Assembly (NCBI GenBank): GCA_943354045.1
Contig: CALRBF010000002.1
Span: 1-58,725 of the forward strand
Direction: 5' to 3'
DNA: 58,725 nt
Origin: Parcubacteria group bacterium
Lineage (GTDB): Bacteria > Patescibacteriota > Minisyncoccia > SW-4-49-11
Part shown: positions 1 to 58,725 of the stretch, piece by piece
How positions within the stretch are numbered: position 1 is the stretch's first letter
How the letters are laid out: the number at the start of each line of letters is the position of its first letter
Program-made: the position numbers and the translations under genes
Notes under the pieces: generated by a model
Databases searched by the model: none
Told to the model about the DNA's origin: nothing
Seen by the model: only the letters and a program-made list of their open reading frames with translations

Positions 1-1
1 G

Positions 2-169
2 GTGGCCATCATGGTGACTCTGCTGATGTACGATTGGAGTAAGCTCCCTTATGAGACGATCGGTGATGTTTGGACACACTACTGCCGCATGCAGGATGTG
101 CTACTGAACTTCATGACCGTTGAAGAGCTGTCAGAGGTACTTGCATACCATTCTGGCAAAAAATACTGA
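2..169 (+). CDS. 3' end of an unidentified CDS entering from the left edge (ends ...LSEVLAYHSGKKY*)
   Basis: Frame 2 is open from the window edge to TGA 167-169. GC is visibly higher than the rest of the window. A hairpin terminator follows. Confidence 0.4.
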   Translation: MAIMVTLLMYDWSKLPYETIGDVWTHYCRMQDVLLNFMTVEELSEVLAYHSGKKY

Positions 170-190
170 TCAAAAAGTATCAGTAAATAA

Positions 191-226
191 GCGCATAACC
201 TTCGGGTGATGCGCTTTTTCTTTTTG
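191..226 (+). terminator. Rho-independent terminator
   Basis: GCGCATAACC-TTCG-GGTGATGCGC stem-loop (1 mismatch) followed by TTTTTCTTTTT. Confidence 0.6.
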
Positions 227-230
227 CTCT

Positions 231-249
231 AAATCCCATTTGCGACGGG
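231..249. repeat. Isolated module of the mosaic repeat family (AAATCCCATTTGCGACGGG)
   Basis: The same 19-mer occurs at 17595-17613 inside mosaic locus R5. Confidence 0.5.
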
Positions 250-327
250 TTCTAATCTCTCTCCGCTAAATCCTTCTTTACTCCCCACAGCCCAATATGC
301 TAATATAGTAATAAGTATCTAAAGTCC

Positions 328-348
328 CCCAATACCCAATACCCAATA
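328..348. repeat. Heptanucleotide tandem repeat (CCCAATA)x3 in a 5' UTR
   Basis: Three perfect tandem units end 5 nt before ATG 354, where an SD would be expected. Confidence 0.8.
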
Positions 349-353
349 CACAT

Positions 354-1399
354 ATGATTGAAAAAGAAAATTCATTACAAGCAATTCTAAACAAAACCGT
401 TGATGGGAAAATGGTATTTGGGGCTTCATTTGGTATAAAAAAGGATGATTTTACTTGGTTTGGGGCTTCGGGTAATCTTTCCATTGATCAAAGTTATTTT
501 ATTGCGAGTACGACAAAATTATTTACAACTGCTATTATCCTATATCTCAAGTCAGAGGGTAAATTACAACTTGAAGACAAAATCAGTATATATTTGGATA
601 AGTCTATTATGAATGGCTTACATATATATAAAGGGAATGACTATTCAGATGAAATAACTATCAAACATCTTTTATCTCATACATCTGGACTGGCTGATTA
701 TTTTCAAGGAAAGGGAAAAGCGGAAAAAGTTTAGAAGATGATATCAAAAATGGGAATGATCAATTTTGGACTTTTGGACAAGCTATTGAGAGAACAAAAG
801 CAATGCCAACACTTTTTATTCCAGGGACAAAAAATAAAGCTAATTATTCTGATGCTAATTTTCAATTGCTGGGCAAAATTATTGAACTTATTACGAATAA
901 ATCCTATGATACTAATTGCGATGAGCTGATAATCAAGCCTATTAATTTATCTCATACGTACTTGTACAAAGATGCAACTGACAAGACACCGAAAACCCTA
1001 TATTATAAAGAGAATGAACTTGATATCCCGAAAGCTATGACTTCATTTGGTGCGGATGGGGGTATTGTATCAACATCTGCTGATATGCTTGTCTTTATCC
1101 AAGCCTTTTTTACGGGTTTATTATTCCCAAAAGAATATATAGACGACTTGCAAGAATGGAATAATATCTTTTTTCCTATGCAATCAGGAATAGGTATTCA
1201 TTTATTTAAACTTCCTTGGATTTTTAACCCTACGGGAGCTATGCCTTATTTTATAGGACATTCAGGACTTTCGGGTGCATTGGCGTATTATAGTCCAAAA
1301 GAGAATATATTTATCGTTGGGACGGTAAATCAAGTTGCATCTCCCGATATTTCATTCAGGACAATGATTAAATTGGCACAAATAGTCATGAGGAAATAA
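354..1399 (+). pseudogene. Serine hydrolase / beta-lactamase-family (class C / PBP4*-like) gene split by a frameshift
   Basis: S-x-x-K motif (ASTTKLF) is in the 354-734 part. The continuation (...KKLEDDIKNGNDQFWTFGQAIERTKAMPTLFIPGTK...) is open in another frame from 698 and joins ORF 803-1399. The shift maps to the A5 run at 724-728; one extra A restores a single ORF. Confidence 0.7.
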
Positions 1400-1456
1400 T
1401 TCGTAATGATGATATAATAATATTAAGTTAAAATATGTCGTATTATTATTAATTAT

Positions 1457-2482
1457 ATGGAAAAAGAAACTCATTATAATAGAATAGTAGGAGGTACTGA
1501 AGAAGATCAGGCAGAAGTGGCTGAGCGATTACAAAATGTTTTTGATACAAAGTCTGAATCTTTAGCTCAATATGAACTTGAAAAGTCACCAGAAGATATT
1601 GAATTAATTGGAATAACTCAAAGAATTGTAGACACTATTGTCACACAATATGGAGGTGATCCAAAAGAATTACCACTTGATCATATGTATATACTCAAGC
1701 TAGATAGTGTATTAAAAATTACAGAAGGCCGATTTGCTGGAGGTATTCATCAACCAATAGGTCTTAAAATTGGTGTTGAAAAAGAAGAGTCTCGTATATT
1801 ACTAGCAAGTACAATAGCTCATGAATTATTTCATCTCAAGTCATATAAGTCTGTCCGAGTTCTAGAAGATAGCTACCAAGTATACCGTAGCGGACTACAG
1901 ATGACTGATGTAAAAAGCTCAAGTGAATTAACTGGTAAAGAAAAGGTATATTTTTCTCATCTCGAAGAGGCTATTGTTGCGGAATGTACTAAAAAGTTTT
2001 TAGATGAATTAGGTGAAGAATCTTTCTTTGCTGAAGAATATACACCTTTGTCTCAACTAAAAGATTGGTTAGTTAAATATTATCAACGAATAAATGTTCC
2101 CAAACATATAATCAAAGAGTTTGAGGATGGGTTGAAATATATCCCAAATCCACAATTTTATGTCGATAAAGTACTTAATTTTTCTGAAGATGAGAATGAA
2201 AGAGAAGACTATGCTGTCGGGCTATTTAATAGTCTAAGTGCACAGGGATTAGTAATTGGGTTAGAGAGAAATAAAGAAAGAAATAAAATGTATGAATTAT
2301 TGGATAAATTAGTGATTAATTCTCAAGGTAAATTTACAGATAGAGAAGAGATATTTGATATTTTTGCGAGAGCTAACTTTTCTGGTAATTATTTACCCTT
2401 GGCAAGAGTCGTAGAAGATATTTTAGGGAAGGGTTCATTTAGAGAGATTGCTGAGGAGTTTGGGTTAAATATAAATAAGTAA
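1457..2482 (+). CDS. Hypothetical protein with an HExxH motif (AHELFH), possibly a metallopeptidase
   Basis: 341 aa ORF. HELFH is the only recognisable motif. Confidence 0.5.
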   Translation: MEKETHYNRIVGGTEEDQAEVAERLQNVFDTKSESLAQYELEKSPEDIELIGITQRIVDTIVTQYGGDPKELPLDHMYILKLDSVLKITEGRFAGGIHQPIGLKIGVEKEESRILLASTIAHELFHLKSYKSVRVLEDSYQVYRSGLQMTDVKSSSELTGKEKVYFSHLEEAIVAECTKKFLDELGEESFFAEEYTPLSQLKDWLVKYYQRINVPKHIIKEFEDGLKYIPNPQFYVDKVLNFSEDENEREDYAVGLFNSLSAQGLVIGLERNKERNKMYELLDKLVINSQGKFTDREEIFDIFARANFSGNYLPLARVVEDILGKGSFREIAEEFGLNINK

Positions 2483-2492
2483 ATTTCATTTT

Positions 2493-3209
2493 TTAAAACA
2501 CCCCCTTCAAAAACCTCTTACGCTTATCCTCCTCCATTCTCTCAATGGCATAACGGAGGGTAGTGCGGGGGATATTGGGATAATTCTCTTGGAGAAATTC
2601 TTCTACTCGAGGGGCATCTTTTTTCCAGGCTTCTCTCAAAGCCCAGCCTACAGCTTTATGCATTAAGTCTTCCGTATCTGTGAGTAAAATTTTAGACAAT
2701 CTCAAGGTATCATCAATATTCCCTTTATGAATAAAATAAAAGGTAGAGATAATAGCTACTCTTCGCTCCCAGAGAATAGGGGAGTTAGCTAATGTGTCGA
2801 GTATATCTTTCTCCTGTATCCCATCATATATGGCTTTACCGAGTATATAATGAGCTGAGAGGTCTACCAGATCCCAATTATTGATAAACGGGACATTGAC
2901 AATATACAGTTTTGTTATATCTTTTTGAGCTTCTGGATTTGCTTTTTTATTCTGATTGACGAGTATTATGAGAGCACATAATCTATCCTCGTGAATAGGG
3001 GAATGGAGTAGTGATTCTATCTCATTTAAGGAGATAGCTTTGTATTCTCGGGCAACTTTCCTGACATCGGGATTAGATACTCCAATAAATTGATCTCCCT
3101 CTCCATATTGCCCTTTTCCTGTCTTAAAGAATCTCTCTACATTGATTTTCCTCTCGGGACTAGCATATTGGCGAAGGGAGTCTTGTATATTTTTGATGAT
3201 AGTTTTCAT
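2493..3209 (-). CDS. DNA alkylation repair protein (AlkD/AlkC-like HEAT-repeat glycosylase family)
   Basis: N-terminus ...YASPERKINVERFFKTGKGQYGEGDQFIGV...VRKVAREY... is typical of the DNA_alkylation family. 238 aa. Confidence 0.8.
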   Translation of the reverse strand: MKTIIKNIQDSLRQYASPERKINVERFFKTGKGQYGEGDQFIGVSNPDVRKVAREYKAISLNEIESLLHSPIHEDRLCALIILVNQNKKANPEAQKDITKLYIVNVPFINNWDLVDLSAHYILGKAIYDGIQEKDILDTLANSPILWERRVAIISTFYFIHKGNIDDTLRLSKILLTDTEDLMHKAVGWALREAWKKDAPRVEEFLQENYPNIPRTTLRYAIERMEEDKRKRFLKGVF

Positions 3210-3217
3210 ATGAATCT

Positions 3218-3733
3218 TTACCCCAACTTTTCTATATATTCTTTTACATGAGTATATGCAATATTGATACGATTTATAAAATCTTTATCTGTGATATGAA
3301 GATTAATGTCATCTTCATATTGCTCTAAGAAATCATTATGATCTTGAATAAAGGTATCGAGTAATGGTATTGCATCATAATATTTTGTTGTTTGATATAG
3401 GTTGAGTAATAATTCCTTACTAAAATCAAGACTGATTATATAAGTTTCATATTGTGTTTTTATAATATATTCTTGTTTATCTTTCCAGCCTCTGTCTATA
3501 CTCGCATCATAAATAAATGGTATCCCACTATCGAATATTTCTTTTAATCGTAAATCTCGTCTTCTAATATATTCTTCCTCATCTAAAAATCCCATATCTC
3601 CTTTTACTTCCGATCTAATAGCATCATTATTAAATATTGGTAAATTCAATTTGATACTTAAATAATGAGCTATGGGAGTCTTAGAACTACCTATTGCTCC
3701 AGCAAATGTGATAAAAAACTTTTTCTTATACAT
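3218..3733 (-). CDS. P-loop NTPase / small kinase-like protein
   Basis: Walker A-like FAGAIGSSKTP near the N-terminus. 171 aa. Confidence 0.5.
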   Translation of the reverse strand: MYKKKFFITFAGAIGSSKTPIAHYLSIKLNLPIFNNDAIRSEVKGDMGFLDEEEYIRRRDLRLKEIFDSGIPFIYDASIDRGWKDKQEYIIKTQYETYIISLDFSKELLLNLYQTTKYYDAIPLLDTFIQDHNDFLEQYEDDINLHITDKDFINRINIAYTHVKEYIEKLG

Positions 3734-3807
3734 ATGTTATATTAATTATATTTAATTATAGCATATCTCAACTATGATATACTATATACATAATAATATA
3801 ACCTAAT

Positions 3808-4224
3808 ATGAAAATATATTTTGCAGGATCAATTAGAGGGGGACGAGATGATAAAGATCTTTATGCTCAAATTATACAAAAACTTGAAGCTTATGGTACG
3901 GTATTAACGGAGCATATTGGAGATAGTGAATTAACTACTTTTGGGGAACAAGACTCTACTGATATTGATATTTATCGGCGGGATATGAATTGGCTGAATG
4001 AATCAAATATTGTGGTGGCTGAGGTCACTACTCCCAGTTTAGGAGTTGGTTATGAAATTGGGCAAATGGAGGGTAAAAAACCTATATTATGTCTTTTCCG
4101 TGAACAAGCAGGGAGAAGATTGTCCCCAATGATTGGAGGGAATGCTAATTTGCAAGTTCAAGAGTATAAAACTATTGAAGATATCGATAATATTCTGGAT
4201 AGTTTCTTCAAAAAATTAGTGTAA
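3808..4224 (+). CDS. 2'-deoxynucleoside 5'-phosphate N-hydrolase (DNPH1/Rcl, nucleoside 2-deoxyribosyltransferase-like)
   Basis: MKIYFAGSIRGGRDD...VVAEVTTPSLGVGYEIG is characteristic of this family. Confidence 0.75.
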   Translation: MKIYFAGSIRGGRDDKDLYAQIIQKLEAYGTVLTEHIGDSELTTFGEQDSTDIDIYRRDMNWLNESNIVVAEVTTPSLGVGYEIGQMEGKKPILCLFREQAGRRLSPMIGGNANLQVQEYKTIEDIDNILDSFFKKLV

Positions 4225-4239
4225 TACTATAAACTTACT

Positions 4240-4602
4240 ATGACTACTACCGCACAGCATGATGAGAGAATGGCTAAAATGAGTTTTGGTTTAGTTTACC
4301 CTCTGTATATACAGAAAGTTGAGAGAAAGGGAAGAACTCAAAAAGAATTAAATCAAGTCATAACATGGCTTACTGGATATGATGATAAGGAGATAAAAGA
4401 ATATGCCGACTCTGAAATATCCTTTGAGCAATTTTTTGCTGATGCCAAATTAAATCCAAATGCTCATCTCATCACGGGTCTTATTTGTGGATATCGGGTT
4501 GAGGAGATTAGCAATCCATTGACTCAAAAAGTTCGATATTTAGATAAATTGGTGGATGAACTCGCAAAGGGGAAGTCTATGGATAAAATTCTACGGGCAT
4601 AA
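4240..4602 (+). CDS. DUF2200-family protein
   Basis: MSFGLVYPLYIQKVERKGRTQKEL..VITWLTGY resembles DUF2200. 120 aa. Confidence 0.55.
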   Translation: MTTTAQHDERMAKMSFGLVYPLYIQKVERKGRTQKELNQVITWLTGYDDKEIKEYADSEISFEQFFADAKLNPNAHLITGLICGYRVEEISNPLTQKVRYLDKLVDELAKGKSMDKILRA

Positions 4603-4616
4603 AAGTTAAAAATACT

Positions 4617-6161
4617 ATGAAATATTTTATAAAAAAACAATTTGCCATTCTAGCTATCGTGATTATACTCTTAACCGGAATTCGATTAATTGGATTTGAA
4701 AAAGAAGGGGTTACTTATGATGAGCCGGTATATGTACAGGCGGGGAGGGATTATATAAAAGCTCTTAGTCGTTTAGATTTTTCACAAGAGTCCTGGTCTT
4801 TTAATAAAGAGCATCCTCCCGTGACTAAATATGTATATGGAATAGCAGAAGTTGGGCATATTGGGATGCAAAAAATATCTAATTGGGGTGATGATGTCTC
4901 TGATATATATACTTTTGCTCGATTAATGAGTGTATTACTTGGATTGGGTACTTTGGTATATGTATTCTTTTTGGCTCGTTTTTATCTCAATTTCTGGTTA
5001 TCTATATTAGCGGTGATTGTAGTAGGTCTGAATCCACTCTTTATTGCTCATACGCGCTTGGCGGGACATGAGTCAGTATCGCTATTCTTTGTGACAGGAA
5101 TGTGGTATTGGTATCTCTTATACAAAAAAACTCAGTCAAGAAAGCATTTTGTGATAATGAATCTTCATGCCATATTAGCATTTAGTACTCGATTTAATAA
5201 TGTCCTTGCGATGTTTCCGATTTGGATATGGGAGACAATATCTTGGTGGAAGAATTTATCTCAAAAACCTAATTGGAAGGCAAAAATTCCTTGGGTATTA
5301 ATATGGTTACCTATCAGTATTTGGATAGGATTATTCATTATATTTCCATATTGGTGGACAAGTCCAATTGAAAGTATACAATCCACTTTCAATCATTGGG
5401 GGGGAGACCCAAAAGAATTATTTTTTGGAGAAGTACGAACTAGTCCCTTGATTTATTATCTCGTATATTTTACCGCTCAAACTCCTTTAATTATTATTTC
5501 TCTGGGCTTATTCCAAATAATATCTCTATTGTTTCGATATCCCCGCTATAAAGGAAAAGAGCTTTTTCTCATAGCAATATTTGGAATATGGCTTCTTTGG
5601 TCTTTTTCGCCGATTAAACAAGGTGGGATGAGATATGTACTCCCCTTATATATTCCTTTTTCTATTCTGGTAGTATTGGCAATACAGCAATTATTGGGAA
5701 AATATAAAAAAATATTGATTGGAGTATCAATTCTCATTATTACTTATCTTGGTATACAGTTGCGTATAGTATATCCTTTTTATCTAGATTATTATAATGA
5801 AGTTACTGGTGGACCTGCTCAAATATGGGAGAAGAATATATTGCCTATCGGATTCTGGGGGCAGGGGACATTGGAAATTATTAGTTCTCTCAATAAATGG
5901 GTTAAACCTGGGGAATCAGTAGGATTCTATACGCTATTAATGCCAGAGCATAAACTTACTTCTTTTCTTCCTGATAAAGTTAATGGTATTTATAAAATAG
6001 ATAAAAATGCTTTATTCCAAGCTGATTGGATTTTGGAGCAAAGCTTTTTTACCGATAATTATGAGCCTATTCCTGAATATTATACTCGTGTACATACATT
6101 TTATGGAGCTAATAATGCACCCTTATTTTATCTATATAAAAATCATACCATATTAAAATAA
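4617..6161 (+). CDS. Polytopic membrane glycosyltransferase (GT39/ArnT/PMT-like)
   Basis: More than 10 predicted TM helices. YDEPVY acidic motif in the first loop. 514 aa. Confidence 0.55.
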   Translation: MKYFIKKQFAILAIVIILLTGIRLIGFEKEGVTYDEPVYVQAGRDYIKALSRLDFSQESWSFNKEHPPVTKYVYGIAEVGHIGMQKISNWGDDVSDIYTFARLMSVLLGLGTLVYVFFLARFYLNFWLSILAVIVVGLNPLFIAHTRLAGHESVSLFFVTGMWYWYLLYKKTQSRKHFVIMNLHAILAFSTRFNNVLAMFPIWIWETISWWKNLSQKPNWKAKIPWVLIWLPISIWIGLFIIFPYWWTSPIESIQSTFNHWGGDPKELFFGEVRTSPLIYYLVYFTAQTPLIIISLGLFQIISLLFRYPRYKGKELFLIAIFGIWLLWSFSPIKQGGMRYVLPLYIPFSILVVLAIQQLLGKYKKILIGVSILIITYLGIQLRIVYPFYLDYYNEVTGGPAQIWEKNILPIGFWGQGTLEIISSLNKWVKPGESVGFYTLLMPEHKLTSFLPDKVNGIYKIDKNALFQADWILEQSFFTDNYEPIPEYYTRVHTFYGANNAPLFYLYKNHTILK

Positions 6162-6213
6162 GTTTACTTATTTTATAATTTGAACTATACTATAAATAGT
6201 AAATAAAATAAAT

Positions 6214-6654
6214 ATGACAATATTAAAATTTTTAACTCTATTCTTAGTCCTATATGTGTCTGCTAATATATCTTGGTGGGGATGGCAAGAATTTATTAAT
6301 TATGAGGATACTCAAACAGCTCGATCACTAAATAATACCATTAATATAAGCTATTCTGTAATTCAAGAAAAAGGACAGGATTTAGACGAATTAAAAATTG
6401 ATCTTAATCAAGAAAAATCAACCTTAGATGAATTATTCTCTAGTAAAAAAATAGCTCAATATAATGAATTAGTACCTAAATATAATAAGTCTATTGATAG
6501 GTTCAATGTCAAGAAAGATGAATATGATCAATTAATTGAGACTCATAATATGTATGTGCGTCAAATGAATGAGTTAATAAATAAATCAAGTGTTCGTACC
6601 TTTCTCTTTCCTATACCACCTTATAAAAAACCTCTTGTTGAAGAATTAAAATAG
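6214..6654 (+). CDS. Hypothetical membrane-anchored coiled-coil protein
   Basis: N-terminal TM helix followed by a charged helical region. Confidence 0.45.
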   Translation: MTILKFLTLFLVLYVSANISWWGWQEFINYEDTQTARSLNNTINISYSVIQEKGQDLDELKIDLNQEKSTLDELFSSKKIAQYNELVPKYNKSIDRFNVKKDEYDQLIETHNMYVRQMNELINKSSVRTFLFPIPPYKKPLVEELK

Positions 6655-7844
6655 TGGATATTTTTCAAGTTCAAAGTCAATATCTATTAGAGTATCTTGT
6701 GATGATTATAGGTACTCTAATTTTACTTATAATACCTCGATACTCTAAATTATTCTGGAATATTGACACTAAAGATATTAATATCTTTCCTCAAAAAAGA
6801 CTTACTTCTATTGATACTCTCAAAGGAATTGCTATTATCGGTGTGATTATTATTCACGCTTGTTATCTTTTGGCATTTGAATACAATACCCTTTTTGATA
6901 GTATATTATTAAGTGTTATCAATAATATATTTCGATTTGCTATTCCTGTTTTTTTGTTTACATCTGGATTGTTATTAAAGCCTTTTATATGGAGTAAGGC
7001 GGGCATTATACAATTTTATGGAAGTAAAATTATTCGTATTGCAATACCTTATATCATTATCACTACGATATTATGGCAAATAGGGTATAGTGGAGATATT
7101 ACTCTTCCCAAACTCCTTATATCTGGAGAAGCAGCTATACCCTTTTATTTTATCCCGGTATTATTCCAATTATATTTACTATATCCGCTACTAGATTATA
7201 TTCGTAAAATTAGTCCCAAATATCTCCTTATAGGGGTTCTTAGTATTTCTCTCATATCTTTTTTTATCCCCGATACATGGTATTTATGGGATATACCCTT
7301 ATGTGGACAATATCTTATATTCTTTGTATATGGAATGGTAAGAAAAAATATTTTTAGTGAAGCCCCATCTTCAATCTGGCAAGAATTAATTTGGATATAT
7401 TTTGCTTTACAGACCTCTATTATTGTCTTACTCCCATATCTTAATCTTAGTAAAACAATAGTAACGTCTTTATCATTTTATAATGTTCAGATATTTTTTG
7501 GTTTTGCCATTATATTTATAGTATGGAATTATTTTCAAAAATCTAATCCCATAGCTACTATGATTCAAAATATAGTATCTCCTTTAGGGCATATTAGTTT
7601 ATGGATATTTTTATTTCATTTTCCCATACAACAAATTATTTTTATTGTACATCCATTTTCAAATCAATTATTAATAGTACAAGTTATTCTCTATACCCTT
7701 ATAACATTAATTATTACTCTCCCTATTTCTTTCGGATTTGCATATGTATACCGTAATATTGAGCTCATTTTCATACCATTATTAAAAAAGAATATGTACT
7801 TGCAAAACATAGTCATTATGATATACTATTTTTATAATAATTAA
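6654..7844 (+). CDS. Membrane acyltransferase family 3 protein
   Basis: GTG start overlaps the upstream stop. RLTSIDTLKGIAIIGVIIIHA motif and about 10 TM helices. Confidence 0.6.
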   Translation: MDIFQVQSQYLLEYLVMIIGTLILLIIPRYSKLFWNIDTKDINIFPQKRLTSIDTLKGIAIIGVIIIHACYLLAFEYNTLFDSILLSVINNIFRFAIPVFLFTSGLLLKPFIWSKAGIIQFYGSKIIRIAIPYIIITTILWQIGYSGDITLPKLLISGEAAIPFYFIPVLFQLYLLYPLLDYIRKISPKYLLIGVLSISLISFFIPDTWYLWDIPLCGQYLIFFVYGMVRKNIFSEAPSSIWQELIWIYFALQTSIIVLLPYLNLSKTIVTSLSFYNVQIFFGFAIIFIVWNYFQKSNPIATMIQNIVSPLGHISLWIFLFHFPIQQIIFIVHPFSNQLLIVQVILYTLITLIITLPISFGFAYVYRNIELIFIPLLKKNMYLQNIVIMIYYFYNN

Positions 7845-7858
7845 ATAAATATAATACA

Positions 7859-8419
7859 ATGGAACCAGAAATCACCCCCAATGCACCCGTAGAACAAACA
7901 GCACCTAAAGTTTCAAAGTTCACTATTATTCTTATTGCATTAATAGTTATTTCTGCTGGTTTTTTAGGATATCTTGTATATAAATCTAATGCGGAATCAA
8001 ATACAACTACTCCATCAACTGATTCTGAAACAATAGCTGAACCAGTACCTACTACGAATACTCCAGGAACCACTTCATCAACTGATACATCTGCTCCTGT
8101 CACCCCTCTTCCTACTACAGTTCCTCTAGCTGCATCTACTTCTTCAACAAATGTTGTTCCTAGTGGAAAAAGTTTTACTGCAGCTCAAGTTGCTGAGAAA
8201 AATACTAAAACTTCTTGTTGGACTATTATTGATGGTAATGTATATGATATCACTGCATATGTACCAAATCATCCGGGTGGAGAAGCTGAGATACTTGAAA
8301 TTTGTGGAAAAGACGGAACAGTATTATTTGCAAAACCTATGGAGCATAAAGAAGGTAGTGCAAGTGATATTCTTGCAGGATTTAAAATTGGTACATTAGC
8401 TGAAGCAATACAAAATTAA
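7859..8419 (+). CDS. Membrane-anchored cytochrome b5-like heme/steroid-binding domain protein
   Basis: N-terminal TM helix, T/S/P-rich linker, and C-terminal CWTIIDGNVYDITAYVPNHPGG (HPGG heme-ligand motif). Confidence 0.7.
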   Translation: MEPEITPNAPVEQTAPKVSKFTIILIALIVISAGFLGYLVYKSNAESNTTTPSTDSETIAEPVPTTNTPGTTSSTDTSAPVTPLPTTVPLAASTSSTNVVPSGKSFTAAQVAEKNTKTSCWTIIDGNVYDITAYVPNHPGGEAEILEICGKDGTVLFAKPMEHKEGSASDILAGFKIGTLAEAIQN

Positions 8420-8423
8420 ATAT

Positions 8424-8948
8424 ATGGCAGATACATTTAGTACACCAGAGCTTTCCCCAAAAACAACCATATCTAAAAATGTTATCATACTTATAGCACT
8501 TATTATTCTTGCAAGTATTGGACTTGTTATTACTATAGGTATGCAGAATAAAAATAATACTCTTAACCCAGTAGTTGAACAAAACAAAGTAACTCCGGTC
8601 AATACTGATATAGCAAATAATTCGGGTACAAATAGCCCAAACCCAGTTGAGAAGGAATATTTAGGTAAAAGAATGCCTGAAGAGGTACCTAATATTGTAA
8701 TCACAAAAAAACAATTAGAGTCAAATTCAAAGCGAGAATCTTGTTGGACCATAGTAGATGGTATTGTATATAATCTCTCAAGTTTTATCGAAACTGATTT
8801 AGCACAACAGTTAAAAATTAAAGACACAGATATTTGTGGAAAAGATGGAACTCAAATTTTAGCTGAGGAAAGATATTATCCTCCTCCTATAGGAGGGTAT
8901 AATATCCTGAACCCTTATTCAAGTCCAATCGGTACATTAGAACAATAA
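8424..8948 (+). CDS. Paralog of the cytochrome b5-like protein with a degenerate domain (no HPGG)
   Basis: Same architecture, with CWTIVDGIVYNLSSFIE in place of the heme-ligand motif. N-terminus MADTFSTPELSP is shared with the next ORF. Confidence 0.6.
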   Translation: MADTFSTPELSPKTTISKNVIILIALIILASIGLVITIGMQNKNNTLNPVVEQNKVTPVNTDIANNSGTNSPNPVEKEYLGKRMPEEVPNIVITKKQLESNSKRESCWTIVDGIVYNLSSFIETDLAQQLKIKDTDICGKDGTQILAEERYYPPPIGGYNILNPYSSPIGTLEQ

Positions 8949-8969
8949 TTAATAGCTAATAAATATATT

Positions 8970-9284
8970 ATGGCAGATACATTTGGAACACCAGAAATTT
9001 CACCAGAAACAACAGTACAATCTAGTAATAATTCTCGTACTATTGTTATATTGTTAATTCTTATTATTGGAGGAGGTGCTGTGCTTGGTTACCTTTTATA
9101 TAGACAAAATCAAGAGCCTGATCCTGTATTAGAAGAGGTTACTGAGAGTGTTGAAATTCCAACAACTCCTGTGACGGGGATATCAGCACCAGCTGCAACT
9201 CCAACAACTCCTATTACAGATAATAGTGCTGGTGGAACTCTTCCTGAAAATACTCCAGGGGGAACAGTAAACCCAGCTGAATAA
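8970..9284 (+). CDS. Third paralog keeping only the N-terminus, TM helix and P/T-rich linker
   Basis: MADTFGTPEISPETT plus a TM helix. It ends before any b5-like domain. Confidence 0.5.
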   Translation: MADTFGTPEISPETTVQSSNNSRTIVILLILIIGGGAVLGYLLYRQNQEPDPVLEEVTESVEIPTTPVTGISAPAATPTTPITDNSAGGTLPENTPGGTVNPAE

Positions 9285-9340
9285 TAGCTTGTCAAAACTT
9301 GATTTTTATGTCATAGTAGGAGACGAATATATCATATACT

Positions 9341-11077
9341 ATGGCTAAAAGAGAATTAATTCGTATATATAACCTTGAGAAACATTATGGACTCAAGGTT
9401 ATATTTAATACTGCTACTTGCTCTATTCATGAGGGAGAAATTTATGGTGTACTTGGTCGCAATGGAGCGGGGAAGAGTACCTTATTTCGTATGATTTTGG
9501 GACTAGAAGACCCAGATGATGGAAGTATTACTTTAGATAAATCTACTCGCATTGGCTATATTGCCCAAGAAGATGAATTTGATTTAGAGCAAACAGGAAT
9601 TAATTATTTGATAGAGACTACGCAAAGTCAAGATTGGGAAATATTCAAACAAGCCCTAGAATTCGATATGCCAAAAGAAAAATTAGAGCTTCCTATTGGG
9701 GATATTTCGGGGGGATATCGTATGCGATTAAAGCTTATTCGAATGTTAATGGCAAAGCCAAATCTCATACTTTTGGATGAGCCGACCAATTATCTTGATC
9801 TTTCCACTATTCTTTTATTAGAACATTGGCTTATATCCTTTAAAGGAACAGTATTATTGATTACTCATGATAGAGAATTCCTCCGACGAGTAATGACCAG
9901 CACCATAGAAGTTGATCAGGGACAAATATCTTTGTATCCTGGCAATGTAGATGAGTATTTTGAATATAAGCAAACAGTACAGAACCAAATTATCCGTACC
10001 AATGCTAATATTGAGAAAAAGCAAGCCCAATTACAAGAATTTATAGACCGATTTGGAGCAAAGGCAAGTAAAGCCGCTCAAGCTAAATCCAAGCAAAAAC
10101 ATATTGAGAGATTATCTCAGGAGAAAAAAAGTATATATACCCCCAGCTCAAAAGTAAGAATGCATTTGCCTTTTATTGCCAAAAGTTCAGGTATGGGATT
10201 AGATATACCTCGTATCAGTATTGGATATGATAAAACGATAATCGCAGAGGGTCAAAATCTATATGTAGAAAGAGGGCAAAAAATTGCTGTACTCGGAGAT
10301 AATGGACAAGGAAAATCTACACTTTTGAAAACTCTCTCTGCTGAATTACCTCTATTAAATGGTGAATTTAAATTTGGGAATGGACTCAAAATTGGATATT
10401 TTGCCCAAAGTGTAGAATTCGATACCCAAAATCAGTCTACTATTTATGATTATTTGAGAAAAGTTGCAGATATATCCATCAGCGATGATGATGTCAAAAG
10501 AACTCTTGGAAGTTTCTTATTCTCTAAAGCAGAACATGATAAGCCACTCACCGTATTATCAGGAGGGGAAAAGGCAAGATTGCGACTCGCAGCAGTATTC
10601 CTGGAAGGATATGATGTCTTAATTTTGGATGAACCTACAAACCATCTCGATATGGAAACTGTAGAAATTATGGGAAGTTCCCTAGCAGAATGGGGAGGAA
10701 CTCTTATTTTTGTGAGCCATGATAGAAGTTTTGTCAATAATCTTGCAACTATGATTTGGCAAGTAAAAGACGGCGCCATCACCAAATATAATGGGAATTA
10801 TGAAGAATATGTATGGAGCCTACAGCATCATGCTGATCAGACTAAAGAGCAGAATACCGAAGCCATTACTCAAACCGTATCTACCTATGCCGGAGATGAG
10901 AAAACGCGTAAAAGAGAATTATATCAAGCTCGCAAAGAATTAAATAAAATAGATAAAAAAATTGCGGACTTAAAAGAAGATGTAAGACTAGGAATAGCAG
11001 AATCATCTCAAAAACTCGCAACACAAGAGGCTCTCTGGGTAAAAGTTATGGATTCGATAGAGCATTTAGAATCCTAA
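9341..11077 (+). CDS. ABC-F family ATPase (two ABC domains, no TM domain)
   Basis: Two Walker A motifs (GRNGAGKST, GDNGQGKST), two signature/Walker B sets (SGGYRMRL..LLDEPTNYLD; LSGGEKARL..ILDEPTNHLD) and a coiled-coil tail. Confidence 0.9.
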   Translation: MAKRELIRIYNLEKHYGLKVIFNTATCSIHEGEIYGVLGRNGAGKSTLFRMILGLEDPDDGSITLDKSTRIGYIAQEDEFDLEQTGINYLIETTQSQDWEIFKQALEFDMPKEKLELPIGDISGGYRMRLKLIRMLMAKPNLILLDEPTNYLDLSTILLLEHWLISFKGTVLLITHDREFLRRVMTSTIEVDQGQISLYPGNVDEYFEYKQTVQNQIIRTNANIEKKQAQLQEFIDRFGAKASKAAQAKSKQKHIERLSQEKKSIYTPSSKVRMHLPFIAKSSGMGLDIPRISIGYDKTIIAEGQNLYVERGQKIAVLGDNGQGKSTLLKTLSAELPLLNGEFKFGNGLKIGYFAQSVEFDTQNQSTIYDYLRKVADISISDDDVKRTLGSFLFSKAEHDKPLTVLSGGEKARLRLAAVFLEGYDVLILDEPTNHLDMETVEIMGSSLAEWGGTLIFVSHDRSFVNNLATMIWQVKDGAITKYNGNYEEYVWSLQHHADQTKEQNTEAITQTVSTYAGDEKTRKRELYQARKELNKIDKKIADLKEDVRLGIAESSQKLATQEALWVKVMDSIEHLES

Positions 11078-11082
11078 ATTAT

Positions 11083-11877
11083 ATGCAAGATTATAATAGT
11101 GAGAAGCGCAAGGCCTATTCTCAAAATTTTGTCAAAAACCCTGCCTTAATACGCTATATTATTGATTTTATTCCCTTGCCCCCAAATTCCCTCATCTTAG
11201 ATTTAGGAGCAGGAGAGGGTATTATTACTAAAGAATTAATCGCAAGAGAATATAGAGTACAGGCAATAGAACTTGATCCAGATTTATATAGTAAGCTACA
11301 AGATAATTTTGGGGATAAAGCAACTATTATCAATCAGGATATTCGCAAAATAGAGTATCCCAGCGAAAGCTTTGCAATTATATCTAATCCACCCTTTGCT
11401 ATATTCTCCGAGCTCATCAAAGGATTATATACTGCAAATAATAGTCCAGAATCCGCCCTCATATTCGGACAAAAAGAAGCAATAGAGCGCGTAATTGGGG
11501 CTACAGAGCCGAGTATTATCTCTATAATACTTAACTCATTATATAATTGTGAAGTAGTCTATAATTTTGAAAAAACAGATTTCTCTCCAGCTCCTAGTGT
11601 CAGCGTACAGTTATTACGATTAGAGCAAATCCCAACCCCTATTTGGGAAGTAAAACAAGATTATATCAAGTTTATAACCTATGCTTTTGGACAGCAAAAG
11701 TCCAATTTGATGAAAAATCTCGAGCCTATATTCACCTATGAACAATGGAAAAGACTATCCAAAACCCATCAATTCCATATCAAATCCCGACCACAAGATT
11801 TATCCATCACCCAATGGAAAGGATTATTCCGATATTTTTATGAAACAGTAGACGAGAAAAAAAAGAAATTGATATAA
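11083..11877 (+). CDS. Erm/KsgA-family rRNA adenine N6-methyltransferase-like protein
   Basis: YSQNFVKNP (Erm-like SQNF box), SAM-binding LDLGAGEGIIT, and motif IV ISNPPF. It starts 6 nt after the ABC-F stop. Confidence 0.6.
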   Translation: MQDYNSEKRKAYSQNFVKNPALIRYIIDFIPLPPNSLILDLGAGEGIITKELIAREYRVQAIELDPDLYSKLQDNFGDKATIINQDIRKIEYPSESFAIISNPPFAIFSELIKGLYTANNSPESALIFGQKEAIERVIGATEPSIISIILNSLYNCEVVYNFEKTDFSPAPSVSVQLLRLEQIPTPIWEVKQDYIKFITYAFGQQKSNLMKNLEPIFTYEQWKRLSKTHQFHIKSRPQDLSITQWKGLFRYFYETVDEKKKKLI

Positions 11878-11895
11878 AGATAACGTTATTATATA

Positions 11896-11924
11896 TTGAC
11901 ATTTTAGGTTTTTTGTGCTATAGT
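11896..11924 (+). promoter_or_regulatory. Sigma70-type promoter
   Basis: TTGACA, 17 bp spacer, TGc-TATAGT. Confidence 0.6.
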
Positions 11925-11949
11925 TTTTTCGACCTCCGACAACTTGAAC

Positions 11950-12180
11950 ATGGACTTTTTTTATTTGGTAGCGGTAGTTCTTATAGGGCTGTTCGCAGCC
12001 TCTATTCTAGGGTTACACAAATGGATTAAGGCAAACTACATAACATCAATAGTTTCTGTTACAATGTTTTTGACAGTTACAAAAACATCCCCAGCGTTGA
12101 TATTATTAGTATATTTAGTAATATTTTTAGCCTGGTCGATTTTAAGTACATTTCCTAAAAAAGAACCTCCTAAAGCCTGA
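11950..12180 (+). CDS. Small two-TM membrane protein
   Basis: ATG 11950 (the ORF track uses TTG 11944). Hydrophobic 76 aa. Confidence 0.4.
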   Translation: MDFFYLVAVVLIGLFAASILGLHKWIKANYITSIVSVTMFLTVTKTSPALILLVYLVIFLAWSILSTFPKKEPPKA

Positions 12181-12200
12181 ATGAACCACCTCTCTCCAAT

Positions 12201-12226
12201 CCCCGTCGTCAAGGCGGGGTTTTTCT
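12201..12226 (+). terminator. Rho-independent terminator
   Basis: CCCCG-9 nt-CGGGG followed by TTTTT. Confidence 0.5.
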
Positions 12227-12230
12227 TTTA

Positions 12231-12578
12231 TTGTTAATTTACAATAACCATTACTATTGCTATTTTGGAGCTTTTATTATAATATACTCTTGTTCCGCAC
12301 CTTCAATTATGTTTCAATATAAATTTATCAAATTTCTGTACATACATGAAAATAAACTTATATTGTTTTTTAAGTCTATTTTAGTACTGTTTTTTCTTTA
12401 CACAATATTATTCTTAATATTCTGTCCAATAGAAATTATTAAGAATATAGCTAATGTCATCGCATTTCTAATACTGAGATTTTTGATCAATATTATTATT
12501 AGTTGGATTGAGATAAATAGAGATATTTGTACTGATACATTCAGAATCACATTACTCAAAAAATCCCGCCAGCGTTAA
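12231..12578 (+). CDS. Doubtful hypothetical membrane protein
   Basis: TTG start, extremely AT-rich. Its stop lies inside the following terminator loop. Confidence 0.25.
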   Translation: MLIYNNHYYCYFGAFIIIYSCSAPSIMFQYKFIKFLYIHENKLILFFKSILVLFFLYTILFLIFCPIEIIKNIANVIAFLILRFLINIIISWIEINRDICTDTFRITLLKKSRQR

Positions 12579-12594
12579 AAAGCGGGATTTTTTC
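12563..12594 (+). terminator. Rho-independent terminator
   Basis: ATCCCGC-loop-GCGGGAT followed by TTTTTT. Confidence 0.6.
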
Positions 12595-12615
12595 TTTTAT
12601 TAGTTAGAAATTTAT

Positions 12616-12777
12616 GTCCTCCTTTCTACCTACGGTTTACTTGCCGCAGGTAGGTAGATAAATGGAGGCGGTGGTCCCTCCTATACTTTTGTTTAGGAGG
12701 GACCGGAGGTGGATAGAGTTTAAGTTGGTATTTTATCCACCCCCACCGCAAGCGGTCACCCCCTCCGAAGGGGGACA
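12616..12777 (+). repeat. Mosaic hairpin-module repeat locus R1
   Basis: Modules: CTACCTAC-GGTTTACTTGCCGCAG-GTAGGTAG; GTCCCTCCTATACTTTTGTTTAGGAGGGAC; GAGGTGGAT; TTATCCACCCCC; CCCCCTCCGAAGGGGG. Confidence 0.85.
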
Positions 12778-12855
12778 AAATAATAACCCTTAATGTATAA
12801 TGTGTATTTATAAATCATCAACACATGTTATAATAAACGTATATTTAATAACCCT

Positions 12856-13821
12856 ATGCAATCATTTTGGCAATCATTACCTAAACCATTTTTTGTATTA
12901 GCTCCGATGGAGGAGGTAACTGATACAGTTTTTCGGCGTATTATTAGCTCTTGTGGACGTCCTGATGTGATGGTGACAGAATTTACCAGCGTAGAGGGAC
13001 TCGCCTCTGAAATTGGAAGATCCAAAGTTATACATCGATTACAATATACTCCAGAGGAACAGCCCTTAGTAGCCCAAATTTGGGGCATTACACCAGAGCA
13101 TTATTATCAGGCGGGAGTTTATGCCAGAGAACAAGGTTTTGCTGGCCTAGATATCAATATGGGCTGCCCAGTCAAAAAAGTAATCAAACAAGGAGCTTGT
13201 TCCGCACTTATCAAAAATCCCCAATTAGCCTCAGATATTATACAAGCAGCCAAAGAGGGAGCAGGCGATATACCAGTTAGTGTTAAAACTCGTATTGGTT
13301 TTAGTGAAATTCAAACAGAGGAATGGATTGGACATCTCTTACAATCTCATCTAGACGCCCTCACCATACATGGCCGTACCGTAAAAGAATTATCCGATTA
13401 TCCTGCTCATTGGGATGAAATCGGAAAAGCAGTAAACCTAAGGGATAAGATAAATCCCCATACTCTCATTATTGGGAATGGAGATATTCTATCTTATCAG
13501 CAGGGACTTGATATCGCCACTCAATATGGTGTAGATGGGATAATGATTGGAAGAGGAGTATTCCATAATCCTTGGATATTCAATCCCAATATAGACCATA
13601 ATACACTCAGTATAGAGATAAAGGTGCAAAAACTCATCGAGCATATACAACTTTTTGACCAAACTTGGGGACAAGAGAAAAATTTTGCCGTGATGAAAAA
13701 ATGCTTCAAAATGTATCTCAATAATTTTCCAGGAGCCAGCGATATCCGCTCTAAGCTTATGCAATGTAATACAGCTGAGGAATGTATTAAAATTTTGAGG
13801 ATTATAATAGACAAAATATAA
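12856..13821 (+). CDS. dus: tRNA-dihydrouridine synthase
   Basis: FVLAPMEEVTDTVFRRI, catalytic-region NMGCPVKKV..GACSAL. 321 aa. Confidence 0.9.
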   Translation: MQSFWQSLPKPFFVLAPMEEVTDTVFRRIISSCGRPDVMVTEFTSVEGLASEIGRSKVIHRLQYTPEEQPLVAQIWGITPEHYYQAGVYAREQGFAGLDINMGCPVKKVIKQGACSALIKNPQLASDIIQAAKEGAGDIPVSVKTRIGFSEIQTEEWIGHLLQSHLDALTIHGRTVKELSDYPAHWDEIGKAVNLRDKINPHTLIIGNGDILSYQQGLDIATQYGVDGIMIGRGVFHNPWIFNPNIDHNTLSIEIKVQKLIEHIQLFDQTWGQEKNFAVMKKCFKMYLNNFPGASDIRSKLMQCNTAEECIKILRIIIDKI

Positions 13822-13861
13822 TTTTTATGGTATATACAATAAGCCTCTATATTTTCAGACA

Positions 13862-14266
13862 ATGATCTCCTCAACTCAGGTTCAAAGCATTATTTATCTT
13901 CGAGAGAAATTCTCTCAATTAATCATTCCTCACCCCTCTATAAGATCAGAATCTTTTGATCACAATGAGTTCTTCGGAATTATTCTAAATGGATTAGATG
14001 AATTATTACAATATATAACATTAATAGTAAATTTGAGAAAGTATATTGAAAATGAAGATATTAATGAGGATGTAGATAATATCATCACAACTCTGAATGA
14101 GTTATACGATAATTATCAGCAAGAAAAGGATAGTAATTCATTTGACATTGTAAAATTCAGTCGTAATAATGTAAGGAAGATGTCTCATCTACCCGATAAG
14201 ATTGAAAAAGTTTATAAAATTTTATTAGCAAGAGCTCAATTAGATATTATCAATGTTCTGACATAG
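13862..14266 (+). CDS. Hypothetical protein (island cassette)
   Basis: 134 aa ORF. It is preceded by a duplicated 31 bp promoter-like block and followed by a T-module terminator. Confidence 0.45.
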   Translation: MISSTQVQSIIYLREKFSQLIIPHPSIRSESFDHNEFFGIILNGLDELLQYITLIVNLRKYIENEDINEDVDNIITTLNELYDNYQQEKDSNSFDIVKFSRNNVRKMSHLPDKIEKVYKILLARAQLDIINVLT

Positions 14267-14274
14267 CCTGCCCC

Positions 14275-14299
14275 AAGCCACCCCAATAGGTGGCTTTTT
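14275..14299 (+). terminator. T-module terminator (AAGCCACC-loop-GGTGGCTTTTT)
   Basis: 8 bp stem plus a T run. Related copies are at 16936-16966, 17391-17420 and 18059-18087. Confidence 0.7.
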
Positions 14300-14301
14300 A
14301 A

Positions 14302-14418
14302 ATTCCCCTCTCTCCCTACGGTTTACCTACCGCAGGAAGGGAGATAAATTGAGGGCTTTCAGTCCCTCCCATACTTTAGTTTGGGAGGGGGTGCCGTCTT
14401 TTAGACGGTGGGGTGGAT
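14302..14418 (+). repeat. Mosaic hairpin-module repeat locus R2
   Basis: TCTCCCT-ACGGTTTACCTACCGCAGGA-AGGGAGA; GTCCCTCCCATACTTTAGTTTGGGAGGG; GGTGCCGTCTTTTAGACGGTGGGGTGGAT. Confidence 0.85.
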
Positions 14419-14537
14419 GTGTTCGGATCCCAATTCAACCTCAAATATGCTATAATACAAACATATAAATAAATATAAACTTATCCACTATGGAAAATAA
14501 TAATTCACTATTCTTTAATTATATTCTATAATAAAAC
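14414..14537 (+). promoter_or_regulatory. Leader module copy A: extended -10 promoter plus 13-codon uORF MENNNSLFFNYIL
   Basis: TGc-TATAAT at 14448-14456; uORF 14490-14531. About 95% identical to 18156-18280, and its first roughly 90 bp match 15753-15840. Confidence 0.65.
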
Positions 14538-14555
14538 CATATACTCAATCAAAAT

Positions 14556-15563
14556 ATGAAAAATATAACTCAATATCAAAATCTTGCACAGCATATATCC
14601 AAAATTCTTGAACAAAGAAGAAAAGAAGCCTTAAACAGTCTTAATACAATACTTTTACAAACTTATTGGGAAATAGGAAAAGCCATTGTGGAATTCGAAC
14701 AAGAAGGGAAGGTTAAAGCAGAATATGGCAAAGAATTACTAATTTCACTTTCCAAAGAACTTAAAAAGTATGGAAAAGGTTTTAGTAGAACCAACCTTCA
14801 ATATATGAGACTCTTTTATCTGTCTTTTCCCAAAATACCAGACGCGTCTGGCAAATTGACATGGAGTCATTATGTGGAAATTTTGGGAGTCTCTAATAAT
14901 CTTGCCCGCAACTTTTATGAAAAACAATGTATACTAGAAAACTAGTCAGTAAGAGAGCTCAAAAGACAAAAACAATCAATGTTATTCGAGAGATTTGCTC
15001 TAGGTAAGGATAAAAAGGAATTATTAAAACTGTCACACAAAGGACAAATAATCCAAAAAGCAGAAGATATTATCAAAGAGCCATATATTTTAGAGTTTTT
15101 AGGTATACCGGAACCTTATAATTTTTCAGAAGCAGAACTAGAACAAAAAATTATTGATAATTTACAAATGTTTTTGTTGGAATTAGGAAAGGGATTCACT
15201 TTTGTCAAAAGACAATTCCGTCTAAGTTTTGACAGTCGACATCATTATATAGATTTGGTATTTTATCATCGTATCCTGAAATGTTTTATACTAATTGACC
15301 TCAAAATTGGAGAAGCCGATCATACAGATATTGGGCAGATGAATATGTATTTAAACTATTTCAAAACCGAAGAAAATACACAAGGGGATAATGAGCCAAT
15401 AGGCATAATTTTAAGTGCAGCAAAAAATGATATTAAAATGGAATATGCAATGGGAGGAATAAGTAATCAAATGTTTGTATCCCAATATCAACTATATTTG
15501 CCAAAACCAGAAGAATTAGAAGCTGAAATAGAAAAATTCCTACCCCATACTGAAAATAATTAG
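14556..15563 (+). pseudogene. YhcG/DUF1016-family PD-(D/E)xK nuclease with an in-frame TAG
   Basis: ORFs 14556-14945 and 14979-15563 are in the same frame. TAG 14943-14945 sits where the family has Trp (..ILEN[W]SVRELKRQ..SMLFERFAL). C-terminal ID..DLK nuclease core. Confidence 0.75.
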
Positions 15564-15580
15564 ATCTAAATTGAGCAAAA

Positions 15581-15757
15581 TTCCCCTCTCCACCTACGGT
15601 TTACCTACCGCAGGCAGGTCGATAAATTGAGGGCTGTAAGTCCCTCCCATACTTTAGTTTGGGAGGGGGTGGTAGTCTTTTAGACGGTGGGGTGGAAGTA
15701 CTTGTCTCAATTTTTCTGTCCCCCTTTGGTGGGGGTGCCTGAAAGGTGGGGGTGGAT
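15581..15757 (+). repeat. Mosaic hairpin-module repeat locus R3
   Basis: Same module order as R2, plus GTCCCCCTTTGGTGGGGG and GGTGCCTGAAAGGTGGGGGTGGAT. Confidence 0.85.
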
Positions 15758-15820
15758 GTGTTCGGATCCCAATTCAACCTCAAATATGCTATAATATAAA
15801 TAAATATAAACTTATCCACT
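15753..15820 (+). promoter_or_regulatory. Leader module copy B (promoter of the Bro-N gene)
   Basis: Same block as copies A and C with an 8 bp deletion. TGc-TATAAT at 15787-15795. The shared ATGGAAAATAATAATTCACT is the real gene start here. Confidence 0.65.
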
Positions 15821-16669
15821 ATGGAAAATAATAATTCACTTGCTATTTTTGAGACATATAAAATTCGTCGACATTTTAATCAAGATACAGAGACCTGGTA
15901 CTTTTCTATAATAGATATAATAGCAGTATTAACAGAACAGCAAAATTTCAAAAAAGCTCAAAGCTACTGGACTACATTCAAAAACAGATTAAAAAAAGAG
16001 GGAAGTGAGTTTGTCACAAAATGTGACAAACTGAAATTAGAATCAGCAGATGGAAAATTTTATAAAACCGATGTAGCAGATGTAGAGACAATCTTGCGAC
16101 TGATTCAATCAATTCCAAGTAAAAAAGCCGAGCCAATAAAACTGTGGTTAGCCAAAGTTGGATATGAGCGAATGGAAGAAATGACCGATCCAGAAAAAGC
16201 TCTGAATAGGTCTAGAGAATATTGGCAAAAACAAGGAAGAAGCCAAAAATGGATACAACAGAGAATGACAGGTCAAGAAACAAAAAATAAATTAACCGAC
16301 TACTGGGCTCAAAATGGTGTATCAAGTGGGGCAGAATTTGCAATACTCACCAATATTATACATCAAGAATGGAGTGATATCTCTATAACCCAACATAAGA
16401 AGTTAAAAAACTTAAAGACACAAAATCTAAGAGACCATATGAGTGAAGAAGAGCTAATATTTACAGCATTAGCAGAACTATCCACAAGAAAAATTGCCGA
16501 GACAGAACAAACACAAGGACTGGAAGAAAATAAAATCCCAGCAATAAAAGGAGGTAAAATTGCTAAAGATGCAAGAAAAGCATTAGAAGAAAAAACAGGA
16601 AAATCCGTAATAACTGGAGAAAATTATTTAGTAGATAATAAAACATCTTTAATTGATAAAAAGAAATAA
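15821..16669 (+). CDS. Bro-N domain protein (phage antirepressor-like)
   Basis: N-terminus ..LAIFETYKIRRHFNQDTETWYFSIIDIIAVLTE.. is typical of Bro-N. 282 aa. Confidence 0.65.
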   Translation: MENNNSLAIFETYKIRRHFNQDTETWYFSIIDIIAVLTEQQNFKKAQSYWTTFKNRLKKEGSEFVTKCDKLKLESADGKFYKTDVADVETILRLIQSIPSKKAEPIKLWLAKVGYERMEEMTDPEKALNRSREYWQKQGRSQKWIQQRMTGQETKNKLTDYWAQNGVSSGAEFAILTNIIHQEWSDISITQHKKLKNLKTQNLRDHMSEEELIFTALAELSTRKIAETEQTQGLEENKIPAIKGGKIAKDARKALEEKTGKSVITGENYLVDNKTSLIDKKK

Positions 16670-16678
16670 ACTTTAACT

Positions 16679-16968
16679 TCCCATCTCTCCCTACGGTTTA
16701 CTTACCGCAGGCATGGAGATAAATCGAGGCTTTCGTCCCTCCTATACTTTATTTTGGGAGGTGGGTGGCAGGCTTTGCCTGACGGGGTGAAAGTGTTTTG
16801 CAACTTGTATTTTTGTCCTCCTTCGGAGGAGCTTTAAGTCCCTCCTATATTTATTTAGGAGGGGGTGCCCGCAGGGCGGAGGTGGACATTGTTTTCTTAC
16901 AATTCCAAATTGACTACTCTTCCCCACACCCCCCTAAGCCACCCTCCCAGAGAGTGGCTTTTTTGATT
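16679..16968 (+). repeat. Mosaic hairpin-module repeat locus R4 (ends in a T module)
   Basis: Contains the P, L, S, GTCCTCCTTCGGAGGAG, second L, GGTGCCCGCAGGGCGGAGGTGGAC and AAGCCACCCTCCCAGAGAGTGGCTTTTTT modules. Confidence 0.85.
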
Positions 16969-16971
16969 AGA

Positions 16972-17003
16972 AAAAAAGCTCGAGTTTTATACCCGAGCTC
17001 ATT
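16972..17003 (-). terminator. Rho-independent terminator of the 17020-17304 gene
   Basis: On the minus strand: AGCTCG-loop-CGAGCT followed by TTTTTTT. Confidence 0.6.
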
Positions 17004-17019
17004 TACTCAAAATGATACT

Positions 17020-17304
17020 TTATTTTATATAATGATACTCTATGATATCCCCGGTTCTATCTCTTCGTTTTGGAAATCTCACATGATTAGTTTGTCCATC
17101 TATTGTGATGATATCATTGTCTCTACAATCTTTTAGAAGATTATTTTTTGTATAATCTAAATATTCTTTTGTCTCTGGGTGCTCTGCTAAAAGATGTATC
17201 AACTGAGCTTTACTTATTGTTTTGCTACTCTTTCTAGTAGACATAATAGTTGCCCCTATCAACCACACAACAGACTTGTGTGTGATAGCCGTTTTTGGAT
17301 CCAT
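17020..17304 (-). CDS. Hypothetical small protein (possible start at ATG 17244)
   Basis: 94 aa ORF. The internal ATG has an AGGGG SD-like box. A CACACAA/TTGTGTG hairpin lies in the N-terminal extension. Confidence 0.4.
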   Translation of the reverse strand: MDPKTAITHKSVVWLIGATIMSTRKSSKTISKAQLIHLLAEHPETKEYLDYTKNNLLKDCRDNDIITIDGQTNHVRFPKRRDRTGDIIEYHYIK

Positions 17305-17385
17305 GGAATGATTTGGAGATAACCTTGGTAATTATATATAATTTTTCCAATAATATCAAATACATATAACATAAAAATATAATTT

Positions 17386-17625
17386 TCCCCCTAAGACACC
17401 CTCCCAGAGAGTGGCTTTTTAAATCCCCCTCTTTTGTAATACTCCTCACTTTCGTAGGGGCGACCTTTCAGTCGCCTGGATTTGTTTGACTCTCTCCTTT
17501 GAACTTCTGTCCTCCCTTGGTGGAGCTTTCAGTCCCTCCCATACTTTAGTTTGGGAGGGGGTGACACCTACGGTGACGGCGGAGGATTAGGAGTAAATCC
17601 CATTTGCGACGGGGGAGGTGGATTT
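17386..17625 (+). repeat. Mosaic hairpin-module repeat locus R5
   Basis: T module, TTCGTAGGGGCGACCTTTCAGTCGCC, GTCCTCCCTTGGTGGAG, L module, GGTGACACCTACGGTGACGG, AAATCCCATTTGCGACGGGGGAGGTGGAT. Confidence 0.85.
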
Positions 17626-17723
17626 CGTAATCTCAAAAGTAGTCAGTGAATGTAGACAAAATATAATTTTTATGATATATACAATGTGCACATTTCACTC
17701 CGCTTCGAGCGGAAGTATGGATC

Positions 17724-18041
17724 ATGTTTCATTTTTCAAACCCTTTCGTAAGGAATAAGAAAAAAATAACATACAGTATTGTCTTATGGCAACATTGTTA
17801 TGAGGAGATCTTAAGAATTCTTCAACAAAAAGTATTCACCGAAAATTCTCGATATATACTCCGACTAGCAACAATATTAGCTCTGATAGATAGAGCCATA
17901 GATATCAAGAGTATTTCAGATCCCAGTCGGGATCTATTCGAAAATAGGACAATAACATTTTCCAATGAAATGTCTCTTATAATCGATGATGTTCTTCCCC
18001 GTAATGGCGAGGAAGAGGAAAATGAAGAAGATGAACAATAG
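17724..18041 (+). CDS. Hypothetical protein with an acidic tail (island cassette)
   Basis: 105 aa ORF. Preceded by the duplicated 31 bp block (17655-17685) and followed by a T-module terminator. Confidence 0.4.
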   Translation: MFHFSNPFVRNKKKITYSIVLWQHCYEEILRILQQKVFTENSRYILRLATILALIDRAIDIKSISDPSRDLFENRTITFSNEMSLIIDDVLPRNGEEEENEEDEQ

Positions 18042-18058
18042 CCCTCTACCACCTCCCC

Positions 18059-18087
18059 AAAGCCACCCTCCCAGAGAGTGGCTTTTT
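18059..18087 (+). terminator. T-module terminator
   Basis: AGCCAC-CCTCCCAGAGA-GTGGCT followed by TTTTT. Confidence 0.7.
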
Positions 18088-18160
18088 AAATTCCCCTCTC
18101 CACCTACGGTTTACCTACCGCAGGTAGGTAGGCAGGGAGGGGGTGCCTGACGGGGTGGAT
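18088..18160 (+). repeat. Mosaic hairpin-module repeat locus R6
   Basis: AATTCCCCTCTCCACCTACGGTTTACCTACCGCAGGTAGGT... GGTGCCTGACGGGGTGGAT. Confidence 0.85.
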
Positions 18161-18280
18161 GTGTTCGGCTCCCAATTCAACCTCAAATATGCTATAATAC
18201 AAACATATAAATAAATATAAACTTATCCACTATGGAAAATAATAATTCACTATTCTTTAGTTATATTCTATAATAAAACT
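18156..18280 (+). promoter_or_regulatory. Leader module copy C: promoter plus uORF MENNNSLFFSYIL
   Basis: TGc-TATAAT at 18190-18198; uORF 18232-18273. Near-identical to copy A. Confidence 0.65.
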
Positions 18281-18297
18281 ATACATTAAATTAAAAT

Positions 18298-19163
18298 ATG
18301 AAAAATGAAATTATTTTATATAGACCAGATGATTTAGATGAGCATATAGAAGTAATGCTTAAACACGAAACTGTTTGGTTAAACAGACAGCAAATGGCTT
18401 CGCTTTTTGGTAGAGATGTGAAAACTCTTGGTAAACACATCAATAATGTTTTTTCGGAAGGAGAACTAGATAATATAGCAACTGTCGCAAAATTTGCGAC
18501 AGTTCAAAATGAAGGAGGCAGAAAGGTTGAGCGCCAAGTGGAGTATTACAATCTAGATGTTATAATATCAGTAGGGTACCGAGTAAAATCAAAACAAGGT
18601 ACACAATTTCGCATCTGGGCAACCAATATTTTACGAGACTATTTACTCAAAGGCTATGCACTGAATAATAGAATGAACAGAATAGAAGATAATATTCAAT
18701 CTTTGAGTGAAAAAGTAAATCAAATAGATTTACAAATACATACCAATACCATCCCAACCCAACCCAAGGAGTATTCTTTGAAGGACAAGTATTCGATGCC
18801 TATGAATTATTCTCAAAAATAATTCGCAAAGCCAAAAGTCATATAATCCTGATAGACAACTACATAGACGAGACCACCCTCATACATTTATCCAAAAAGA
18901 ACCCAAAAGTAAAAGCCCTCATATTAACCCATCCAATAAGCCAAGAATTAGAGCTAGATATACAGAAAGTCAATCAGCAATATGGAAACTTCAAAATAAA
19001 GAAATTTAATAAAAGCCATGATAGATTCCTCATCATAGATCAAAAAGAAATCTATCATCTCGGAGCCTCACTCAAAGATTTAGGCAAAAAACTCTTCGCC
19101 TTCAGTCTATTAGACACAAGTTCAGTACAAGATTTATTGAATAGAGTAAAAGATTTAGAGTGA
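18298..19163 (+). pseudogene. RhuM-family protein, frameshifted at a (CCCAA)3 tract
   Basis: N-terminal part ..VEYYNLDVIISVGYRVKSKQGTQFRIWATNILRDYLLKGY. The C-terminal part GVFFEGQVFDAYELFSKIIRKAKSHIILIDNYIDE...KDLE* is open in another frame up to TGA 19161-19163. Confidence 0.75.
18753..18767. repeat. Pentanucleotide tandem repeat (CCCAA)x3 at the RhuM frameshift point
   Basis: Three perfect units. Two units (or five) would put both halves of the gene in one frame (..IPTQGVFFEG..). Confidence 0.85.
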
Positions 19164-19171
19164 GTGTATTA

Positions 19172-19455
19172 TTGTCCTCTAATTCTTTCGTAGAGTCGGC
19201 GACCCCGCCGACATAGTTTTTTGTAGGGGCGACCTGTCAGTCGCCTGTATTTGGTGTTAAAAATCCCCCTCTCCACCTACGGTCGATAAATTGAGGAGTG
19301 GACAGCTTCGCTGGACGGGGTGGAAATGTTTTGCAAGGTGAGTTTCTGTCCTCCCTTGGGGGAGGTGTCACCGTAGGTGACGGAGGAGGACATAATTCAT
19401 AATTTGCAATTTATCCCCCTACCCAATTTATCGACCGTAGGTGGAAACCTCCACA
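19172..19455 (+). repeat. Mosaic repeat locus R7, including a unit bounded by 21 bp perfect inverted repeats
   Basis: TCGTAGAGTCGGCGACCCCGCCGAC; TGTAGGGGCGACCTGTCAGTCGCC. CCACCTACGGTCGATAAATTG (19273-19293) is the perfect reverse complement of 19424-19444. Confidence 0.85.
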
Positions 19456-19498
19456 AAAACATGCTACAATACAAACAATCATTAAACTCACACAATCT

Positions 19499-20101
19499 AT
19501 GAAAGGAGTAGTCTATATAATGACAACAGTAGTCGATGGACTAATAAAAATAGGACAAACAGGCAGTCAAAATTATCAAGAAAGGATGAGAAATCTAGAA
19601 TCAAATGGATACTACAATGTCTCAGGATTAAAGAGATTCTTTGCAATAGAACTAGAAGACTATACATATAAAGAAAATCTCCTCAAAGAAATTTTCACCA
19701 AACACAGAGTAGGAGACAGTGAGTTATTTGCCCTAGACTATGATTTGGTAAAACAATTACTCCTATCCTTTGAAGGAAAAGTAATATACCCAAAAGACAT
19801 AGATAAAGAAAAAGAATTCGATGAAATTTCAAAATCCAGAGAGCAAAGTGCAAAATTTAGTTTTTATAGAAAAGGCATACAAAATGGAGAAGAAATAGTA
19901 TTCATAGCAGATAAAGATATCACAGCAAAAGTCGTAGGCGAGAGAGATGTAGAATATGGAGGACAAGTTTTCAAACTATCCCCATTAACCCTAAAAATAT
20001 ATCAACAAAAAGGCAATAGCAATAAAAGTGGAGCCTATCACGGAGCAGCCTATTGGCAATATAAAGGTAAGAAGTTAAAAGATTTAATAGATATACAATA
20101 A
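19499..20101 (+). CDS. GIY-YIG / T5orf172 (MUG113)-domain protein
   Basis: GVVYIMT...GLIKIGQT...R...L N-terminal pattern. 200 aa. Directly upstream of hsdM. Confidence 0.6.
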   Translation: MKGVVYIMTTVVDGLIKIGQTGSQNYQERMRNLESNGYYNVSGLKRFFAIELEDYTYKENLLKEIFTKHRVGDSELFALDYDLVKQLLLSFEGKVIYPKDIDKEKEFDEISKSREQSAKFSFYRKGIQNGEEIVFIADKDITAKVVGERDVEYGGQVFKLSPLTLKIYQQKGNSNKSGAYHGAAYWQYKGKKLKDLIDIQ

Positions 20102-20158
20102 TCACTCCTCAAAAGGTGGGGGATATGGTATAATAGGGGTAAATAATATATATTTTTT

Positions 20159-21670
20159 ATGGCACAAGGTCAAAATCCCCATTTTGAAGCACAATTATTC
20201 AAAGCAGCAGATAAATTGCGTAAAAATATTGATGCGGCAGAATATAAAAATGTAGCTCTTGGACTTATTTTTCTTAAATACATTTCAGAATCTTTTCAAG
20301 AACTTTATGACAAATTAGCTCAGGATGAATTCAGTGATCCAGAAGACAGAGATGAATATATTTCTGAAAATATTTTCTTTGTACCCGAACAAGCAAGATG
20401 GAAAAATCTCCAAGCTAAAGCAAAGCTCCCAACTATTGGACAGGAGCTGGATGATGCAATGGAAGCAATCGAGAAAGAAAATCCCGAGCTCAAAAATGTA
20501 CTCCCAAAAGTATTTGGAAAACCTAATTTAGATAAAGCCTCACTCGGACAGTTGATTGACCTTATTTCGAATACAGAATTACAAGTAGAGAATACCAAAT
20601 CCAAAGATTTATTTGGAAGAGTATATGAATATTTCTTGGGAGAATTTGCAAATGCTGAAGGGAAAAAGGGAGGACAATTCTATACCCCAAAATCTATTGT
20701 CAAATTGATGGTAGAAATGATAGAGCCATATAAAGGAAGAGTATATGATCCCGCATGTGGTTCTGGAGGAATATTTGTAATGAGTGAAAAATTTGTAGCA
20801 GAGCATCAAGGGAATATCAAAGATATAACTATTTATGGGCAAGAATCCAATCAAACCACTTGGAAGCTCTCCAAAATGAATCTTGCAATTCGCAATATTA
20901 ACTCGAAATTTGTCGAATGGAATACTGAGGGAAGTTTTCTCAAAGATACTCACCCAGATCTCAAAGCCGATTATGTAATCGCAAATCCTCCATTTAATCA
21001 ATCAGATTGGGGACAAGATATACTTCAAGACGATGCAAGATGGAAATATGGAATACCACCAGCAGGGAATGCAAATTTTGGATGGATACAACATATGCTC
21101 TATCATCTTGCACCCAATGGAGTAATGGCAACCGTACTAGCTAATGGAAGCCTCTCATCTAATACTTCCGGAGAAGGGGAAATTCGTAAAAATCTCATAC
21201 AAAATGATTTGGTAGAATGTATCGTCGCACTCCCAAAACAACTCTTTTATAATACCGGAATACCCGCATGTATTTGGTTTCTTCGTCGTGAAAGACAAAT
21301 AAGAAAAAATGAAATTCTTTTCATCGATGCCTCAGATATGGGATTCCTCAAAGACCGAGTACATAGAGAGTTTACCGAGGAAGATATGAATACCATATCA
21401 GAGACTTATCATAATTGGAGAAAAGACCCTGACCAATACGAGGATATTAAAGGATTTTGTAAATCAGCATCAAGAGCAGAAGTAGAGAAACATAATTTTG
21501 TTCTCACACCTGGTCGTTATGTAGGGATAAAAGATATAGAAGATGATGGGATACCATTCGAAGAGAAAATGTATAAACTCACCACCACTCTTGCCGAGCA
21601 ATTCGCCAAAGAAGAAAAAATGAATGCAGAAATCAAAAAACAATTAGCAAAAATTGGATTTGAAATTTGA
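20159..21670 (+). CDS. hsdM: Type I restriction-modification system methyltransferase subunit
   Basis: HsdM_N-like N-terminus, [18 protein letters not shown] (SAM binding), NPPF motif IV ([12 protein letters not shown]). Confidence 0.92.
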
Positions 21671-21680
21671 TTACACATCT

Positions 21681-22502
21681 ATGATACATAACATATTTGA
21701 AAATATTAGAAAAATCAATGAATATAATCAAGAATTTTGGTCTGCTCGGGATCTGTATAAATTACTTGGATATACAGAGTATGGAAAATTTTTACCAGCA
21801 ATAGAAAGGGCAAAAAAAGCTTGTAAAAATAGCAAACAAGAAGTAAATTTGCATTTCGCTCAGGTGAGCGAACCCCAAAAATCCCGCAACCAATACGGAG
21901 AAACTCAAGGTCAGATTTTGGAAGATTATCATCTTTCTCGTTATGCCTGTTATCTTATAGCTCAAAATGGAGATCCAAGAAAAGAAGAGATCGCATTTGC
22001 TCAAACATACTTTGCAATTCAGACAAGGAAGCAAGAGCTAAATGACGAATTTCTGGAAGATCATAAAAGAGTACTCCTCAGAGATGAGATGAAAGAACAT
22101 AATAAAAATCTTGCTAAAGCAGCAAAAGAAGCGGGAGTTGTGAATTATGCAAATTTTCAAGATTATGGATATATGGGACTTTATGGTGGAATGAGGCAAA
22201 GAGATATTTATACAAAAAAGAAATTAAAAGAAAAAGAAACAATACTTGATCATATGAATAGTGAAGAGCTTGCTGCAAATCTCTTCCGGGCAACGCAAGC
22301 TGAAGCTAAGCTTAAAAGAGAAAATATTATTGGACAAGAAAAAGCAAATCGAGCACATCTTGATGTTGGTAAAAAAGTAAGAGAAACAATTAGAGATCTT
22401 GGTGGAACAATGCCAGAAAACCTTCCAACACCTGATAATATTAGAGAATCAAAAAAGAGAGTAAAACAACTATCTAAGAAATTATTATCCAACAAAGAAT
22501 AA
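21681..22502 (+). CDS. DinD-like (DNA-damage-inducible protein D family) protein
   Basis: MIHNIFENIRKINEYNQEFWSARDLYKLLGY...YHLSRYACYLIAQNGDP. ATG 21681 is preferred over the TTG 21654 of the ORF track. Confidence 0.65.
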   Translation: MIHNIFENIRKINEYNQEFWSARDLYKLLGYTEYGKFLPAIERAKKACKNSKQEVNLHFAQVSEPQKSRNQYGETQGQILEDYHLSRYACYLIAQNGDPRKEEIAFAQTYFAIQTRKQELNDEFLEDHKRVLLRDEMKEHNKNLAKAAKEAGVVNYANFQDYGYMGLYGGMRQRDIYTKKKLKEKETILDHMNSEELAANLFRATQAEAKLKRENIIGQEKANRAHLDVGKKVRETIRDLGGTMPENLPTPDNIRESKKRVKQLSKKLLSNKE

Positions 22503-22503
22503 T

Positions 22504-23730
22504 ATGGCTGATACTACCTCATCTATACCAACAAAAAATTCCCCTCTTGAGGGGTGTCAGATGAAATCTGACGGGGTGGATTATCTTCCAAGCGATTGGG
22601 TAGAGACGACTTTGGGGGAGGTTGTAGAAACAGTAATTGATAATCGCGGAAAAAATCCAAGTTATTATACTGAAAAAGGTATTCCTGTAATTGATAATGT
22701 TTTAATAAAAGAAAATAGAAGAATTGATTTGAAAGAAGCTAGAAGATTTATAGATGATAATTTATATAATAATTTTATCCGTAAACACGGGGAAAGTAGT
22801 GATGTAATAATTACTTTAGTTGGTAATGGGTACGGGAATATTGCTTTATTTCCTAATGAAAAAAGTGTAATTATTCAAAATACAGTTGGATTAAGAGTAA
22901 ATAAAAAATCAGATAATTTGTTTTTGTATTATTTACTAAAAAAAGATAAGAAAAAAATATTAGATCTAAATATTGGTGCGGCACAGCCAAGTGTAAAAGT
23001 TGGAGATTTATTAAATATTAAATTTCTTCTCCCCCCTCTCCCTGAACAAAAAGCAATAGCCTCAATACTTAGTGCATTTGATGATAAGATTGAGCTATTG
23101 AGAGAGCAAAACAAAACCTTAGAAGAGATGGGACAGACAATATTCAAAGAATGGTTTGGGAAATATGGAGTAGATGATGAGCTACCCGAAGGGTGGAAAG
23201 TTGGGAAGTTGGGGGAAGAGTTAGTAATTAAACAAGGTAAATATCTTGAAGCAGAAAATTTATCAGAAGCTCCAACAGAAGAAAAAAAATATCCCATTTA
23301 TGGTGGTAGTGGTATTCGTGGTTATATAGAAGATTTTATGTATGAAAAACCTATGGTATTTTTGACTTGTAGAGGAAATGGCTGTGGTTTAATTCAGTTT
23401 TCAAAGGAACAATCAAGTATTACAAATTCTTGTATGGCTTTTGAAAATATAGATTCGCCATTAAGTTCAGAGTTTATTTATTTTTTATCAAAGAAAATTG
23501 ATTTTGAAAGTGTTACTTCTGGTTCAGCACAACCTCAAATTACAGTTACAAATTTGTATAATTTAGAAATAATTATTCCAGATCAAGAAACTTTGAAACA
23601 ATTTGACGAAGAAATAAAACCAATTTTTATAAAAATCAGAGACAATTCAGAACAAATCCAATCCCTCGCTCGTAGTCGTAATGAGTTGTTACCAAAGTTG
23701 ATGAGTGGAGCGGTGAGGGTTGAGTTTTAG
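22504..23730 (+). CDS. hsdS: Type I R-M specificity subunit
   Basis: Two target-recognition halves separated by LPPLPEQKAIASIL..DDKIELLREQNKTLEEMGQTIFKEWF, with a C-terminal ..LLPKLMSG. A possible alternative start is ATG 22561, because codons 12-26 are a repeat module. Confidence 0.88.
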   Translation: MADTTSSIPTKNSPLEGCQMKSDGVDYLPSDWVETTLGEVVETVIDNRGKNPSYYTEKGIPVIDNVLIKENRRIDLKEARRFIDDNLYNNFIRKHGESSDVIITLVGNGYGNIALFPNEKSVIIQNTVGLRVNKKSDNLFLYYLLKKDKKKILDLNIGAAQPSVKVGDLLNIKFLLPPLPEQKAIASILSAFDDKIELLREQNKTLEEMGQTIFKEWFGKYGVDDELPEGWKVGKLGEELVIKQGKYLEAENLSEAPTEEKKYPIYGGSGIRGYIEDFMYEKPMVFLTCRGNGCGLIQFSKEQSSITNSCMAFENIDSPLSSEFIYFLSKKIDFESVTSGSAQPQITVTNLYNLEIIIPDQETLKQFDEEIKPIFIKIRDNSEQIQSLARSRNELLPKLMSGAVRVEF

Positions 23731-23745
23731 TTTTTAAGGATAAGT

Positions 23746-24501
23746 ATGAAAATATCATCAAAAACAATAGATTACTTAAAAGATATTATTATTGGGGATT
23801 CTCAAAAAAGTCCTTATTTATCAGGACCTCAACTTGTAGAGTTTTTTAATGAGCTTGGGTGGCAAGATATATATGGGCAAGGATTCCCTGCGAGGTGGGA
23901 ATATACAAAGAGAAAATTGCTCGAATTAAATCAACTAGATAGGATTGAAGAAATAATAGAGTATTATTATAGTCCAATACACTTTATTGAAGATAAAGAG
24001 AGATATAAATATTTAATTAAAGAATTGAATGAATATCTTGCTTTTGATGACCTGGAGTTAGTTATAATGGGTAAAATAGTGAAATTAACTAAACAAACAA
24101 AAGAAATTGATATCATTTCAGAAGCAAGTTTTTCAGATAATACAATTTCCATTGTTCTACAAAAAAATGTGTTTGATCATGTGAAAACTTTACTTAATTC
24201 AGGGCATTATTATAATGCTGTGGAAGAATCTTATAAAATCGTGAGAGAAAAACTTAAATCTATTACTGGAGAAGAACAGGCACACAAGGCTTTCAAAGAA
24301 GATAATTGTGAAAAAATCTTTGGGCATGAGCCACAAAATGATGCAGAAAAAGATTTTTTTGAAGGAGTAAAATATCTACACATGGCAATTCAAAATTTAA
24401 GAAATGAAAAATCTCATACTCCAGCACAAGAATTAGATAAGAATTTAGCAATTCATTATATTGTTTTAGCAAGTTTAGCTTATGATTTGATAAATATATG
24501 A
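23746..24501 (+). CDS. TIGR02391-like protein with an N-terminal AbiJ-NTD-like region
   Basis: C-terminal ..LLNSGHYYNAVEESYKIVREKLK...YLHMAIQNLRNEKSHT... matches my recollection of the TIGR02391 signature (GHY..AV.E ... RN..(S/A)H). Confidence 0.55.
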   Translation: MKISSKTIDYLKDIIIGDSQKSPYLSGPQLVEFFNELGWQDIYGQGFPARWEYTKRKLLELNQLDRIEEIIEYYYSPIHFIEDKERYKYLIKELNEYLAFDDLELVIMGKIVKLTKQTKEIDIISEASFSDNTISIVLQKNVFDHVKTLLNSGHYYNAVEESYKIVREKLKSITGEEQAHKAFKEDNCEKIFGHEPQNDAEKDFFEGVKYLHMAIQNLRNEKSHTPAQELDKNLAIHYIVLASLAYDLINI

Positions 24502-25511
24502 AAGTAAAAGTAATTTTTGACACTAATATTATTAAAGATACTAACCCTGAGTCTTTTCTTGGTGGTAGAGTTGAGCTTCAAAAGTTTGCAGAAATAGCAG
24601 AAATTATTTTACCAGATTTAGTAATTGAAGAGTTAAAATGTCAAAAAAGAAAAGAGCTTGAAAAGAATAAGGGATTATTTTTGAAGAATCCTTTTCATTG
24701 GTTAAGAAATATCAATCAAGAAGATACGGAAAACTTTGATAATGAAGCCCATATTACGGAATTAGAAAACAAAGAAGATATAAAGTATACTATAATACAT
24801 TTAAAAAATCATTCAGTATTGGATCAAATAAAAGAGTTAGCAATTAATGAACTTCCACCATTTCAAACGGGTGGAAAAGGATTCAAAGATACTTATATCT
24901 ATTTTACAATTTTAGAATATTTACAAACTATACCAGATAAGTATGTTTTTGTATGTACAAAAGATAAAGTATTTCAAACAGCATTACAAAAACATCTAAA
25001 TATTAAAGTGATAGAAAACTTTGAAGAATTTGAAAAAAATATAGGTTTAAATATACCTAGTGAATACACTTTACAAGAAATTCAAGAATTATATGAGGGA
25101 ATTGAATATAGAGATAAGTGGTTAAATATTGAGAATAATTGGGTATTATCTTTTACAGAAAAAAATCATAAGAGGTTCATTTTATTTGATTCTGTAGCAA
25201 ATGAGATGATAGGTACTGTAGTATCTACACAAGATTTAAGTATATTATTAGCAGACTTAAATGAAGATAAATCGTATAATGATATGGGAATCTTCATAAG
25301 AGGATTAGAAAAATATTATTTATATTTTTCTAAAGATCATTTTTTACAAATATTACAAAGCTCAACAGATAATTATTGTATTTATAATTCTCAGATTGCG
25401 AGGGGAGAAATTAAAAAAATATTTAATAGAAATGATAATACCAAAAATTTTTTAAATACCACTGATGATTTATGGGAACAGTTTATTCAAAAGTATAATT
25501 TTCAATCATAA
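24498..25511 (+). CDS. PIN-like (DUF4935-like) domain protein
   Basis: N-terminus KVIFDTNIIKD..LPDLVIEEL is PIN-like. ATGA start/stop overlap with the upstream gene. 337 aa. Confidence 0.45.
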   Translation: MKVKVIFDTNIIKDTNPESFLGGRVELQKFAEIAEIILPDLVIEELKCQKRKELEKNKGLFLKNPFHWLRNINQEDTENFDNEAHITELENKEDIKYTIIHLKNHSVLDQIKELAINELPPFQTGGKGFKDTYIYFTILEYLQTIPDKYVFVCTKDKVFQTALQKHLNIKVIENFEEFEKNIGLNIPSEYTLQEIQELYEGIEYRDKWLNIENNWVLSFTEKNHKRFILFDSVANEMIGTVVSTQDLSILLADLNEDKSYNDMGIFIRGLEKYYLYFSKDHFLQILQSSTDNYCIYNSQIARGEIKKIFNRNDNTKNFLNTTDDLWEQFIQKYNFQS

Positions 25512-25531
25512 TATTACCTAATCACAACACC

Positions 25532-28500
25532 ATGACTACTCTCAATGAATCCCATATAGAACAGACCTTGATAGATATCCTTGTAGCTCAAGGCTATCAG
25601 TATTTTTATGGTCCAGATATTGCTCCGTATTCAGCTAATCCCCAACGAGAAAATTTTGATAGTGTGATCCTCGAAAATCATCTCAAGGAATCCCTCAAAA
25701 GATTAAATCCAGATATCCCTGAATCAGCAAGGCATGAGGCCTATCAGCATATTATGAATCTTGGCTCTTCTGATTTTATGGCAAATAATGAAAAATTTCA
25801 TAATTATCTAACTGATGGGATTACGGTTGAATACTTTAAAGATGAGGCTATAAAGGGTATCAATGTAAAGCTTCTTGATTTAGAGAATATTGCCAACAAT
25901 AGCTTTTGGGTAGTGAATCAATTTGTGGTAAAAGAACAAAATAATGAGAAGAGATTGGATGTGGTGATTTTCGTGAATGGGCTTCCATTAGTTGTGGTGG
26001 AATTAAAGAATGCAACTGATGAGAAGGCTACTTTGGAGAGGGCTTTTATGCAAATTCAGAATTATCAAAAAGCTATCCCAAGTATTTTTTATTATAATGC
26101 TTTATGTATTATCTCGGATGGGATTGAGGCGAAGGTTTCGAGTGTATCTGCTCCATTTAGTAGATATCTTGCTTGGAAATCTCCTGAGAAAGAGGAGAAT
26201 AACATTCCTGAAATGCAGATTATGGCTGAGAAAATGCTTGATAAAGAGGTTTTGCTTCGATTGATTCGATATAATACGGTTTTTGAACAAGAGGAGCAAA
26301 AGGATGAGAAGACGGGGTTATTATCTGTGGTAAAAATTAAGAAAATTGCGGCTTATCATCAATATTATGCGGTGGAAAAGGCGGTAAAGGAAACGGTGAG
26401 GGCTACTGATGAATCTGAGGGTAATAGGAAAATTGGGGTTATTTGGCATACTCAGGGTTCAGGGAAATCTCTTTCTATGGTGTTTTATACGGGGCAAATT
26501 GTGGTAGAGCCTGTGATGAAGAATCCAACTGTGGTGATTTTGACGGATAGGAATGATCTTGATGATCAACTTTTTACTACTTTTGGGAATTGTAAACAAT
26601 TATTGAGACAAACTCCTGTGCAGGCGGAGAATAGGGAACATTTGAAGGAATTACTGAAGGTTTCGGGTGGAGGTATTGTGTTTACGACTATTCAAAAATT
26701 TGCTCCTACTTCAGGAAATGTATATGAGATGTTATCTGAGCGGTCGAATATTGTGGTGGTAGCTGATGAGGCTCATCGGAGTCAATATGGATTCAAGGGT
26801 AGAGAGGTTGAGATAGAGGATGGTTCGGAGATTCGATATGGGAATGCGAAGTATCTGAGAGATGCTTTACCGAAGGCTTCTTTTATTGGGTTTACAGGTA
26901 CTCCTATTGAGAAGGAGGATAGGTCAACGCGTAATGTGTTTGGTGATGAAATTGATATTTATGATATTAAACAAGCGGTGGATGATGGGGCTACGGTTCC
27001 GATTAGTTATGAATCGCGTTTGGTAAAAATTCGATTGAATCAAGAGGTGGCAAGTCAGATTGATTATGCGGTGGATGAAATAGTGGGAGCAACACAGGAG
27101 CAAAAAGAAAAGGCGAAAAAGAAAAATGCTCAAATTGATGCTATTGTAGGGCATCCTGATAGGCTAAAGGATATTGCAAAAGATATTGTGGAGCATTTTG
27201 AGGCGAGGCAGCAAACCTTTGAGGGGAAGGCTATGGTAGTTTGTATGACGAGGCAAATTGCGGTGAATCTATATCGAGAAATTATTACTCTTCGTCCAGA
27301 ATGGCATAGTGATGAGTTGATGCAGGGGATGATTAAAATTGTAATGACTTCAAGTAGTGATGATCCTGAAAGTTTCCAATCTCATCATACGACGAAAGAG
27401 GATAGAAAAAAACTTGCCCTGAGGCTGAAGGATATTAATGATTCTCTTCAGATGGTGATTGTGCAATCTATGTGGTTAACGGGATTTGATGTGCCATGTC
27501 TCAATACGATGTATATTGATAAAAAGATGCAGGGTGCCAATTTGATGCAGGCTATTGCTCGGGTGAATCGGGTATATCGGGATAAACCAGGAGGACTTAT
27601 TGTTGACTATATTGGTATTGGGCAGGATCTCAGAAATGCGATGGGTGTCTATACGCAAAGTGGTGGCCAGGGAAAAGCTATTCTTGATATCTCGGAGGTG
27701 ATTGCGGGTATGAAGACTAAATTTGAGATTGTGGAGCAGATGTTCCATGGCTTTGATTATAAGCAATATTTTCAGGTTGAAAATAAGGAAAAATTACAGA
27801 TATTATTGGGAGCTTCAAACTTTATATTACGGGATGATAAGTTGAAGAATAGATTTCTTGCAGAAATTACGGCTTTGTCTCAATTATTTGCGATGGCGGT
27901 GCCAAGTTTTGAATCAGAACAAATACGAGATGAGGTGGCATTCTTTCAAGCGATAAAAGCTCGTATTAATAAATTCACTCCTAGTGGTGGTGTATCTGAT
28001 AGGCAGGTAGAAACGGCAGTAAGGCAAATTGTTGATGAGGCTTTAGCGAGTGATGGTGTGGTGGATGTGTTCGAAGCAGCAGGTATACAAACTCCTACTC
28101 TTGATATTTTGTCAGAGGAATTTTTGCTTGAGGTGAAGAATATGGAGCAAAAAAATATAGCTTTTGAATTACTTCGCAAACTTATTAATGATGAGGTGAA
28201 GGTGAGAAAAACAAAGAGTATAGCTCAAGGGAAAAAGTTTTCTGAGATGTTGGAACGGGTGATTAAAAAGTATCATAATAATCAAATTGATACGGCCCAG
28301 GTTATTCAAGAACTTTCTCAAATCGCTCGGGAGATGAAATTAGAGGATAGTAAAGCTGAGGAATTGGGATTATCTCCTGAGGAATATGCATTTTATTCGG
28401 TGCTCGCACAAAATGATTCCACAAGATTTTTGCAGGATGATAAGATGAAAGAGTTGATTCATGTTATCGTGGAGATTATTCGTAAAAATGCGACGGTTGA

Positions 28501-28651
28501 TTGGGAGAAGAGAGAGGATGTCAGAGCTAAACTTCGTCTTACGGTCAAAAAAATTCTAATCAGGTACGGGTATCCACCTGATCTCGCAAGAATAGAAGCT
28601 GATAAAGTTCTTGAGCAAAGTGAATTATTGGCTAAGGAGTTAACTCAATAA
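25532..28651 (+). CDS. hsdR: Type I restriction endonuclease subunit R
   Basis: N-terminal nuclease region (..DVVIFVNGLPLVVVELK), helicase motif I HTQGSGKS, DEAH box VVADEAHRSQ, QAIARVNR. 1039 aa. Confidence 0.93.
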   Translation: MTTLNESHIEQTLIDILVAQGYQYFYGPDIAPYSANPQRENFDSVILENHLKESLKRLNPDIPESARHEAYQHIMNLGSSDFMANNEKFHNYLTDGITVEYFKDEAIKGINVKLLDLENIANNSFWVVNQFVVKEQNNEKRLDVVIFVNGLPLVVVELKNATDEKATLERAFMQIQNYQKAIPSIFYYNALCIISDGIEAKVSSVSAPFSRYLAWKSPEKEENNIPEMQIMAEKMLDKEVLLRLIRYNTVFEQEEQKDEKTGLLSVVKIKKIAAYHQYYAVEKAVKETVRATDESEGNRKIGVIWHTQGSGKSLSMVFYTGQIVVEPVMKNPTVVILTDRNDLDDQLFTTFGNCKQLLRQTPVQAENREHLKELLKVSGGGIVFTTIQKFAPTSGNVYEMLSERSNIVVVADEAHRSQYGFKGREVEIEDGSEIRYGNAKYLRDALPKASFIGFTGTPIEKEDRSTRNVFGDEIDIYDIKQAVDDGATVPISYESRLVKIRLNQEVASQIDYAVDEIVGATQEQKEKAKKKNAQIDAIVGHPDRLKDIAKDIVEHFEARQQTFEGKAMVVCMTRQIAVNLYREIITLRPEWHSDELMQGMIKIVMTSSSDDPESFQSHHTTKEDRKKLALRLKDINDSLQMVIVQSMWLTGFDVPCLNTMYIDKKMQGANLMQAIARVNRVYRDKPGGLIVDYIGIGQDLRNAMGVYTQSGGQGKAILDISEVIAGMKTKFEIVEQMFHGFDYKQYFQVENKEKLQILLGASNFILRDDKLKNRFLAEITALSQLFAMAVPSFESEQIRDEVAFFQAIKARINKFTPSGGVSDRQVETAVRQIVDEALASDGVVDVFEAAGIQTPTLDILSEEFLLEVKNMEQKNIAFELLRKLINDEVKVRKTKSIAQGKKFSEMLERVIKKYHNNQIDTAQVIQELSQIAREMKLEDSKAEELGLSPEEYAFYSVLAQNDSTRFLQDDKMKELIHVIVEIIRKNATVDWEKREDVRAKLRLTVKKILIRYGYPPDLARIEADKVLEQSELLAKELTQ

Positions 28652-28667
28652 AGATAAATAATCACCT

Positions 28668-28907
28668 ATGAAACTCTTCCGCTACCGTAAACCATCGCTC
28701 AAAACATTACTTGGAGTGACAAAAGTAAAGCGTAGGATAAAGAAGGCTACAGGGATTTCTGCAGTGCAATCTCTCAGTCCTTCTCGAGTTAAGCAAAAAA
28801 TCAAATACAATATAGGGTATAATAAACCTATTTTCAAACATACCAGAGAACTGAGCAAGGGCAAAGTCCCGAGTCTGTTGGGCTGGTTTTCAAAATTGTT
28901 TAAGTAA
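28668..28907 (+). CDS. Small very basic protein (79 aa), last gene of the R-M transcription unit
   Basis: ORF starts 16 nt after hsdR. Its last 120 nt (28788-28907) are duplicated at 30084-30203. Confidence 0.45.
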   Translation: MKLFRYRKPSLKTLLGVTKVKRRIKKATGISAVQSLSPSRVKQKIKYNIGYNKPIFKHTRELSKGKVPSLLGWFSKLFK

Positions 28908-28918
28908 GAAAACTACCT

Positions 28919-29032
28919 ATGTCAACAAAACAAGATGCAATTAAATTTACAAAAAAAAATCTCGTTAAACAGCTAATCACGAAACTATTTTCGAGCAAAT
29001 GCTCCTCGCAACAGAGAATTATACCGTTCTAA
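28919..29032 (+). CDS. 37-aa peptide gene (X1), the only intact member of a thrice-repeated unit
   Basis: MSTKQDAIKFTKKNLVKQLITKLFSSKCSSQQRIIPF*. Copies X2 and X3 differ mostly at third codon positions but lack start codons. Confidence 0.35.
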   Translation: MSTKQDAIKFTKKNLVKQLITKLFSSKCSSQQRIIPF

Positions 29033-29125
29033 AAGGGGGGTATGAGCATAGTTGCTTTTAAAGATTTTGAAGCAGTTTTTGCGGTAAATTAAGCAAATGG
29101 TATATGGTCAATTTGTTTTATAAGA

Positions 29126-29154
29126 TTGACAAAATTAATAAAATGTGCTATAAG
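29126..29154 (+). promoter_or_regulatory. Promoter of cassette a
   Basis: TTGACA-AAATTAATAAAATGTGC-TATAAG. Member of the TTGACAAAAT..AAATGTGCTAT promoter-module family. Confidence 0.7.
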
Positions 29155-29179
29155 AAGATTGTCTATCTTTTGCACCTTT

Positions 29180-29545
29180 ATGTTTTCTCAAAAGATCAAG
29201 GAAGAGCTTCGCAAGCTCAAACATGATCGGGTTTTGATGCTCGGAGCAATTCAACGCTTGGAGCTTCTTCTTGAAGGCCCTGATCCTGTTTTGGACTCAG
29301 AGGCCTATAAGAGGTATGGTGACGAGCTTGATCATCTGGAGGATGATATGGAGAAATCCCTCCGAGTGGATTCGAAGCGCGCCTTTGAGGGAGCGTTTCG
29401 AAAGATTCAGTCTGGTATGGATGATGAGTATCTCTATCGGATTCTCGCCGAGCAAGCACGAACCATTCTCCGACATCAACGTCGGAAATCTTTGAGGAAG
29501 AATCAAAGATTTCCTCTTCGTACATTGTTGGGGATAATCTTTTAA
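29180..29545 (+). CDS. Hypothetical helical, charged protein (cassette a, GC-rich)
   Basis: ATG 29180 is downstream of the promoter (the ORF-track TTG 29126 is the -35 box). About 50% GC. Confidence 0.5.
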   Translation: MFSQKIKEELRKLKHDRVLMLGAIQRLELLLEGPDPVLDSEAYKRYGDELDHLEDDMEKSLRVDSKRAFEGAFRKIQSGMDDEYLYRILAEQARTILRHQRRKSLRKNQRFPLRTLLGIIF

Positions 29546-29563
29546 ACCTCTTTGAGGATATTA

Positions 29564-29596
29564 ATCCATGGAGCTTAATGCTCTATGGATTTTTTT
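29564..29596 (+). terminator. Rho-independent terminator
   Basis: ATCCATGGAGC-TTAAT-GCTCTATGGAT followed by TTTTTT. Confidence 0.7.
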
Positions 29597-29610
29597 ATAG
29601 GATTTGAAAT

Positions 29611-29634
29611 AAAAAAGCCCCGATGAGTCGGGGC
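29611..29634 (-). terminator. Rho-independent terminator of cassette b
   Basis: GCCCCGA-TGAG-TCGGGGC with an A6 run on the plus strand (a T run on the minus strand). Confidence 0.7.
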
Positions 29635-29662
29635 TTGGGGGAGTGATGAGGAAAGAAGTTGT

Positions 29663-30010
29663 CTATTGCCTCCAATTGATCACCGTTCTGGTGGAGCTGG
29701 TGGGGCCAAAACGAATGCCCCATACATCTAGGGAGATCTTTGTTCCTTTGGGAAGGGCAGAGATAGCTCCATAGGTGTCAGAACTCCTGAAATGTCCTGT
29801 CAGCAAGTCATCCTTGATATCGAATGTCTCCTGTTCACAGAACAGTCTGTAGGCGTTTCCTGTCCCAGTGCGGACATTTTCCGCCTTGATCACCGTGCAG
29901 GGAACTCCTGCGAAATAGGTGGTCGGTCGCAATGTCCCTACCACGAGGGCGATAGCTCCCACTACAATGAAAGTTAGAATTAGGTTAGAGTTGTTGTCTG
30001 AGTTGGACAT
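29663..30010 (-). CDS. Hypothetical N-terminally membrane-anchored protein (cassette b, GC-rich), ends ..VINWRQ*
   Basis: 115 aa with a TM helix at residues 10-30. Has its own promoter and terminator. Confidence 0.5.
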   Translation of the reverse strand: MSNSDNNSNLILTFIVVGAIALVVGTLRPTTYFAGVPCTVIKAENVRTGTGNAYRLFCEQETFDIKDDLLTGHFRSSDTYGAISALPKGTKISLDVWGIRFGPTSSTRTVINWRQ

Positions 30011-30036
30011 TTGGAAGAAAGATCAATTTCGATGAA

Positions 30037-30065
30037 AATGATAGCACATTTCCCTAATTTTGTCA
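30037..30065 (-). promoter_or_regulatory. Promoter of cassette b
   Basis: Minus strand: TTGACA-AAATTAGGGAAATGTGC-TATCAT. Confidence 0.7.
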
Positions 30066-30083
30066 ATGGTAGATAACTAATGT

Positions 30084-30203
30084 GGTTAAGCAAAAAATCA
30101 AATACAATATAGGCTATAATAAACCTATTTTCAAACATACCAGAGAACTGAGCAAGGGCAAAATCCCAAGTTTATTCGGCTGGTTTTCAAAATTGTTTAA
30201 ATA
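30084..30203 (+). repeat. D2: duplicate of the 3' 120 nt of the small basic protein gene
   Basis: About 92% identical to 28788-28907. Encodes ..KQKIKYNIGYNKPIFKHTRELSKGKIPSLFGWFSKLFK*. Confidence 0.8.
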
Positions 30204-30231
30204 AAAAAAATCCCCCGGCGAGGTGTCGGGG
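30202..30231 (-). terminator. Rho-independent terminator of cassette c
   Basis: CCCCCG-9 nt-CGGGGG with an A8 run on the plus strand. Confidence 0.6.
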
Positions 30232-30259
30232 GAGAGGGGGATTAGAAACACTCATCTGT

Positions 30260-30316
30260 TTACTGTCTCCAATTGATTGCAGATCGTTTGGTGCTTTTCT
30301 TTCTTGACTTTGCCAT
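30260..30316 (-). CDS. 18-aa mini-ORF MAKSRKKSTKRSAINWRQ* (probable remnant of a cassette-b paralog)
   Basis: Its last codons and nucleotide sequence match the 3' end of the 29663-30010 gene (..INWRQ*). Confidence 0.25.
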   Translation of the reverse strand: MAKSRKKSTKRSAINWRQ

Positions 30317-30326
30317 CCTAGATTAT

Positions 30327-30593
30327 TTAGAATGGCCAGTCTTGATTCTTACTCTCCTCCCAAGTATAGAGACGGCTACCAGTTTTGGTGTAAACCAGAC
30401 CATTACCTGCAAAGAATAACACATCACCAGTTCGTCGGTTAACACCATACGAGCATGTATCGAGCAGTCGCTGGAGAGCTTGATCGATTGTTTCATTATT
30501 CCTGCAATTTGCGGCCGCAATTTCCCTTAGTGAGTAAAGGGTAGAATCATCAATATATCGTTGAATTCCACTGACGGTGATTAAAGTGGACAT
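30327..30593 (-). CDS. Hypothetical 88-aa protein (cassette c, GC-rich)
   Basis: ATG 30593 lies downstream of the promoter. The ORF-track start 30629 overlaps the predicted start of transcription. Confidence 0.5.
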   Translation of the reverse strand: MSTLITVSGIQRYIDDSTLYSLREIAAANCRNNETIDQALQRLLDTCSYGVNRRTGDVLFFAGNGLVYTKTGSRLYTWEESKNQDWPF

Positions 30594-30617
30594 GATGTAG
30601 GGGCAATTTGCTAAGAC

Positions 30618-30646
30618 AACATAGCACATTTTGCTAATTTTGTCAA
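30618..30646 (-). promoter_or_regulatory. Promoter of cassette c
   Basis: Minus strand: TTGACA-AAATTAGCAAAATGTGC-TATGTT. Confidence 0.7.
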
Positions 30647-30686
30647 TAGTATATGACTAAAAATTTCTTATATCAAAAAATAAAGT

Positions 30687-30787
30687 CCAATTAAATTCAC
30701 TCAAAGCCTGGTTAAGCGGCTGGTCACGAAACTATTTTCGAGCAAATGCTCCTCGCTACAGAGAATTATACCGTTCTAAAAGGGGGG
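30687..30787 (+). repeat. X2: second copy of the X unit (no start codon)
   Basis: Core CGAAACTATTTTCGAGCAAATGCTCCTCGCTACAGAGAATTATACCGTTCTAAAAG is near-identical to 28979-29034. Confidence 0.8.
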
Positions 30788-30829
30788 CATTTATTGATTA
30801 ATAGATATTGGGTTTGATATAATGTATTT

Positions 30830-31039
30830 ATGAAAGAATATATTATATTTTTAGATGAATCTGGAGATCATAACTTAGTAAAGTATGATATTCAATATCC
30901 TATTTTTACTTTGGTAGGGTGTATTTTTGAAAAAGTATATTATGAGGAGCAAGTTATTGCTAAAGTAAATAAGCTTAAAATTAATCATTTTAATAATAAA
31001 AATACCATATTACATTCTTATGTCCTTTTTCTATATTAA
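30830..31039 (+). pseudogene. DUF3800-family gene fragment (N-terminal 69 aa only)
   Basis: MKEYIIFLDESGDHN.. is the DUF3800 N-terminal motif. The ORF stops far short of the family's usual length. Confidence 0.5.
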
Positions 31040-31375
31040 AGTCAAAATTTAGACGTAAGGGGAATAGAGTGAAAGGATATGGATATAAATAATTTCCGTA
31101 ATAAAAATGAGTGGCCCAGGTATTCCTAGTCCACTCATTTGTAACCTTATAGTAACATAATATTTGCTATTTGTCAAGTATACGATAGGTATGAGTTTGA
31201 TTAAAAAGCAATATGTAAAAAATGCATATTGCAAATGTGGATAAGCTAGAGAAGATTCAGTTGTTGCATTTTTTGCAATAGCTCAAAAAGAAGGTTGGGG
31301 ATATAATGTCATTAAAAAGTGGTTAGTGCAAAATTTGCACAGACCATTTTCCACAAAGCTTTCAAATGTAATAGG

Positions 31376-31461
31376 CAAATACAAAGCCTCGTCAAGGGGC
31401 TGACCGCGAAACTATTTTCGAGCGAATGCTCCTCGCAACAGAGAATTATACCGTTCTAAAA
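31376..31461 (+). repeat. X3: third copy of the X unit (remnant)
   Basis: ..QSLVKGLTAKLFSSECSSQQRIIPF* with no start codon. Core at 31407-31462. Confidence 0.8.
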
Positions 31462-31545
31462 GAGTTTTAAAATACTACTATCTTCACGAATTATATTATG
31501 ATATCTATGATTATGGTGTTATGATATATACATATATAAAATATT

Positions 31546-32466
31546 ATGAGTGAAGTTGCGATTGATACCAAAAAATTAGATAGAAGTAAGACTATTCTGA
31601 AATGGATGGGAATTATGATATCTGGAATTGGTTGGTTGGGTATATGGGGTGTGACTCCTTTCTATCTTTGGATATATGCCAATGGGCTTGGTCAATATTT
31701 TCTTGAGGTGATTATATCGGATATGATATTGACTCTTATCTTATCGAGTATTTTTGTTGTATTAGGGAATCGTATACGAGTTGGGGTTGATCGTAGTATA
31801 AGGATGTATCTACAGGTATTGATTATATTGATGGGTATTATATCCTTAGGGTTTATTATTTTTGAAAATACAATTAGTATTACGAGTTGGGTATATATTG
31901 GTGTGCTCGTATTCCTTATATGTTCTTGGGTTGTTTTGAGTCAGATATTGAGGAATAAGGACTTTGTAGCAACATTACATAAGCCTGTATATAAGTATTT
32001 TGATACGAAGGGGTGGATTATCTTTTTCTTGATTGCTTTTGGTATATTATCGGTAACTTTTTATATTGATTGGATTGCATTAGATGATGAGATGTATTGG
32101 GACTCATTGTCAGAAGAGGAGTATAGTGAAGAGACAGATAATAAGCTTGCTGCTATGGTGTCAATATTAAATGATAGACCTTTTCCGAGTAAATTGAATG
32201 ATAATATTACTCTGTTAGGAATTAAGGAGCAGCAATCTGGTTCTATTCAATATACATATGAAATACAAAATATAGATTCTAGTCAATTATCTACAGAATT
32301 CCTTAAGGATTTGATGGTTAAAGAGTACTGTAATAATGAATTTGTTAATTATATTTTAGACCAAGAGATAGATATTGCGCATTCATTTACAACGGAGAAA
32401 GGTGAGAATTATTTTGTCACTCTTGATTTTAGTAGTTGTGAATCTTCCTTGTTTAATATTCTATAA
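31546..32466 (+). CDS. Hypothetical polytopic membrane protein with a soluble C-terminal domain
   Basis: Five to six TM helices followed by an acidic region. 306 aa. Confidence 0.5.
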   Translation: MSEVAIDTKKLDRSKTILKWMGIMISGIGWLGIWGVTPFYLWIYANGLGQYFLEVIISDMILTLILSSIFVVLGNRIRVGVDRSIRMYLQVLIILMGIISLGFIIFENTISITSWVYIGVLVFLICSWVVLSQILRNKDFVATLHKPVYKYFDTKGWIIFFLIAFGILSVTFYIDWIALDDEMYWDSLSEEEYSEETDNKLAAMVSILNDRPFPSKLNDNITLLGIKEQQSGSIQYTYEIQNIDSSQLSTEFLKDLMVKEYCNNEFVNYILDQEIDIAHSFTTEKGENYFVTLDFSSCESSLFNIL

Positions 32467-32518
32467 GAATACGTGAGAGTGATCTAGCTGTTTTGAAGGA
32501 TTTTTTGAGGTAGGTAAA

Positions 32519-32718
32519 ATTCCACCCCTTAATCAAAGATACCACCCCCTCCCAAACTAAAGTATGGGAGGGACTGAAAGCCCTCGATTTATCGACCTGC
32601 CTGCGGTAGGTAAACCGTAGGTGGAGAGGGGAATTAGCTCAATCCACCTCTGGCACTCCGTGCCACCCCCTCCTAAATAAATATAGGAGGGACTTAAAGC
32701 TCCTCTAAAGGAGGACAA
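32519..32718 (-). repeat. Mosaic hairpin-module repeat locus R8 (inverted orientation)
   Basis: Reverse complements of the S, L and P modules, then ATCCACCTCTGGCACTCCGTGCCACC, L, and CTCCTCTAAAGGAGGAC. Confidence 0.85.
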
Positions 32719-32810
32719 AACACAAAACTCTCCGCTATGAATTTATATTATAAATTAGGCTATTATTATGGTATAATGTTATAAATATATATCTCCTGTT
32801 TAGAAATACT

Positions 32811-33278
32811 ATGCCAAAAAAAATACTAAATCAACAATCTTCATCGGAGCTTATCCAAGCTAGTACTGCCCAGTATCTAACCTTTGTATCTGCTAGTGGA
32901 GATGATTCAGAAAGTATAGAGGTTAGATATGAGGATGAAAATATCTGGATGACTCAAAAAATGATGGCTGAAATGTATGGGGTGTCTGTATCTGCAATCA
33001 ATCAGCATCTTAAAAAATTATTTGATGACAAAGAGATAAATAATTCAGTTATTAAGAAATACTTAATAACTGCCAGCGATAGTAAAAGTTATAATGCTAC
33101 TCATTATAATCTACAAGCTATTATTGCTATTGGGTTTAAGATAGAAAATGATAGAGCGGTACAATTTCGTAAATGGGCAAGACAAATAGTAAAAGATTAT
33201 ACTATTCAGGGTTGGGCTATGGATAGTGAAAGATTAAAAAAAGCTAATCAATTTGATAAAGAGTTTTTTGAAAGATAA
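32811..33278 (+). pseudogene. RhuM-like gene truncated after the N-terminal domain
   Basis: ..HYNLQAIIAIGFKIENDRAVQFRKWARQIVKDYTIQGWAMDSERLKK... then stops at 155 aa. Mosaic repeats lie on both sides. Confidence 0.55.
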
Positions 33279-33288
33279 TGAATAATTA

Positions 33289-33530
33289 GGGGAATTTTTG
33301 CTCAGTCCTCCTCCGGCACTTCGTGCCACCCCCTCCTAAATAAATATAGGAGGGACTTAAAGCTCCTCTAAAGGAGGACAGAAAACTAGATACAGGCGAC
33401 TAAGAGGTCGCCCCTACGAAAAATAATGTCGGCGGGGTCGCCGACTCTACGAAATAATGGAGGGACGAAAGTCCTACGAACACAGAATCCAATCCACCCC
33501 GTCCAAAGGAGGACAGAATACCCCTACCTC
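33289..33530 (-). repeat. Mosaic hairpin-module repeat locus R9 (inverted orientation)
   Basis: Shares CCGGCACTTCGTGCCACC, L and CTCCTCTAAAGGAGGAC with R8. Also carries reverse complements of the TTCGTAG-type modules of R5 and R7. Confidence 0.85.
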
Positions 33531-33550
33531 AATTTTGGTGTTATTATAAC

Positions 33551-33579
33551 TTGACAAATAATATAATCTATGCTATACT
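33551..33579 (+). promoter_or_regulatory. Promoter of the DEAD-box helicase gene
   Basis: TTGACA, 17 bp spacer, TGc-TATACT. Confidence 0.65.
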
Positions 33580-33668
33580 ACTTTTCAATGTGGTCATAGA
33601 TGGCGTTTATACAAGTATGTATATGATTGGTATCTATATTCCATATCATATTCATAATCATATTTTGT

Positions 33669-34931
33669 ATGCCGTACTCTAATAATAGTAGTAGTCGATT
33701 TTCTAATCGCTCTAACTCATCTTCTCGATATAATAATAATAGTTCTTCTCGCGATTCTTTTGGCGGACGACCTCGCTATGGCGGAGGTGGTGGCCGAAGA
33801 TATGGCAAAAAATCTGGTCCGAAACAACTTGACCATTCTTTATTTGTGAAGGTTGCTGAACCTCTTCCGGAGGCTGAGACCAAAATCACTCATACTTTCA
33901 AAGACTTTGGTTTTGCATCATGGATTGATGCTGCTCTTACTGAAAAGGGTATGATTAATCCTACTCCTATTCAAGATCAGGCTATTAAACCTGTAATGGA
34001 AGGGAATGATGTTATTGGACTTGCTGGAACTGGAACTGGTAAAACTTTAGCTTTCTTGCTTCCACTACTCCACAATATGACTTTAGATCCTAAAAAGTCA
34101 GCTGTGATACTTGCTCCTACCCGAGAATTAGCTCTTCAAATTGAACAAGAGCTTCACAAAATCACTAATCGTAGTCAGGGTATTTATAGTACTGTGTGTA
34201 TTGGAGGAACTCCTATTCGTAAGCAAATGTTCCGATTATCTCGGCATAATCATTTTATCATTGCAACTCCTGGACGATTCAAAGATTTGATTAATCGTAA
34301 GGCTATTCATATGGATAGTTTTTCAACCATCGTATTAGATGAGGTTGACCGAATGCTTGATATGGGATTTATTGATGAAATTCGATATATTCTCGAATTA
34401 CTTCCAAAAAATACTCAAAAATTATTCTTCTCTGCTACAACTGAAGGAAAAACTCGTCAATTGATGGAGACTTTCCTTGTGAATCCAGTTAATGTATTGT
34501 TATCTAGCAATGTATCTAGTAATAATGTTCATCAAGACATTGTGCCTGTTACTCGTAATGATAATAAAATGGACTTATTGATGGATATCTTGAATAAAGA
34601 TGAAGTGAAAAAAGTTCTTATTTTCTGTGAGACCAAAATGGCGGTAGAGAATTTGTATCGAGATTTACAACAACATGGTTTTGATGTGGAATCTATTCAT
34701 GGTGACAAGACTCAAATGCATAGGCAAATTGCTTTAAAGAAATTCAAAAGCAATGAAGCTTGGATTATGATTGGAACTGATGTTGCTTCTCGTGGAATTG
34801 ATGTTGGAGATATTACCCATGTTATCAATTATGAATTACCTCGAACTGAAGAGGATTATATTCATCGAATTGGTAGAACTGGACGAGGGAATAAAATTGG
34901 TTGGGCTCTTACTTTTGTAAAAAAGTATTAA
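33669..34931 (+). CDS. DEAD-box ATP-dependent RNA helicase
   Basis: Q-motif region TPIQ, AGTGTGKT, DEVD (VLDEVDRML), SAT, HRIGRTGR. N-terminal S/N/R-rich and GGGGRR tract. ATG 33669 is preferred over TTG 33627. Confidence 0.9.
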   Translation: MPYSNNSSSRFSNRSNSSSRYNNNSSSRDSFGGRPRYGGGGGRRYGKKSGPKQLDHSLFVKVAEPLPEAETKITHTFKDFGFASWIDAALTEKGMINPTPIQDQAIKPVMEGNDVIGLAGTGTGKTLAFLLPLLHNMTLDPKKSAVILAPTRELALQIEQELHKITNRSQGIYSTVCIGGTPIRKQMFRLSRHNHFIIATPGRFKDLINRKAIHMDSFSTIVLDEVDRMLDMGFIDEIRYILELLPKNTQKLFFSATTEGKTRQLMETFLVNPVNVLLSSNVSSNNVHQDIVPVTRNDNKMDLLMDILNKDEVKKVLIFCETKMAVENLYRDLQQHGFDVESIHGDKTQMHRQIALKKFKSNEAWIMIGTDVASRGIDVGDITHVINYELPRTEEDYIHRIGRTGRGNKIGWALTFVKKY

Positions 34932-34955
34932 TCCAAGATAATTAGACTCACTAGC

Positions 34956-34998
34956 AAAAGCTCCTAACAATTATAGTGATAGGAGCTTTTGTGTTTTT
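34956..34998 (+). terminator. Rho-independent terminator
   Basis: AAAAGCTCCTA-loop-TAGGAGCTTTT followed by a T-rich tail. Confidence 0.7.
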
Positions 34999-35101
34999 GG
35001 TAATTCACTATTATTTTACAATTCGCATTTACTCCCTTATTATGCTATAATTTCGATGTATATGCAAAATACATTTAGTTTATTATCTTACAAAATATTA
35101 T

Positions 35102-36628
35102 ATGACTGCAATTTCATTATTGTGGTTGATTTCAAGCTTATTAATAGGTACTGGTATAGGATATGGTCTCAGACTATTCATTGTCAAAAGATTAATCAAT
35201 TCAAAAGAAGCTAAAATTCAATCACTGCAAACTCAATTCGAAGAAGAATCTAAAAAACTCAAAAAAGAAGCCGAGCAAGAGGCTGAAATACTAAAAGATA
35301 AGGCCAGAGCCGAAGCCTCAGAAATTAGGAAAACTGCTGTTCTCCTAGAGGAAAGTGTTTTGAGAAGAGAAAACGATTTGGAACAACAAGTACAGGAATT
35401 AGAAAATCATAGACTTGAACTCAAGACAAAGGGGGAGAGAATTAAGGATTTGTATCAAGAGGTTGAGGTGCTCAAACAAAAGCAAATCACTGAACTTGGG
35501 CATATTGCTGGGCTTAATACCGAACAAGCTAAGTCTGAGCTTCTCGAAAAGGTAGAAGAGACTTCTCATGAGGAATTATTATTACAAATAGAGCGTTTAG
35601 AGGGAATTAGGCATAATCAATTGGAACAAAAAGCCAAGAATATTATGGTTCTTGCTATGCAAAAATATGCTCAAGGTCAATCTGCTGAATTTAATACCGC
35701 AAGTGTGGCAATAGACAGCGAAGAGGTAAAGGGGCGTATTATTGGAAAAGAGGGGCGTAATATACGAGCTCTCGAGAATGCTACAGGAGTACAGGTTATT
35801 ATTGATGATAGTCCTGATAGTATTGTATTATCTTGTTTTGATCCTATACGGCGGCATATTGCAAAGCTCGCTCTTGAGGCTTTGATTGAAGATGGGCGTA
35901 TACAACCAGCTCGTATTGAGGAGTTCGTGATTAAATCAAAAGAGCTTGTACAGCAAAAGATTAAAGAGGCTGGAGAGGCTGCTCTCTATGATACTGGTAT
36001 TACAGGTATAGATCCTAAACTCACCTATATACTCGGACGATTGCAATTCCGTACGAGCTATGGACAAAATGTTTTGATGCATAGTGTAGAAGTTGCTCAT
36101 TTGGCGGGAGCTATTGCGGCAGAACTCGGGGCTAATGTGATGATTGCAAAAATGGGAGGTCTTTTCCATGATATTGGGAAGGCTCTTGATCATGAAGTTG
36201 AGGGTACTCATGTGGAAATTGGACGCACCGTACTCAGTAAATATGGTATCAAAGAAGAGGTAATCAAGGCTATGCAGTCTCATCATGAGGAATATCCTTA
36301 TGAGAGTCTAGAATCTCGTATTGTACAGGCAGCAGATGCCCTATCAGCTTCTCGACCTGGGGCTCGGCGTGATTCTGTGGATAATTATATCAAGAGACTG
36401 GGTGAATTGGAGGCTATTACCAATGCTTTTTATGGAGTGGATAAAAGTTATGCCATTAATGCTGGTCGGGAGATTCGTGTATTCGTGACACCATATAAAA
36501 TTAATGATATACAAGCCAAAAAAATGGCTCGCAAAATTGCTCTCAAGATAGAAGAAGAGCTCAAATATCCTGGTGAAATTAAGGTTACTTTGATACGAGA
36601 AACTCGTATTATTGATTATGCAAGGTAA
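35102..36628 (+). CDS. rny: Ribonuclease Y
   Basis: N-terminal TM helix, long coiled coil, KH domain (GRIIGKEGRNIRALE), HD domain (LFHDIGKA). Confidence 0.92.
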   Translation: MTAISLLWLISSLLIGTGIGYGLRLFIVKRLINSKEAKIQSLQTQFEEESKKLKKEAEQEAEILKDKARAEASEIRKTAVLLEESVLRRENDLEQQVQELENHRLELKTKGERIKDLYQEVEVLKQKQITELGHIAGLNTEQAKSELLEKVEETSHEELLLQIERLEGIRHNQLEQKAKNIMVLAMQKYAQGQSAEFNTASVAIDSEEVKGRIIGKEGRNIRALENATGVQVIIDDSPDSIVLSCFDPIRRHIAKLALEALIEDGRIQPARIEEFVIKSKELVQQKIKEAGEAALYDTGITGIDPKLTYILGRLQFRTSYGQNVLMHSVEVAHLAGAIAAELGANVMIAKMGGLFHDIGKALDHEVEGTHVEIGRTVLSKYGIKEEVIKAMQSHHEEYPYESLESRIVQAADALSASRPGARRDSVDNYIKRLGELEAITNAFYGVDKSYAINAGREIRVFVTPYKINDIQAKKMARKIALKIEEELKYPGEIKVTLIRETRIIDYAR

Positions 36629-36634
36629 AAAACC

Positions 36635-36663
36635 TTTACAACTCCGCATATATACTATATGAT
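36635..36663 (+). promoter_or_regulatory. Possible promoter of hup
   Basis: TTTACA, 17 bp spacer, TATGAT. Confidence 0.4.
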
Positions 36664-36729
36664 GAAACAAGGATAATAATATCCAATCAAATACTAAGGA
36701 AAACAATATGAGAAAGGAGGTGTGTGTAG

Positions 36730-37005
36730 ATGGCAACTAAAGCAGAACTAGTATCAGCAATCGCTGATGTAGCTGGAACCTCAAAGAAGGATTCTGAAGC
36801 AGTACTTCAAGCTTTCATTGATGTAGTGACCAAGACCCTTTCTAAAGGTGAAGATGTTACTCTCGCTGGATTTGGGACTTTCTCAGTAACCCAACGACAA
36901 GCAAGAGATGGTGTTAACCCACGAACTCTAGAAAAGATCAAGATCGCTGCAACCAAAACTCCTAAATTCAAAGCAGGAAAGAAGTTGAAAGATGCAGTTA
37001 AATAA
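36730..37005 (+). CDS. hup: HU-family DNA-binding protein
   Basis: MATKAELVSAIA...GFGTFSV..R.AR.GVNPRT.E.I.I...K.PKFKAGK. AGGAGG SD upstream. Confidence 0.92.
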   Translation: MATKAELVSAIADVAGTSKKDSEAVLQAFIDVVTKTLSKGEDVTLAGFGTFSVTQRQARDGVNPRTLEKIKIAATKTPKFKAGKKLKDAVK

Positions 37006-37025
37006 ATATTGTAATTTGCATTCAT

Positions 37026-37053
37026 AAAAAAGCGTTGATAAGACGCTTTTTTG
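37026..37053 (+). terminator. Rho-independent terminator
   Basis: AAGCGT-TGATAAG-ACGCTT followed by TTTTT. Confidence 0.7.
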
Positions 37054-37059
37054 TGTTGG

Positions 37060-37090
37060 GTTCGTAGCGGAGGAGGACATTGTTTTCTAT
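37060..37090 (+). repeat. Short fragment of the mosaic repeat family
   Basis: TTCGTAGCGGAGGAGGACATTGTTTTC resembles 16877-16900 and 19381-19395. Confidence 0.5.
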
Positions 37091-37132
37091 CCTAAATTCT
37101 AAATCTACTCATTATATGCTACAATAGCCTAT

Positions 37133-37774
37133 ATGATAATTCCTATTAATAAACCCGCTGGGATCACTTCTCACACCGTAGTCAATAAATTACGCCGATT
37201 TTATGGTATCAAAAAGATTGGGCATGCCGGAACTCTTGACCCTTTTGCCACTGGAGTATTAATTCTGCTTGTAGGACGTGAGTCTACCAAAAAAAGCGAT
37301 ACTCTTATGAAACAAGATAAAATATACCGTACAAAGCTAAAATTAGGCTTTATAAGTGATACGTATGATAAAGATGGAGTCATACAAGAATATAATACTG
37401 ATATTATCCCTACTCGAGAACAAATAGAATTGGTAGTCAAGCAATTCATAGGGGAAATACAGCAAATACCACCTATGTATTCAGCTATCAAAATCAATGG
37501 CAAGAAAATGTATGAATTAGCCCGTAAAGGTGAACATATAGATATACCTGCTCGTAATGTTAGCATCACTCGTATTGATATATTAGAATATACCTATCCC
37601 TATATCACATTAGACATATATTGTGCTAGTGGGACTTATATCAGGTCCCTTGGATATGATATTGGTATTAAACTCGGAACAGGAGCTTATCTCGAGGAAT
37701 TGGAGCGCAGACAATCAGGAGAATATCCTATTGAGAGTTGCTATACCCTGGATACTTTACCAGAATTGAAATAA
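37133..37774 (+). CDS. truB: tRNA pseudouridine(55) synthase
   Basis: GHAGTLDPFATGVLILLVG catalytic Asp motif. 213 aa. Confidence 0.9.
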   Translation: MIIPINKPAGITSHTVVNKLRRFYGIKKIGHAGTLDPFATGVLILLVGRESTKKSDTLMKQDKIYRTKLKLGFISDTYDKDGVIQEYNTDIIPTREQIELVVKQFIGEIQQIPPMYSAIKINGKKMYELARKGEHIDIPARNVSITRIDILEYTYPYITLDIYCASGTYIRSLGYDIGIKLGTGAYLEELERRQSGEYPIESCYTLDTLPELK

Positions 37775-37803
37775 AAAAGCCGGAGCGCGTAATGCGTTCC
37801 GGC
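37771..37803 (-). terminator. Hairpin terminator (copy 1 of a duplicated roughly 45 bp block)
   Basis: A-run then GCCGGAGCGC-GTAAT-GCGTTCCGGC. The T run falls on the minus strand, so it terminates the 37836-38090 gene. Confidence 0.65.
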
Positions 37804-37835
37804 GAGGGGATATGTGAAGAGACAAAGAACTTCAA

Positions 37836-38090
37836 TCAAGATCCCTTTTTATCACTCTTCTTCATAAAGAAAAGTATATAAATGATTGTACCTATCGATG
37901 CTACAAAAATCACTCCTGCAATAAAATAATTAAACACACTTAGTGGTGTTTTATCCCAATAAACAGATTGTGCCCGTGCAAGATTTCCCAGCCCTGCAAT
38001 ATTGGTTCCGGCTAAGACTGGAGAATTTGCAGATAACAGGAATGAAATGACTGCCAAAATGAGATAACGATAATGAGCTAAGTTAGTCAT
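37836..38090 (-). CDS. Small secreted/membrane protein (signal peptide plus C-terminal TM helix)
   Basis: Start at MTNLAHYRYLILAVISFLLSANSPVLAG.., downstream of a TTGATA-17-TATAGT promoter related to the cassette promoter module. Confidence 0.45.
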   Translation of the reverse strand: MTNLAHYRYLILAVISFLLSANSPVLAGTNIAGLGNLARAQSVYWDKTPLSVFNYFIAGVIFVASIGTIIYILFFMKKSDKKGS

Positions 38091-38177
38091 GAGGAGTTTC
38101 CCTCTGAAGGTCGAGAGAACTATAACATATTTTCCATACTTTATCAATAGCTAATAACATTATATTTAAAAGTAAAT

Positions 38178-38210
38178 AAAAAAAAGCCGGAGCGCATAAT
38201 GCGTTCCGGC
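38178..38210 (-). terminator. Hairpin terminator (copy 2 of the duplicated block)
   Basis: A-run then GCCGGAGCGC-ATAAT-GCGTTCCGGC, followed by AAGGGGATAT as in copy 1. Confidence 0.65.
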
Positions 38211-38236
38211 AAGGGGATATCTGTTCGAGTGGGTGT

Positions 38237-38527
38237 CTATTCGACACCTGGGAAGCTGTAAGGGGCTCCCCACAGAGGTTGACACCTTGGCCACCCAGGT
38301 TGATCACAGTTGCTTGACTTTTCAACCGGGCCACCTGTGGAGTAAGTCTTGATAATTGTCGAAACCGACTTCTTGACGACATAGAAGCATCCCTTAGGAC
38401 TGCCATTTCTGTCCATTTCACACAGACGAGAGGTCTCGCCTGCCTGTACACTGGAGCAAGCGAGCCCGAGGACTGCGGAGGTGAGAAGGAGAAGGGCTGA
38501 TAATGAACGTGACATGGATTGAACCAT
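38237..38527 (-). CDS. Small Cys-containing secreted protein or lipoprotein candidate (cassette d, GC-rich)
   Basis: MSRSLSALLLLTSAVLGLAC signal/lipobox-like sequence (start at ATG 38527 or 38515). About 55% GC. Confidence 0.5.
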   Translation of the reverse strand: MVQSMSRSLSALLLLTSAVLGLACSSVQAGETSRLCEMDRNGSPKGCFYVVKKSVSTIIKTYSTGGPVEKSSNCDQPGWPRCQPLWGAPYSFPGVE

Positions 38528-38541
38528 TTAGTAACGACAAA

Positions 38542-38570
38542 ACTATAGCATATTTCTTCTATTTTGTCAA
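38542..38570 (-). promoter_or_regulatory. Promoter of cassette d
   Basis: Minus strand: TTGACA-AAATAGAAGAAATATGC-TATAGT, starting 13 nt after the integrase stop. Confidence 0.7.
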
Positions 38571-38582
38571 GGGTAGATGACA

Positions 38583-39626
38583 TCACTTTTTGAGGGGGTG
38601 GAAATTCTCATGTGTTTCTTCGGCAAAGGTATCGGAGGCATGTACATATTTGGTTGTGGTTTCGAGGGATTCATGTCCGAGTAATACTTTGATGGCGGCT
38701 GGATTGGCTCCTGACTCAGCTAAGTATGTCGCAAATCCATGTCTGAGTGTATGGGCGGAGATAGGGTAGGGGATATTGAGTAATAGTCGATAGGATTTGA
38801 TTTTGGATTGTAGATAATTCTCGGATATATGGGAATTGAGTAGGGAAGAGGGGAGTGTATGATCTTTTATTTGTTCTTTGAGGGTATCAAAAGTTTTTTT
38901 GGTGATAAATACAAAGCTAAATTGATTGATATACTCCCCTGTTTGATATTGAGAGGGGAGGGCTTGCTTGATAATTTCATATCTTTGTGTCAAATATTCA
39001 TCTAATATACTATGAGCTCGCGGGGTTAAGTACACAAATCTTTGCTTATTCCCCTTGCCTCTTATCAAAATTTTGGAATCATCTTGATGAATTTGATCAA
39101 TGGTTAAATGGGTAACTTCAGAAATTCGCATTCCTGAGGCAAAAATTAATTCTAATATAGTTTGATTCCGAATCCCAATAAATGCATTGGATTCTAATTG
39201 TTTTGGCGATTCTATGAATTGAATCAAAGTCTCTAGCTCGGGTAAATGTAATTTGTACTTCCCTAGCTTCATTAATTTGATTTGCTGAGGTAATAAGGGG
39301 CATGGGTGTTCATTGTCTATCAGATACACAAAATATGACCTGATACTGGTTAGCATACGGTTTATGGTTTTGGGTTCTAGGGGTTTAGCTTTTTGCTTCT
39401 GTGATTTAGCTTTGAATACTTGTCTATCCTCAGCTAATAAATCTGCCTGATATATAATTATAGTTTTTTTGGTAATACTATTAAAGTCAAAATCATTATC
39501 GCTCAAAAATTTCTCAAATATCAATAAATCTCTCTCATAATTACGAATAGTAGCCTTTGAGTAGTTGCTAGTAGTCAAAAAAAGTAAAAAGTCTTCTAAT
39601 AGGGGCAATTTTTGGCTTCTTGGCAT
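38583..39626 (-). CDS. Tyrosine recombinase/integrase (XerC/XerD-like)
   Basis: SAM-like N-terminal domain. C-terminal ..HTLRHGFATYLAESGANPAAIKVLLGHESLETTTKYVH (R..HxxR..Y catalytic signature). Confidence 0.85.
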   Translation of the reverse strand: MPRSQKLPLLEDFLLFLTTSNYSKATIRNYERDLLIFEKFLSDNDFDFNSITKKTIIIYQADLLAEDRQVFKAKSQKQKAKPLEPKTINRMLTSIRSYFVYLIDNEHPCPLLPQQIKLMKLGKYKLHLPELETLIQFIESPKQLESNAFIGIRNQTILELIFASGMRISEVTHLTIDQIHQDDSKILIRGKGNKQRFVYLTPRAHSILDEYLTQRYEIIKQALPSQYQTGEYINQFSFVFITKKTFDTLKEQIKDHTLPSSLLNSHISENYLQSKIKSYRLLLNIPYPISAHTLRHGFATYLAESGANPAAIKVLLGHESLETTTKYVHASDTFAEETHENFHPLKK

Positions 39627-39770
39627 ATATATGCGGTTATTTATGTGTATTATATGAGAATGGCCCTAAAATAGTGGTTTTTATGTATTTAGTATATAGG
39701 AAAAATTATATTTGGGGAAATACTCTGTACAGAGTGCTTGTGGACGGACTTGGAATTTATATACAATACA

Positions 39771-39856
39771 AATCCACCCCGTCTGCATAAAAGCAGACAC
39801 CCCTCAATTTATCTCCCTTGCCTACGGCAGGTAAACCGTAGGGAGAGAGGGGAATT
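39771..39856 (-). repeat. Mosaic hairpin-module repeat locus R10 (inverted orientation)
   Basis: ATCCACCCCGTCTGCATAAAAGCAGACACC plus the reverse complement of the P module. Confidence 0.8.
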
Positions 39857-39969
39857 ATATTCAGAGAAAATTATTGAGAATATGTCTTAAGCTCAGATAA
39901 TTATCAAAATACTATAAGGGGGGAGTGGTAATTATGTAAAATGTACTGTTTATCTTTCTTCTGCATACC

Positions 39970-40001
39970 CAACAGAGTATAATAATGATTATACTCTGTT
40001 G
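39970..40001. repeat. 14 bp-stem perfect palindrome CAACAGAGTATAAT-AATG-ATTATACTCTGTTG
   Basis: Read directly. Related ACAGAGT palindromes are at 39722-39735 and 40058-40086. Confidence 0.8.
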
Positions 40002-40111
40002 TAGATATATTGTCAAATGAGATATTATTACAAAATAGAATACTCCCCTCCTATAAACTCCGTATAATCAGTGATATTATACAGAGTTTATAATTATATA
40101 TACGAATAATA

Positions 40112-41452
40112 TTATTTCTTTGAACTAGATTCTTCTCTCCACACGACTTCTGGTATAGCAGCAATAAGACCAAATATTAACCAGGTAAATCCCATTAGGA
40201 AATTGTCATTAAACATTCCTGTAATAAATGTTGCGAGCAAACTACCAAATAATATGGTAGCTAGCTTAGAATCTGTCTTTAAGATAAGAAATCCCTGTTT
40301 GGTAATAATATATAAGAATGAAAGGAATAGAGAAATTGCAATAATTCCACCAGATACTGCTACCGCCAAAAGGATATTATTCGTATTATATCCCTCCCCT
40401 ACTCTATTTTCATATCCAGTTAATCCAACTCCTGTGAAGATATATTGAGTTATAACAACTCCTGCATTAATATAGCTATCTCTACGACTTAATACATTGA
40501 TATCTGATTCTTTGCGTACCTTAACTTTATCTGATTTAATATCTACATCTTTTGGGTTGACTGCTACTTCTTTTCCTGTTTTCTCATCAATTTCATAATA
40601 ATAAGTGGTCTCTTGGGTGATAATTGAACTAATACGATCTTTGAGATTAAAATCAGTAAGCCCTAATTGAGACATACCTGCAGCTCCAAATAGTATAGCA
40701 AAAAGTATAATAATAAATTTTGCTAATTGTATATATTGTCTCACAAAAATTGCTTGATACAATATATATAAAGCTGTTATTACAATAATTGCCAGCCAAC
40801 TTGCTCTAGTCACGGAGAGAATACTCATCAAAATAGTTCCTAATATCAAAAACCATAAAGCAAATTGTTCTTTAGATTTTTTGGCATAAAAAGCTAAAGG
40901 TAAGCTAATAGCATATATGGTAGCTAGCCACATTCCAAACCAATTTGGCTCTGGTAAAAGACTATCTACTCTACCAGGAAATACCTGCCAACTATTCCAT
41001 CCTAATTGAAATGCAATTGCCTCATATAAACCAATTAATATCAATATCCCTGTGCTCAAAAACAGTAAATTTAAAGCTTTATAAAGACGCTTTTTAGTAT
41101 TGATATATCTAAATATAATATAAAATACAAAAATATATCCTAATAATACGAGATTTCGAATCATTACTGTTTTCAAATCTCCCTCTCCCCTATTAAAAAC
41201 ACCTCCTATGACAATCATAAGCCACATTCCTGATAATAAAACTAAGTGAATACTATTATAATACCAATCAATAGATGTTATATTATTCCAAAATGTAGAG
41301 ATTGGTTCTTTTTTGAATAAACGAGGTATAAGTGTAATGACAATAAGAGCAAGAAGAATTTGATGTATTCTAATATCAAGAGTCCCAAATGATATTTTTA
41401 CTATTTCAAAGGGAAGGGTAAATATAAGTAGTGATATGAGTATATTGAGCAT
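40112..41452 (-). CDS. O-antigen ligase/polymerase-like (Wzy_C) membrane protein
   Basis: About 11 TM helices and an ..SVTRASWLAIIV.. motif. 446 aa. Confidence 0.6.
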   Translation of the reverse strand: MLNILISLLIFTLPFEIVKISFGTLDIRIHQILLALIVITLIPRLFKKEPISTFWNNITSIDWYYNSIHLVLLSGMWLMIVIGGVFNRGEGDLKTVMIRNLVLLGYIFVFYIIFRYINTKKRLYKALNLLFLSTGILILIGLYEAIAFQLGWNSWQVFPGRVDSLLPEPNWFGMWLATIYAISLPLAFYAKKSKEQFALWFLILGTILMSILSVTRASWLAIIVITALYILYQAIFVRQYIQLAKFIIILFAILFGAAGMSQLGLTDFNLKDRISSIITQETTYYYEIDEKTGKEVAVNPKDVDIKSDKVKVRKESDINVLSRRDSYINAGVVITQYIFTGVGLTGYENRVGEGYNTNNILLAVAVSGGIIAISLFLSFLYIITKQGFLILKTDSKLATILFGSLLATFITGMFNDNFLMGFTWLIFGLIAAIPEVVWREESSSKK

Positions 41453-41456
41453 ATAT

Positions 41457-42608
41457 TTAAATTAATGATTTGATAATAGTATAAGCCTCTTCTATTTCCT
41501 CCTTACTCGTATATTGAGATAAGGATATCCGAATACTATGAGTAGCATAATCAGATTCAGGTGGACTAATTGCCTGAATAACATAGGATTCCTGAGTGGC
41601 TCCACTATGGCAAGCTGATCCTGCCGAGATAGCAAGCCCAGCTAAATCAGCGGCTATCACAAGACTATCTGAAGATTTATGTAAAGATGCAATATTAATA
41701 TTTTGTGGTAATCGATTTTCTCTATCTCCATTTAAAGATATCCCCTCTAATTGGAGTAATTTGTCTAAAAGATTGTCTCTCAGAGCTCTGACTCTTTTTA
41801 ATGATTCTTTATGCTCTGGGATAATGAGTAGACGGAATGCCTCTCCGAGTCCTGCAATAAGGGGGGTATTAAGTGTACCTGGTCGCATAGCATATTCTTG
41901 CCCACCCCCATAGGTAATTGCTTGTATGGGGGTATCTTTTTTGATAAATAAGGCTCCTATACCTTTGGGGGCATACATTTTATGTCCCGATATACTATAT
42001 AGATCAAGATTAGCATAATGTAAATTGATGTCTTCTGACCAAATTGCTTGAGCTCCATCAGAATGAAACAGTGGATATACGGATTCAGGATTATATTTTT
42101 TGAGCATTCTGCCAATATCTCGAATTGGTTGTATAGTTCCGATTTCATTATTAGCATGAATAATACTTACTAATATGGTATTCTCTGTCAATAATGCTTG
42201 TATATCCTGTACCTTTACAATACCAGTCTCATCAATAGGAATTATTTTTATGGTAATTTTCTCTGGGTATGCTATTTGTAAAGCTTTAATAGTCTCTATA
42301 ACTGAACTATGTTCTATGGGGGTGGTGATAATTTCTATTTGCTCTTGTGTCTGTAAGGCTTGTAAAATTACTCCTTGTATTGCAATATTATTGCTCTCAG
42401 TAGCTCCACTAGTAAAAATAAGTTCTGAGAATTCTATTCCTAAATACTCAGTAATAATGCGGCGGGCTTTATCTATACTATGTATTGCTTGTTGCCCTCC
42501 TGAATGCTGACTATGGGGATTTGCAAAATTATCTTGCATAACTTGAGTCACGAGTTTTAATACTTCAGGATGAATTGGGGTACTAGACTGATTATCAAGA
42601 TATGTCAT
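41457..42608 (-). CDS. Cysteine desulfurase (NifS/IscS class V aminotransferase)
   Basis: SISGHKMYAPKGIGALFIKK (PLP lysine) and SAGSACHSG active-site Cys loop. Confidence 0.88.
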   Translation of the reverse strand: MTYLDNQSSTPIHPEVLKLVTQVMQDNFANPHSQHSGGQQAIHSIDKARRIITEYLGIEFSELIFTSGATESNNIAIQGVILQALQTQEQIEIITTPIEHSSVIETIKALQIAYPEKITIKIIPIDETGIVKVQDIQALLTENTILVSIIHANNEIGTIQPIRDIGRMLKKYNPESVYPLFHSDGAQAIWSEDINLHYANLDLYSISGHKMYAPKGIGALFIKKDTPIQAITYGGGQEYAMRPGTLNTPLIAGLGEAFRLLIIPEHKESLKRVRALRDNLLDKLLQLEGISLNGDRENRLPQNINIASLHKSSDSLVIAADLAGLAISAGSACHSGATQESYVIQAISPPESDYATHSIRISLSQYTSKEEIEEAYTIIKSLI

Positions 42609-43879
42609 AAGCTTGCAAGTATATTCTCTAATTTGATATTCTCTGAGACTGAAATATCACCAATTAGGGCTAAATTGAGATGTTCTGGTTGAGCATATTG
42701 CTGCAGAAAATCAAGAATTTGCTGTTTAGTAACTGCTCCATATAATTCCATTTCTTTATCTAAATCAAATGGTTTTTTTAATAATAATTCATTCATGCCA
42801 ATAATAGCTGCTATCTCGTCACTGGATTCAAATTCCATAACAGTTTGCCCTTTTATATGCTCTTTCGCTATTAATAATTCTTTATCTGATACCGGTAAAT
42901 TTTTCATATTTTGTAATTCCTGCACTATTCGCTTTACTGTCTCAATAACTTTGGTATTTTGAACACCAGTATTAATACTAAATACCCCTGTATCATCAAA
43001 ATGATGACTATCAGCTCGAATATAATACGATAATCCTCTTTTTTCTCGAATTTCGGTAAATAATCGAGAGCTCATATATCCCCCTAATATAGTACTTGCT
43101 ATTGTGGCAATATATCTCTCTTCATTATGAATAGACGGGATATGAAACCCAAGCATTAAATGCGTTTGATCTGTTTTTTTACTCCTAATTGCAACTTGTG
43201 GTTTAGTTTGCTGAATAGTAACACTTTCTCGTGTCGGTATATCTTTTTGATTGCGCGCATGCCGAAAGGAATCCTCTACCCTATCAATAATTGCTGTATC
43301 TACTTCACCTGCAATAATAATATAGGTATTCCCCGTTACATATTTTTGAGCAACATACTCAATAAAATCTGGTCTTGTAAATGAATGTATGGATTCTCTA
43401 GTCCCAATAATTGATCTTCCAAGAGGGGTGTCTCCATATAATAAAGATTGAAAATCAGTATGTATTTGCCTTGTTGGCATATCCAAATACATATTGAGCT
43501 CTTCGGTAATAGCTCCTCGCTCCACTTTGATATCACTTTCTTGTAAAAGAGAATTTTGAAAAATATCCGCAATAATATCAAGGGCTATATATTTTTTTTG
43601 ATTTCTTACTTTTACCCAATACCCCGTATACTCATAGCTCGTAAAGGCATTATATGATGCTCCGAGTCCATCTAATTCCTGGGCAATGATTTTAGCATTA
43701 GGTCTTTTTTGCGTACCTTTGAACATCATATGCTCTAGGAAATGAGATAATCCCTGCTCAGTATCAGACTCATATCTTGAACCAACTCCTACTAAAGTTA
43801 ATACGGTAGTAGTTTTGGAATCTTTGAGTGGAATACCAATTATAGTGAGTCCATTATCTAATTTACGAGTTTTGTACAT
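42605..43879 (-). CDS. M16-family zinc peptidase (insulinase-like)
   Basis: HFLEHMMFKGT (HxxEH) motif. 424 aa. 4 nt overlap with the downstream gene. Confidence 0.88.
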   Translation of the reverse strand: MYKTRKLDNGLTIIGIPLKDSKTTTVLTLVGVGSRYESDTEQGLSHFLEHMMFKGTQKRPNAKIIAQELDGLGASYNAFTSYEYTGYWVKVRNQKKYIALDIIADIFQNSLLQESDIKVERGAITEELNMYLDMPTRQIHTDFQSLLYGDTPLGRSIIGTRESIHSFTRPDFIEYVAQKYVTGNTYIIIAGEVDTAIIDRVEDSFRHARNQKDIPTRESVTIQQTKPQVAIRSKKTDQTHLMLGFHIPSIHNEERYIATIASTILGGYMSSRLFTEIREKRGLSYYIRADSHHFDDTGVFSINTGVQNTKVIETVKRIVQELQNMKNLPVSDKELLIAKEHIKGQTVMEFESSDEIAAIIGMNELLLKKPFDLDKEMELYGAVTKQQILDFLQQYAQPEHLNLALIGDISVSENIKLENILASL

Positions 43880-43894
43880 AATATCTTTTCTTAT

Positions 43895-44683
43895 CTATCT
43901 AGCCACAAAGGAATCTAGCATTCTTTGATATAATTCTTGATATGCTTTTGTTTTATTATAGCATAAATATACTCCTAAAGCATCTACATCTTCTTTTTTA
44001 TCACAAGTACCAGCAGCATATTGGGGAGCCTTGCTATCTACATAAATCACAAATTCAAATCCATCTTCACCAGTGAATTTGACTGGATATCCATTTTGAT
44101 TAGCTACTTGTACAAAATCAGGATATTGTAATTCAAAATTAGGGTCAGTAAAATTGAGCCAAGTTTTTACTGTGGTAAATGATTTGACTTCTGGATTTGT
44201 ATTAGAATTATCAGTAATAGGTTTAGTATCCGTCAACCAAGGCTTTGTTGGATATTTCTGAAGTAAATAATCATATAATTTGATATATGTTCCCTTAGAC
44301 TCATCAAATAGTGGAGTTCCTCCAGCATATACGGTATCTGTCTTATCTCCATATTGATTATAGTCATTTTTTTCAAGCCAAGCTTCAATTTGAGCTTTTT
44401 CATTTTCTGGGAGGTCAAGATTTATTCCCTCTCTATTAGAATTAGTATTATCGGGTTTTGTCGCAACTTCTTCGGTATATGTCACCCCATTATAGACACA
44501 TTGAGATGGGTATATTTCTAAGATTTTACCTTTATTAGATTCACTACAAGATTTAAAGTCGGTAACTTTAGTATCCGGTTTATCCAGAAGAATAAAATAT
44601 GTATATGAGCCTCCTATTGCAAGGAATAGGATTAATCCTATTGGGAATATGAGCTTTGGGTTTTTATTTATCCAGTTTTTCAT
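43895..44683 (-). CDS. Hypothetical membrane-anchored extracytoplasmic protein
   Basis: N-terminal TM helix. No recognisable motif. Confidence 0.45.
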   Translation of the reverse strand: MKNWINKNPKLIFPIGLILFLAIGGSYTYFILLDKPDTKVTDFKSCSESNKGKILEIYPSQCVYNGVTYTEEVATKPDNTNSNREGINLDLPENEKAQIEAWLEKNDYNQYGDKTDTVYAGGTPLFDESKGTYIKLYDYLLQKYPTKPWLTDTKPITDNSNTNPEVKSFTTVKTWLNFTDPNFELQYPDFVQVANQNGYPVKFTGEDGFEFVIYVDSKAPQYAAGTCDKKEDVDALGVYLCYNKTKAYQELYQRMLDSFVAR

Positions 44684-44700
44684 ATATTTGTGATTTTATA

Positions 44701-47301
44701 TTATTTACCGTGACATTTTTTATACTTTTTCCCACTTCCACAAGGGCAAAGATCATTGCGGCCTACTCGAGGAACAGATTCCCCCATAGGGCTTGGAATA
44801 GTTATATTTTGAGCTATTTGAGGAGTAGGCTCAATTCTCAAAATGGTATTAATATAATTGTCTCGAATTGAGGTTAATAATTTTTCAAATAACATAAAGG
44901 CCTCATTTTTATACTCAATAAGAGGGTCTCGCTGAGCATAACCCCGAAGCCGAATTCCTGTTTTCAAATAATCAATAACTTCAAGATGCTCCATCCAAAG
45001 ATTATCTATAGTCTGAATATATACTGAACTCAATACTCCCTGATACTGCTCATCAGTGACTGTTTCAAATCGCTTAGCTAAGATACCCTCCACTGTTTGT
45101 ACTAATGTATCAATAATAGCTTGTTTTTTAGTTTCTATAGTACCCTCTTGATCTCGAATATTCTCTAGAGTAGAATTAAAATCAATGGTATTGCCAATAA
45201 GTCCCTGAATATCCTCTCCGATTGACTTCAAATCCCATTCTCTTGTACTTTCAATAGTAGTGTAAAATGATACAATTTTATAGATATTTTCTCGAATTAA
45301 CTCTGAAGTTTGCAATTTAATATCTATTTGATTCAAAAGAATATCTCGTCTCTTTTTATAAATAATTTCTCGCTGTTTATTGATAACATCATCATATTCG
45401 AGTAGATGTTTGCGAGAATCAAAGTGAAACCCTTCAATTTTGGTCTGAGCTCCCTCTATAGATTTTGCAATAAGCACATTTTCAATTGGCTCATCTTCAG
45501 GGAAATTAAACCTCTCCATCAGAGACTTGATTCTCTCTCCTCCAAAAATCCGCATAATCTCATCATCTAGAGAGAGATAAAATTGAGTAATTCCAGCCTC
45601 CCCCTGACGACCAGAGCGACCTCTCAACTGATTATCAATACGACGAGCCTCATGTCTCTCACTTCCTATTACATATAATCCTCCAAGCTCTAATACTGCT
45701 TGTTTTTCTTCTTCCGTAGCATTAGCTCCTCCCAGTTTAATATCTACTCCTCGCCCTGCCATATTGGTTGCAATGGTAATAGCTCCTTTTTTCCCCGCAT
45801 CTGCAATAATAAGACCTTCTGCCTCATGCTGTTTAGCATTCAAAATAGTATATTTGAGCTTAAATTTATCAAAAACCTTACCAAGTTCCTCACTCTTTTC
45901 AATAGAAGCTGTACCAAGCAATACTGGTTGCCCTAATTCGGAAACTTCTTTGACTTTTTTTGCAATTGCAGTAAATTTAGCCTTTTCATTTTTATAGACT
46001 ACATCTGGTAAATCCTGTCTCTTGATTTCTTTATTAGTAGGCATTATAACCACATCTAATTTATATACCTTATGTAACTCCTCAGCACTGGTCACAGCAG
46101 TTCCTGTCATACCAGCTAACTTATCATACATACGAAAATAGTTTTGTAGGGTAATAGTTGCTAATGTCTTAGATTCTTGTTGTATAGTAACTCCTTCTTT
46201 TGCCTCAAGAGCCTGATGTAGTCCTTCAGAGTAGCGTCTACCTGGAGTCATACGACCAGTAAATTGATCTACAATAATAATTTCTCCGTTCTTTACTACA
46301 TATTCTTTATCAAGATGGAATAAGGCCTGAGCTTTAAGAGCTTGTTCCAAATGATGTACAAAAGCTAAACCTTTTTCCTCATAAATATTAGTAATATTGA
46401 GAGATTTTTCAACTTTATCTATACCTGATTCAGTAATATTCACGGTACGCATTTTCTCATCTACGGTATAATCTTTTTCTGGCTTGAGAGTAGGTACAAG
46501 ACTCGCAAATGTTTTATATAAAGCTGGAGACTCCACATCAGGTGCTGAAATAATAAGAGGAGTTCGGGCCTCATCAATCAAAACACTATCTACCTCATCA
46601 ACTATTGCAAAATAATATTCTCGCTGTACCATAGACTCCTTGGAAGTCGCCATATTATCGCGCAAATAATCAAAACCAAATTCATTATTAGTCCCATAGG
46701 TAATATCAGCAGCATATGCCTCTTTTCGACTTACCTCTATCAAAAATTCTTGTTCTACTTCATAAGAACCTTTTTCATCTCTCTCCTTATCCTCTGCAGG
46801 AAATTCAGTATAGAGATATGCTCCCTCTCCTGTAACAATACCAAGAGATAAACCTAAAAAGTTATAAATTTGTCCCATCCAAACTGCATCTCGCTTTGCA
46901 AGATAATCATTAACGGTTACCACATGTACTCCTCGTCCTGTAAGGGCATTGAGTACCGTTGGCAATGTGGCTACTAAGGTTTTACCTTCTCCAGTTCTCA
47001 TTTCAGCAATTTTCCCTTGATGCAATACAATACCTCCAATTAACTGTACATCAAAATGTCTCTGCCCAAGAGTACGGCGAGAAGCTTCTCTCACAAGAGC
47101 AAAAGTAGGAGCAAGAACTTCATCAAGACTAATACCTTTATCTTGTACTTTTGATTTAAGCCTTGTTATTTCGGCTCTTATATCCTCATCAGATTTATCT
47201 TTATAGGTATTTTCTAAAGCATTAATTTGCTCTACAATTGGTTGAATTTTGGATAATGTTTTTGCATTTGGGTCTCCGAATATTTTTTGTAAAAAAGTCA
47301 T
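44701..47301 (-). CDS. secA: Preprotein translocase ATPase SecA
   Basis: [14 protein letters not shown] Walker [20 protein letters not shown]-terminal zinc finger [15 protein letters not shown]. Confidence 0.95.
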
Positions 47302-47375
47302 ATATACTATTTTCTATCATTTAATCTGTCTTTATAGTATACGCTTATTTGAAGGAAATTTCAAATAATTATACA

Positions 47376-48200
47376 TTAACATCCTATATGAATATGTCCT
47401 GCCGAATCACTGAAACTTGCTCCACAAACTCCTCCTGGAGTTCCTATATTATATCCCTTAGATTTAAGAGTATTAATTACTGTTTGTTGTTTAGAATTAC
47501 AAGTACTCAAACTTGCTCCACAAAACGGTTCATTAAAGTCAACCGCCCTACCATCATAATGAGCAGATCCACTACTATGTCCACAGGTTTCATTGAAAGC
47601 ATTTACTCGTGATCCTGGACACTCAGCAGCCACATATTTCATTGCGTTTAAAATACACTGTTTAGTATTAGCTCCCCCACTCAATCCTTGTTCCCAACGA
47701 CCACTTCGTTGTCCAGCACAAGTACAAGTTCCTACACAGCCAAAAGTTAAATCTTTAAAATCTCCTTGAGCTAAAGGACCCGTACTACCAGTTAAGCCAC
47801 CAATAGTTTGGCCTCCTGTTCCAGGAGATGGGACACTACAATTCCCTTGTAATAATCCTGGATTAATAATATTAATAATAATAAATATGGAAAGCCCAAT
47901 AATAAGACCTATAATGGTATTAGTAAATATTTCCTTGGCTTGATTAACTTTACCAGCATTGACCCCTGCTGTCACATACATATACCCACCATATATAAAC
48001 ATACCGAGTACCGCAGTAAAGAGAGTTGCAAATCCAAGATACCAAAGAGCGGTAATCAATTGACACAAATCACCTATTCTACCCACCCCAGGGAAATTAG
48101 TATAAGATTGATAAGTCACTTGAGCAAAAGTATTTGTAGCAAATATAAAATAAGATACTATAAGTAAAGTTATAGATAACGGTATATATTTATATCTCAT
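47376..48200 (-). CDS. Fusion protein: T4SS-pilin-like (TrbC/VirB2-like) membrane domain plus LAS/M15-type zinc peptidase domain
   Basis: Signal peptide and two TM helices with ..IYGGYMYVTAGVNAGKVNQAKE..IIGLIIGL. C-terminal SAHYDGRAVDF and AGHIHIG (SxHxxGxAxD ... HxH). Confidence 0.55.
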   Translation of the reverse strand: MRYKYIPLSITLLIVSYFIFATNTFAQVTYQSYTNFPGVGRIGDLCQLITALWYLGFATLFTAVLGMFIYGGYMYVTAGVNAGKVNQAKEIFTNTIIGLIIGLSIFIIINIINPGLLQGNCSVPSPGTGGQTIGGLTGSTGPLAQGDFKDLTFGCVGTCTCAGQRSGRWEQGLSGGANTKQCILNAMKYVAAECPGSRVNAFNETCGHSSGSAHYDGRAVDFNEPFCGASLSTCNSKQQTVINTLKSKGYNIGTPGGVCGASFSDSAGHIHIGC

Positions 48201-48226
48201 TTTAATTTTTTACTATTGATGATCGG

Positions 48227-48299
48227 AGCGGGTAGAGGGATTCGAACCCTCATCATCTGCTTGGAAGGCAGAGATAATTAGCCTTTATACGATACCCGC
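48227..48299 (-). tRNA. tRNA-Gly (anticodon UCC)
   Basis: Cloverleaf GCGGGTA...CTGC-CTTCCAA-GCAG...GGGTTCGAATCCC...TACCCGC-T. CCA is not encoded. Confidence 0.85.
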
Positions 48300-48320
48300 T
48301 GTATGTATAACTACTATCTA

Positions 48321-48349
48321 ATAGTATCAAATATCTGTTTTGATGTCAA
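48321..48349 (-). promoter_or_regulatory. Promoter of tRNA-Gly
   Basis: Minus strand: TTGACA, 17 bp spacer, TACTAT, about 20 nt before the tRNA 5' end. Confidence 0.6.
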
Positions 48350-48369
48350 TAATATATACCTCGCTTTTC

Positions 48370-48520
48370 TATCCACCCCGCCCACTCCCATACAAAAGTA
48401 TGAGAGTGACCACCCCTCAAGAGGGGAATATATACCAATGTCCTGTACGAAAAATTCCCCTCTTGAGGGGTGCCCATAGGGTGGGGTGGAAAATACTGGT
48501 AACTAAAAGGCTCCCCCTAC
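48370..48520. repeat. Mosaic repeat locus R11 (palindromic architecture)
   Basis: ATCCACCCCG..CTCCCATACAAAAGTATGAGAG..CCCCTCAAGAGGGGAAT [24 nt core] ATTCCCCTCTTGAGGGGTGCCCATAGGGTGGGGTGGAA. Confidence 0.85.
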
Positions 48521-48560
48521 ATAACTAAAAATTTATCTACAGTATATCTAACCCATAATA

Positions 48561-48589
48561 TTGCAAAAATTGCCGTTTATAGATATAAT
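48561..48589 (+). promoter_or_regulatory. Promoter of tRNA-Trp
   Basis: TTGCAA, 17 bp spacer, TATAAT, 10 nt before the tRNA. Confidence 0.65.
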
Positions 48590-48599
48590 GTAATAACTT

Positions 48600-48673
48600 A
48601 GGCGCATAGTTAAATGGTATAACAATGGTCTCCAAAACCATCGTCGTAGGTTCGATTCCTACTGTGCCTGCCA
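48600..48673 (+). tRNA. tRNA-Trp (anticodon CCA), CCA end encoded
   Basis: AGGCGCA..ATGGT-CTCCAAA-ACCAT..GTAGGTTCGATTCCTAC-TGTGCCT-G-CCA. Confidence 0.88.
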
Positions 48674-48686
48674 ATAATTCAACTCT

Positions 48687-49106
48687 ATGTCTATTAATGA
48701 CAAGGTATATACCTATATTCAAAAGTCGCATATTCGCTTAACCCAGCATATGAGAGCTGTAATTGATACTATTATTGAGAGTAAAACTCCTATAGAAGCA
48801 AAGTCTATTTATACTCAATTAAAAGATAATCATAAATCAATTGACTTATCCACAATTCATCGTATTCTAGAAAAACTTCATAGTATTCAATTAGTAGATG
48901 CTATTTATAGAGAGAAAGCGACTTCCTATGAATTATCATCTCAATTTTTACCTCATCATCATCATTTTACTTGTTCTGAATGCGATACCATAATTGATAT
49001 TGATGAATGCCTCATTGATCCCCTATTAAGCTCAATTTCTCATATTGGAAAGCCTATATCGCATTCCTTTGAAATACAGGGTATATGTAAATCTTGTCAA
49101 AAATAA
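48687..49106 (+). CDS. Fur-family metal-responsive transcriptional regulator
   Basis: Winged-helix region ..STIHRILEKLHSIQLV.. and metal site ..HHHHFTCSECDTII...C..C. Confidence 0.75.
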   Translation: MSINDKVYTYIQKSHIRLTQHMRAVIDTIIESKTPIEAKSIYTQLKDNHKSIDLSTIHRILEKLHSIQLVDAIYREKATSYELSSQFLPHHHHFTCSECDTIIDIDECLIDPLLSSISHIGKPISHSFEIQGICKSCQK

Positions 49107-49131
49107 AAAGGAGCTTATTGGGCTCCTTTTT
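49105..49131. terminator. Bidirectional terminator between convergent genes
   Basis: AAAAAGGAGC-TTATTGG-GCTCCTTTTT. Confidence 0.7.
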
Positions 49132-49141
49132 ATTAGGTGTA

Positions 49142-49300
49142 TTATTTCTTCATTTCTCGATGAAGAGTATGTCGCCGTAAATCAGAATTGAATTTCTTTA
49201 ACTCTAACTTTTCGGTATTTTTCTTCTTATTCTTACGTGTATAATAAGCGATTTTACCGGTTTCAGTACATTGTAATTTGATTAAATTCTCTTGACTCAT
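49142..49300 (-). CDS. rpmG: 50S ribosomal protein L33
   Basis: MSQENLIKLQCTETGKIAYYTRKNKKKNTEKLELKKFNSDLRRHTLHREMKK. The ORF-track 5' extension overlaps the tRNA-Thr gene. Confidence 0.85.
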   Translation of the reverse strand: MSQENLIKLQCTETGKIAYYTRKNKKKNTEKLELKKFNSDLRRHTLHREMKK

Positions 49301-49326
49301 AGTAATATTATTATATAGTTTGGGGG

Positions 49327-49399
49327 AGCCGATAATCAGGATTGAACTGATGACCTCACCCTTACCATGGGTGCGCTCTACCAACTGAGCTATATCGGC
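49327..49399 (-). tRNA. tRNA-Thr (anticodon GGU)
   Basis: GCCGATA-TA-GCTCAGTTGGTAGAGC-G-CACCC-ATGGTAA-GGGTG-AGGTC-ATCAGTTCAATCCTGAT-TATCGGC-T. Confidence 0.85.
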
Positions 49400-49414
49400 G
49401 CACAGTCTTGTAGA

Positions 49415-49443
49415 ATTATATACTAGAATAGTGTTTTTGTCAA
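49415..49443 (-). promoter_or_regulatory. Promoter of the tRNA-Thr/rpmG unit
   Basis: Minus strand: TTGACA, 17 bp spacer, TATAAT. Confidence 0.7.
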
Positions 49444-49446
49444 AGA

Positions 49447-50214
49447 TTATTCTACAACTACAGACTGATACCAGAATTTACCATTATTACTTCCATCATA
49501 ACTGAGTTCTTTATCACCTGCAGTCACAAAAACTAATTTATTGGTTGCAGTTCCCTCTTCTTGAGGCTTGATAAAGAATCTATTATTCCCCTTAGCATAT
49601 TTACCACAAATTGCGGTTGAATCTGTTACTTTAGTATCTTTAGCAATAACACTATATTTACCATCTTTTTCTATTACTTGACAATTTGTATTCTGTATTG
49701 GAGTTAATAATTGAATGGCAATAATATCTGGAATAGTATTAAATCTTTTATCTGAATCTATATTAATGATTTCTATTGATTGCCCTGAATTTTTATCTGC
49801 TTCATTACTATAAGTATATATAATATTTCCATCTTCAGTAACTATTATATCTTTTACTTCACCTATGCTTTTTGATTCATAGCTAAAAGCAATTTTAGAA
49901 TTAGTTGAATAAAAGTATTTTATATCGGAATTTTCAGTATTAATTTTTAAGCGAGAAAGTAATGAACTTGGAATGATATATTCTGGACTATATTCTGCGG
50001 TATCTGATGTTTGAGAAGCTGAAACTTGAGATAAATCATCAGCTACAAAGGGCTTTGTGGTTGTATTAGAATTTTGTGTGCTAGTATTATTTTTGTTGGG
50101 AACATTTTCAGTATCAGAAGAGCCATTATTACGTAGGAGAATATAGGTTAAGATAATACCAATAATGGCTATTAACCCTACAATTCCCCAAATAATAATG
50201 GCTTTTCGATTCAT
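49447..50214 (-). CDS. Hypothetical membrane-anchored extracytoplasmic protein
   Basis: N-terminal TM helix and an N/T/S-rich linker. 255 aa. Confidence 0.45.
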   Translation of the reverse strand: MNRKAIIIWGIVGLIAIIGIILTYILLRNNGSSDTENVPNKNNTSTQNSNTTTKPFVADDLSQVSASQTSDTAEYSPEYIIPSSLLSRLKINTENSDIKYFYSTNSKIAFSYESKSIGEVKDIIVTEDGNIIYTYSNEADKNSGQSIEIINIDSDKRFNTIPDIIAIQLLTPIQNTNCQVIEKDGKYSVIAKDTKVTDSTAICGKYAKGNNRFFIKPQEEGTATNKLVFVTAGDKELSYDGSNNGKFWYQSVVVE

Positions 50215-50278
50215 ACTCTTTTTATTTTAATCCTATGTATAGTATTAGTATACATCAGAAAACATATTCTGCAAAATA

Positions 50279-53200
50279 TTATCGCTCGGTCTCGAATCCA
50301 GTTCCTGCTGGGATAAGTCTTCCGATAATGACATTTTCTTTCAGTCCTCTCAAGTGATCTTCTTTTCCGAATAAGGCAGCATCAATTAATACCTTGGTAG
50401 TATTTTGGAAAGATGCAGCTGATAAGAAACTTTCAGTATTAAGAGCAACTTTGGTAATACCTTGCAATAGAGGGTCTACTTGTATCAAGTCATCTTTATT
50501 CTCGGTAAATCGATTGAATTCAAGAAGTTGATCACGGGTAATGGTTTGTCCCTTCAAATAGGTAGATTTTCCTGGTTCAGTTACCATATAGCGAGAGGTC
50601 ATTTGTCTTACAATCATCTCAACATGCTTGATAGCAATTCCAGCTCCTTGAGAATTATAAATTTCAAGAATTTGCTGAATTATATATCGAGTTAAGGTAT
50701 CAATACCTGCATGCTTATAGAGTTTTTCAAGATCAAGATGTCCTTCTGTAATTGGTTGTCCTACTTCAACAGTATCCCCTACTTTCACAAGAACAATATC
50801 TACTACGGGATCAGCCACAAGTTCCTTGATATCTGCTTTTGACTTCTTAGCTTCTTTAGAATCATCGGTTTTAATCTTAATTCTAATTTCTCCAGCTGTT
50901 TCAATCACATCTACTACGGTTCCTGCTACAGTTGACATCATAGCTTGAGTTTTTGGATTACGAGCTTCGAAGACTTCTTCTACTCTTGGAAGTCCCTTTG
51001 TTACGTCAGCAGCTCCAGCAGAACCTCCTTGATGGAAAGTACGCATAGTTAACTGTGTTGCAGGTTCTCCAATAGCTTGGGCGGTAACAATTCCTACTGC
51101 TTCTCCAATTTTTACAATTGCATTACGTCCAAGATCAGTTCCATAACAAGATTGACATACTCCTCGAATAGTTTTACAACTTACCAAACTTCGAATTCTT
51201 ACATTATCAATACCAAGTGTATCAATAATTTCAGCTTCAGCATGAGTAATGAACTCTCCTGCTTTCACAATTGTCTTCTTGGTCTCAGGATTCACAATAT
51301 CATCTACAGTTTTTCGTCCGAATATGAAATTAGTAAAGCTATCCCCTGCTTCTTCCGCATCAAGTCGAGATAATACCAATCCAGTTGTATCTCCACAATC
51401 TGATTCTTTTACCACAATATCCTGATTTACATCTACTAATCGTCGAGTGAGATATCCAGATGTAGCTGTCTTCAAAGCGGTATCTACCAGTCCTTTTCGC
51501 GCTCCATGAGTAGAAATGAAATATTCTAACTCAGTAAGACCCTTAAGAAAACTAGAGGTGATAGGAGTTTCAATAATTTTTCCTGATGGAGATACCACCA
51601 ATCCTTTCATTCCTGCCATCTGATTTAATTGTCCCCAAGATCCTCGAGCTCCAGAATCAATCATAGAGAATACCGGTCCTTTTACATTAACTTCTGATCG
51701 TACTAATGCTCCAATTTCGATAGAAGCCTTGCTCCATACATCTACAATTTGTGCATAGCGTTCTTTTTCAGTCAATAATCCATCTTCAAATTGATTGGTT
51801 ACCTCCTCAACACTATTTTGTGCATTGGTAATAAGCTTATCTTTTTTATCAGAAACGGTGAAGTCACTAATAGCCCAAGATAATCCTGATCGAGTCATTT
51901 CAGCAAATCCAAATTTCTTAATTCTATCTAGGAATTCCCCTACTTGTGGTTGAGTGAATTCATATAAAGCTTTATTCAAGAGATTCTTCAGCTGTTTTTT
52001 ACCAACTACTTCATTTACATACTCAAATCCTTCTGGCAATATTTCATTAAATGAAATTCGTCCAACTGTTGTCTTGATAGGAGTATTTCCAACTTTTACT
52101 TCATTGCGAATTTCTACTAATTCTCTTAGAGTAATTTGCTTATGGTCATAAGCGGTTACAGCCTCATCAAAGTTTCTGAATACTTGAACAGGCTTATCGC
52201 TCTCATCAGCAACGGTGGTATAATAAATTCCCAATACCATATCTTGAGATGGTGCTGAAGAAGGACTTCCATCGGATGGTTTAATCAAGTTATGATCAGA
52301 TATCATTAATTCTCCTGCTTCTCGTACAGCCTCCTCAGACAAAGGTACATGTACCGCCATTTGATCTCCATCGAAATCAGCATTGAAGGGGCTACATACC
52401 ATAGGATTTAATTGAATAGCTTTTCCTTCAATTAAAACTGGTTTGAAAGCTTGAATACTCAATCTATGAAGAGTAGGTGCTCGGTTCAAGAGAACATATC
52501 GATGTTCAATCACTTCATCAAGAATATCCCAAACAATATCTAATCCTTGTTCAATTAATCGTGTTGCACTTCGAATATTGTGAGCATATTCATCCTCTAT
52601 TAATCTATTGATGATAAATGGTTTAAATAATTCGAGTGCCATGGTTTTTGGAATTCCACACTCATTAATCTTAAGGTTAGGTCCAACAACAATTACTGAT
52701 CGAGCAGAATAATCTACACGCTTTCCAAGAAGATTTTGTCGGAATCTTCCTTGCTTTCCTTTAAGAGAATCGGCAAGAGATTTGAGAACTCTCTTTTGTC
52801 CTGTTGAAGCTACTGTGGTTGACTGTCCCTTTCGCATTGAATTATCGATAAGAGCATCCACAGCTTCTTGTAACATTCTCTTTTCATTACGTACAATTAC
52901 TTCAGGAGCTCTTTGTGCCATCAATTTCTTTAATCGATTATTTCGATTGATTACACGTCGATATAAATCATTAAGATCTGAAGTTGCAAATCGTCCTCCA
53001 TCAAGAGCTACCATTGGCCGTAGGTCCGGTGGTATAACTGGAAGATGAGTAAGGAACATCCATTCTGGTCGAACATTAGCTTGATGTAATCCTCCAAGGA
53101 ATCGAATTTTCTTGATAATTTTCTGAGCTTTGATACCATCAGCAACCTCTAATTCTTTTTCTAAATTCTTAAGTTCAGTCTCAAGGTCAATTCCAGCAAA

Positions 53201-53914
53201 AATAGTACGAAGGACAGCTGAACCTGTTGCCGCCTTGAATACAGGAGCAAATTTCATTGACATCAAACGATAATCAATTTCTGAAATAATATTCCATTTC
53301 TCAAGAGTAGCAAGAAAATCTAAAGTCTGTTGCTTGGAGTCCAGTAATTCTTGTAAAGCCTGATCACTATCATTACCACCAACACCTAAATCATTAAGCT
53401 TATGCTTATATTCAGCTTCTACTTGCTTGATATAATCTTTTTTTAGATTCTCATCAACTTCTGTGATAATATAACTAGAATAATATACCACTTTTTCAAC
53501 ATCAGTTAATGTTTGATTTAAAATTAAAGCAATTCGGCTTGGAATATTTCGTAAAAACCAAATATGTGCAACTGGAATAGCAAGTTCAATATGTCCCATT
53601 CTCTCTCTTCTAACAGAAGATTTGGTAACTTCAACTCCACATTTATCACAAATAATCCCCTTATATCGAATTCGTCGATATTTTCCACAAGAACATTCAT
53701 AATCTCTTACTGGACCAAAGATTTTTTCTGAAAACAAACCATCTTTTTCAGCTTTCTGAGTTCGATAATTAATAGTTTCAGGTTTGGTAACTTCTCCAGA
53801 TGACCATGCAAGAATATCTTCAGGAGAAGCAAGGGTTAATTGTATAGAATCGAAGTCAACTACATTCATAGATATAGTCTCTTTCTCATTGTTTGGGGTG
53901 ATTTGATTATTCAT
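50279..53914 (-). CDS. rpoC: DNA-directed RNA polymerase subunit beta'
   Basis: Zinc motif CSCGKY..CDKCGV, catalytic NADFDGDQMAVH. 1211 aa. Confidence 0.97.
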   Translation of the reverse strand: MNNQITPNNEKETISMNVVDFDSIQLTLASPEDILAWSSGEVTKPETINYRTQKAEKDGLFSEKIFGPVRDYECSCGKYRRIRYKGIICDKCGVEVTKSSVRRERMGHIELAIPVAHIWFLRNIPSRIALILNQTLTDVEKVVYYSSYIITEVDENLKKDYIKQVEAEYKHKLNDLGVGGNDSDQALQELLDSKQQTLDFLATLEKWNIISEIDYRLMSMKFAPVFKAATGSAVLRTIFAGIDLETELKNLEKELEVADGIKAQKIIKKIRFLGGLHQANVRPEWMFLTHLPVIPPDLRPMVALDGGRFATSDLNDLYRRVINRNNRLKKLMAQRAPEVIVRNEKRMLQEAVDALIDNSMRKGQSTTVASTGQKRVLKSLADSLKGKQGRFRQNLLGKRVDYSARSVIVVGPNLKINECGIPKTMALELFKPFIINRLIEDEYAHNIRSATRLIEQGLDIVWDILDEVIEHRYVLLNRAPTLHRLSIQAFKPVLIEGKAIQLNPMVCSPFNADFDGDQMAVHVPLSEEAVREAGELMISDHNLIKPSDGSPSSAPSQDMVLGIYYTTVADESDKPVQVFRNFDEAVTAYDHKQITLRELVEIRNEVKVGNTPIKTTVGRISFNEILPEGFEYVNEVVGKKQLKNLLNKALYEFTQPQVGEFLDRIKKFGFAEMTRSGLSWAISDFTVSDKKDKLITNAQNSVEEVTNQFEDGLLTEKERYAQIVDVWSKASIEIGALVRSEVNVKGPVFSMIDSGARGSWGQLNQMAGMKGLVVSPSGKIIETPITSSFLKGLTELEYFISTHGARKGLVDTALKTATSGYLTRRLVDVNQDIVVKESDCGDTTGLVLSRLDAEEAGDSFTNFIFGRKTVDDIVNPETKKTIVKAGEFITHAEAEIIDTLGIDNVRIRSLVSCKTIRGVCQSCYGTDLGRNAIVKIGEAVGIVTAQAIGEPATQLTMRTFHQGGSAGAADVTKGLPRVEEVFEARNPKTQAMMSTVAGTVVDVIETAGEIRIKIKTDDSKEAKKSKADIKELVADPVVDIVLVKVGDTVEVGQPITEGHLDLEKLYKHAGIDTLTRYIIQQILEIYNSQGAGIAIKHVEMIVRQMTSRYMVTEPGKSTYLKGQTITRDQLLEFNRFTENKDDLIQVDPLLQGITKVALNTESFLSAASFQNTTKVLIDAALFGKEDHLRGLKENVIIGRLIPAGTGFETER

Positions 53915-53937
53915 AGAGATATCGTATTAAATGATGA

Positions 53938-56900
53938 TTATTCTTCGTCTGACTCAACTATTGTCTTGGCATTCTTGAGAGCAACATTAATTCCAAGTCC
54001 CTTTAATTCATTTACCAATACATGGAATGATGAAGGAATATATGGAGCTTGAATTTTTTCTCCCTTAATGATTGACTCATAGGCACGAGATCGTCCAATC
54101 ACATCATCAGATTTAATGGTCAACATTTCTTGAAGCATATGAGAAGCTCCATATCCTTCGAATGCCCATACTTCCATTTCTCCCAGTCTCTGTCCTCCCA
54201 TTTGAGCTTTTCCTCCTAGAGGTTGCTGAGTAATAAGAGAATAAGGACCAGTAGATCGCATATGAAGCTTATCTTCAATCAAATGGTTTAATTTCATCAC
54301 ATACATAACTCCAACTGTAGTCTTTTCAAGATAAGCATCTCCAGTTTTTCCATCATATAATTGAATTTTTCCATCTTCAGGAAGATTTGCTTCTCGAAGT
54401 AATTCTTTAATCTTATCAAGGCTTACTCCATCAAGAGCAGGGCTTGCAACTTTTAGTCCAAGAGCAGAAACTGCAAGTCCAAGATGAGTTTCATATACTT
54501 GACCAAGATTCATACGAGATGCAATACCAAGTGGGGTTAACAAAATATCTAGCGGAGTTCCATCAGCTGAGAATGGCATATCTTCTTGAGGAAGAATTTT
54601 TGCAATAACTCCTTTATTTCCATGTCGTCCTGCTAATTTGTCTCCAACACTTACTTTTCTTAGATGAGCTATACTTACTTGAACTCTCTTGATAACTCCA
54701 CTAGGAAGTTTATCTCCATTTGCTCGAGTAAATATTCGCACCTCTACAACTTTTCCTTGATGACCATTTGGCATTTTGAGAGAAGAATCTTTTACTTCTC
54801 GAGATTTTTCACCAAAAATAACTCGAAGTAGTCTCTCTTCTGCTGTCAAATCTGTTTCTCCTTTAGGGCTAATTTTTCCAACAAGAATATTACCTGGCTT
54901 TACAGTAGCTCCAATTCTCACAATACCTTCAGCATCCAAATCTTTGAGTCGTTCCTCTGAAACATTAGGAATATCTCGAGTAACTTGTTCTTCTCCAAGT
55001 CTTGTATCTGATACATCTATTGAGAAGTCCTCAATATGTACAGAAGTAAATACATCTTCTTTTACTAGACGGTCTGACAAGATAATAGCATCCTCAAAGT
55101 TATTTCCCTCATAGGACATAAATCCTACTCTCAAGTTTTGTCCAAGAGCTAATTCTCCATTTTGCATAGATGAACCATCAGCAAGAAGATCACCTCTTGT
55201 TACTTTTTGTCCAGGAATACATCGAATTTTTTGATTAACGCTCGTGTACATATTAGACTTTAAGAATTTGGTTAATTCGAATAAAGTTCTCTTTTTTGAT
55301 TTAGTTGCCTCAAAGAGAATATGCGCAGCATCAGCCTCAATAATAGTTCCATCTTCAGGGGCTACAATAATTTGACCACTATATCGAGCAGCATCTCTTT
55401 CCATACCAGTTCCTACAATTGGAGAGTCACTTATAATAGAAGGGACTCCCTGCTTCTGCATGTTTGAACCCATCAAAGCTCTAGCAGAGTCATTATGCTC
55501 CACAAATGGAATAAGAGATGTAGATACAGAAATTAATTGTTTTGGAGATACATTAATAAATTCAATTTCATCTCGCTCAACAATAATCACATTACTATCT
55601 CTACGTGCAATAACTCGCTCATTGATAATAAACCCCTTATCATCTAAATCTACCACTGCAGATGCAATAACATATTTTTTCTCCTCAGCGGCATCAAAGA
55701 ATACAACTTCATCAGTGACCTCCCCTTTTACCACCTTTCTAAATGGAGTTTCCAAGAATCCATATTCATTAATATGAGCATAAGTAGCTAATTGACCAAT
55801 AAGTCCAATATTAGGTCCTTCTGGGGTCGCAATAGGACAAATACGCCCGAAATGAGTAGGATGAACATCTCGAACCTCAAATCCAGCTCGGTCTCGAGCA
55901 AGTCCATTTGGTCCAAGAGCAGACACTCTTCGCTTATGCTCTAATTCTGATAAGGTATTAATCTGATCCATGTACTGAGACAATTGGCTTGAAGAGAAAA
56001 ATTCATGAATAGCAGCTACGAGAGGACGAGCATTAATTACACTGGTAGGAGTAATAGTTTGTGGATCAGCTGTACTCATTCTATCCTTTACAATTTTTTC
56101 CATTCGAGCAAATCCAACTCGAGCTCGCTCTTGTACTAATTCTCCAATTAATCGAATACGTCGATTGCTAAGATTATCGATATCATCGGGCATAGCCTGA
56201 GGATCATTATTAAGACGAATAATTTCTTTTACAATTTTAATAAAGTCATCAATTTGTAAAATTCTATACTTTGGATCTTCAGTTAAGTCAACACCTAATC
56301 GATTATTAACCTTGTATCGTCCAACTTTACCAAGATCATATCGACTAAAATTAAAGAACATTCCTTCAATTAATTGCCGAGCATTATCATCTGTTGCTAA
56401 ATCTCCTGGTCGAATTCTTCGATATACTTCTACGAATCCTGATTTTTGATCACGAGCAGCATCTTTTGTAATAGTTTCTCTAATAAATTTTACTTTACCC
56501 GTATCAACATCAGCAAAAGTTGAAATAAGCTCATTATCTTTACCGAGTCCAAAGGCACGCAAAAGAGAAGTAAGAGCGACTTTACGCTTACGGTCAATTT
56601 TTACCCACATTACTCCAGCACCATCAGTTTCAATTTCAATCCAAGCTCCACGAGTAGGAATAAGCTTAGCTCCAAAATATCTTTTATCTCGAGAAATATT
56701 TTCAGTAAAGAATACTCCAGGGGAACGCAAAATTTGAGCAATAATAACTCGCTCTGTCCCATTGATAATAAATGTTCCTCGCTCTGTCATAAGAGGAACA
56801 TCTCCCAAGAATACTTCCTGAGTAATTTTTTTATTAGTTGTATTATTAATCAGAGTAATTTTAGCTCGAAGAGGAGCTTCAAAAGTAATATTCTTTACGC

Positions 56901-57126
56901 GAGATTGTACTTCAGAAAGTTTTGGCTCATCCAATCGATATCCAACGAATTCTAATCGATATTCGCTACCTGTCCAGTCAAGTACGGGATAATGTTCCTC
57001 GAAGAGGTCACGAAGCCCTTCTTGTAAAAACCATTTATATGAAGCTAATTGCGGCTCTATAAGATTTGGTAATTCTAGATCAATAGTGGGCTTAAAGAAA
57101 ACTCTCTGATTTTTTGCCATATGCAT
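53938..57126 (-). CDS. rpoB: DNA-directed RNA polymerase subunit beta
   Basis: Conserved ..GTFIINGTERVI.., ..GRHGNKGV.., ..MNVGQ-like LGQVYETHLG. The start may be ATG 57120 (MAKNQR..). Confidence 0.97.
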   Translation of the reverse strand: MHMAKNQRVFFKPTIDLELPNLIEPQLASYKWFLQEGLRDLFEEHYPVLDWTGSEYRLEFVGYRLDEPKLSEVQSRVKNITFEAPLRAKITLINNTTNKKITQEVFLGDVPLMTERGTFIINGTERVIIAQILRSPGVFFTENISRDKRYFGAKLIPTRGAWIEIETDGAGVMWVKIDRKRKVALTSLLRAFGLGKDNELISTFADVDTGKVKFIRETITKDAARDQKSGFVEVYRRIRPGDLATDDNARQLIEGMFFNFSRYDLGKVGRYKVNNRLGVDLTEDPKYRILQIDDFIKIVKEIIRLNNDPQAMPDDIDNLSNRRIRLIGELVQERARVGFARMEKIVKDRMSTADPQTITPTSVINARPLVAAIHEFFSSSQLSQYMDQINTLSELEHKRRVSALGPNGLARDRAGFEVRDVHPTHFGRICPIATPEGPNIGLIGQLATYAHINEYGFLETPFRKVVKGEVTDEVVFFDAAEEKKYVIASAVVDLDDKGFIINERVIARRDSNVIIVERDEIEFINVSPKQLISVSTSLIPFVEHNDSARALMGSNMQKQGVPSIISDSPIVGTGMERDAARYSGQIIVAPEDGTIIEADAAHILFEATKSKKRTLFELTKFLKSNMYTSVNQKIRCIPGQKVTRGDLLADGSSMQNGELALGQNLRVGFMSYEGNNFEDAIILSDRLVKEDVFTSVHIEDFSIDVSDTRLGEEQVTRDIPNVSEERLKDLDAEGIVRIGATVKPGNILVGKISPKGETDLTAEERLLRVIFGEKSREVKDSSLKMPNGHQGKVVEVRIFTRANGDKLPSGVIKRVQVSIAHLRKVSVGDKLAGRHGNKGVIAKILPQEDMPFSADGTPLDILLTPLGIASRMNLGQVYETHLGLAVSALGLKVASPALDGVSLDKIKELLREANLPEDGKIQLYDGKTGDAYLEKTTVGVMYVMKLNHLIEDKLHMRSTGPYSLITQQPLGGKAQMGGQRLGEMEVWAFEGYGASHMLQEMLTIKSDDVIGRSRAYESIIKGEKIQAPYIPSSFHVLVNELKGLGINVALKNAKTIVESDEE

Positions 57127-57302
57127 ATACTTAATCTAATAGTGCTTTGATGAGGACTTATTCGGACTTACTTATAAACGCATAAAATAAGCAATGGAAA
57201 ATCCATTACTTTCTTTTGTACTAAGCAATATGTATCTGTATCGTCATTATTTGATAGCCAATCCAATAAAGTCTCACGTATCATCACTCATCCGTTACAA
57301 AC

Positions 57303-57331
57303 ATTATACACCGTTTTAGGTATAAAGTCAA
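57303..57331 (-). promoter_or_regulatory. Promoter of rpoBC (about 170 nt leader)
   Basis: Minus strand: TTGACT, 17 bp spacer, TATAAT. Confidence 0.65.
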
Positions 57332-57387
57332 GGGTTTGTACGAGGTAAGAAGTTTCATTATAAGACTTTGGGAGAAGCTGTATTTTT

Positions 57388-57630
57388 GTCCCCATTTGCC
57401 TGCCTGCGGTAGGCAGGGAGGGGGAACCTGTAAGGCGGGGGTGGATAGACTTCAAGTTCATATTTTATCCACCCCGTCTCCTCCCAAACAAAAGTATGAG
57501 AGGAAAAACCCCTCAAGAGGGGAATTTTTCGTACAGTACATTTTTATATATTCCCCTCTTGAGGGGTGCCGTCGCTAGACGGTGGGATGGAATACGGGCG
57601 ACTGTAAGGTCACCCCTACACAACTCATAT
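57388..57630. repeat. Mosaic repeat locus R12 (same architecture as R11)
   Basis: GCCTGCCTGCGGTAGGCAGG; GGGGGTGGAT; TTATCCACCCCGTCTCCTCCCAAACAAAAGTATGAGAGG; CCCCTCAAGAGGGGAAT [24 nt core] ATTCCCCTCTTGAGGGGTGCCGTCGCTAGACGGTGGGATGGAA. Confidence 0.85.
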
Positions 57631-57660
57631 ATTGAATATGTCACTGACATATTCCTTCTA

Positions 57661-57790
57661 TCTGTGCTCCCGCAGGGGTTCGGTCACAAGTAATTTCCCT
57701 GACGGGAAATTCTCGCGACCCCGTCTCGCCGTGTTCGCCTTCCCTTTCAGGGAAACTCACACCGGGCTCCGACTTTCTCACCCCTTGAGA
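57661..57790 (-). ncRNA. Candidate structured RNA or tRNA-Arg 3'-end remnant (unidentified)
   Basis: About 60% GC in an AT-rich context. Hairpins AATTTCCC-GTCA-GGGAAATT and TTCCC-TGAAA-GGGAA. It ends with a 22 nt copy of the tRNA-Arg T-loop/acceptor 3' end and lies downstream of the tRNA promoter. Confidence 0.3.
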
Positions 57791-57820
57791 CATATGCTAC
57801 AAGCATATATCTATAATCTG

Positions 57821-57893
57821 TGCTCCCGCAGGGGTTCGAACCCCGAATGACGGTTCCGAAGACCGTAGTGATATCCAGTTTCACCACAGGAGC
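57821..57893 (-). tRNA. tRNA-Arg (anticodon UCG)
   Basis: GCTCCTG..ACGGT-CTTCGGA-ACCGT..CGGGGTTCGAACCCCTG-CGGGAGC-A. Confidence 0.85.
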
Positions 57894-57898
57894 GTAAT

Positions 57899-57975
57899 TG
57901 GTAGCCTCGACGGGATTCGAACCCGTGTTACCAGGATGAAAACCTGGCGTCCTGACCGGACTAGACGACAAGGCC
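57899..57975 (-). tRNA. tRNA-Glu (anticodon UUC), CCA end encoded
   Basis: GGCCTTG..CCAGG-TTTTCAT-CCTGG..ACGGGTTCGAATCCCGT-CGAGGCT-A-CCA. Confidence 0.85.
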
Positions 57976-57986
57976 AACTAAATCAT

Positions 57987-58015
57987 AGTATAGCAAGATT
58001 TCACAACTCGGTCAA
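57987..58015 (-). promoter_or_regulatory. Promoter of the tRNA-Glu/tRNA-Arg unit
   Basis: Minus strand: TTGACC, 17 bp spacer, TGc-TATACT, 11 nt before tRNA-Glu. Confidence 0.7.
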
Positions 58016-58030
58016 TATGTTATAATAATA

Positions 58031-58480
58031 TTAATAATAATCAATAACATCACTTGATGGGATGATATTTGCAGTTTTCAAAAACCCATATAATAATCCT
58101 TGTGTAATACCAGACATCCAGCCAGCTGATAAGATACAAATCACTATACCTACCAATTTAATTTTATCATCTCCTCTAAAAAATGAGTCTCCTCCACCAG
58201 TTGCTAAAATTCTATATATGGGTTCTGAGAAGAACATAATCAAAAAACCTATCCCTAATCCTATAACTCCTATGATCAACTGACTTTTACCAGTTGAAAA
58301 TATAAGAAATATTATAATAGCCAATAATAAAAATCCTCTTATCATATTAACTTTAGCAAGTTCACTTTTTTGTAATCCTAATTTTAATAACCCTTTTTCC
58401 TCTAAAATATCTTTTAGTGATCTCACATATATGAGTCCTATAGTTAAAGGAATAATAGGTATAAGCCAAAAATATACCAT
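58031..58480 (-). CDS. Hypothetical four-TM membrane protein
   Basis: 149 aa hydrophobic ORF. Confidence 0.45.
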   Translation of the reverse strand: MVYFWLIPIIPLTIGLIYVRSLKDILEEKGLLKLGLQKSELAKVNMIRGFLLLAIIIFLIFSTGKSQLIIGVIGLGIGFLIMFFSEPIYRILATGGGDSFFRGDDKIKLVGIVICILSAGWMSGITQGLLYGFLKTANIIPSSDVIDYY

Positions 58481-58482
58481 AT

Positions 58483-58725
58483 TTACTTAATAATAATACG
58501 AATACGAGATGAAAGAACTGGCAATACTGGGCTGAATCCTGGAATTAATTTCAGATCAGCTGAGTCTACATTATCGAGACCCTTGAGATAATCCTGTGCT
58601 TGAGATATAGTTTTAAGTCTAATATTACGAGATATATCTCCCTCATCAAATTTAGGTTGTAGAAAATAGTCTACATATACTCTTGCTTTTGCTGCTTGTT
58701 TATTTGGAAATTCCTGTGGAGGATC
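58483..58725 (-). CDS. 3' end of an unidentified CDS running off the right edge (...VLSSRIRIIIK*)
   Basis: The minus-strand frame is open across all 81 codons from the window edge to TAA (58483-58485). It is absent from the ORF track because it has no Met. Confidence 0.4.
   Translation of the reverse strand, partial: DPPQEFPNKQAAKARVYVDYFLQPKFDEGDISRNIRLKTISQAQDYLKGLDNVDSADLKLIPGFSPVLPVLSSRIRIIIK

Follow-up and report, generated by a model that had tools for sequence, protein, structure and literature searches.

The closest described relative of the repeat unit analyzed here is the orphan whalefall-1 RNA motif, in which an SD-like, purine-rich tail comes after two hairpins (Weinberg 2010, PMC2864571). 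GTAG-tagged REPs also have a published definition (PMC3733652), and TIGR arrays, some of them built of stem-loops with variable palindromes, are found in phages and parasitic bacteria (PMC12045711). In a 58,725-nt stretch of DNA from a Paceibacteria genome (hereafter the window), GC-rich hairpins form a genuine repeat family that is apparently undescribed and has a REP/BIME-like build. The host is a tiny-genome freshwater bacterium of the candidate phyla radiation (CPR). Full-text searches of the Patescibacteria/CPR literature retrieved no description of such repeats, and the Rfam matches to whalefall-1 (RF01762) were sub-threshold: 24.8 bits at best, at 12734-12780, with a gathering threshold of 37, and 19 bits at the locus 19172-19455. 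The layout of two hairpins plus a purine tail is the same, and the resemblance extends to UNGG loops in hairpin 1 and some CUUG loops in hairpin 2. The first-pass annotation was thus right that the family is apparently undescribed, but its unit has a recognizable, whalefall-1 architecture.

That annotation had proposed a multi-copy family of GC-rich hairpin modules, and their recurrence is indeed far above chance. The P loop CTACGGTTTACYTRCCGCAGG is found seven times and the L hairpin six times in the window, each with an expectation of 0, and GGGGTGGA occurs 16 times against 0.85 +/- 0.88 expected, this 8-mer being ~19-fold over-represented. The same module families were recovered with a repeat finder. 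Repeat loci have a GC content of 50-56%, against 35% for the window. Every locus listed earlier contains the modules described, each orientation is present, and TRF detected no periodicity in the window, in line with the reported irregular spacing. The modules recur beyond this assembly, in L001 (a Candidatus Paceibacteria MAG), L002-L005, and L006-L022, and the mosaic structures were seen in more than 15 independent assemblies (ENA, JGI, NCBI, Logan). Relatives with a Dus at least 85% identical carry 2.4-10 tails per 10 kb; the modules are absent from the examined loci of relatives at 63-68% identity.

The basic unit is ~45 nt long and consists of hairpin 1 (C-rich 5' arm, G-rich 3' arm), (G)TG, hairpin 2, and a purine tail, G(G/A)GGTGGA. 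Hairpin 2 is a mini-hairpin with 3-7 bp of unconstrained sequence and mostly GNA or TTT triloops. This grammar is visible in 54 distinct tail contexts, which include the tail variants GGAGGAGGA, GGGGTGAA, and GGGATGGA. P hairpins are nested in the single-stranded loop of hairpin 1, and L hairpins stand before hairpin 2 or replace it. The junction motif said to join the modules is therefore real, but is better read as the tail of this two-hairpin unit. Nor are E, S, and the motif separate modules: E is the empty form of hairpin 1, the hairpin that hosts P, and E (or a GTCCYCC hairpin), S, and GGGGTGGA make up one unit. The T element, a hairpin and T-run placed directly after stop codons, is by these features an ordinary intrinsic terminator outside the novel family, of which it had been considered a module. 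Q modules (TTCGTAG plus a variable palindrome) are GTAG-tagged and REP-like and fit the definition of GTAG-tagged REPs (PMC3733652), although they are arranged here in direct tandem, whereas REPINs are typically inverted dimers. The likeness to REP/BIME mosaics noted earlier is supported once this anatomy is changed: the mosaic is better described as an elaboration of the two-hairpin unit, in which P is nested, L is substituted, and units are chained in tandem.

At 12612-12715 (+), a two-hairpin unit of the GTCCTCC type with tail GGAGGTGGA carries a P core (12626-12663) in the hairpin 1 loop and an L hairpin (12674-12701) in place of hairpin 2. It lies tail-to-tail with a two-hairpin unit at 12734-12780 (-; covariance model score of 41.7 bits), and the two share a palindromic core, GGTGGATA-N18-TATCCACC, at 12708-12741; the same arrangement is seen at 57440-57473. 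A T-type terminator predicted at 14275-14300 (+) by a terminator scan and the sequence (AAGCCACC-loop-GGTGGCTT plus TTTTT) sits 9 nt beyond the stop codon that closes the ORF 13862-14266. The adjoining composite unit, 14301-14418 (+), has hairpin 1 CCCCTC/GAGGG with a nested P core (14312-14349), L (14362-14389), hairpin 2 CCGTCT-TTT-AGACGG, and tail GGGGTGGA, and its predicted DNA fold has an energy of -24.2 kcal/mol (z = -3.9). The repeated promoter TGCTATAAT with leader mini-ORF ATGGAAAATAATAATTCAC at 14419-14564 (+) (repeat-finder families D6 and D8) recurs at 15758 and 18161; it accompanies the repeats and is not a hairpin module. The chain at 15579-15757 (+; 42.9 bits) begins with a composite unit made of P (15590-15627), L (15640-15667), a hairpin 2 in decay, and a tail at 15689; a linker joins it to a unit of the GTCCCCC type (15714-15758). 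At 16679-16968 (+), P (16687-16724), L (16735-16762), and a hairpin CAGGC-TTT-GCCTG with tail GGGGTGAA are followed by a unit at 16811-16888 with a short-loop L (16838-16863) and by a T terminator (16936-16963). The locus 17386-17625 (+) comprises T (17393-17420), a GTAG-tagged Q1 palindrome (17454-17476), a unit (17505-17588) with L (17532-17559), the X segment GGATTAGGAGTAAATCCCATTTGCGACGG (17584-17612), and tail GAGGTGGA; an isolated fragment of the X segment (AAATCCCATTTGCGACGG) lies at 231-248 (+). At 18060-18160 (+), a T terminator (18060-18087) precedes a hairpin 1 whose P core (18100-18132) is a perfect 8-bp TACCTACC-GCA-GGTAGGTA; hairpin 2 is truncated and the tail is GGGGTGGA. The locus 19172-19455 (+) contains Q2 (19190-19212) and Q1 (19223-19245) in tandem, and an internally deleted P (19273-19295, +) with an inverted copy (19422-19444, -). 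Between both P copies are a hairpin with its tail at 19317 and the unit 19344-19392, which has the best covariance model score (58 bits).

The simplest unit, 22535-22582 (+), reads AATTCCCCT-CTTG-AGGGG, TG, GTCAGAT-GAA-ATCTGAC, GGGGTGGAT. It overlaps the first 26 codons of the hsdS ORF, with an internal ATG at 22565, so that the earlier description of the loci as intergenic does not hold for 22537-22581. Two chains are reverse-oriented. The first, 32519-32720 (-; 49.6 bits), has a tail, L (32547-32574), P (32592-32629), and a unit (32641-32720) with a short-loop L (32668-32693); the second, 33289-33530 (-; 53.7 bits), has a unit (33304-33383), Q1 (33395-33417), Q2 (33428-33450), a third GTAG hairpin at about 33460-33482, and a truncated unit (33486-33518). 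A weak match (13.8 bits) at 37049-37090 (+), past the HU-gene terminator, is a fragment in which a TTCGTAG head is fused to tail GGAGGAGGACA. The composite unit at 39771-39856 (-), upstream of a XerC/D-like recombinase gene, has P (39813-39845), whose inner stem CCTACGG/CCGTAGG is perfect, and GTCTGC-N6-GCAGAC as hairpin 2. Between tRNA-Gly and tRNA-Trp, at 48368-48494, there is a head-to-head doublet of a (-) unit with an L-like hairpin (48370-48433) and a (+) unit (48451-48492), followed by a decayed Q to about 48527. It is predicted to fold in DNA as one long REPIN-like hairpin (-38 kcal/mol, z = -9.4) and has a 78% identical copy at 57463-57570 (repeat-finder family D12). Finally, the cluster upstream of rpoB (57382-57625) contains a (+) unit (57384-57447), tail-to-tail with a (-) unit (57466-57525), then a (+) unit (57546-57593) and Q1 (57597-57619, -). 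A short P-like hairpin (57398-57417) is nested in the first of these in the opposite orientation, as is its ortholog in L016.

Comparisons between close strains show, in part, that they differ by whole-module indels flanked by G-rich direct repeats. The close relative L005 lacks the 38-nt L hairpin of 12612-12715 at this site, the indel being flanked by GGCGGTG and GGAGGTG, and a 69-nt whole-unit indel between L006 and L007 is bounded by two copies of GGGGTGGATGT. Across strains, the same L site has four alleles (empty, GGCAC-GGA-GTGCC, GGTAC-GAA-GTACC, and L). The P of this unit is absent in L006, L016, and L021, and its presence or absence in the hairpin 1 loop leaves no duplication. Deletion or gene conversion by itself is enough to account for every indel observed. 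With moderate confidence, we favor the explanation that the loci are lineage-amplified, non-autonomous REP/BIME-like hairpin repeats with turnover by slippage and conversion and an enzyme acting in trans on single-stranded DNA. The G-rich segment GGRGGTG recurs on both sides of each hairpin, so that slippage during replication and conversion of one paralogous unit by another can delete, swap, and chain modules, giving rise to the mosaic. Hairpins would spread by being added to single-stranded loops or junctions, with no duplication of the target, through a RAYT/HUH-like or other enzyme presumably encoded elsewhere in the genome. As the first-pass annotation had stated, the window contains neither a RAYT nor any other transposase: a scan of about 53 ORFs gave no Y1_Tnp, and the XerC/D-like protein was the sole recombinase among them. 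No RAYT/Y1 or other transposase was found among the genes called in some 270 kb of relatives' loci either.

Hairpin pairing is under constraint, as had been claimed. In 50% of the tail contexts, hairpin 2 has a stem of at least 4 bp, compared with 10.8% after shuffling, and 41 different stems occur. In the alignment for a covariance model of the unit (58 copies in 302 kb), 95.7% of cells were paired and 10/11 base pairs had double changes; double-change cells numbered 93, and shuffles gave 25 +/- 6.5 (0/500 reached 93); these pairing counts are somewhat inflated, since the alignment was fitted to the model. Slid controls scored at most 0.098, against 0.399 for the unit alignment. The strongest covariation lies in hairpins 2 and 1, not in P, on which the earlier argument had been built. 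The compensatory change described in the P outer stem is correct but modest, as TCTACC/GGTAGA versus TCTCCC/GGGAGA amounts to one covarying pair and a third variant, TCCACC/GGTCGA, is imperfect. The excess of G·T over A·C in unit stems (23 vs 5) indicates that a single strand folds, and only the G-tail strand is kept foldable. This is mostly the sense strand of the flanking genes: between tandem genes, 37 units are co-oriented and 11 anti. Chains begin 9-16 nt past stop codons, and predicted DNA folds have z scores from -2.5 to -9.4.

The strand-specific pairing, the sense-strand bias, and the start of chains shortly after stops favor a possible, still tentative, alternative: that the units serve first and foremost as functional RNAs belonging to a whalefall-1-like superfamily, acting in transcripts through the two hairpins and the SD-like tail. 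Possible roles are as stabilizers in 3'-UTRs or between cistrons that protect from exonucleases, as ribosome-binding (STAB-SD-like) or SD-presenting elements, or as small RNAs, and their multiplicity would stem from a useful cis-element being duplicated rather than transposed. The repeated matches to RF01762 with the same layout, although sub-threshold, are consistent with this, as is the GAGGGG of 22535-22582, 6 nt before the ATG at the hsdS start. The unit is also conserved in three distant phage contigs (48-50% GC, one or two copies each); in L046, it lies between a stop codon and an ATG, and its tail GGAGGTG is the SD of the next gene. The phage copies and the Rfam-like architecture point to a function conserved at the RNA level more than to DNA that is purely selfish. 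However, about a quarter of the units are antisense to both neighbors, the units of L026 and L027, both phage contigs, lie antisense to the portal gene, and the island units, often between a T terminator and the next promoter, may be poorly transcribed. Presence/absence variation, nesting, and chaining are atypical for a cis-regulatory RNA, and hairpin 2 prefers C-GNA-G triloops, a type whose unusual stability is a property of DNA, not of RNA.

The repeats concentrate in a strain-variable defense island of roughly 20 kb, where they crowd the gaps between swappable defense genes. T modules or units delimit its cassettes, and the locus 33289-33530 marks its right edge; in L014, dus is directly before the DEAD helicase gene and the empty junction has no unit. 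Units could be folded single-strand recombination sites (like integron attC, CTX-phage attP, or Neisseria dRS3) for recombinase-driven capture and exchange of defense cassettes, at which unit-carrying phages integrate, a reading we consider unlikely. It would account for units at both edges of and between cassettes in an island that has different contents in each strain examined, for the single folding strand, for the attC-like combination of conserved structure, free sequence, and a fixed flanking motif, and for the units in phage contigs and beside the tyrosine recombinase gene at 39.8 kb. Yet this recombinase is best matched by XerC/XerD (about 170 bits; 87 bits with the integron-integrase model, cutoff 265), and its gene is 6 kb from the island's right edge, among housekeeping genes. 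In addition, the breakpoints of homology between strains have no single fixed position but vary among modules (T, units, promoter/leader), cassette-free core-genome sites (tRNA and rpoB spacers) also carry units, and direct-repeat slippage explains both observed indels.

It is more doubtful still that GGGGTGGA and the hairpins are a genome-wide protein-recognition signal, such as one for DNA uptake, a polar motif of the Chi or KOPS kind, or a site for nucleoid proteins or gyrase (a role proposed for BIMEs). The over-representation of the 8-mer fits, as does its orientation, mostly + left of about 39 kb, where the cumulative GC skew peaks and the gene strand flips; CPR bacteria also depend on DNA uptake. 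The 8-mer, unlike Chi, KOPS, or Haemophilus-type uptake sequences, is almost confined to units and absent from most coding DNA, the tail varies, and a signal of this kind does not account for hairpin covariation or nesting. Guide-RNA arrays (CRISPR-like, or TIGR-like with their variable palindromes) and assembly artefacts (assemblers break in these repeats, and L079 has an N gap there) are effectively refuted by the lack of a periodic array, the absence of Nop-domain or Cas proteins in the window, variable parts that are self-complementary stems rather than spacers, and the number of independent assemblies with the same structures.

As lineage-amplified REP/BIME-like repeats, the hairpin chains would act in transcripts as 3'-end barriers and, in DNA, may provide portable homology that aids cassette exchange in the adjacent defense island.

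The repeat family is a genuine feature and not an artefact. The modules transcribed in the first-pass annotation are present at the loci listed for them, and these loci have a GC content of 50–56%, against 35% for the window. The P loop CTACGGTTTACYTRCCGCAGG occurs seven times and the L hairpin six times in the window, where no copy of either is expected by chance, and GGGGTGGA occurs 16 times (0.85 ± 0.88 expected). Identical families were recovered by a repeat finder, the 39-nt L segments at 14355 and 17525 being 100% identical; Tandem Repeats Finder detected no periodic array in the repeat loci. By the coordinates of the first-pass annotation, these loci sum to ~2.3 kb, which amounts to ~4% of the 58.7-kb window and ~20% of its 12.6–19.5 kb interval. 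The window holds ~8 copies of Q and ~19 copies of a two-hairpin unit.

When the contexts ending in what had been described as a junction motif were listed across the window and 22 loci, 54 distinct sequences with a single layout were obtained. The layout starts with an AT-rich lead (TTYT or AAATT), followed by hairpin 1, whose 5′ arm is C-rich and whose 3′ arm is G-rich (GTCCYCC-TNGG-GGRGGRG, or CCCCT-CTTG-AGGGG, which is module E). Then come (G)TG and hairpin 2, with a stem of 3–7 bp of nearly any sequence and a loop of 3–6 nt, and the unit terminates in the purine tail G(G/A)GGTGGA(T/A/C). The unit ends are AATTCCCC/TGTCC and GGGGTGGAT/GGACA. What had been called module S is not separate but consists of hairpin 2 and the tail, and the junction motif is the end of the unit. 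P is not free-standing either, as comparison of orthologous sites upstream of dus (the dihydrouridine synthase gene) placed it within the hairpin-1 loop. In the relatives L006, L016 and L021, this site reads TGTCCTCC-TTT-GGAGGAGG and is free of P; in the window and in L005, the 38-nt P core CTACCTACGG...GGTAGGTAG-ATAAAT lies inside that loop, and duplication is absent. A second host of P is CCCCTC-[P]-TGAGGG, as against the empty form CCCCTCTTGAGGGG, and upstream of rpoB, both the window and L016 have a P-like hairpin, shorter than P, that nests in the reverse orientation.

L has a stem of the hairpin-1 type (GTCCCTCC/GGAGGGAC) that closes a long AT loop, and it either precedes hairpin 2 or substitutes for it. 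Q has a (T)TTCGTAG head followed by palindromes that differ in sequence, in tandem pairs or triplets: Q1 is (T)TTCGTAG plus GGGCGACC-N5-GTCGCC, Q2 is TTCGTAG plus AGTCGGCG-ACCC-CGCCGAC, and other GTAG hairpins carry different stems. T does not belong to the family, as a hairpin with a T-run directly 3′ of stop codons is an ordinary terminator. Inverted doublets are found tail-to-tail at 12708–12741 and 57440–57473 and head-to-head at 48368–48494 and 57466–57593; most chains (14.3–19.4 kb) are head-to-tail, and Q2-Q1 are direct tandems. The 48.4-kb doublet is predicted to form a single long hairpin (−38 kcal/mol, z = −9.4). Three chains continue into a promoter/leader segment of 38–155 nt (TGCTATAAT, then ATGGAAAATAATAATTCAC). 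At 14419–14564, 15758–15830 and 18161–18306, the same promoter and a leader with the same beginning stand ahead of three different genes, and two of the three leaders are mini-ORFs of 13 codons (relic Bro-N starts), after which comes a second promoter. The shared promoter and leader suggest that the downstream gene was replaced and the 5′ module kept fixed.

These hairpins form a modular family that is foldable in a strand-specific manner. A perfect stem of at least 4 bp lies upstream of the tail in 50% of 72 distinct 21-mers, versus 10.8% of shuffles, and 41 different stems are represented. MAFFT and RNAalifold, applied to 19 units, misaligned hairpin 2 and recovered hairpin 1 alone; a hand-defined structure and a covariance model, made from six gapless units (three from phage contigs), were used instead. 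The model gave 58 matches at E ≤ 1 in 302 kb (the window and fetched loci) and no matches on the loci of more distant relatives. In the alignment, 95.7% of the cells are paired, 10 of 11 pairs have double compensatory changes, 93 cells carry such double changes versus 25 ± 6.5 in shuffles (0 of 500 shuffles reach 93), and the covariation score drops from 0.399 to at most 0.098 when partners are slid, figures that lean towards structure because the alignment was fitted to the model. The independent stem test on the 72 21-mers agrees with them. Among non-Watson–Crick cells, G·T/T·G (23) outnumber A·C/C·A (5); therefore, only the G-tail strand keeps its pairing, whether as RNA or as single-stranded DNA. 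Where the neighbouring genes are co-directional, the G-tail strand is sense in 37 distinct contexts and antisense in 11. The loops of hairpin 2 are mostly C-GNA-G triloops (GAA, GGA, GCA, GTA) or TTT, and d(C-GNA-G) mini-hairpins are unusually stable in DNA. The tetraloops of hairpin 1 are of the UNGG type, and CTTG is found in one common hairpin 2.

According to Pfam, housekeeping genes (rpoB/C, secA, RNase Y, HU, truB, ksgA, dus) lie around an accessory block of small ORFs (DUF1016/YhcG nuclease, Bro-N, RhuM, T5orf172) and a type I restriction-modification (R-M) system with Ymh and PIN genes. In the relative L014, dus is followed directly by a DEAD helicase gene, the window equivalent of which is at 33.6 kb; therefore, the 13.8–33.6 kb interval of the window is a strain-variable island (~20 kb). 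The island is absent in L014 and L015 and differs in content in all the other relatives, L004, L006, L016, L018 and L021 among them, and no repeat unit was found at the empty junction in L014. The repeats are located just after stop codons, chains beginning 9–16 nt past them, and at cassette joints. Indeed, most repeat loci are at the edges of island cassettes or between them, the remaining ones lying in spacers of the core genome: upstream of dus and of rpoB, between tRNAs, past the HU gene and close to the recombinase gene. The 64 distinct tail contexts comprise 48 between tandem genes, 4 convergent, 6 divergent and 6 within ORFs.

Other observations were made in the window. The R-M genes of the island are ordered hsdM (20159), hsdS (22504), Ymh (23746), PIN (24498) and hsdR (25532), with a Bro-N gene wedged between hsdM and hsdS. 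At 22504–22582, the hsdS ORF starts within or across a repeat unit, which is in frame over 15 codons; the loop of its hairpin 2 contains an ATG, preceded by GAGGGG at Shine-Dalgarno distance, so the repeat may supply the translation start. The 2.9 kb at 28650–31550 are almost ORF-free and contain repeat families of their own, unrelated to the hairpin modules and without an Rfam match, namely 88-nt copies at 28956, 30703 and 31383 (83–90% identical) and 130-nt copies at 28788 and 30085. A promoter-like repeat of 30–40 nt is found at 30041, 30621 and 38545. Probable pseudogenes or truncated genes lie at 354–1399, 14556–15563, 18298–18822 and 32811–33278: a beta-lactamase-fold gene is split into two ORFs, an in-frame TAG separates DUF1016_N from YhcG_C in the split DUF1016/YhcG gene carried by the island, and RhuM-family ORFs match the first 69 (18298–18822) and 78 (32811–33278) of 252 profile positions only. 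At 57640–57820, a second copy of the tRNA-Arg 3′ end, GAACCCCTGCGGGAGCACAGAT, lies ~175 nt from the first, and a GC-rich segment separates the two; this region, for which Rfam gave no match, may be the scar of an integration event or a small RNA that has escaped recognition. The cumulative GC skew peaks at ~38000–40100, where gene orientation flips from + to −, and this may be the replication terminus. The peak adjoins an XerC/D-like tyrosine recombinase gene (38586–39626), whose product exceeds XerC models by ~40 aa, and a GC-rich stretch at 38.1–38.6 kb in which the ORFs have no family match.

Automated comparison of syntenic loci revealed two clean module-sized indels. A 38-nt L hairpin of the window, between GGCGGTG and GGAGGTG, is missing in L005, and a whole 69-nt unit of L006, between two copies of GGGGTGGATGT, is missing in the near-identical L007; this module-level polymorphism is flanked by the units' own G-rich repeats. 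Hairpin 2 upstream of dus has four alleles (none, GGCAC-GGA-GTGCC, GGTAC-GAA-GTACC and L), and both small hairpins recur at other loci. A cassette for a 94-aa protein, with T modules on both sides, is found in the window (16936–17433) and in L018 at 87% identity; the ORF (17020–17304, − strand) has its own strong promoter and terminator, is conserved in the L018 island and has no family match. Inter-strain breakpoints fall in differing modules and not at one position. The indels, alleles and breakpoints fit slippage and gene conversion between recurrent G-rich segments and do not alone prove new insertions. The best, though indirect, sign of insertion is that P nests in either orientation and within more than one host hairpin. 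An apparent 393-nt deletion in contig L079 was rejected as a polymorphism, being a scaffold N gap that exactly replaces the repeat-rich spacer (~6160–6260, corresponding to window 57230–57780). Since the repeats break metagenome assemblies, their abundance in MAGs is probably underestimated.

Relatives with at least 85% Dus identity have 2.4–10 tails per 10 kb, and no tails were found in those at 63–68% identity, in loci of 17–21 kb each; therefore, P and L look clade-specific. The close Dus homologues (85–95% identity) are from freshwater metagenomes, the named ones being Minisyncoccia or Parcubacteria, and the window matches the ENA lake assemblies GROS21-1. A scan of public collections for the P core found it in one species-representative genome only, the Candidatus Paceibacteria MAG L001, as well as in four metagenome stretches and in no viral contigs. 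The two-hairpin unit ranges more widely than the clade, as it was found in viral contigs. The generic pattern of hairpin 2 plus tail had 51 viral-contig matches, three of which have a fully complementary hairpin 2 (~0.2 expected by chance); these three contigs also have hairpin 1, and the remaining 48 matches, without complementarity, were rejected as chance. Neither the A-type hairpin nor the whalefall-1 consensus had a match in viral contigs. L026 and L027 are annotated phage contigs (48–49% GC) with P22-like portal genes, and the third, L046 (50% GC), is from the same viral collection. Their units (L026:228–274 and 896–942, L027:7810–7856 and L046:10690–10736) have GCGAAGC-type mini-hairpins, and L026 has a TTTCGTAG hairpin in addition to its two units. 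The L026 and L027 units are antisense to the portal gene. The L046 unit is sense, between a stop codon and the ATG of a membrane-protein gene, and its GGAGGTG is the Shine-Dalgarno sequence.

Only 16 copies of the whalefall-1 RNA motif are on record (Rfam RF01762; Weinberg et al. 2010, PMC2864571); they come from marine whale-fall metagenome sequence and have no assigned organism. At the Rfam gathering thresholds, five tRNAs only were obtained in the window; short-range permissive scans revealed whalefall-1 below threshold, and a permissive whole-window scan had lost such weak matches. Whalefall-1 is the sole Rfam family matched by the units, with scores of 24.8 bits (12735–12778 and L011), 22.7 bits (L002) and 19 bits (19346–19391). 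The unit has the architecture of whalefall-1, as seen when the published description and seed alignment were set against the unit grammar, but falls short of Rfam membership, the best score being below the gathering threshold of 37 bits. The seed hairpin 1 is GUCCCUCC-UUGG-GGAGGGAC, to which hairpin 1 of the unit is similar, with a UNGG loop; the second hairpin is of free sequence and covaries, the copies mostly form inverted pairs within a single contig, and one of them has a AAAAAAUUCCUCUAG...CUAGAGG hairpin in its flank. In contrast, hairpin 2 has 9 bp in whalefall-1 and 3–7 bp here, the tail is AGGGUGAGGAC there and GGGGTGGA(T) or GGAGGAGGAC here, and whalefall-1 is not described in nested or chained mosaics.

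The repeats are REP/BIME-like hairpin repeats with a whalefall-1-like core, in a host lineage without reported repeats of such type. To our knowledge, no REPs have been reported in CPR bacteria, and a literature search for REP-like repeats in CPR found none; we also know of no sequence resemblance to catalogued REPs. Like REPs, REPINs and BIMEs, they are short extragenic palindromes with a conserved unpaired tag beside a variable stem (here, tail plus hairpin). They likewise occur as several families per genome, downstream of ORFs between co-directional genes, in mosaic clusters and with inverted doublets that fold into long hairpins. REPINs pair their units in inverted orientation, and BIMEs alternate Y and Z units with defined linkers. 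The present repeats differ in that chains are mostly head-to-tail and not of alternating orientation, hairpins nest within hairpin loops, and the host genome is small and belongs to a CPR bacterium. GTAG-tagged REPs are palindromes of ~20–40 bp, one end of which bears an unpaired GTAG tag; their copy number across the chromosome is high, and a RAYT (Y1 HUH transposase) gene, typically REP-flanked, is present in the genome (Di Nocera et al. 2013, PMC3733652). Only Q has this palindrome-plus-tag form, which excludes the two-hairpin units; the location is the same, namely extragenic and for the most part 3′ of ORFs, with flanking genes that are co-directional or convergent. No RAYT was found among the ~53 window ORFs or the called genes of the fetched loci. 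The first-pass statement that no transposase lies in the window was upheld by Pfam and NCBIfam searches of the ~53 ORFs and unannotated small ORFs, and an exact look-up of the left-end window protein found nothing.

We favour, at about even chances, a REP-like spread of the units. An enzyme of single-strand DNA, with its gene elsewhere in the genome, would multiply the units, which would insert into single-stranded loops or junctions without duplication, preferring the lagging-strand template, which for co-oriented genes would give the sense strand. Reshuffling would then proceed by slippage and conversion, and side effects may include protection of transcript 3′ ends and portable homology for cassette exchange. 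A primarily RNA-level function, the units being part of a whalefall-1-like superfamily, is possible but rather doubtful; the phage copies and the Shine-Dalgarno use in L046 are its best support. It should be noted that REP-like spread and RNA function could both hold, which is accepted in the case of REPs.

Site-specific recombination of cassettes seems unlikely. Like integron attC sites, the units lie at cassette 3′ ends, conserve structure with free sequence and fold in a single-strand-specific manner; unlike them, they also occur outside cassette arrays and have breakpoints that are not fixed. The imperfect palindrome of attC is bracketed by the core sites R'' (RYYYAAC) and R' (GTTRRRY), whereas the unit ends read AATTCCCC/TGTCC and GGGGTGGAT/GGACA. 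An integron was rejected, as the only recombinase is XerC/D-like and the junctions are not fixed: the tyrosine recombinase at 38586–39626 is best matched as XerC/XerD (171 and 168 bits), reaches 87 bits against the TIGR02249 integron-integrase model (cutoff 265) and does not adjoin the array. It is similarly improbable that the two-hairpin units, as a whalefall-1-like superfamily, are folded ssDNA sites for a candidate recombinase or HUH enzyme that multiplies units and captures or exchanges defence cassettes in CPR bacteria and their phages. If true, this would be an integron-like cassette system without IntI and would give whalefall-1 its first organismal context and function.

The NIMEs of Neisseria, which are RS units flanked by dRS3 (a fixed 20-bp palindrome), and minimal mobile elements may be compared with the present repeats. 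In such systems, short repeats make up intergenic mosaics whose boundaries are a small inverted-repeat motif of conserved sequence, and these are associated with gene cassettes that vary between strains and with phage integration at the repeats; their sequences and host are unrelated, and neither an integrating phage nor an IS110-type enzyme was seen here. Yeast mitochondrial GC clusters and organelle hairpin repeats (PMC2800124) may be likened to the present family as several classes of GC-rich hairpins that invade AT-rich intergenic DNA, the modules at times apparently inserted within or beside one another; they differ in their organelle genomes and unrelated sequences and serve as an analogy only. 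Other readings carry little weight. TIGR-Tas arrays, defined by 36-nt tigRNA units and a Nop-domain Tas neighbour (PMC12045711), and CRISPR were rejected, as the window has no periodic array and no Nop or Cas domain. MITEs, which have terminal inverted repeats, a target-site duplication and ends related to an IS, were rejected as well: P insertions lack duplication, the window contains no IS, the unit ends pair only weakly (TGTCC/GGACA), and the direct repeats flanking both clean indels come from the G-rich motif of the unit itself.

The finding is descriptive, and the mechanism is proposed only. CPR/Patescibacteria genomes are ~1 Mb, streamlined and thought to be poor in repetitive DNA, and the repeat load in this small genome bears on how selfish or structural DNA is tolerated or used. 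In practice, assemblies of metagenomes break at exactly these islands. Through the family, a motif known only from a whale-fall metagenome of the 2005 era gains a link to phages and to organisms that can be identified, and the function of whalefall-1 thereby becomes testable. Since the repeats sit at the joints of a hypervariable island of type I R-M and accessory genes, they may account for the swapping of cassettes between strains.

Follow-up and report, generated by a model that had tools for sequence, protein, structure and literature searches.

The roughly 20 kb between dus and a DEAD-box helicase gene in the window, the whole 58,725-nucleotide stretch analysed here, is a strain-variable island of mostly anti-phage genes. 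The host belongs to an ultra-small freshwater Paceibacteria (CPR/Patescibacteria) lineage. Pfam, NCBIfam, and PADLOC confirmed the gene content of the accessory/defence island that a preliminary description had placed from the end of dus to the start of the helicase gene, and every earlier gene annotation was upheld. The proposal of a recombination hotspot holding a cassette-built defence island was borne out by empty and variably filled sites in relatives. We think it likely that the locus is a chromosomal defence hotspot flanked by core genes, where turnover occurs by homologous recombination and shared modules act as homology patches.

The left core flank is dus (tRNA dihydrouridine synthase; 12856..13821, + strand; Pfam Dus, 3e-58), whose last ~10 codons vary between relatives. 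The left border lies within these final codons, at ~13800-13815, and homology with relatives stops at 13785-13814. Comparison with relatives sets the right border at 33536|33537. The right core flank (33537..34931, + strand) comprises a promoter (TTGACA at 33551; TATACT ending 33579), a conserved leader, and a CshA/RhlE-like DEAD-box helicase gene (ATG at 33669), so that the island stops short of the helicase promoter and 5' leader (33537-33668), which belong to the core. The hotspot site is the ~15-nt gap from the dus stop codon to the -35 box of the helicase promoter. Structurally, the discontinuity of the island is unambiguous. A compositional discontinuity at the borders, the other mark raised in the preliminary description, is absent by GC content (0.350 in the island vs 0.349 in the core); this match gives no sign of foreign origin and fits exchange within the lineage, without independently supporting it. 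No integrase or transposase was found among the scanned island ORFs of the window and about twenty variants, and no att-like direct repeat of at least 9 nt is common to both borders.

Synteny comparison, which had been suggested as a check, places dus beside the helicase gene in five relatives (L015, L132, L004, L129, and L133; spacing about 130-350 nt), and the ancestral state is dus adjoining the helicase gene. About twenty other relatives are occupied at the same insertion point by 1-20 kb of differing cargo, including several type I R-M variants, type IIG/ISP-like and type III R-M, Shedu, SNF2+DUF4391, an SLFN-like helicase with a KAP NTPase, YcaO, and others. Gene order is not conserved across divergent relatives; such conservation is what the preliminary description would have counted against an island. 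The basal empty sites L015 and L132 contain no repeat modules, and thus the hotspot exists without repeats; the empty sites L004, L129, and L133 contain hairpin-only insertions without cargo. Reading from dus to the helicase gene, occupied sites loosely share one layout: small cassettes, T5orf172, a variable defence slot, the 79-aa gene, and RhuM(-Fic). Variation has three levels, affecting single cassettes, the defence slot, or parts of an operon (hsdS, passenger gene). Cassette order is permuted among genomes with 95-99% identical core proteins, and flanking core identity is patchy (93-97% for ksgA and the dus 5' end of L006, 75-90% for neighbouring bins).

At the left end, cassette 1 (13808..14266, +) joins promoter module P1 (13808-13840; second copy at 17653-17685) to orf13862 (134 aa, no known family), and recurs in other contexts in L001, L169, L177, and L178. 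Mosaic block R2 (14267..14564, +) follows, with terminator hairpin T, nested hairpin B (B model, 86 bits), hairpin C, a small hairpin, and, at its end, the GGGGTGGAT promoter/leader module E (E model, 5.5e-20). Next come an inactivated YhcG-family PD-(D/E)xK nuclease gene (DUF1016_N + YhcG_C; 14556..15563, +; PADLOC candidate PDC-S02) and block R3 (15568..15820, +; B, C, hairpins, and E promoter), which has folding z scores of -3.0 on the + strand and -3.8 on the - strand. The Bro-N domain protein gene (15821..16669, +; PDC-S13), which encodes an identical protein in L177 and L178, precedes block R4 (16665..16975, +; B, C, further hairpins, and terminator T). The orf17020 cassette (16965..17432, -) has its own terminator, a 94-aa ORF (17020-17304), its own promoter, and a T module (17388-17432); this unit of ~420-500 nt is found in L001, L002, L007, L008, L010, L130, and L131 with differing neighbours. 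A segment missing from L177 (17433..18306, +) contains block R5, the second P1 copy, orf17724 (105 aa), and block R6 with an E leader. It is followed by a RhuM-family gene (RhuM1; 18298..19175, +; PDC-S05/S23), block R7 (19182..19455, +), and the T5orf172 (GIY-YIG-like) cassette (19456..20106, +; PDC-S57). The last anchors the left side of the variable R-M slot and is conserved, being 94-98% identical in L001, L002, L146, L169, and L177, where the downstream systems differ.

The slot itself holds a type I R-M operon in which three passenger genes are embedded (20159..28651, +): hsdM (20159-21670), a Bro-N passenger (21654-22502), hsdS (22504-23730), a Hypoth_Ymh passenger (23746-24501), a PIN_12 passenger (24498-25511), and hsdR (25532-28651), all on the + strand. 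Compared to L002, hsdM (93%) and hsdR (85-88%) are kept, and the passenger and hsdS (41%) are different; the promoter 5' of hsdM is kept in L001 and L146 before other R-M genes. The conserved right anchor is a gene for a 79-aa basic protein (28668..28907, +), which is 94-96% identical in L001, L002, and L146; a 79-aa gene also occupies the equivalent position in L171-L173 and L176.

To the right, leader module D4 (88 nt, copy 1), promoter module P2, and orf29126, whose true start is probably the ATG near 29210, form a block (28956..29545, +) that is contiguous in L170. Then follow orf29663 (115 aa, secreted-protein-like; phrog_301 at 8e-8) with a P2 copy (29663..30081, -), a duplicated 3' fragment of the 79-aa gene (30085..30214, +; 92% identical to 28788-28917), orf30327 (100 aa) with a P2 copy (30327..30660, -), D4 copy 2 with a DUF3800 gene fragment (30703..31039, +), and D4 copy 3 with a 306-aa membrane protein gene (31383..32466, +), a unit also present in L001 and L174. 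Block R8 (32518..32723, -) is inverted and promoterless, as is R9 (33297..33536, -; mosaic block proper 33297-33500), which reaches the right border. Between them lies a RhuM remnant (RhuM2, 155 aa; 32811..33278, +); in occupied islands, the right end usually holds an intact RhuM or RhuM-Fic gene.

The island is cassette-built, as had been described: one promoter module (E) precedes six different cargo genes, and terminator and leader modules recur. Cassettes have their own promoter and terminator, and share modules of promoter (E, P1, P2), leader (D4), terminator (T), and GC-rich nested hairpin (B, C, others) type. Besides R2, R3, R4, R7, R8, and R9, mosaic blocks lie at 17388-17700 and 18055-18306, and a second module set extends over 28.9-31.5 kb (three copies of the 88-nt unit and four of a 40-nt promoter module). 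Re-use of leader and terminator modules was confirmed. The 8.5-kb R-M operon is free of mosaic blocks except for a 25-nt hairpin (22531-22555). Repeats cover 10.2% of bases in the island and 1.4% elsewhere in the window, and terminator-like sites number 22, compared to 10.5 +/- 3.4 in shuffles. Given how much of the intergenic DNA consists of repeats, intergenic breakpoints would often be expected to land in them for that reason alone, a point against an active role of the modules. Blocks of the family also occur beyond the island (12604-12790, 39773-39863, 48340-48490, and 57436-57570), and the family is not island-specific. Module B forms a nested hairpin that is conserved (88.5% of cells paired vs 47-57% in slid controls), with compensatory changes at 6 pairs. 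Nearly all of its 32 copies are within these islands, and none was found when ~10 kb of sequence upstream of dus was covered in about ten relatives. Across 185,579 species-representative genomes, the exact B core was found at just 4 places. No Rfam family matched at threshold.

Blocks fold end to end, with 5' TCCACC pairing with 3' GGTGGA. Since every block has both motifs at these ends, the motif alone cannot define orientation, as the preliminary description had used it, although R8 and R9 do lie, as entire blocks, in inverted orientation (96-101 nt, 91-97% complementary). A block takes the direction of the promoter attached to it: every block on the left ends in a rightward promoter and hence points rightward, and R8 and R9 are promoterless inverted blocks round the conserved right-hand RhuM gene, with orientation unchanged in relatives and in the cargo-free site L004. 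The idea that the repeat family flanks the island in inverted orientation had to be abandoned, since R1 falls outside the island, upstream of dus, and no mosaic block is present at the left border.

Comparison with L177 locates breakpoints. L177 is 98.2% identical to the window over 12657-17432, diverges exactly at the T-module end (17432), resumes at the T5orf172 cassette (98.0% over 19455-20105), and then carries a different R-M system. Breakpoints between near-identical strains lie at module edges, either where a terminator module ends or immediately downstream of a promoter that the strains share. Direct repeat pairs surround cassettes or groups of cassettes at 14410-14564/18152-18306 (155 nt, 95%), 16931-16975/17388-17432, 28788-28917/30085-30214, and 32634-32723/33297-33386. 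Gene decay in the island proceeds by nonsense mutations, frameshifts, and short-repeat deletions. Five inactivated genes were confirmed, in agreement with the earlier count of at least five: YhcG has an in-frame TAG (14943-14945), with an identical split in L177 and L178; RhuM1 is frameshifted near 18760, and L002 has this gene intact, as an ORF of 286 aa; RhuM2 lost ~555 nt between 16-nt direct repeats (vs L175); the DUF3800 fragment lacks ~470 internal nt (vs L001); and the fifth is the 130-nt duplicate fragment of the 79-aa gene. The three documented deletions involved microhomology of 0-16 nt, not modules.

In the reading that we favour, incoming DNA, probably acquired by transformation, would be exchanged by general homologous recombination, with anchors in the conserved flanking genes (dus/ksgA to the left, helicase/RNase Y to the right) and, within the island, in T5orf172 and the 79-aa gene. 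The common modules of 40-155 nt would probably be portable homology patches that permit swap, deletion, or duplication of single cassettes, and the hairpin arrays in the transcript probably serve, between cassettes that are transcribed independently, as terminators or insulators and to protect 3' ends. A causal role of the repeats in gain and loss is plausible but unproven, and for whole-slot replacement, recombination in the conserved flanks is an equally good explanation.

It is possible, though we doubt it, that the hotspot is real and the repeats are passengers, that is, REP- or MITE-like selfish or regulatory hairpins piling up in dispensable DNA. Common promoters would then reflect shared cassette descent, and turnover would come from flank recombination and ordinary deletions. 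The cargo-free hairpin insertions at three empty sites, the blocks at other intergenic sites, the deletions without module use, and the repeat-free basal sites are all consistent with this explanation, but the match of breakpoints to module edges in the 98%-identical L177, the bracketing of cassettes by direct module repeats, and the strong concentration of B in the islands count against it. The end-to-end folding and covariation of the hairpins, the identical ends of the orf17020 cassette in six genomes, and a tyrosine recombinase gene 5 kb away could also point to a dedicated site-specific cassette system, integron- or Neisseria dRS3/NIME-like, whose recombinase (this enzyme, at 38583-39626, or one encoded elsewhere) recognises hairpins, e.g. 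GGTGGAT...ATCCACC. Such a system is improbable: the enzyme is Xer-like, far under the integron-integrase cut-off (87 vs 265 bits), and its gene has an unchanged position in L015, where the dus site is empty; cassettes have their own promoters; the hairpins match no Rfam family; and the junction 5' of T5orf172 shifts within the E module between genomes, which implies that there is no fixed crossover point.

Erosion of an integrative mobile element (prophage remnant, satellite, or integrative mobilisable element) once site-specifically integrated beside dus would account for the pseudogenes and for Bro-N, RhuM, and T5orf172, which are common in phages and mobile elements. We regard this origin as highly improbable, given that the window island has no integrase, excisionase, replication, or structural genes, that no integrase was seen in about twenty variants and no att-like repeat is shared by the borders, that island and core GC are equal, and that variants differ by cassette rather than as alternative whole elements. 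Assembly could in principle have joined co-existing strains through 100-155-nt repeats, making the cassette order partly an artefact, and short-read unitigs (run ERR3997377) do break exactly in repeats, at 14367 and 31433/32569. This is scarcely credible in view of the independent assembly L178, which is 100% identical over 9821-19634 (9.8 kb; left third of the window), and of other assemblies that support the T5orf172-hsdM, hsdR-79aa, 79aa-orf29126, DUF3800-membrane, and membrane-R8-RhuM-R9-helicase junctions, with the right-end junctions reproduced in L170 and L175; some junctions at 29.5-30.8 kb are found in the window only.

Several known systems share parts of this organisation. As in integron arrays, co-oriented single-gene cassettes stand in a row with structured imperfect palindromes between them, and order and content vary among close strains; unlike in integrons, there is no integron integrase, attI, or attC, each cassette has its own promoter, and crossover points are not fixed. 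The mosaics of short GC-rich imperfect intergenic palindromes resemble REP/BIMEs (PMC2817692, PMC3184786), as do hairpins maintained through compensatory changes and likely to be terminators or mRNA stabilisers. By contrast, orientation does not alternate inside a block, copy number is apparently low and concentrated in one island, and the host has no known RAYT (REP-associated tyrosine transposase) gene.

The closest analogues are the minimal mobile elements (MMEs) of Neisseria with their NIME arrays and the defence hotspots of E. coli and Pseudomonas. Neisseria MMEs likewise place alternative cassettes, notably R-M, between the same conserved genes across strains without mobility genes, and NIME arrays set short GC-rich inverted-repeat units beside variable genes. 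These arrays are proposed to promote recombination with incoming DNA and, according to the paper that describes them (PMC1797815), had not been seen outside Neisseria. The sequences are unrelated, with neither a dRS3 consensus nor a DNA uptake sequence here; the modules are in fixed order and fused to a promoter; and transformation is here an inference. E. coli has 41 core-gene-flanked defence hotspots (PMC10121019), and core defence hotspots are also described in Pseudomonas aeruginosa (PMC10250203). The Paceibacteria locus differs from these in its small-genome CPR/Patescibacteria host, in having no mobile-element genes detected in any variant, and in its single-gene cassettes with common promoter, terminator, and hairpin modules. 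It shares with them a fixed position between conserved core genes, sites empty in some strains and filled with differing defence systems in others, R-M beside candidate defence genes, and type I R-M operons with embedded passengers. We conclude that the locus illustrates well a type of hotspot that is already known, and does not represent a new kind of system.

Synteny with relatives is the decisive test of island status, and it upheld the proposal of the preliminary description that everything between dus (12856-13821) and the DEAD-box helicase gene (start codon at 33669) is accessory: dus adjoins the helicase gene in other genomes, and the contents of the site are variable. The window is chromosomal, has a GC content of ~35%, and carries core genes for rpoB/rpoC, secA, RNase Y, HU, truB, ksgA, and an ABC-F protein together with five tRNAs. 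The public genomes nearest to it were assembled from freshwater metagenomes and bear the labels Paceibacteria, Paceibacterota or Minisyncoccia (CPR/Patescibacteria); their Dus proteins show 85-97% identity to that of the window. Both flanks are syntenic across relatives: ABC-F, ksgA, and dus precede the site in this order, and helicase, RNase Y, HU, truB, and Xer follow it. This order is retained in all five genomes with an unoccupied site (contigs L015, L132, L004, L129, and L133), where dus and the helicase gene are separated by 130-350 nt. In L015 and L132, ~15 nt past the dus stop codon are followed by GGTGTTATTAnAACTTGACAAAT, the helicase promoter, which is found in the window from 33537 onward. 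L004, L129, and L133 contain merely 100-250 nt of GC-rich hairpins inserted at the same point, with no evident target-site duplication at these insertions. Within the helicase promoter and leader (33537-33668), 115 nt are highly conserved and present in all relatives, as is a low-complexity, Ser/Asn/Arg-rich N-terminal extension of the helicase (33669-33860).

Occupied sites differ in length (L001, ~11 kb; L002, 14.5 kb; the window, 19.7 kb), and their cargo is enriched for defence genes. These comprise several type I restriction-modification (R-M) variants (among them, in L010 and L131, a further type I system in which Shedu separates hsdS from hsdR), type IIG/ISP-like systems, type III R-M with Abi_C (L171), SNF2 with DUF4391 (L003), an SLFN-like helicase with RadC and a KAP NTPase (L173), and PADLOC candidate families. 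L001 carries a 1433-aa T5orf172-ResIII-Eco57I fusion, L146 carries MmeI/Eco57I methylases and a T5orf172-helicase, and L008 carries Ricin-lectin and NYN proteins. The site is not confined to defence cargo, since L130 holds a YcaO-nitroreductase fusion of the azoline-type peptide modification kind (9809-11971 of that contig). Cassettes are also rearranged relative to one another: orf13862, orf17020, and the left RhuM gene (RhuM1) come in this order in the window, L001 has orf17020 followed by orf13862, and L002 has RhuM1 followed by orf17020. Common to the occupied islands is a loose scaffold of T5orf172, a variable defence slot, a 79-aa gene, and a RhuM(-Fic) gene adjoining the helicase gene. 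The right-hand RhuM copy of the window (RhuM2, 32811-33278) is a remnant of this last scaffold gene.

The gene list first read from the window was reproduced by Pfam, NCBIfam, and PADLOC. On the left are orf13862, a YhcG nuclease divided between two ORFs (DUF1016_N and YhcG_C), a Bro-N protein, orf17020 (- strand), orf17724, RhuM, and T5orf172; on the right are a basic protein of 79 aa, three small ORFs, a fragment of DUF3800, a membrane protein, and the second RhuM. Four of these proteins fall into PADLOC phage-defence-candidate families (YhcG, S02; Bro-N, S13; RhuM, S05/S23; T5orf172, S57), and an exact-protein look-up of T5orf172 returned no match. Between these two parts lies a complete operon for a type I R-M system, made up of hsdM, a Bro-N passenger, hsdS, Hypoth_Ymh, PIN_12, and hsdR. 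HsdM (N6_Mtase and HsdM_N domains), HsdS (two Methylase_S domains), and HsdR (HSDR_N, SWI2_SNF2, and T1RH-like_C domains; TIGR00348 at 601 bits) are all present at full length. The annotated 5' end of hsdS (22504-22580) crosses a 25-nt repeat hairpin, AAAAAATTCCCCTCTTGAGGGGT, at 22531-22555, with further copies at 57508-57532 and near 48.4 kb; this hairpin marks where the passenger gene meets hsdS, whose true start is probably the downstream ATG (MKSDGV...). Among the small ORFs of the island, phrog_301 on orf29663 was the sole match in searches of PHROGs and Pfam, and the other small ORFs matched nothing in either collection.

The five gene inactivations are real. YhcG contains an in-frame TAG; RhuM1 (18298-19175) carries a frameshift, where the L002 copy is an intact 286-aa ORF; RhuM2 lacks 555 nt, deleted between two 16-nt direct repeats; 470 nt are deleted from DUF3800; and a duplicated fragment of the 79-aa gene is also in the island. 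L178, an independent assembly, matches the window at 100% over 9821-19634, and most right-hand junctions are supported by other assemblies. Short-read unitigs break within the repeats, and the order at 29.5-30.8 kb is that of the window assembly alone.

The repeats described for the island are real and concentrated there, occupying 10.2% of its bases compared to 1.4% outside, and nine of the 13 mosaic blocks in the window lie in or beside it. Terminator-like hairpins occur at twice their frequency in shuffled sequence. The left-hand blocks follow a fixed module order: T, a terminator hairpin (GCCACC...GGTGGC) followed by a T run; the hairpins B and C; small tetraloop-type hairpins; and GGGGTGGAT with E, a promoter/leader sequence (CCAATTCAACC...TGCTATAAT). 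Across genomes, E stands upstream of six different genes (YhcG, two Bro-N types, RhuM, T5orf172, and a NYN gene). Module B is a nested hairpin with 32 copies detected by a covariance model in 408 kb of window and relatives, nearly all of them downstream of dus. Its structure is conserved, with 88.5% of cells paired compared to 47-57% in slid controls and compensatory changes at six pairs; RNAalifold recovered the inner stem only, and these figures refer to a three-helix structure that was defined manually before testing. Exact matches to the B core number only four in a collection of species-representative genomes. One B copy (38.8 bits, exact core-pattern match) lies at 7381-7433 of L128, a contig labelled Bacteroidia bacterium KatS3mg027, which could reflect mis-binning or transfer. 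Right-hand modules differ and include three copies of an 88-nt leader unit (D4) and four copies of the P2 promoter. A riboswitch-like function of D4 was rejected, because D4 had no Rfam match and folded weakly (z = -2.0). Rfam searches used the gathering threshold and, for the repeat regions, a limit of E ≤ 0.1; they returned only tRNAs and a single sub-threshold match to whalefall-1 RNA in the hairpins of block R1 (12735-12778, - strand; 24.8 bits against a gathering score of 37), which is probably a chance likeness between GC-rich hairpins.

Two border properties expected in the preliminary description were not borne out. The repeat family does not flank the island in inverted orientation: R1 lies outside the island, upstream of dus, and no block is present at the left border. 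The rightward direction of the left-hand blocks follows from the rightward promoters at their ends, and R8 and R9 are promoterless inverted blocks on either side of the conserved right-end RhuM gene. Nor was there a compositional discontinuity, and GC content was rejected as an island marker (0.350 inside and 0.349 outside). Tetranucleotide correlation with the core was modestly lower in the island (0.84-0.94 compared to 0.95-0.98), and rpoBC was equally low. Atypical base composition is a common but non-defining feature of genomic and defence islands.

No integrase, transposase or recombinase domain was detected, either among the window's island ORFs or among those ORFs of relatives that were scanned or listed, and the border windows (140 nt left, 151 nt right) share no repeat of at least 9 nt that could represent att sites. 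The nearest tyrosine recombinase (38583-39626), 5 kb away, best matches XerC/XerD (about 170 bits), scores 87 bits against an integron integrase model with a cut-off of 265, and has an Xer-like counterpart in the same position in the empty-site genome L015. Thus, no IntI-type integrase lies beside the array. The cassettes carry their own E, P1 or P2 promoters, and so are not the promoterless, attC-ended cassettes of integrons. Moreover, the junction upstream of T5orf172 varies between genomes in its position within E, which argues against a fixed crossover site.

Instead, the locus is best explained as a defence hotspot flanked by core genes, with turnover by homologous recombination. L177, whose Bro-N protein is the same as that of the window, matches the window at 98.2% identity over 12657-17432, diverges at the exact end of a T module, regains 98.0% identity over the T5orf172 cassette (19455-20105), and then carries a different R-M system. 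The H modules of blocks R5 and R7 were rejected as the joint of a deletion in L177, since the alignment has the replacement beginning at the T module. The promoter before hsdM is kept in L001 and L146 upstream of unrelated R-M genes, which places the break immediately downstream of the -10 box. The flanking core genes show patchy identity; recombination tracts ending in these genes would produce such a pattern, which hints at recombination. The leader before YhcG and RhuM1 (14490-14510) holds the first ~20 nt of the Bro-N gene (15821-15840), ATGGAAAATAATAATTCACT, followed by 60 nt more and then a new start codon; this looks like a scar left when the gene behind a retained promoter was replaced.

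Conserved flanks and internal anchors would enable slot replacement, and direct module repeats are found on both sides of cassettes or cassette groups. The shared modules probably provide portable homology for single-cassette changes and probably act in the transcript as terminators or insulators. A causal role of the modules in turnover is inferred; against it, the basal empty sites lack modules, and repeats occupy much of the intergenic DNA anyway. A more far-reaching proposal is that the hairpin arrays and portable promoters form a dedicated Patescibacteria cassette-exchange device, in which bracketed cassettes loop out as circles and re-enter at any homologous module, or come from imported DNA. 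Such a device would fill the role that attC sites have in integrons or dRS3/NIME arrays in Neisseria, and would provide a streamlined genome with a compact defence locus that can be reshuffled without an element-encoded integrase, but we consider it improbable.

Other features of the flanks were observed. The ksgA/dus intergenic region (11878-12855) is a second small variable site, containing in the window orf12231 (115 aa, hydrophobic), a terminator, and R1; the gap is just 62 nt in L015, and orf12231 homologues occur in L008, L038, and L146. The truB/Xer junction (37775-38582) is a third, with ~800 nt in the window compared to 28 nt in L015; the window has an ORF (38083-38586 or 38237-38527, - strand) behind a P2 promoter copy, and relatives have other small ORFs at this point. 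Several near-identical relatives also carry a DUF559/MTES_1575 endonuclease-like gene between HU and truB (L169, 10570-10959; L171, 10453-10839; L175, 5446-5835), which is absent there from the window. Finally, two adjoining cytochrome-b5-like genes (8424-8948 and 8970-9284) have 45-nt starts (8423-8467 and 8969-9013) that are 87% identical, suggesting a tandem duplication.

The locus behaves like the defence hotspots between core genes of E. coli (PMC10121019) and Pseudomonas aeruginosa (PMC10250203). Closer in behaviour are the minimal mobile elements of Neisseria, where one R-M system or another occupies the space between fixed flanking genes and where arrays of NIME repeats have been proposed to favour recombination with incoming DNA (PMC1797815). 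Both have alternative cassettes between the same conserved genes and lack mobility genes. However, dRS3 repeats (ATTCCCN8GGGAAT) flanking RS elements are absent here and the module sequences differ; the hairpin ATTCCCCTCTTGAGGGG (22531-22555 and 57508-57532) resembles dRS3 in form only. The Neisseria elements are exchanged by natural transformation and homologous recombination; the sole hint of recombination here is the patchy identity of the flanks. The hairpin modules are also similar in form to REP/BIME elements (PMC2817692), being short GC-rich extragenic palindromes with a conserved hairpin, but BIMEs alternate in orientation and the modules do not. REP/BIME elements are further marked by a high copy number across the genome and an associated RAYT transposase; the 58 kb of the window contain 13 blocks. 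Genomic islands with type I R-M systems have already been reported in Patescibacteria (PMC12455944). This locus shows that one lineage gathers its variable defence repertoire at one sharply delimited position in the chromosome.

The genomes of CPR/Patescibacteria are tiny and contain few CRISPR systems, and R-M-type systems are thought to provide most of the defence of these bacteria. Here, the repertoire is exchanged at several scales among strains with nearly identical core genes, without visible mobile-element machinery. The dus and helicase genes provide a marker pair for mining new defence genes in freshwater CPR metagenomes, and the locus is a natural test bed for whether cassette exchange is driven by the short promoter, terminator, and hairpin modules that cassettes share.

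Follow-up and report, generated by a model that had tools for sequence, protein, structure and literature searches.

The window analysed here, a stretch of 58,725 nucleotides at its full length, belongs to a Paceibacteria-like genome of the candidate phyla radiation (CPR) and contains, within a defence island, a type I restriction-modification (RM) operon. Eight ORFs, all on the + strand, encode in this order a T5orf172 protein, HsdM, a DinD-like protein, HsdS, a Ymh/TIGR02391 protein, a PIN protein, HsdR and a basic protein of 79 aa (Table 1). The intergenic gaps from the T5orf172 gene to the 79-aa gene are 57, 10 (or a 17-nt overlap), 1, 15, -4, 20 and 16 nt. Recomputed coordinates agreed exactly with the ORFs, order, strand and gaps of the original prediction, and the tight packing on one strand that it described was borne out, the gaps from hsdM onward ranging from -4 to 20 nt. 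HMM searches placed every family it had named above the curated cut-offs, with the 79-aa ORF assigned to none.

Table 1. Features of the locus in positions of the window
Feature	Position	Strand	Evidence or remark
Terminator-like hairpin	19195..19212	+	7 pairs, 6 of them G-C, then a T-run
Putative promoter P1, extended -10 box TGCTACAATA	19462..19471	+	28 nt before T5orf172 start
T5orf172 protein (GIY-YIG superfamily), 200 aa	19499..20101	+	PF10544, 29.6 bits; PADLOC PDC-S57, 184.8 bits
Putative promoter P2, extended -10 box TGGTATAAT	20126..20134	+	T5orf172 (GIY)-hsdM gap, 24 nt before hsdM ATG
hsdM, type I methyltransferase subunit, 503 aa	20159..21670	+	N6_Mtase (PF02384), 378 bits; HsdM_N (PF12161), 89 bits
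Central exchanged cassette: M-S passenger, hsdS, Ymh N-domain	21663..24106	+	DNA comparison with L035
DinD-like protein, Bro-N domain and DinD C-terminal region	21681..22502	+	NF008573, 342 bits; PDC-S13, 354 bits
hsdS, specificity subunit, 408 aa, two target-recognition domains	22504..23730	+	Methylase_S (PF01420), 120 bits, 2 stretches
Two-domain protein, AbiJ-NTD1-like and Ymh-family HEPN	23746..24501	+	PF09509, 55.4 bits; TIGR02391, 95.4 bits
PIN_12/DUF4935 protein, 337 aa	24498..25511	+	PF16289, 46.9 bits (cut-off 32)
hsdR, restriction/translocase subunit, 1039 aa	25532..28651	+	TIGR00348, 600.8 bits
Small basic protein, 79 aa, pI 11.5, 22 K+R	28668..28907	+	last gene of the unit

The core subunits were matched in full. 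HsdM gave full-length profile matches (including PADLOC MTase_I, 687 bits), and HsdS gave full-length matches to PADLOC Specificity_I profiles, e.g., over residues 30-407 of 408. In HsdR the N-terminal nuclease domain, the SF2 motor and the C-terminal domain are all present by profile (HSDR_N, 168 bits; SWI2_SNF2, 265 bits; T1R_D3-like; T1RH-like_C, 390 bits). The only related solved structures were those of EcoR124I/II HsdR (E about 4e-35); the protein falls in the clade whose C-terminal domain is T1RH-like, as a distant relative of EcoR124I. The HsdMSR complex would be expected to methylate DNA sequence-specifically and to restrict unmethylated DNA.

The 5' boundary of the unit is set by the hairpin at its upstream side, which ends a preceding RhuM cassette. 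The promoter originally called at 19462-19470 (TGCTACAAT) proved to be a real and recurrent motif: TGCTAYAATA occurs six times in the window (0.67 expected), every copy lying upstream of a gene start, and the P1 copy is part of a 21-nt repeat common to the RhuM upstream region. The claim that it was the only clear promoter did not hold, since a second extended -10 box precedes hsdM; both of the nearest relatives keep a box of this type ahead of hsdM, L035 at -26 and L002 at -23. Judging from these matches, hsdM probably has its own promoter and, because of this second box, the T5orf172 gene looks more like an independent cassette lying upstream than like the first hsd cistron. Between 20159 and 28907 no TGNTAYAAT box was found on the + strand, about 0.8 being expected by chance. 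Consensus sigma-70-like matches numbered 43 (47.6 expected) in the 12.5-kb scanned region containing the unit. All promoter and terminator assignments here are matches to consensus sequences, made in a lineage of uncharacterised signals. The claim of no terminator before 28907 was upheld by a terminator scan, which found no strong site inside the unit, only weak ones at 26986, 27729 and 28868 (three G-C pairs each), the first strong + strand terminator being that at 29563-29591. Transcription would start at the box before hsdM, supplemented by transcripts that begin at the box upstream of T5orf172 and read through.

Embedded and flanking genes

The hsdM-hsdS (M-S) junction is occupied by the DinD-like gene and the hsdS-hsdR (S-R) junction by the Ymh and PIN_12 genes, whereas the T5orf172 gene only flanks the hsd genes and probably forms a cassette of its own. 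Every passenger comes from a defence-associated or candidate family, and profile searches found no mobility domains in them.

The equivalog model NF008573 (cut-off 242 bits) matched the DinD-like protein over residues 10-280 of 282. Alternative TTG starts lie at 21654, which overlaps hsdM, and at 21660; the listed start is an ATG, and homologues of ~270 aa span 99-100% of the ATG-start protein. These homologues are 70-88% identical across phyla. In two of three sampled contexts they lie outside RM loci (kdp and housekeeping), and in an unrelated type I clade (locus L147) DinD again sits between hsdM and hsdS. The PADLOC specificity-subunit profile PDLC03083 includes an N-terminal DinD-like region, which hints at fusion to HsdS and hence at functional coupling over independence. 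DinD of E. coli has been reported as an inhibitor of RecA filaments. SOS control of the gene by LexA from its own promoter, the mode of regulation of E. coli dinD, is unlikely, given the gap of only 10 nt upstream.

In the Ymh protein, a putative AbiJ-NTD1-like N-domain (~residues 1-120) precedes the HEPN domain (138-250), whose profile matches exceed the cut-offs of 39.45 bits for TIGR02391 and 25 bits for PF09509 (Hypoth_Ymh). Domains of the AbiJ-NTD1 type are helical, about 140 aa long, and occur in AbiJ and Stk2-type kinases joined to varied effectors. Its N-terminal part also matches the PADLOC models Stk2 (residues 8-191, E 1e-13) and AbiJ (13-223, E 4e-8), and partially PD-Lambda-3_B. 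Within the HEPN motif R219-x4-H224 (RNEKSH), R219 is invariant in a four-sequence alignment, and H224 is found in the three Ymh-type sequences and is absent from the divergent C-domain of L002. The protein is predicted to be a sensor plus RNase. Proteins with an AbiJ-NTD-type domain and a C-terminal HEPN domain carrying R-x4-H have been described as occurring "in operon with R-M" (Anantharaman et al. 2013, PMC3710099). The window protein appears to share this architecture, and also the recombination of the N-domain with different effector domains: in alignments, L002 joins the same N-domain to a different C-domain, and L035 carries a different N-domain. It differs in being translationally coupled to PIN_12, whose start codon and the Ymh stop share 4 nt (ATGA). 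The pairing is kept in L035 and L062, and no description of it was found in the literature.

The PIN_12 protein has four acidic residues (D8, E45, D131 and D156) that are invariant in 45 homologues, and is predicted to be a metal-dependent RNase. Its AF2 model (pLDDT 89) contains a C-terminal beta-sheet plus helical region, for which no structural match was found; no PADLOC v2.0.0 model matched the protein, and profile searches revealed no ATPase domain in either the Ymh or the PIN protein. The layout of passengers inside a type I operon has been described before, although the PIN_12 family proves to be nearly confined to the S-R slot. In metagenome loci with enough flanking DNA, hsdS lay directly upstream in all 53 of 53, with gaps of mostly 0-45 nt, and hsdR lay downstream in 42 of 46; the individually inspected contexts all agreed on the slot. 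No conserved antitoxin-like partner adjoins the PIN gene, which directly follows hsdS in most loci. This near-confinement argues against autonomy of this passenger, at least. The proposal that the passengers are "accessory factors that modulate HsdMSR" could apply to the PIN protein only, because its family almost never occurs outside the slot.

In the T5orf172 protein, PF10544 was matched over residues 3-88 (cut-off 20 bits). Stand-alone YhcG, RhuM and second DinD genes are located further upstream in the window, each with its own promoter-plus-leader module of about 200-280 nt. PADLOC models were matched by T5orf172 (PDC-S57), DinD (PDC-S13) and the neighbouring RhuM (PDC-S05) and YhcG (PDC-S02). 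At the DNA level, the window YhcG gene shares 80% identity with the passenger embedded in the M-S slot of L002. In E. coli, a RhuM/PDC-S05 gene by itself conferred protection against T7, T5 and T4 (bioRxiv 10.1101/2024.09.26.614923). The stand-alone neighbours are partly decayed, YhcG being split and RhuM frameshifted, and some genes of this kind may therefore be in the process of being lost. DUF3800 and RhuM fragments are also found among the broken neighbouring genes.

Passenger turnover and exchange among relatives

The survey comprised 34 relatives of the hsdR clade with hsdM, hsdS and hsdR in order. The S-R slot was occupied in 30 of these, the M-S slot in 12, both in 12 and neither in four, with up to seven passenger ORFs per locus. 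In total, 98 passenger ORFs were collected, most of them (91) co-oriented with the operon, and they fell into ~70 unrelated clusters. Represented, among others, were GmrSD, McrBC, SduA_C (Shedu), KwaB (Kiwa), Fic, RhuM, HEPN, PD-(D/E)XK, AAA_15, Mrr and OLD-like families. The M-S and S-R slots are hypervariable, while hsdM and hsdR stay conserved, and the many unrelated clusters mean that the passenger set is not co-inherited. Sporadic passengers had been named in advance as grounds for refutation, and this is what the survey returned: T5orf172 (GIY) in one relative (L035, 98% identity), DinD in two to three, parts of Ymh in two, PIN in five and the 79-aa gene (b79) in two. The idea of a composite unit was not sustained, for the set is not inherited together with hsdMSR. 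Nor was the supposition of an unusual architecture supported, given the frequent occupation of the S-R slot and of both junctions in relatives and the published cases of embedding.

The identity of HsdS to most relatives is 28-44%, versus 70-93% for HsdM and HsdR. Pairwise identities were strongly coupled between HsdM and HsdR (rho 0.94), and less so between PIN and HsdR (0.41) or HsdS and HsdR (0.42). GC3 is 16-21% for DinD, hsdS, Ymh and PIN, 25% for hsdM and 34% for hsdR. In L035, the closest syntenic relative, a RhuM gene takes the place of the window DinD. Homology of the two loci in DNA breaks off 7 nt upstream of the hsdM stop codon and is regained within the Ymh gene, at the border between its domains, so that the central cassette is devoid of DNA homology to L035 except for a stretch of 161 nt where hsdS ends. 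In L062 every extra passenger has a copy of the hsdR 5' end in front of it, as does one passenger in L134. Passengers and hsdS alleles may thus be swapped together, via recombination with the conserved hsdM 3', hsdS 3' and hsdR 5' ends as anchors.

The product of the last gene matched no family and no recognisable DNA-binding domain in profile searches; it is one of a group of 117 related proteins ~79 aa long. In comparisons with two orthologues, third codon positions account for 18 of 22 and 22 of 27 differences between nucleotides, a pattern by which the ORF is judged to be a real gene under purifying selection. The gene also trails type III RM operons, at 16-85 nt after RM operons of the two types, and in L150 it lies upstream of the RM system and not downstream. 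DNA homology to L152 begins 2 nt before its ATG. The gene marks the 3' boundary of a hotspot that exchanges type I and type III systems, which, together with the slot fidelity of PIN_12, merits follow-up.

Known embedded systems and models of function

Defence genes nested inside type I loci have been reported before, in the cases of PrrC, the rlo genes of C. jejuni, TgvAB and the survey of Payne, Hughes, Fineran & Jackson (2024). In that "guilt-by-embedding" survey, 96.7% of genes nested in type I RM loci were co-oriented (bioRxiv 10.1101/2024.01.29.577857). The loci described here resemble those of the survey in the orientation of nested non-hsd genes, and its models PDC-S57, PDC-S13, PDC-S05 and PDC-S02 match window proteins; they differ in the PIN_12 protein, which has no PADLOC counterpart, in the flanking position of T5orf172 and in the CPR host, known only from metagenomes. 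In EcoprrI (hsdM-hsdS-prrC-hsdR) an RNase gene likewise lies between hsdS and hsdR, the RNase being latent in the case of PrrC, and PIN_12, unlike DinD, shares with PrrC its near-exclusive association with this slot. PrrC, however, joins an ABC-ATPase and a HEPN nuclease in one protein, in contrast to the PIN protein and separate AbiJ-NTD1-Ymh HEPN protein found here; membership of either protein in the PrrC family was ruled out by their lack of an ATPase domain. In the PrrC case the RM complex masks the nuclease until an anti-restriction peptide activates it; control of this kind is hypothetical for PIN_12. The passengers of TgvAB, in the type I RM cluster of Vibrio cholerae VPI-2, defend independently of HsdR (PMC11411939). 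They and the rlo genes, documented by experiment or by comparison, interrupt functional type I operons; the window passengers likewise sit inside a type I operon, and GmrSD-like passengers also occur in the S-R slot of the window's relatives. The TgvAB and rlo loci differ from the window in passenger family (type IV restriction as opposed to RNases and DinD) and in having one junction interrupted instead of both.

The locus is thus probably a complete type I RM operon with second-line defence genes embedded at both junctions and a T5orf172 cassette upstream. HsdMSR would cut unmethylated DNA as the first line, and the passengers would serve as a second line, each working on its own. Most of them would be suicidal RNases, set off by components of the phage or when restriction fails, so that phages escaping restriction would be halted through abortive infection. 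The same families standing alone upstream, and DinD outside RM loci, are consistent with passenger autonomy; the near-confinement of PIN_12 to its slot, the DinD-like region of PDLC03083 and the partial decay of the upstream stand-alone copies weigh against this reading. The earlier reading of "co-regulated layered immunity" is fair, since the unit is tightly packed, shows beyond hsdM neither a promoter nor a terminator that convinces, and carries predicted nucleases or sensors from families associated with defence.

A tentative alternative, which we regard as somewhat unlikely, is that PIN_12, and possibly the Ymh HEPN protein too, is held latent by HsdMSR and freed when an anti-restriction protein disables the complex. 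It accords with the fidelity of PIN_12 to its slot upstream and downstream, with the almost exclusively RM-embedded PrrC of EcoprrI in the same position, with the lack of an antitoxin-like partner and with the invariant catalytic acidic residues. Nevertheless, neither an ABC-ATPase nor any other domain with a known contact to HsdMSR is present in the PIN protein, no structure was matched by its C-terminal region and its co-divergence with HsdR is only moderate (rho 0.41). The RM system does not need it, as only five of the 34 sampled clade loci carry it, and its linkage may reflect a recombination route limited to one operon family. DinD is clearly not RM-bound, so the model cannot span all passengers. 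A fuller version, in which PIN_12 is a PrrC analogue silenced by HsdMSR within an ATGA-coupled two-RNase back-up and the 79-aa gene is the hotspot anchor or terminal gene, is unlikely. If true, the PIN_12 RNase would exist only as a dependant of one type I clade, its gene never leaving the S-R slot, and would be unleashed by a phage anti-restriction factor, and the 79-aa protein would be the fixed edge of a region where entire RM systems of differing type are swapped.

It is improbable that passengers tune the RM enzyme, e.g., DinD by damping RecA filaments or by relieving restriction once DNA is damaged, or the 79-aa protein as an operon controller that binds DNA. The 10- and 1-nt gaps around DinD are suggestive of translational coupling, and the DinD-like region of the HsdS profile, the M-S position of DinD in L147, the RecA-filament inhibition reported for E. 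coli DinD and the position of the 79-aa gene closely behind RM operons of two types all point this way. Yet most relatives have an intact hsdMSR without DinD and the 79-aa gene, DinD homologues occur in kdp and housekeeping contexts, and no DNA-binding domain could be recognised in the 79-aa protein, whose gene lies upstream of the RM system in L150. That each passenger has its own unrecognised promoter and terminator, with co-regulation an illusion of the packing, is very unlikely: the gaps of -4 to 20 nt are too small for the promoter-plus-leader modules of the stand-alone cassettes, and neither a + strand TGNTAYAAT box in 20159-28907 nor a strong terminator lies within the unit, although hsdM is indeed preceded by a second promoter box, the promoter rules of the lineage are uncharacterised and internal sigma-70-like matches are at chance level. 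Also improbable is that the passengers bring no benefit to the host here, being selfish or decaying genes tolerated inside the RM operon and carried by it. The idea has been discussed in the literature and fits the high passenger turnover and the broken neighbours of the same families (split YhcG, frameshifted RhuM, fragments of DUF3800 and RhuM). Against it, none of the three embedded genes is truncated, nor is the 79-aa gene, the PIN and HEPN catalytic residues are conserved, DinD homologues remain 70-88% identical across phyla and substitutions in the 79-aa gene are mostly at third codon positions.

Organization and transcription signals of the operon

The operon belongs to the class of type I restriction-modification (R-M) loci with embedded defence genes and, as a further example of this published pattern, requires no new concept. 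Such embedding is established for PrrC in EcoprrI, for the rlo genes of C. jejuni and for TgvAB of V. cholerae (PMC11411939), and a "guilt-by-embedding" survey (bioRxiv 10.1101/2024.01.29.577857) reported that type I systems "frequently" hold embedded genes, 96.7% of them co-oriented; its PDC models are matched by three to five proteins of the window. The locus is not a PrrC system, since it lacks an ABC-ATPase-HEPN protein.

All eight predicted genes, with their order and strand, were reproduced by a six-frame ORF list, and the gaps of 57, 10, 1, 15, -4, 20 and 16 nt were obtained again from the ORF coordinates. The family calls lay above the curated cut-offs in Pfam, NCBIfam and PADLOC scans, in which the 79-aa ORF was without a family. 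The hsd proteins gave full-length profile matches, and the type I enzyme set is intact. The passengers (i.e., non-hsd genes), three embedded and two flanking, are carried on the operon strand and have conserved catalytic motifs. Homologues of the DinD-like protein (~270 aa) cover 99-100% of the product starting at ATG, and the 10-nt gap between hsdM and DinD is therefore the likelier reading. The sole solved relatives of HsdR, EcoR124I/II (E ~4e-35), are too distant for a subtype (IA-IE) to be assigned. Neither inverted hsdS half-genes nor a recombinase, as expected for a phase-variable hsdS, appeared in a repeat scan.

Genes of the operon and of the surrounding defence island
Feature	Position	Strand or setting	Basis or remark
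YhcG/DUF1016 PD-(D/E)XK nuclease, split in two ORFs (129 + 194 aa)	14556-15563	stand-alone, upstream	PDC-S02
Second DinD paralogue, 282 aa	15821-16669	stand-alone, upstream	PDC-S13, 386 bits
RhuM, frameshifted	18298-19162	stand-alone, upstream	PDC-S05
T5orf172	19499-20101	+	six-frame ORF list
hsdM	20159-21670	+	six-frame ORF list
DinD-like	21681-22502	+	ATG start; alternative TTG at 21654 would overlap hsdM
hsdS	22504-23730	+	six-frame ORF list
Ymh (AbiJ-NTD1-like + HEPN)	23746-24501	+	six-frame ORF list
PIN (PIN_12/DUF4935, 337 aa)	24498-25511	+	six-frame ORF list
hsdR	25532-28651	+	six-frame ORF list
79-aa ORF	28668-28907	+	six-frame ORF list
DUF3800 ORF, truncated, 69 aa	30830-31039	downstream of operon	
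RhuM ORF, truncated, 155 aa	32811-33278	downstream of operon	

A single clear promoter had been predicted, and the box in question, TGCTACAAT at 19462-19470, was judged credible. In the window, the sequence TGCTAYAATA occurs six times versus 0.67 expected, always upstream of gene starts, and the looser TGNTAYAAT 25 times versus 10.6 expected, mostly 6-60 nt ahead of start codons. The prediction overlooked, however, a second box (TGGTATAAT, 20126-20134), located 24 nt ahead of the hsdM ATG. The same box precedes hsdM in the two closest relatives, at -26 in L035 (the closest syntenic relative) and at -23 in L002. Because the box is kept in both loci, and because L002 lacks the T5orf172 gene, it is most likely that hsdM is served by a promoter of its own and that the T5orf172 gene represents a separate upstream cassette, whose transcript is able to read through.

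No further TGNTAYAAT box was detected on the plus strand between 20159 and 28907, where just ~0.8 would be expected by chance. A generic sigma-70 scan for internal promoters was uninformative (43 matches versus 47.6 expected). The claim that no terminator occurs until after 28907 was upheld: the terminator-like sites inside the unit are weak (three G-C pairs each), and the first strong plus-strand site is located at 29563-29591. A good terminator-like hairpin follows the upstream RhuM gene (19195-19212). Across the window, the distance from the end of a TGNTAYAAT box to the start codon is in several cases just 6-7 nt (e.g., 30815-30823 before the ATG at 30830, and 37117-37125 before the ATG at 37133), which implies that leaderless or near-leaderless mRNAs may occur in this genome.

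Passenger slots and probable recombination

The occupancy of the hsdM-hsdS and hsdS-hsdR junctions was analyzed in 34 of the 59 loci returned, namely those with hsdM, hsdS and hsdR in the order of the window, and a junction exceeding 500 bp was counted as occupied. The hsdS-hsdR slot was filled in 30 of the 34 loci, the hsdM-hsdS slot in 12 and both slots likewise in 12, while four loci were without passengers. The interleaved layout, originally considered unusual, is thus ordinary for the clade. The junctions contained 98 ORFs of at least 60 aa (up to seven per locus), 91 of them on the operon strand, which formed ~70 sequence clusters. These ORFs represent families typical of defence islands, including GmrSD, McrB/McrC, Shedu SduA_C, KwaB, Fic, RhuM, NTase_sub_bind HEPN, PD-(D/E)XK families, YhcG, AAA_15/OLD-like ATPases, DUF6119, DUF3800, Mrr, KilA-N and ORF6N.

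Among these relatives, T5orf172 was observed in L035 only, DinD in L022 and L026, the 79-aa gene in L002 and L035, and PIN in five loci, while Ymh was represented by parts only (L002 and L035). The original prediction had regarded sporadic occurrence in relatives as evidence against a composite unit, and sporadic occurrence is what was found, each passenger being rare. The observation itself is confirmed, with the second promoter box as the one correction, and the interpretation is partly supported: the tight, co-oriented set without recognisable internal signals stands, whereas the rarity of the layout and the co-inheritance of the passengers do not.

The closest relatives of hsdR are found in MAGs of Patescibacteria (Magasanikiibacteriota, Paceibacterota, Gracilibacteria and Peribacteria; 79-89% identity), followed by Flavobacteriia (~71%), and the hsdR clade of the window has clearly moved between phyla. 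An ENA contig with a length of 119.9 kb carries the identical operon. L035, from a Paceibacteria MAG, shares blocks of 86-96% DNA identity across 13.1-40.7 kb of the window, i.e., synteny well past the operon, and the organism from which the window derives is therefore a relative of this MAG. Within the operon, this homology ends at 21663, 7 nt short of the hsdM stop, and restarts at 24106, within the Ymh gene; between these points, homology is limited to 161 nt at the 3' end of hsdS. L035 carries a RhuM gene in place of DinD, an HsdS that is 41% identical to that of the window, and a Ymh with the same HEPN domain and a different N-domain. Conversely, L002 has the window-type N-domain of Ymh joined to a different C-domain. 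The GC3 values are 16-21% for DinD, hsdS, Ymh and PIN, 25% for hsdM and 34% for hsdR.

Pairwise identities among 47 PIN-carrying loci revealed tight coupling between HsdM and HsdR (Spearman 0.94), whereas the coupling to HsdR was loose for both PIN (0.41; Mantel, 0 of 999 permutations) and HsdS (0.42). Because of this difference in coupling, the operon centre is considered, on the basis of sequence comparison, to shuffle within a conserved hsdM/hsdR frame. Both internal junctions would act as exchangeable cassette sites in a widely transferred hsdR clade, with breakpoints at the hsdM 3' end, at domain boundaries inside passengers and at the hsdR 5' end. In L062, a related locus with two extra passengers, each of the two is preceded by 51 nt that repeat the hsdR 5' end; the hsdR-start copies (9054-9104, 9951-10001 and 11076-11126) comprise the first ~50 nt of hsdR, including the ATG. 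L134 contains one such copy (7927). As copies were detected in only two of 80 loci (versus none in a shuffled control), duplication of the hsdR 5' end was rejected as a general insertion scar; the copies are real and appear to be scars left occasionally by recombination with an anchor at the start of hsdR.

The PIN protein is itself mosaic when compared with P0004 of L062 (8001-9050): the C-terminal half is near-identical and the N-terminal PIN domain much more diverged, for 67% identity overall, while the neighbouring Ymh proteins share 97% identity.

Passenger families and the surrounding defence island

In the PIN protein, four acidic residues are invariant among 45 homologues, and the full-length AF2 model is confident (pLDDT 89). 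A Foldseek search with this whole model, uninformative on the C-terminal region, gave no match in the PDB at E <=0.001. The family matched no PADLOC v2.0.0 model, and tblastn against 72,556 plasmids gave no match at 1e-10. Its context was surveyed by scanning metagenomes with the alignment of the family, and loci with at least 1.5 kb of flank on the side counted were considered informative. An hsdS gene was located upstream of PIN in all 53 informative loci, usually 0-45 nt away, and hsdR downstream in 42 of 46; in the remaining four the matches were shortened or very distant. Five contexts checked individually showed the same hsdS-PIN-hsdR placement. In most loci other than the window, L035 and L062, PIN directly follows hsdS; in these three, it forms a pair with Ymh through an ATGA overlap. 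In a survey of the PIN superfamily (PMC5499597), DUF4935 genes were usually monocistronic.

The Ymh protein combines a probable AbiJ-NTD1-type N-domain with a Ymh HEPN domain bearing an R219-x4-H224 motif. Anantharaman et al. (PMC3710099) described this architecture, reported such proteins "in operon with R-M" and proposed that the N-domain detects a phage component and holds the RNase in check. The DinD family is abundant and strongly conserved (>8000 matches, 70-88% identity across phyla). One sampled homologue occupied the hsdM-hsdS slot of a different type I clade, and of two others, one lay in a kdp operon and the other among housekeeping genes; the family is, to judge from these contexts, promiscuous and not RM-bound. 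The kdp case (L148, 7001-7825; 74% identical to the DinD of the window) interrupts a potassium-transport operon between its kdpC and kdpD genes, so that DinD genes also lodge in operons unrelated to defence. A DinD-HsdS fusion was rejected, the best 120 of the >8000 matches all being stand-alone proteins of ~270 aa. The sole hint of such a fusion, PADLOC profile PDLC03083, could be an annotation artefact, given the 1-nt gap between the two genes.

The operon is located in a defence island. The two truncated downstream ORFs look like remnants of more defence cassettes. The upstream RhuM gene is a pseudogene unless its frameshift stems from an assembly error. The frameshift lies near 18760, relative to an intact ~290-aa orthologue in L035 (N-terminal part 99% identical). 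The second DinD paralogue resembles, by eye, the hsdM-hsdS passenger of the related locus L036. Each stand-alone cassette is preceded by a repeated, promoter-bearing intergenic module of ~200-280 nt (14280-14560, 15565-15825, 18070-18300 and 19245-19500; further sites on the minus strand at 32615-32631 and 39836-39852), which opens with CCCCTCTCCACCTACGG (six copies versus none expected), continues with G+C-rich hairpins and closes with a TGCTAYAATACAAAC box. The copies ahead of YhcG and RhuM are near-identical up to the ATG. This organization suggests that cassettes may be exchanged, or driven, via a common promoter/leader unit. Rfam and tRNA scans revealed no RNA gene near the island as an integration site, the nearest tRNAs being located at 48-58 kb. 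The locus thus documents, in a genome of the candidate phyla radiation, a defence island that is densely packed and partly decayed; lineages of this radiation are considered to depend largely on restriction systems rather than on CRISPR.

Functionally, the operon would be co-transcribed from the hsdM box, and transcripts starting at the T5orf172 box would add to this by read-through. The first line of defence would be HsdMSR, and the HEPN and PIN RNases would serve as abortive-infection-type back-up modules, possibly together with DinD and T5orf172. Autonomy of the modules is argued by the same families standing alone next door, each behind the shared promoter-bearing module, and by the stand-alone YhcG gene, whose DNA shares 80% identity with an intact counterpart that L002 carries in its hsdM-hsdS slot. 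It is argued further by a RhuM/PDC-S05 gene that protected E. coli by itself (bioRxiv 10.1101/2024.09.26.614923). The PIN family is suggested to be an exception: its strict linkage to the hsdS-hsdR slot raises the possibility, considered rather unlikely, of a PrrC-like dependence on the restriction complex. This makes the PIN_12 subfamily in this slot a concrete candidate "restriction guard", which would be the second after PrrC. Both this linkage and the 79-aa boundary gene are testable, and add somewhat to the value of the locus.

The 79-aa protein and the 3' boundary

The 79-aa ORF encodes a basic protein (pI 11.5, 22 K+R residues) and, although without a family in the profile scans, is a real gene; third codon positions account for 18 of 22 and 22 of 27 nucleotide differences from its orthologues in L035 and L002, respectively, and the protein belongs to a group of 117 proteins of ~79 aa. 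Its homologues (L151, 5001-5237; L152, 5001-5240; L150, 1874-2113) include one (61% identity) 16 nt past Res of a type III operon with an embedded AIPR gene, another (90%) after a type III Mod-Res-KAP NTPase unit, and a third (62%) upstream of another type I system. From these contexts, the protein is not restricted to type I systems. The window and L152 become homologous at the DNA level 2 nt ahead of the ATG of the 79-aa gene, and for this reason the gene probably forms the constant 3' border of a site at which entire RM systems are swapped.

Downstream of the gene, a small minus-strand gene followed by RhuM is conserved among the window, L035 and L152. In the window, the 79-aa gene has a second copy of its 3' half 1.3 kb downstream (28788-28917 and 30085-30214; 130 nt, 92% identity). 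The intervening insert, absent from L035 and L152, contains two convergent small ORFs (29126-29545, plus strand; 29663-30010, minus strand) with bidirectional terminators between them. Inverted repeats of 41 nt with TTGACA-type promoters occur at 29111-29151, 30041-30081 and 30621-30660, and the insert looks like a cassette insertion with target duplication.

Follow-up and report, generated by a model that had tools for sequence, protein, structure and literature searches.

The two overlapping genes found between hsdS and hsdR in the 58,725-nt stretch of DNA analysed here (the window), ORF-A and ORF-B, are probably two independent single-gene nuclease modules carried as cargo in a slot of a type I restriction-modification (R-M) operon. 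These genes had been proposed to form a two-gene defence or abortive-infection module, in which a sensor or adaptor is paired with a nuclease. The domains, the R-M location and the defence context of this original prediction are upheld, but the dedicated sensor/adaptor and nuclease pair is not, since homologues of the two genes rarely co-occur. The features are listed in Table 1.

Table 1. Features of the R-M operon and of its cargo genes, in positions of the window
Feature	Positions	Strand	Description
T5orf172-domain gene (PADLOC candidate PDC-S57)	19499..20101	+	directly 5' of hsdM
hsdM	20159..21670	+	match to hsdM of related loci, E ~0
DinD / Bro-N gene (PADLOC candidate PDC-S13)	21654..22502	+	between hsdM and hsdS
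hsdS specificity subunit	22504..23730	+	Pfam Methylase_S 1.2e-34
AAGGA Shine-Dalgarno-like motif	23736..23740	+	5 nt 5' of ORF-A ATG
ORF-A, 251 aa	23746..24501	+	AbiJ-NTD1-like N-domain and C-terminal Ymh/TIGR02391 HEPN domain
ATGA start/stop overlap, ORF-A/ORF-B	24498..24501	+	ATG 24498-24500, TGA 24499-24501
ORF-B, 337 aa	24498..25511	+	PIN_12/DUF4935 domain and family-specific C-terminal domain
hsdR restriction subunit	25532..28651	+	48-89% identity to HsdR of 59 loci

The genes hsdM, hsdS and hsdR form a single co-directional type I R-M operon and the gene pair lies within it as predicted, with hsdS on the 5' side and hsdR on the 3' side. The hsdM and hsdR genes of the window were named through strong matches to genes of related loci bearing Pfam Hsd domains, which are HsdM_N and N6_Mtase in the case of the related hsdM genes. 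The gap between the end of hsdS (23730) and ORF-A is 15 nt and the one between ORF-B and the start of hsdR (25532) is 20 nt. A promoter/terminator scan gave no terminator-like site on the + strand from hsdM to inside hsdR, a result compatible with one operon and otherwise uninformative, and found fewer promoter-like sites in the operon than the shuffled expectation. The T5orf172-domain gene (Pfam T5orf172, 1e-6; PADLOC PDC-S57, 5.3e-55) is kept in the related locus L001, and the DinD / Bro-N gene (NCBIfam DinD, 2.7e-102; PADLOC PDC-S13, 1.2e-106) is a further cargo gene, the place of which is taken by RhuM in L001 and by RhuM-Fic in locus L122. The GC content of ORF-A and ORF-B is 23-28% compared to 34-41% in hsdM and hsdR.

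ORF-A is made of an N-domain (aa 1 to ~118), a linker (~aa 120-124) and a HEPN domain (~aa 138-250). The TIGR02391 signature reported for its C-terminal domain is present in the translation as GHYYNAVEE (aa 153-161) and RNEKSH (aa 219-224), and the assignment is confirmed by the matches to TIGR02391 (E=2.5e-27, aa 138-250; 95.4 bits, cut-off 39.45) and to Pfam Hypoth_Ymh PF09509 (6.8e-15; 55.4 bits, cut-off 25). The AbiJ-type N-terminal region was also correctly recognised, as it resembles the N-terminal part of PADLOC Stk2 (1.3e-13, aa 8-191) and PADLOC AbiJ gives a weak match (E=3.8e-8, 31 bits, aa 13-223). Given that this AbiJ match is much weaker than the Ymh one, ORF-A is filed as AbiJ-like and not as AbiJ. 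AbiJ-NTD1 is a mostly helical domain of ~140 aa that is common to S/T kinases (Stk2-type), Ymh and DUF4145 proteins (PMC3710099). The Stk2 match, the helical model and fusion partners like those described in PMC3710099 suggest that the N-domain of ORF-A is AbiJ-NTD1-like. In the AF2 model (pLDDT 86.8, with values below 50 only at aa 120-124), aa 5-99 are helical and followed by a small beta unit, aa 140-250 are helical, and the Rx4H motif of the HEPN domain (R219-NEKS-H224) is found in helix 199-224. The best relevant Foldseek match is the HEPN protein 2hsb, with a probability of 0.89 and a TM of 0.55 (target) but an E-value of 0.7. A likeness to PD-Lambda-3_B (E=2.4e-4) was judged too weak.

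The first gene had been described as a sensor or adaptor, a role that appears too narrow for it. Indeed, the TIGR02391/Ymh family is classed as HEPN (PMC3710099), and R219, N220, K222, H224 and E161 are invariant in the 39 sequences compared, so that the HEPN Rx4H site is intact. The TIGR02391/Ymh domain being a HEPN RNase domain whose Rx4H motif is invariant, ORF-A can be predicted to act as an effector with a sensor domain of its own, and these conserved residues point to a putative RNase. On comparing the window with L001, the N-domain is seen to be exchanged, with the switch exactly at the linker, and the DNA homology is found again from nt 24106.

ORF-B displays a PIN domain (aa 1 to ~182), a beta-meander (aa 202-243) and a helical bundle (aa 247-332). 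Its start had been read as PIN-like on the basis of two short motifs, which are found at aa 5-12 (VIFDTNII) and aa 44-46 (EEL), and this reading agrees with the matches to Pfam PIN_12 PF16289 (5.4e-12, aa 5-159; 46.9 bits, cut-off 32) and PIN_4 (3.9e-5; 24.4 bits, cut-off 21.9). Pfam, NCBIfam and PADLOC give PIN matches only, with no ATPase domain. All 109 sequences compared have the four acidic PIN residues D8, E45, D131 and D156, and ORF-B is thus predicted to be a nuclease with a complete four-acid PIN active site, presumably acting on RNA. With the AF2 model (pLDDT 88.9), Foldseek retrieves the PIN structures 2fe1 and 1y82 with a probability of 0.98 and VapC toxins are among the best fold matches, while no structural match is obtained for the C-terminal region (aa 185-337). 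On searching 1.84 billion cluster representatives, a profile of this C-terminal domain retrieved 979 of them. Ten divergent matches were checked; nine have an N-terminal PIN_12 domain and the last one, of 1115 aa, is a low-complexity artefact. The idea that the C-terminal domain is a docking or sensor module reused elsewhere was rejected, as the domain is met only behind PIN_12 among the matches checked. By sequence, both proteins give chance-level matches only against PDB chains, and tblastn of ORF-B against plasmid and phage collections gave no match. PADLOC 2.0 and PHROGs hold no model of ORF-B, the defence role of which is hence without independent cataloguing.

The genomic neighbourhood of ORF-B homologues was examined in 41 loci. 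Genes of the hsd type are present in 40 of them and the PIN gene is usually placed directly after hsdS, the end of which is found at most 30 nt upstream in 30/41 loci and overlaps the PIN gene in nine. On the other side, hsdR lies 3' of the PIN gene in 38/41 loci, and within 60 nt of it in 21, most of which also have hsdS abutting the 5' side. Altogether, in the window as in 38-40 of the 41 homologous loci, the PIN gene has its place between hsdS and hsdR. In contrast, the sister PIN_12 clade, whose loci were found by a 5-sequence query, has hsd genes in only 4/80 loci (Fisher p=3e-26). The PIN divergence also tracks that of HsdR (r=0.68) and HsdM (r=0.66; Mantel p<=5e-4 for both), the PIN protein evolving about twice as fast, and the host phylogeny could be a partial cause of this correlation. 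Nevertheless, the PIN gene is present in only ~16% (5/32) of the operons of this HsdR family which marks it as optional cargo instead of an integral subunit. In other operons the same slot contains GmrSD, RhuM, Fic, PDDEXK_4, KwaB, DUF3800, DUF3644, SduA_C, DUF6119 or McrBC. The inter-subunit junctions, and above all the one between hsdS and hsdR, thus form a slot in which accessory defence genes are carried as cargo. The tight linkage of the PIN gene to the R-M genes could reflect an insertion-site preference instead of functional coupling to the enzyme.

Functional coupling of the kind known for the anticodon nuclease PrrC is nevertheless conceivable. PrrC is embedded in EcoprrI, is silenced by it and becomes activated when restriction is inhibited (PMC2610378, PMC12707154). 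By analogy, we tentatively consider ORF-B as a PrrC-like restriction guardian, an assignment that is possible but doubtful. The HsdS/HsdM core would serve as docking site for the C-terminal domain of ORF-B, and start/stop coupling to hsdS would ensure co-translation; this docking would silence the PIN RNase, which would be released once the enzyme is disabled by an anti-restriction protein of a phage.

ORF-B could also be a solitary VapC-like addiction toxin, one that stabilises a mobile R-M operon through post-segregational killing and has no part in phage defence, with either an unseen RNA or its C-terminal domain as antitoxin. PIN_12/DUF4935 belongs to the VapC structural group of PIN-like domains (Matelska et al. 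2017, PMC5499597), in line with the VapC toxins among the fold matches, and the operon clearly moves horizontally between phyla. However, no antitoxin gene is found beside the PIN gene in the 41 loci, the tightly packed ones leaving no spare ORF for it. Furthermore, type I R-M systems have addiction-like behaviour of their own and the cargo neighbours are overwhelmingly anti-phage genes. Phage defence by a PIN_12 protein has also been obtained experimentally, as the single-gene system Cosus (Cosus/Brc24) blocks T7 and its PIN-residue mutants are unprotected (bioRxiv 10.1101/2024.07.02.601719). Hence, we regard an addiction toxin as unlikely.

The arrangement of the two genes in the window speaks for a dedicated module, with ORF-A as infection sensor, adaptor or antitoxin and ORF-B as the effector nuclease. 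The ATGA overlap of the two reading frames is exactly as had been announced. Reading the sequence directly, no Shine-Dalgarno-like motif comparable to that of ORF-A is seen 5' of the ORF-B ATG, and translation of ORF-B may thus depend on coupling. Both genes are equally low in GC, and the adjacent pair is kept in three closely related operons, those of the window, L001 and L122, which are the only ones where the two are adjacent. However, ORF-B homologues overlap hsdS likewise in the nine loci mentioned above, so that the overlap is not specific to the pair; most ORF-B homologues start with ATGA(A/G)A and most PIN genes are coupled to hsdS in the same manner.

Co-occurrence of homologues, by which the original prediction had itself proposed to be judged, goes against it. 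Only two of the 41 ORF-B loci also contain an ORF-A relative; in L023, one of the two, this gene is not adjacent to the PIN gene but lies between hsdM and hsdS, so that hsdS separates the two. Conversely, the PIN gene is present in 2/80 ORF-A loci. R-M operons devoid of a PIN gene (L123, L125, L126-L128 and L133) contain full-length homologues of ORF-A that share its N-domain and are 46-72% identical to it. A 337-aa gene between hsdS and hsdR in L123 was considered as a diverged PIN homologue and rejected, BLASTP and hhalign showing no relationship. Within the HsdR family of the window, an unbiased sample of 32 HsdR-seeded operons shows five with the PIN gene, three with an ORF-A-type gene and one with both, which corresponds to no association (Fisher p=0.41). 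Added to this, ORF-A has an intact RNase site of its own and its counterpart in L001 has another N-domain. In light of these comparative data the two-gene module is largely refuted as a reading of these sequences and we hold it to be very unlikely. A lineage-specific interaction may exist in the window, L001 and L122, where the genes adjoin and overlap. The expected enrichment of homologues near defence genes, on the other hand, is seen for both genes, which are strongly tied to type I R-M loci (38/80 loci with ORF-A homologues carry type I hsd genes, besides the numbers given above for ORF-B).

The fixed place of ORF-B directly after hsdS, with overlap in nine loci, its co-divergence with HsdR and HsdM and the fact that DNA is the target of some PIN-like domains (PMC5499597) could suggest a housekeeping or regulatory R-M part in place of an abortive-infection toxin, either processing hsd mRNA for the subunit ratio or complementing HsdR as a DNA nuclease, but this is highly improbable for a gene that is missing from most operons of the same HsdR family, evolves faster than the Hsd proteins and sits in a slot common to interchangeable defence cargo.

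Under the preferred reading of two independent cargo genes, ORF-A and ORF-B would be stacked, independently mobile single-gene back-up RNases, neither needing the other. The N-domain of ORF-A would sense a phage cue and release the HEPN RNase, which would then cut cellular or phage RNA, leading to abortive infection or growth arrest. ORF-B would be a metal-dependent RNase silenced by its C-terminal domain, by the R-M complex translated along with it, or by both, and would fire on failure or inhibition of restriction, as PrrC does in the EcoprrI locus. The adjacency and the ATGA coupling may go back to the insertion of ORF-A after hsdS, in front of a PIN gene usually coupled to its upstream neighbour.

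What appeared as a plausible sensor and nuclease pair would thus be two independent cargo genes, and their treatment as one system would mislead both annotation and experiments. Moreover, the uncharacterised DUF4935/PIN_12 family includes a clade met almost nowhere but at the junction of hsdS and hsdR in a single type I R-M family. This R-M-bound clade, for which the defence catalogues checked (PADLOC 2.0 and PHROGs) have no model, may represent a second class of restriction guardians resembling PrrC, which can be put to the test. If true, the principle known from PrrC would also apply to a nuclease fold unrelated to it and to Patescibacteria, Bacteroidota, Proteobacteria and DPANN archaea. 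The hsdS-hsdR junction is also a cargo slot in which more defence genes can be mined.

Compared to known systems, ORF-A shares with the Ymh (PF09509/TIGR02391)-AbiJ-NTD1 class its domain pair, its Rx4H motif and its R-M operon context. Ymh/AbiJ-NTD1 fusions in R-M operons, together with the PrrC analogy, were described computationally in 2013 (Anantharaman et al., PMC3710099). No essential difference from this class, known computationally only, is seen and ORF-A is an ordinary member of it. The lactococcal AbiJ similarly combines a variable N-domain with a C-terminal HEPN domain, and the PADLOC AbiJ model aligns weakly with aa 13-223 of ORF-A. However, the HEPN domain of ORF-A is far better described as Ymh/TIGR02391, and ORF-A lies within an R-M operon whereas lactococcal AbiJ stands alone on a plasmid.

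Like PrrC in the type Ic locus EcoprrI, and also like RloC, ORF-B is encoded by an accessory gene for a predicted RNase in a type I hsd operon, without an antitoxin gene. It differs by its composition, a PIN domain and an unrelated C-terminal domain with no NTPase, while PrrC is made of an ABC-ATPase and a HEPN-like tRNase; given the lack of PrrC/RloC homology, ORF-B is at most an analogue and not a member of that group. The adjacent small antitoxin gene of type II toxin-antitoxin (VapBC-like) systems is not found in the ORF-B loci, where hsdS in most cases and hsdR in 21 occupy the flanking positions within the distances given above. Cosus and ORF-B are likened through their common membership of the PIN_12 family. 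With DUF4935 proteins ORF-B has in common the four conserved acidic residues and the two-region architecture, in which the PIN alpha/beta/alpha fold is followed by a C-terminal alpha/beta region lacking known homologues. In the 2017 survey DUF4935 genes were 'usually mono-cistrons' of unknown function (PMC5499597), a description that fits the sister clade, unlike the ORF-B clade with its type I R-M operons. Hence, the architecture and R-M operon setting of ORF-A were already known in 2013 and, judging from gene neighbourhoods, it is the confinement of the ORF-B clade to R-M operons that appears to stand out.

Besides hsdM, hsdS and hsdR, the type I R-M operon of the window holds accessory genes, among them ORF-A and ORF-B. 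The overlap by ATGA (shared bases 24498-24501) proposed for these two co-directional genes in the original prediction was confirmed by the ORF listing and the sequence, and the motifs it cited are found in the translations, GHYYNAVEE and RNEKSH in ORF-A, VIFDTNII and EEL in ORF-B.

Genes of the R-M operon and its accessory genes in the window
Feature	Position	Strand	Remarks
T5orf172-domain gene	19499..20101	+	PADLOC candidate PDC-S57; just upstream of hsdM
hsdM	20159..21670	+	
DinD/Bro-N gene	21654..22502	+	PDC-S13; between hsdM and hsdS
hsdS	22504..23730	+	
ORF-A	23746..24501	+	251 aa; ORF listing and direct sequence reading
ORF-B	24498..25511	+	337 aa; ORF listing and direct sequence reading
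hsdR	25532..28651	+	

Intergenic gaps from the T5orf172 gene to hsdR are at most 57 nt (T5orf172-hsdM) and at most 20 nt inside hsdM to hsdR, with some overlaps, and a scan for terminator-like sites on the forward strand from hsdM to the inside of hsdR found none. An AAGGA motif lies 5 nt 5' of the ORF-A ATG, while direct reading revealed nothing comparable before the ORF-B ATG, the absence being compatible with a putative translational coupling to ORF-A. GC content is 23-28% over both ORFs (23750-25500) versus 34-41% in hsdM and hsdR, which is compatible with cargo genes acquired separately. The operon lies between housekeeping genes (Dus, ABC-F, DEAD helicase, RNase Y, TruB). Remnants of a decayed defence island are found around it (15821-16669, 18298-18822, 30830-31039, 32811-33278), namely a second Bro-N/DinD-like gene, a 69-aa DUF3800 fragment and two truncated RhuM genes of 174 and 155 aa, compared to ~335 aa at full length.

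The two ORFs had been read as a two-gene defence module, and their closest relatives do show the arrangement. Indeed, at locus L122 a homologue 97% identical to ORF-A is paired with a PIN gene (67% identical) through the same ATGA overlap, and in L001, a Paceibacteria MAG that also has an ORF-A relative, the PIN protein is 88% identical to ORF-B. However, among the 41 genome loci of the ORF-B-seeded set (Patescibacteria, Bacteroidota, Gamma- and Zetaproteobacteria, Campylobacterota, Desulfobacterota and DPANN archaea), only two, L001 and L023, have an ORF-A relative; in L023 it lies between hsdM and hsdS, and the PIN gene comes after hsdS. Conversely, in the 80 loci of the ORF-A-seeded set the PIN gene occurs only on these same two contigs. 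Homologues sharing the ORF-A N-domain at 72%, 66%, 61% and 46% identity lie in type I operons from which the PIN gene is absent, and a 55% identical one lies in a housekeeping context. Furthermore, in an unbiased but small sample seeded with the window HsdR (32 operons with hsdM through hsdR visible), PIN was present in five, an ORF-A-type Ymh gene in three and both in one (the L001 contig), showing no association (Fisher p=0.41). Given this rare co-occurrence in both locus sets and in the HsdR-seeded sample, the pair is not a conserved module; it is a lineage-specific juxtaposition in the window, L001 and L122.

Regarding ORF-A, the predicted TIGR02391 relationship of the C-terminal half holds (E=2.5e-27, 95 bits, cut-off 39), and Pfam Hypoth_Ymh matches there as well. 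The AbiJ-type N-domain was also recovered, as the PADLOC Stk2 kinase model, through its N-terminal part, hits the N-terminal half of ORF-A (1.3e-13); the PADLOC AbiJ model matches whole ORF-A weakly (3.8e-8). Anantharaman et al. 2013 (PMC3710099) place Ymh among the HEPN RNase families, with Rx4-6H as its conserved motif, describe its fusion to 'AbiJ-NTD1', which is found joined to S/T/Y kinases as well, and note that such genes are located 'in operon with R-M'. RNEKSH corresponds to this motif, with R219 and H224 invariant (n=39 homologues). The AF2 model (pLDDT 86.8) displays two domains joined by a floppy linker (aa 120-124), and the best resemblance of its C-domain is to a solved HEPN protein, 2hsb (Foldseek probability 0.89, weak E-value). 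Together, the HEPN motif, the N-domain match and the two-domain model argue for a self-contained protein combining a putative sensor and a predicted RNase; with its own predicted HEPN RNase domain and invariant R219/H224, ORF-A is not the mere sensor/adaptor first supposed. It is an ordinary representative of a class that was defined by computational analysis in 2013.

Compared to L001, its closest relative, the ORF-A N-domain is wholly replaced (23746-24105 versus 9258-9608 in L001); DNA homology restarts at nt 24106, in the interdomain linker, and the HEPN domain, PIN gene and hsdR remain 86% identical in DNA sequence. Across ORF-A homologues, HEPN domains that are near-identical (70-80%) carry at least four different N-domains. 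In 8 of the 80 ORF-A-type loci (including L043-L046, L050, L058 and L077), a T5orf172 gene lies next to the Ymh gene or no more than ~1.3 kb away, directly upstream or overlapping in L044, L045, L050 and L058, which hints at a recurrent association.

ORF-B scores above threshold for Pfam PIN_12 (formerly DUF4935) and PIN_4, in agreement with the PIN assignment. Its four PIN acidic residues (D8, E45, D131, D156) are invariant (n=109 homologues). In the AF2 model (pLDDT 88.9) the PIN domain (aa 1 to ~182) precedes a beta-meander of four strands and a helical bundle; Foldseek matched the PIN part to VapC-type PIN structures (probability 0.98) and found no match for the second part. A profile restricted to the C-terminal domain matched 979 cluster representatives. 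Of ten divergent matches checked, nine have an N-terminal PIN_12 domain and one, of 1115 aa, is a low-complexity artefact; this domain is therefore private to the PIN_12 family. The two-domain fold of ORF-B is also seen in one phage-metagenome protein. The L122 PIN protein (P0004, 8753-9802) is a mosaic relative to ORF-B, with a nearly identical C-terminal domain, a much more diverged PIN domain (first ~180 residues) and, ahead of the GFKD motif, an insertion of 11 residues. In the window/L001/L122 group, the C-terminal domain shares just 17-25% identity with its counterpart in the other members of the clade.

The position of the ORF-B clade is fixed. Genes of the hsd type are present in 40 of its 41 loci, as scored by phmmer/HMM searches with window proteins on mechanically called ORFs, a scoring that can overlook Hsd genes that have diverged and genes of recoded genomes. 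In 30 loci the hsdS gene ends at most 30 nt before the PIN start, and in nine it overlaps this start, usually by ATGA; hsdR is downstream in 38, immediately so in 21; the packed loci leave no room for an antitoxin gene. In contrast, a sister PIN_12 clade sharing the C-terminal motif S-x-S-F-x-x-T-H ... N-x-Q-I ... D-x-D-V has detectable hsd genes within 6 kb in just 4 of 80 loci (p=3e-26). DUF4935 genes, of unknown function, were described in 2017 as 'usually mono-cistrons' (PMC5499597), a statement that the sister clade fits and the ORF-B clade does not. PIN divergence correlates with that of HsdR (r=0.68) and HsdM (r=0.66) from the same loci (Mantel p<=5e-4), compared to r=0.97 between HsdM and HsdR, and the PIN protein evolves ~2x as fast as the Hsd proteins.

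In L040, a Thermodesulfobacteriota chromosome, two shortened PIN_12 copies of 248 and 264 aa (1828-2574; 9911-10705) are observed, one after hsdS and the other ~7 kb downstream, past a 2112-aa reverse-strand ORF. In homologues P0037, P0053, P0135, P0136, P0140 and P0238, W replaces an otherwise conserved G (FLWWR instead of FLGGR, for example), and all hsd genes look fragmented under table 11 in L006, L022, L038, L218, L219, L237 and L246; together these point to hosts that translate UGA (Gracilibacteria, Absconditabacteria or SR1-type code) and not to pseudogenes.

The PIN gene is optional, being found in ~16% of operons of the window's HsdR family, and elsewhere the hsdS-hsdR junction holds GmrSD, RhuM, Fic/DOC, PDDEXK_4, KwaB, DUF3800, DUF3644 (HEPN), Shedu SduA_C, DUF6119, McrBC or NTase_sub_bind. 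Hence this junction is, in this R-M family, a cargo slot, a place for accessory genes, in which the PIN clade is cargo specialised for the end next to hsdS. In the PIN-less operons of the same HsdR family among L216-L266 the slot is filled by Shedu SduA_C, DUF6119, DUF3644 (HEPN), Fic, GmrSD, PDDEXK_4, RhuM and several ORFs without Pfam match (e.g. L216 7401-8054). The slot is thus a convenient place to mine new defence genes. The hsdM-hsdS slot is also variable, with DinD/Bro-N in the window, RhuM in L001 (6917-7921) and a RhuM-Fic fusion in L122 (5744-6733).

Both HEPN Rx4-6H domains, which are metal-independent RNases, and four-acid PIN domains, which are metal-dependent ones, occur in toxin/defence contexts. 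ORF-A and ORF-B are probably two RNases that would back up the R-M system independently of each other; the exchangeable N-domain would be the trigger input of ORF-A, and ORF-B might be held back by its own C-terminal domain, by the co-translated R-M complex or by both. This guardian step for ORF-B is the weakest link of the proposed mechanism and seems rather unlikely.

ORF-B itself belongs to a known Pfam family (PIN_12), and a general coupling to type I subunits was reported in 2017 for some PIN-like genes; its R-M-restricted clade and fixed position are not described in the literature searched. No PADLOC 2.0 or PHROGs model matches it, and the plasmid and phage collections searched hold no relative. 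Among known systems, Cosus is a PIN_12 single-gene integron cassette that abolishes T7 plating, and mutants in its predicted PIN residues lower protection >10^5-fold (bioRxiv 10.1101/2024.07.02.601719). PrrC resides within the EcoprrI type Ic locus, is silenced by the EcoprrI enzyme and is unleashed once T4 Stp inhibits EcoprrI (PMC2610378, PMC12707154). We rate the present finding as belonging with accessory nuclease cargo in R-M operons, a known kind.
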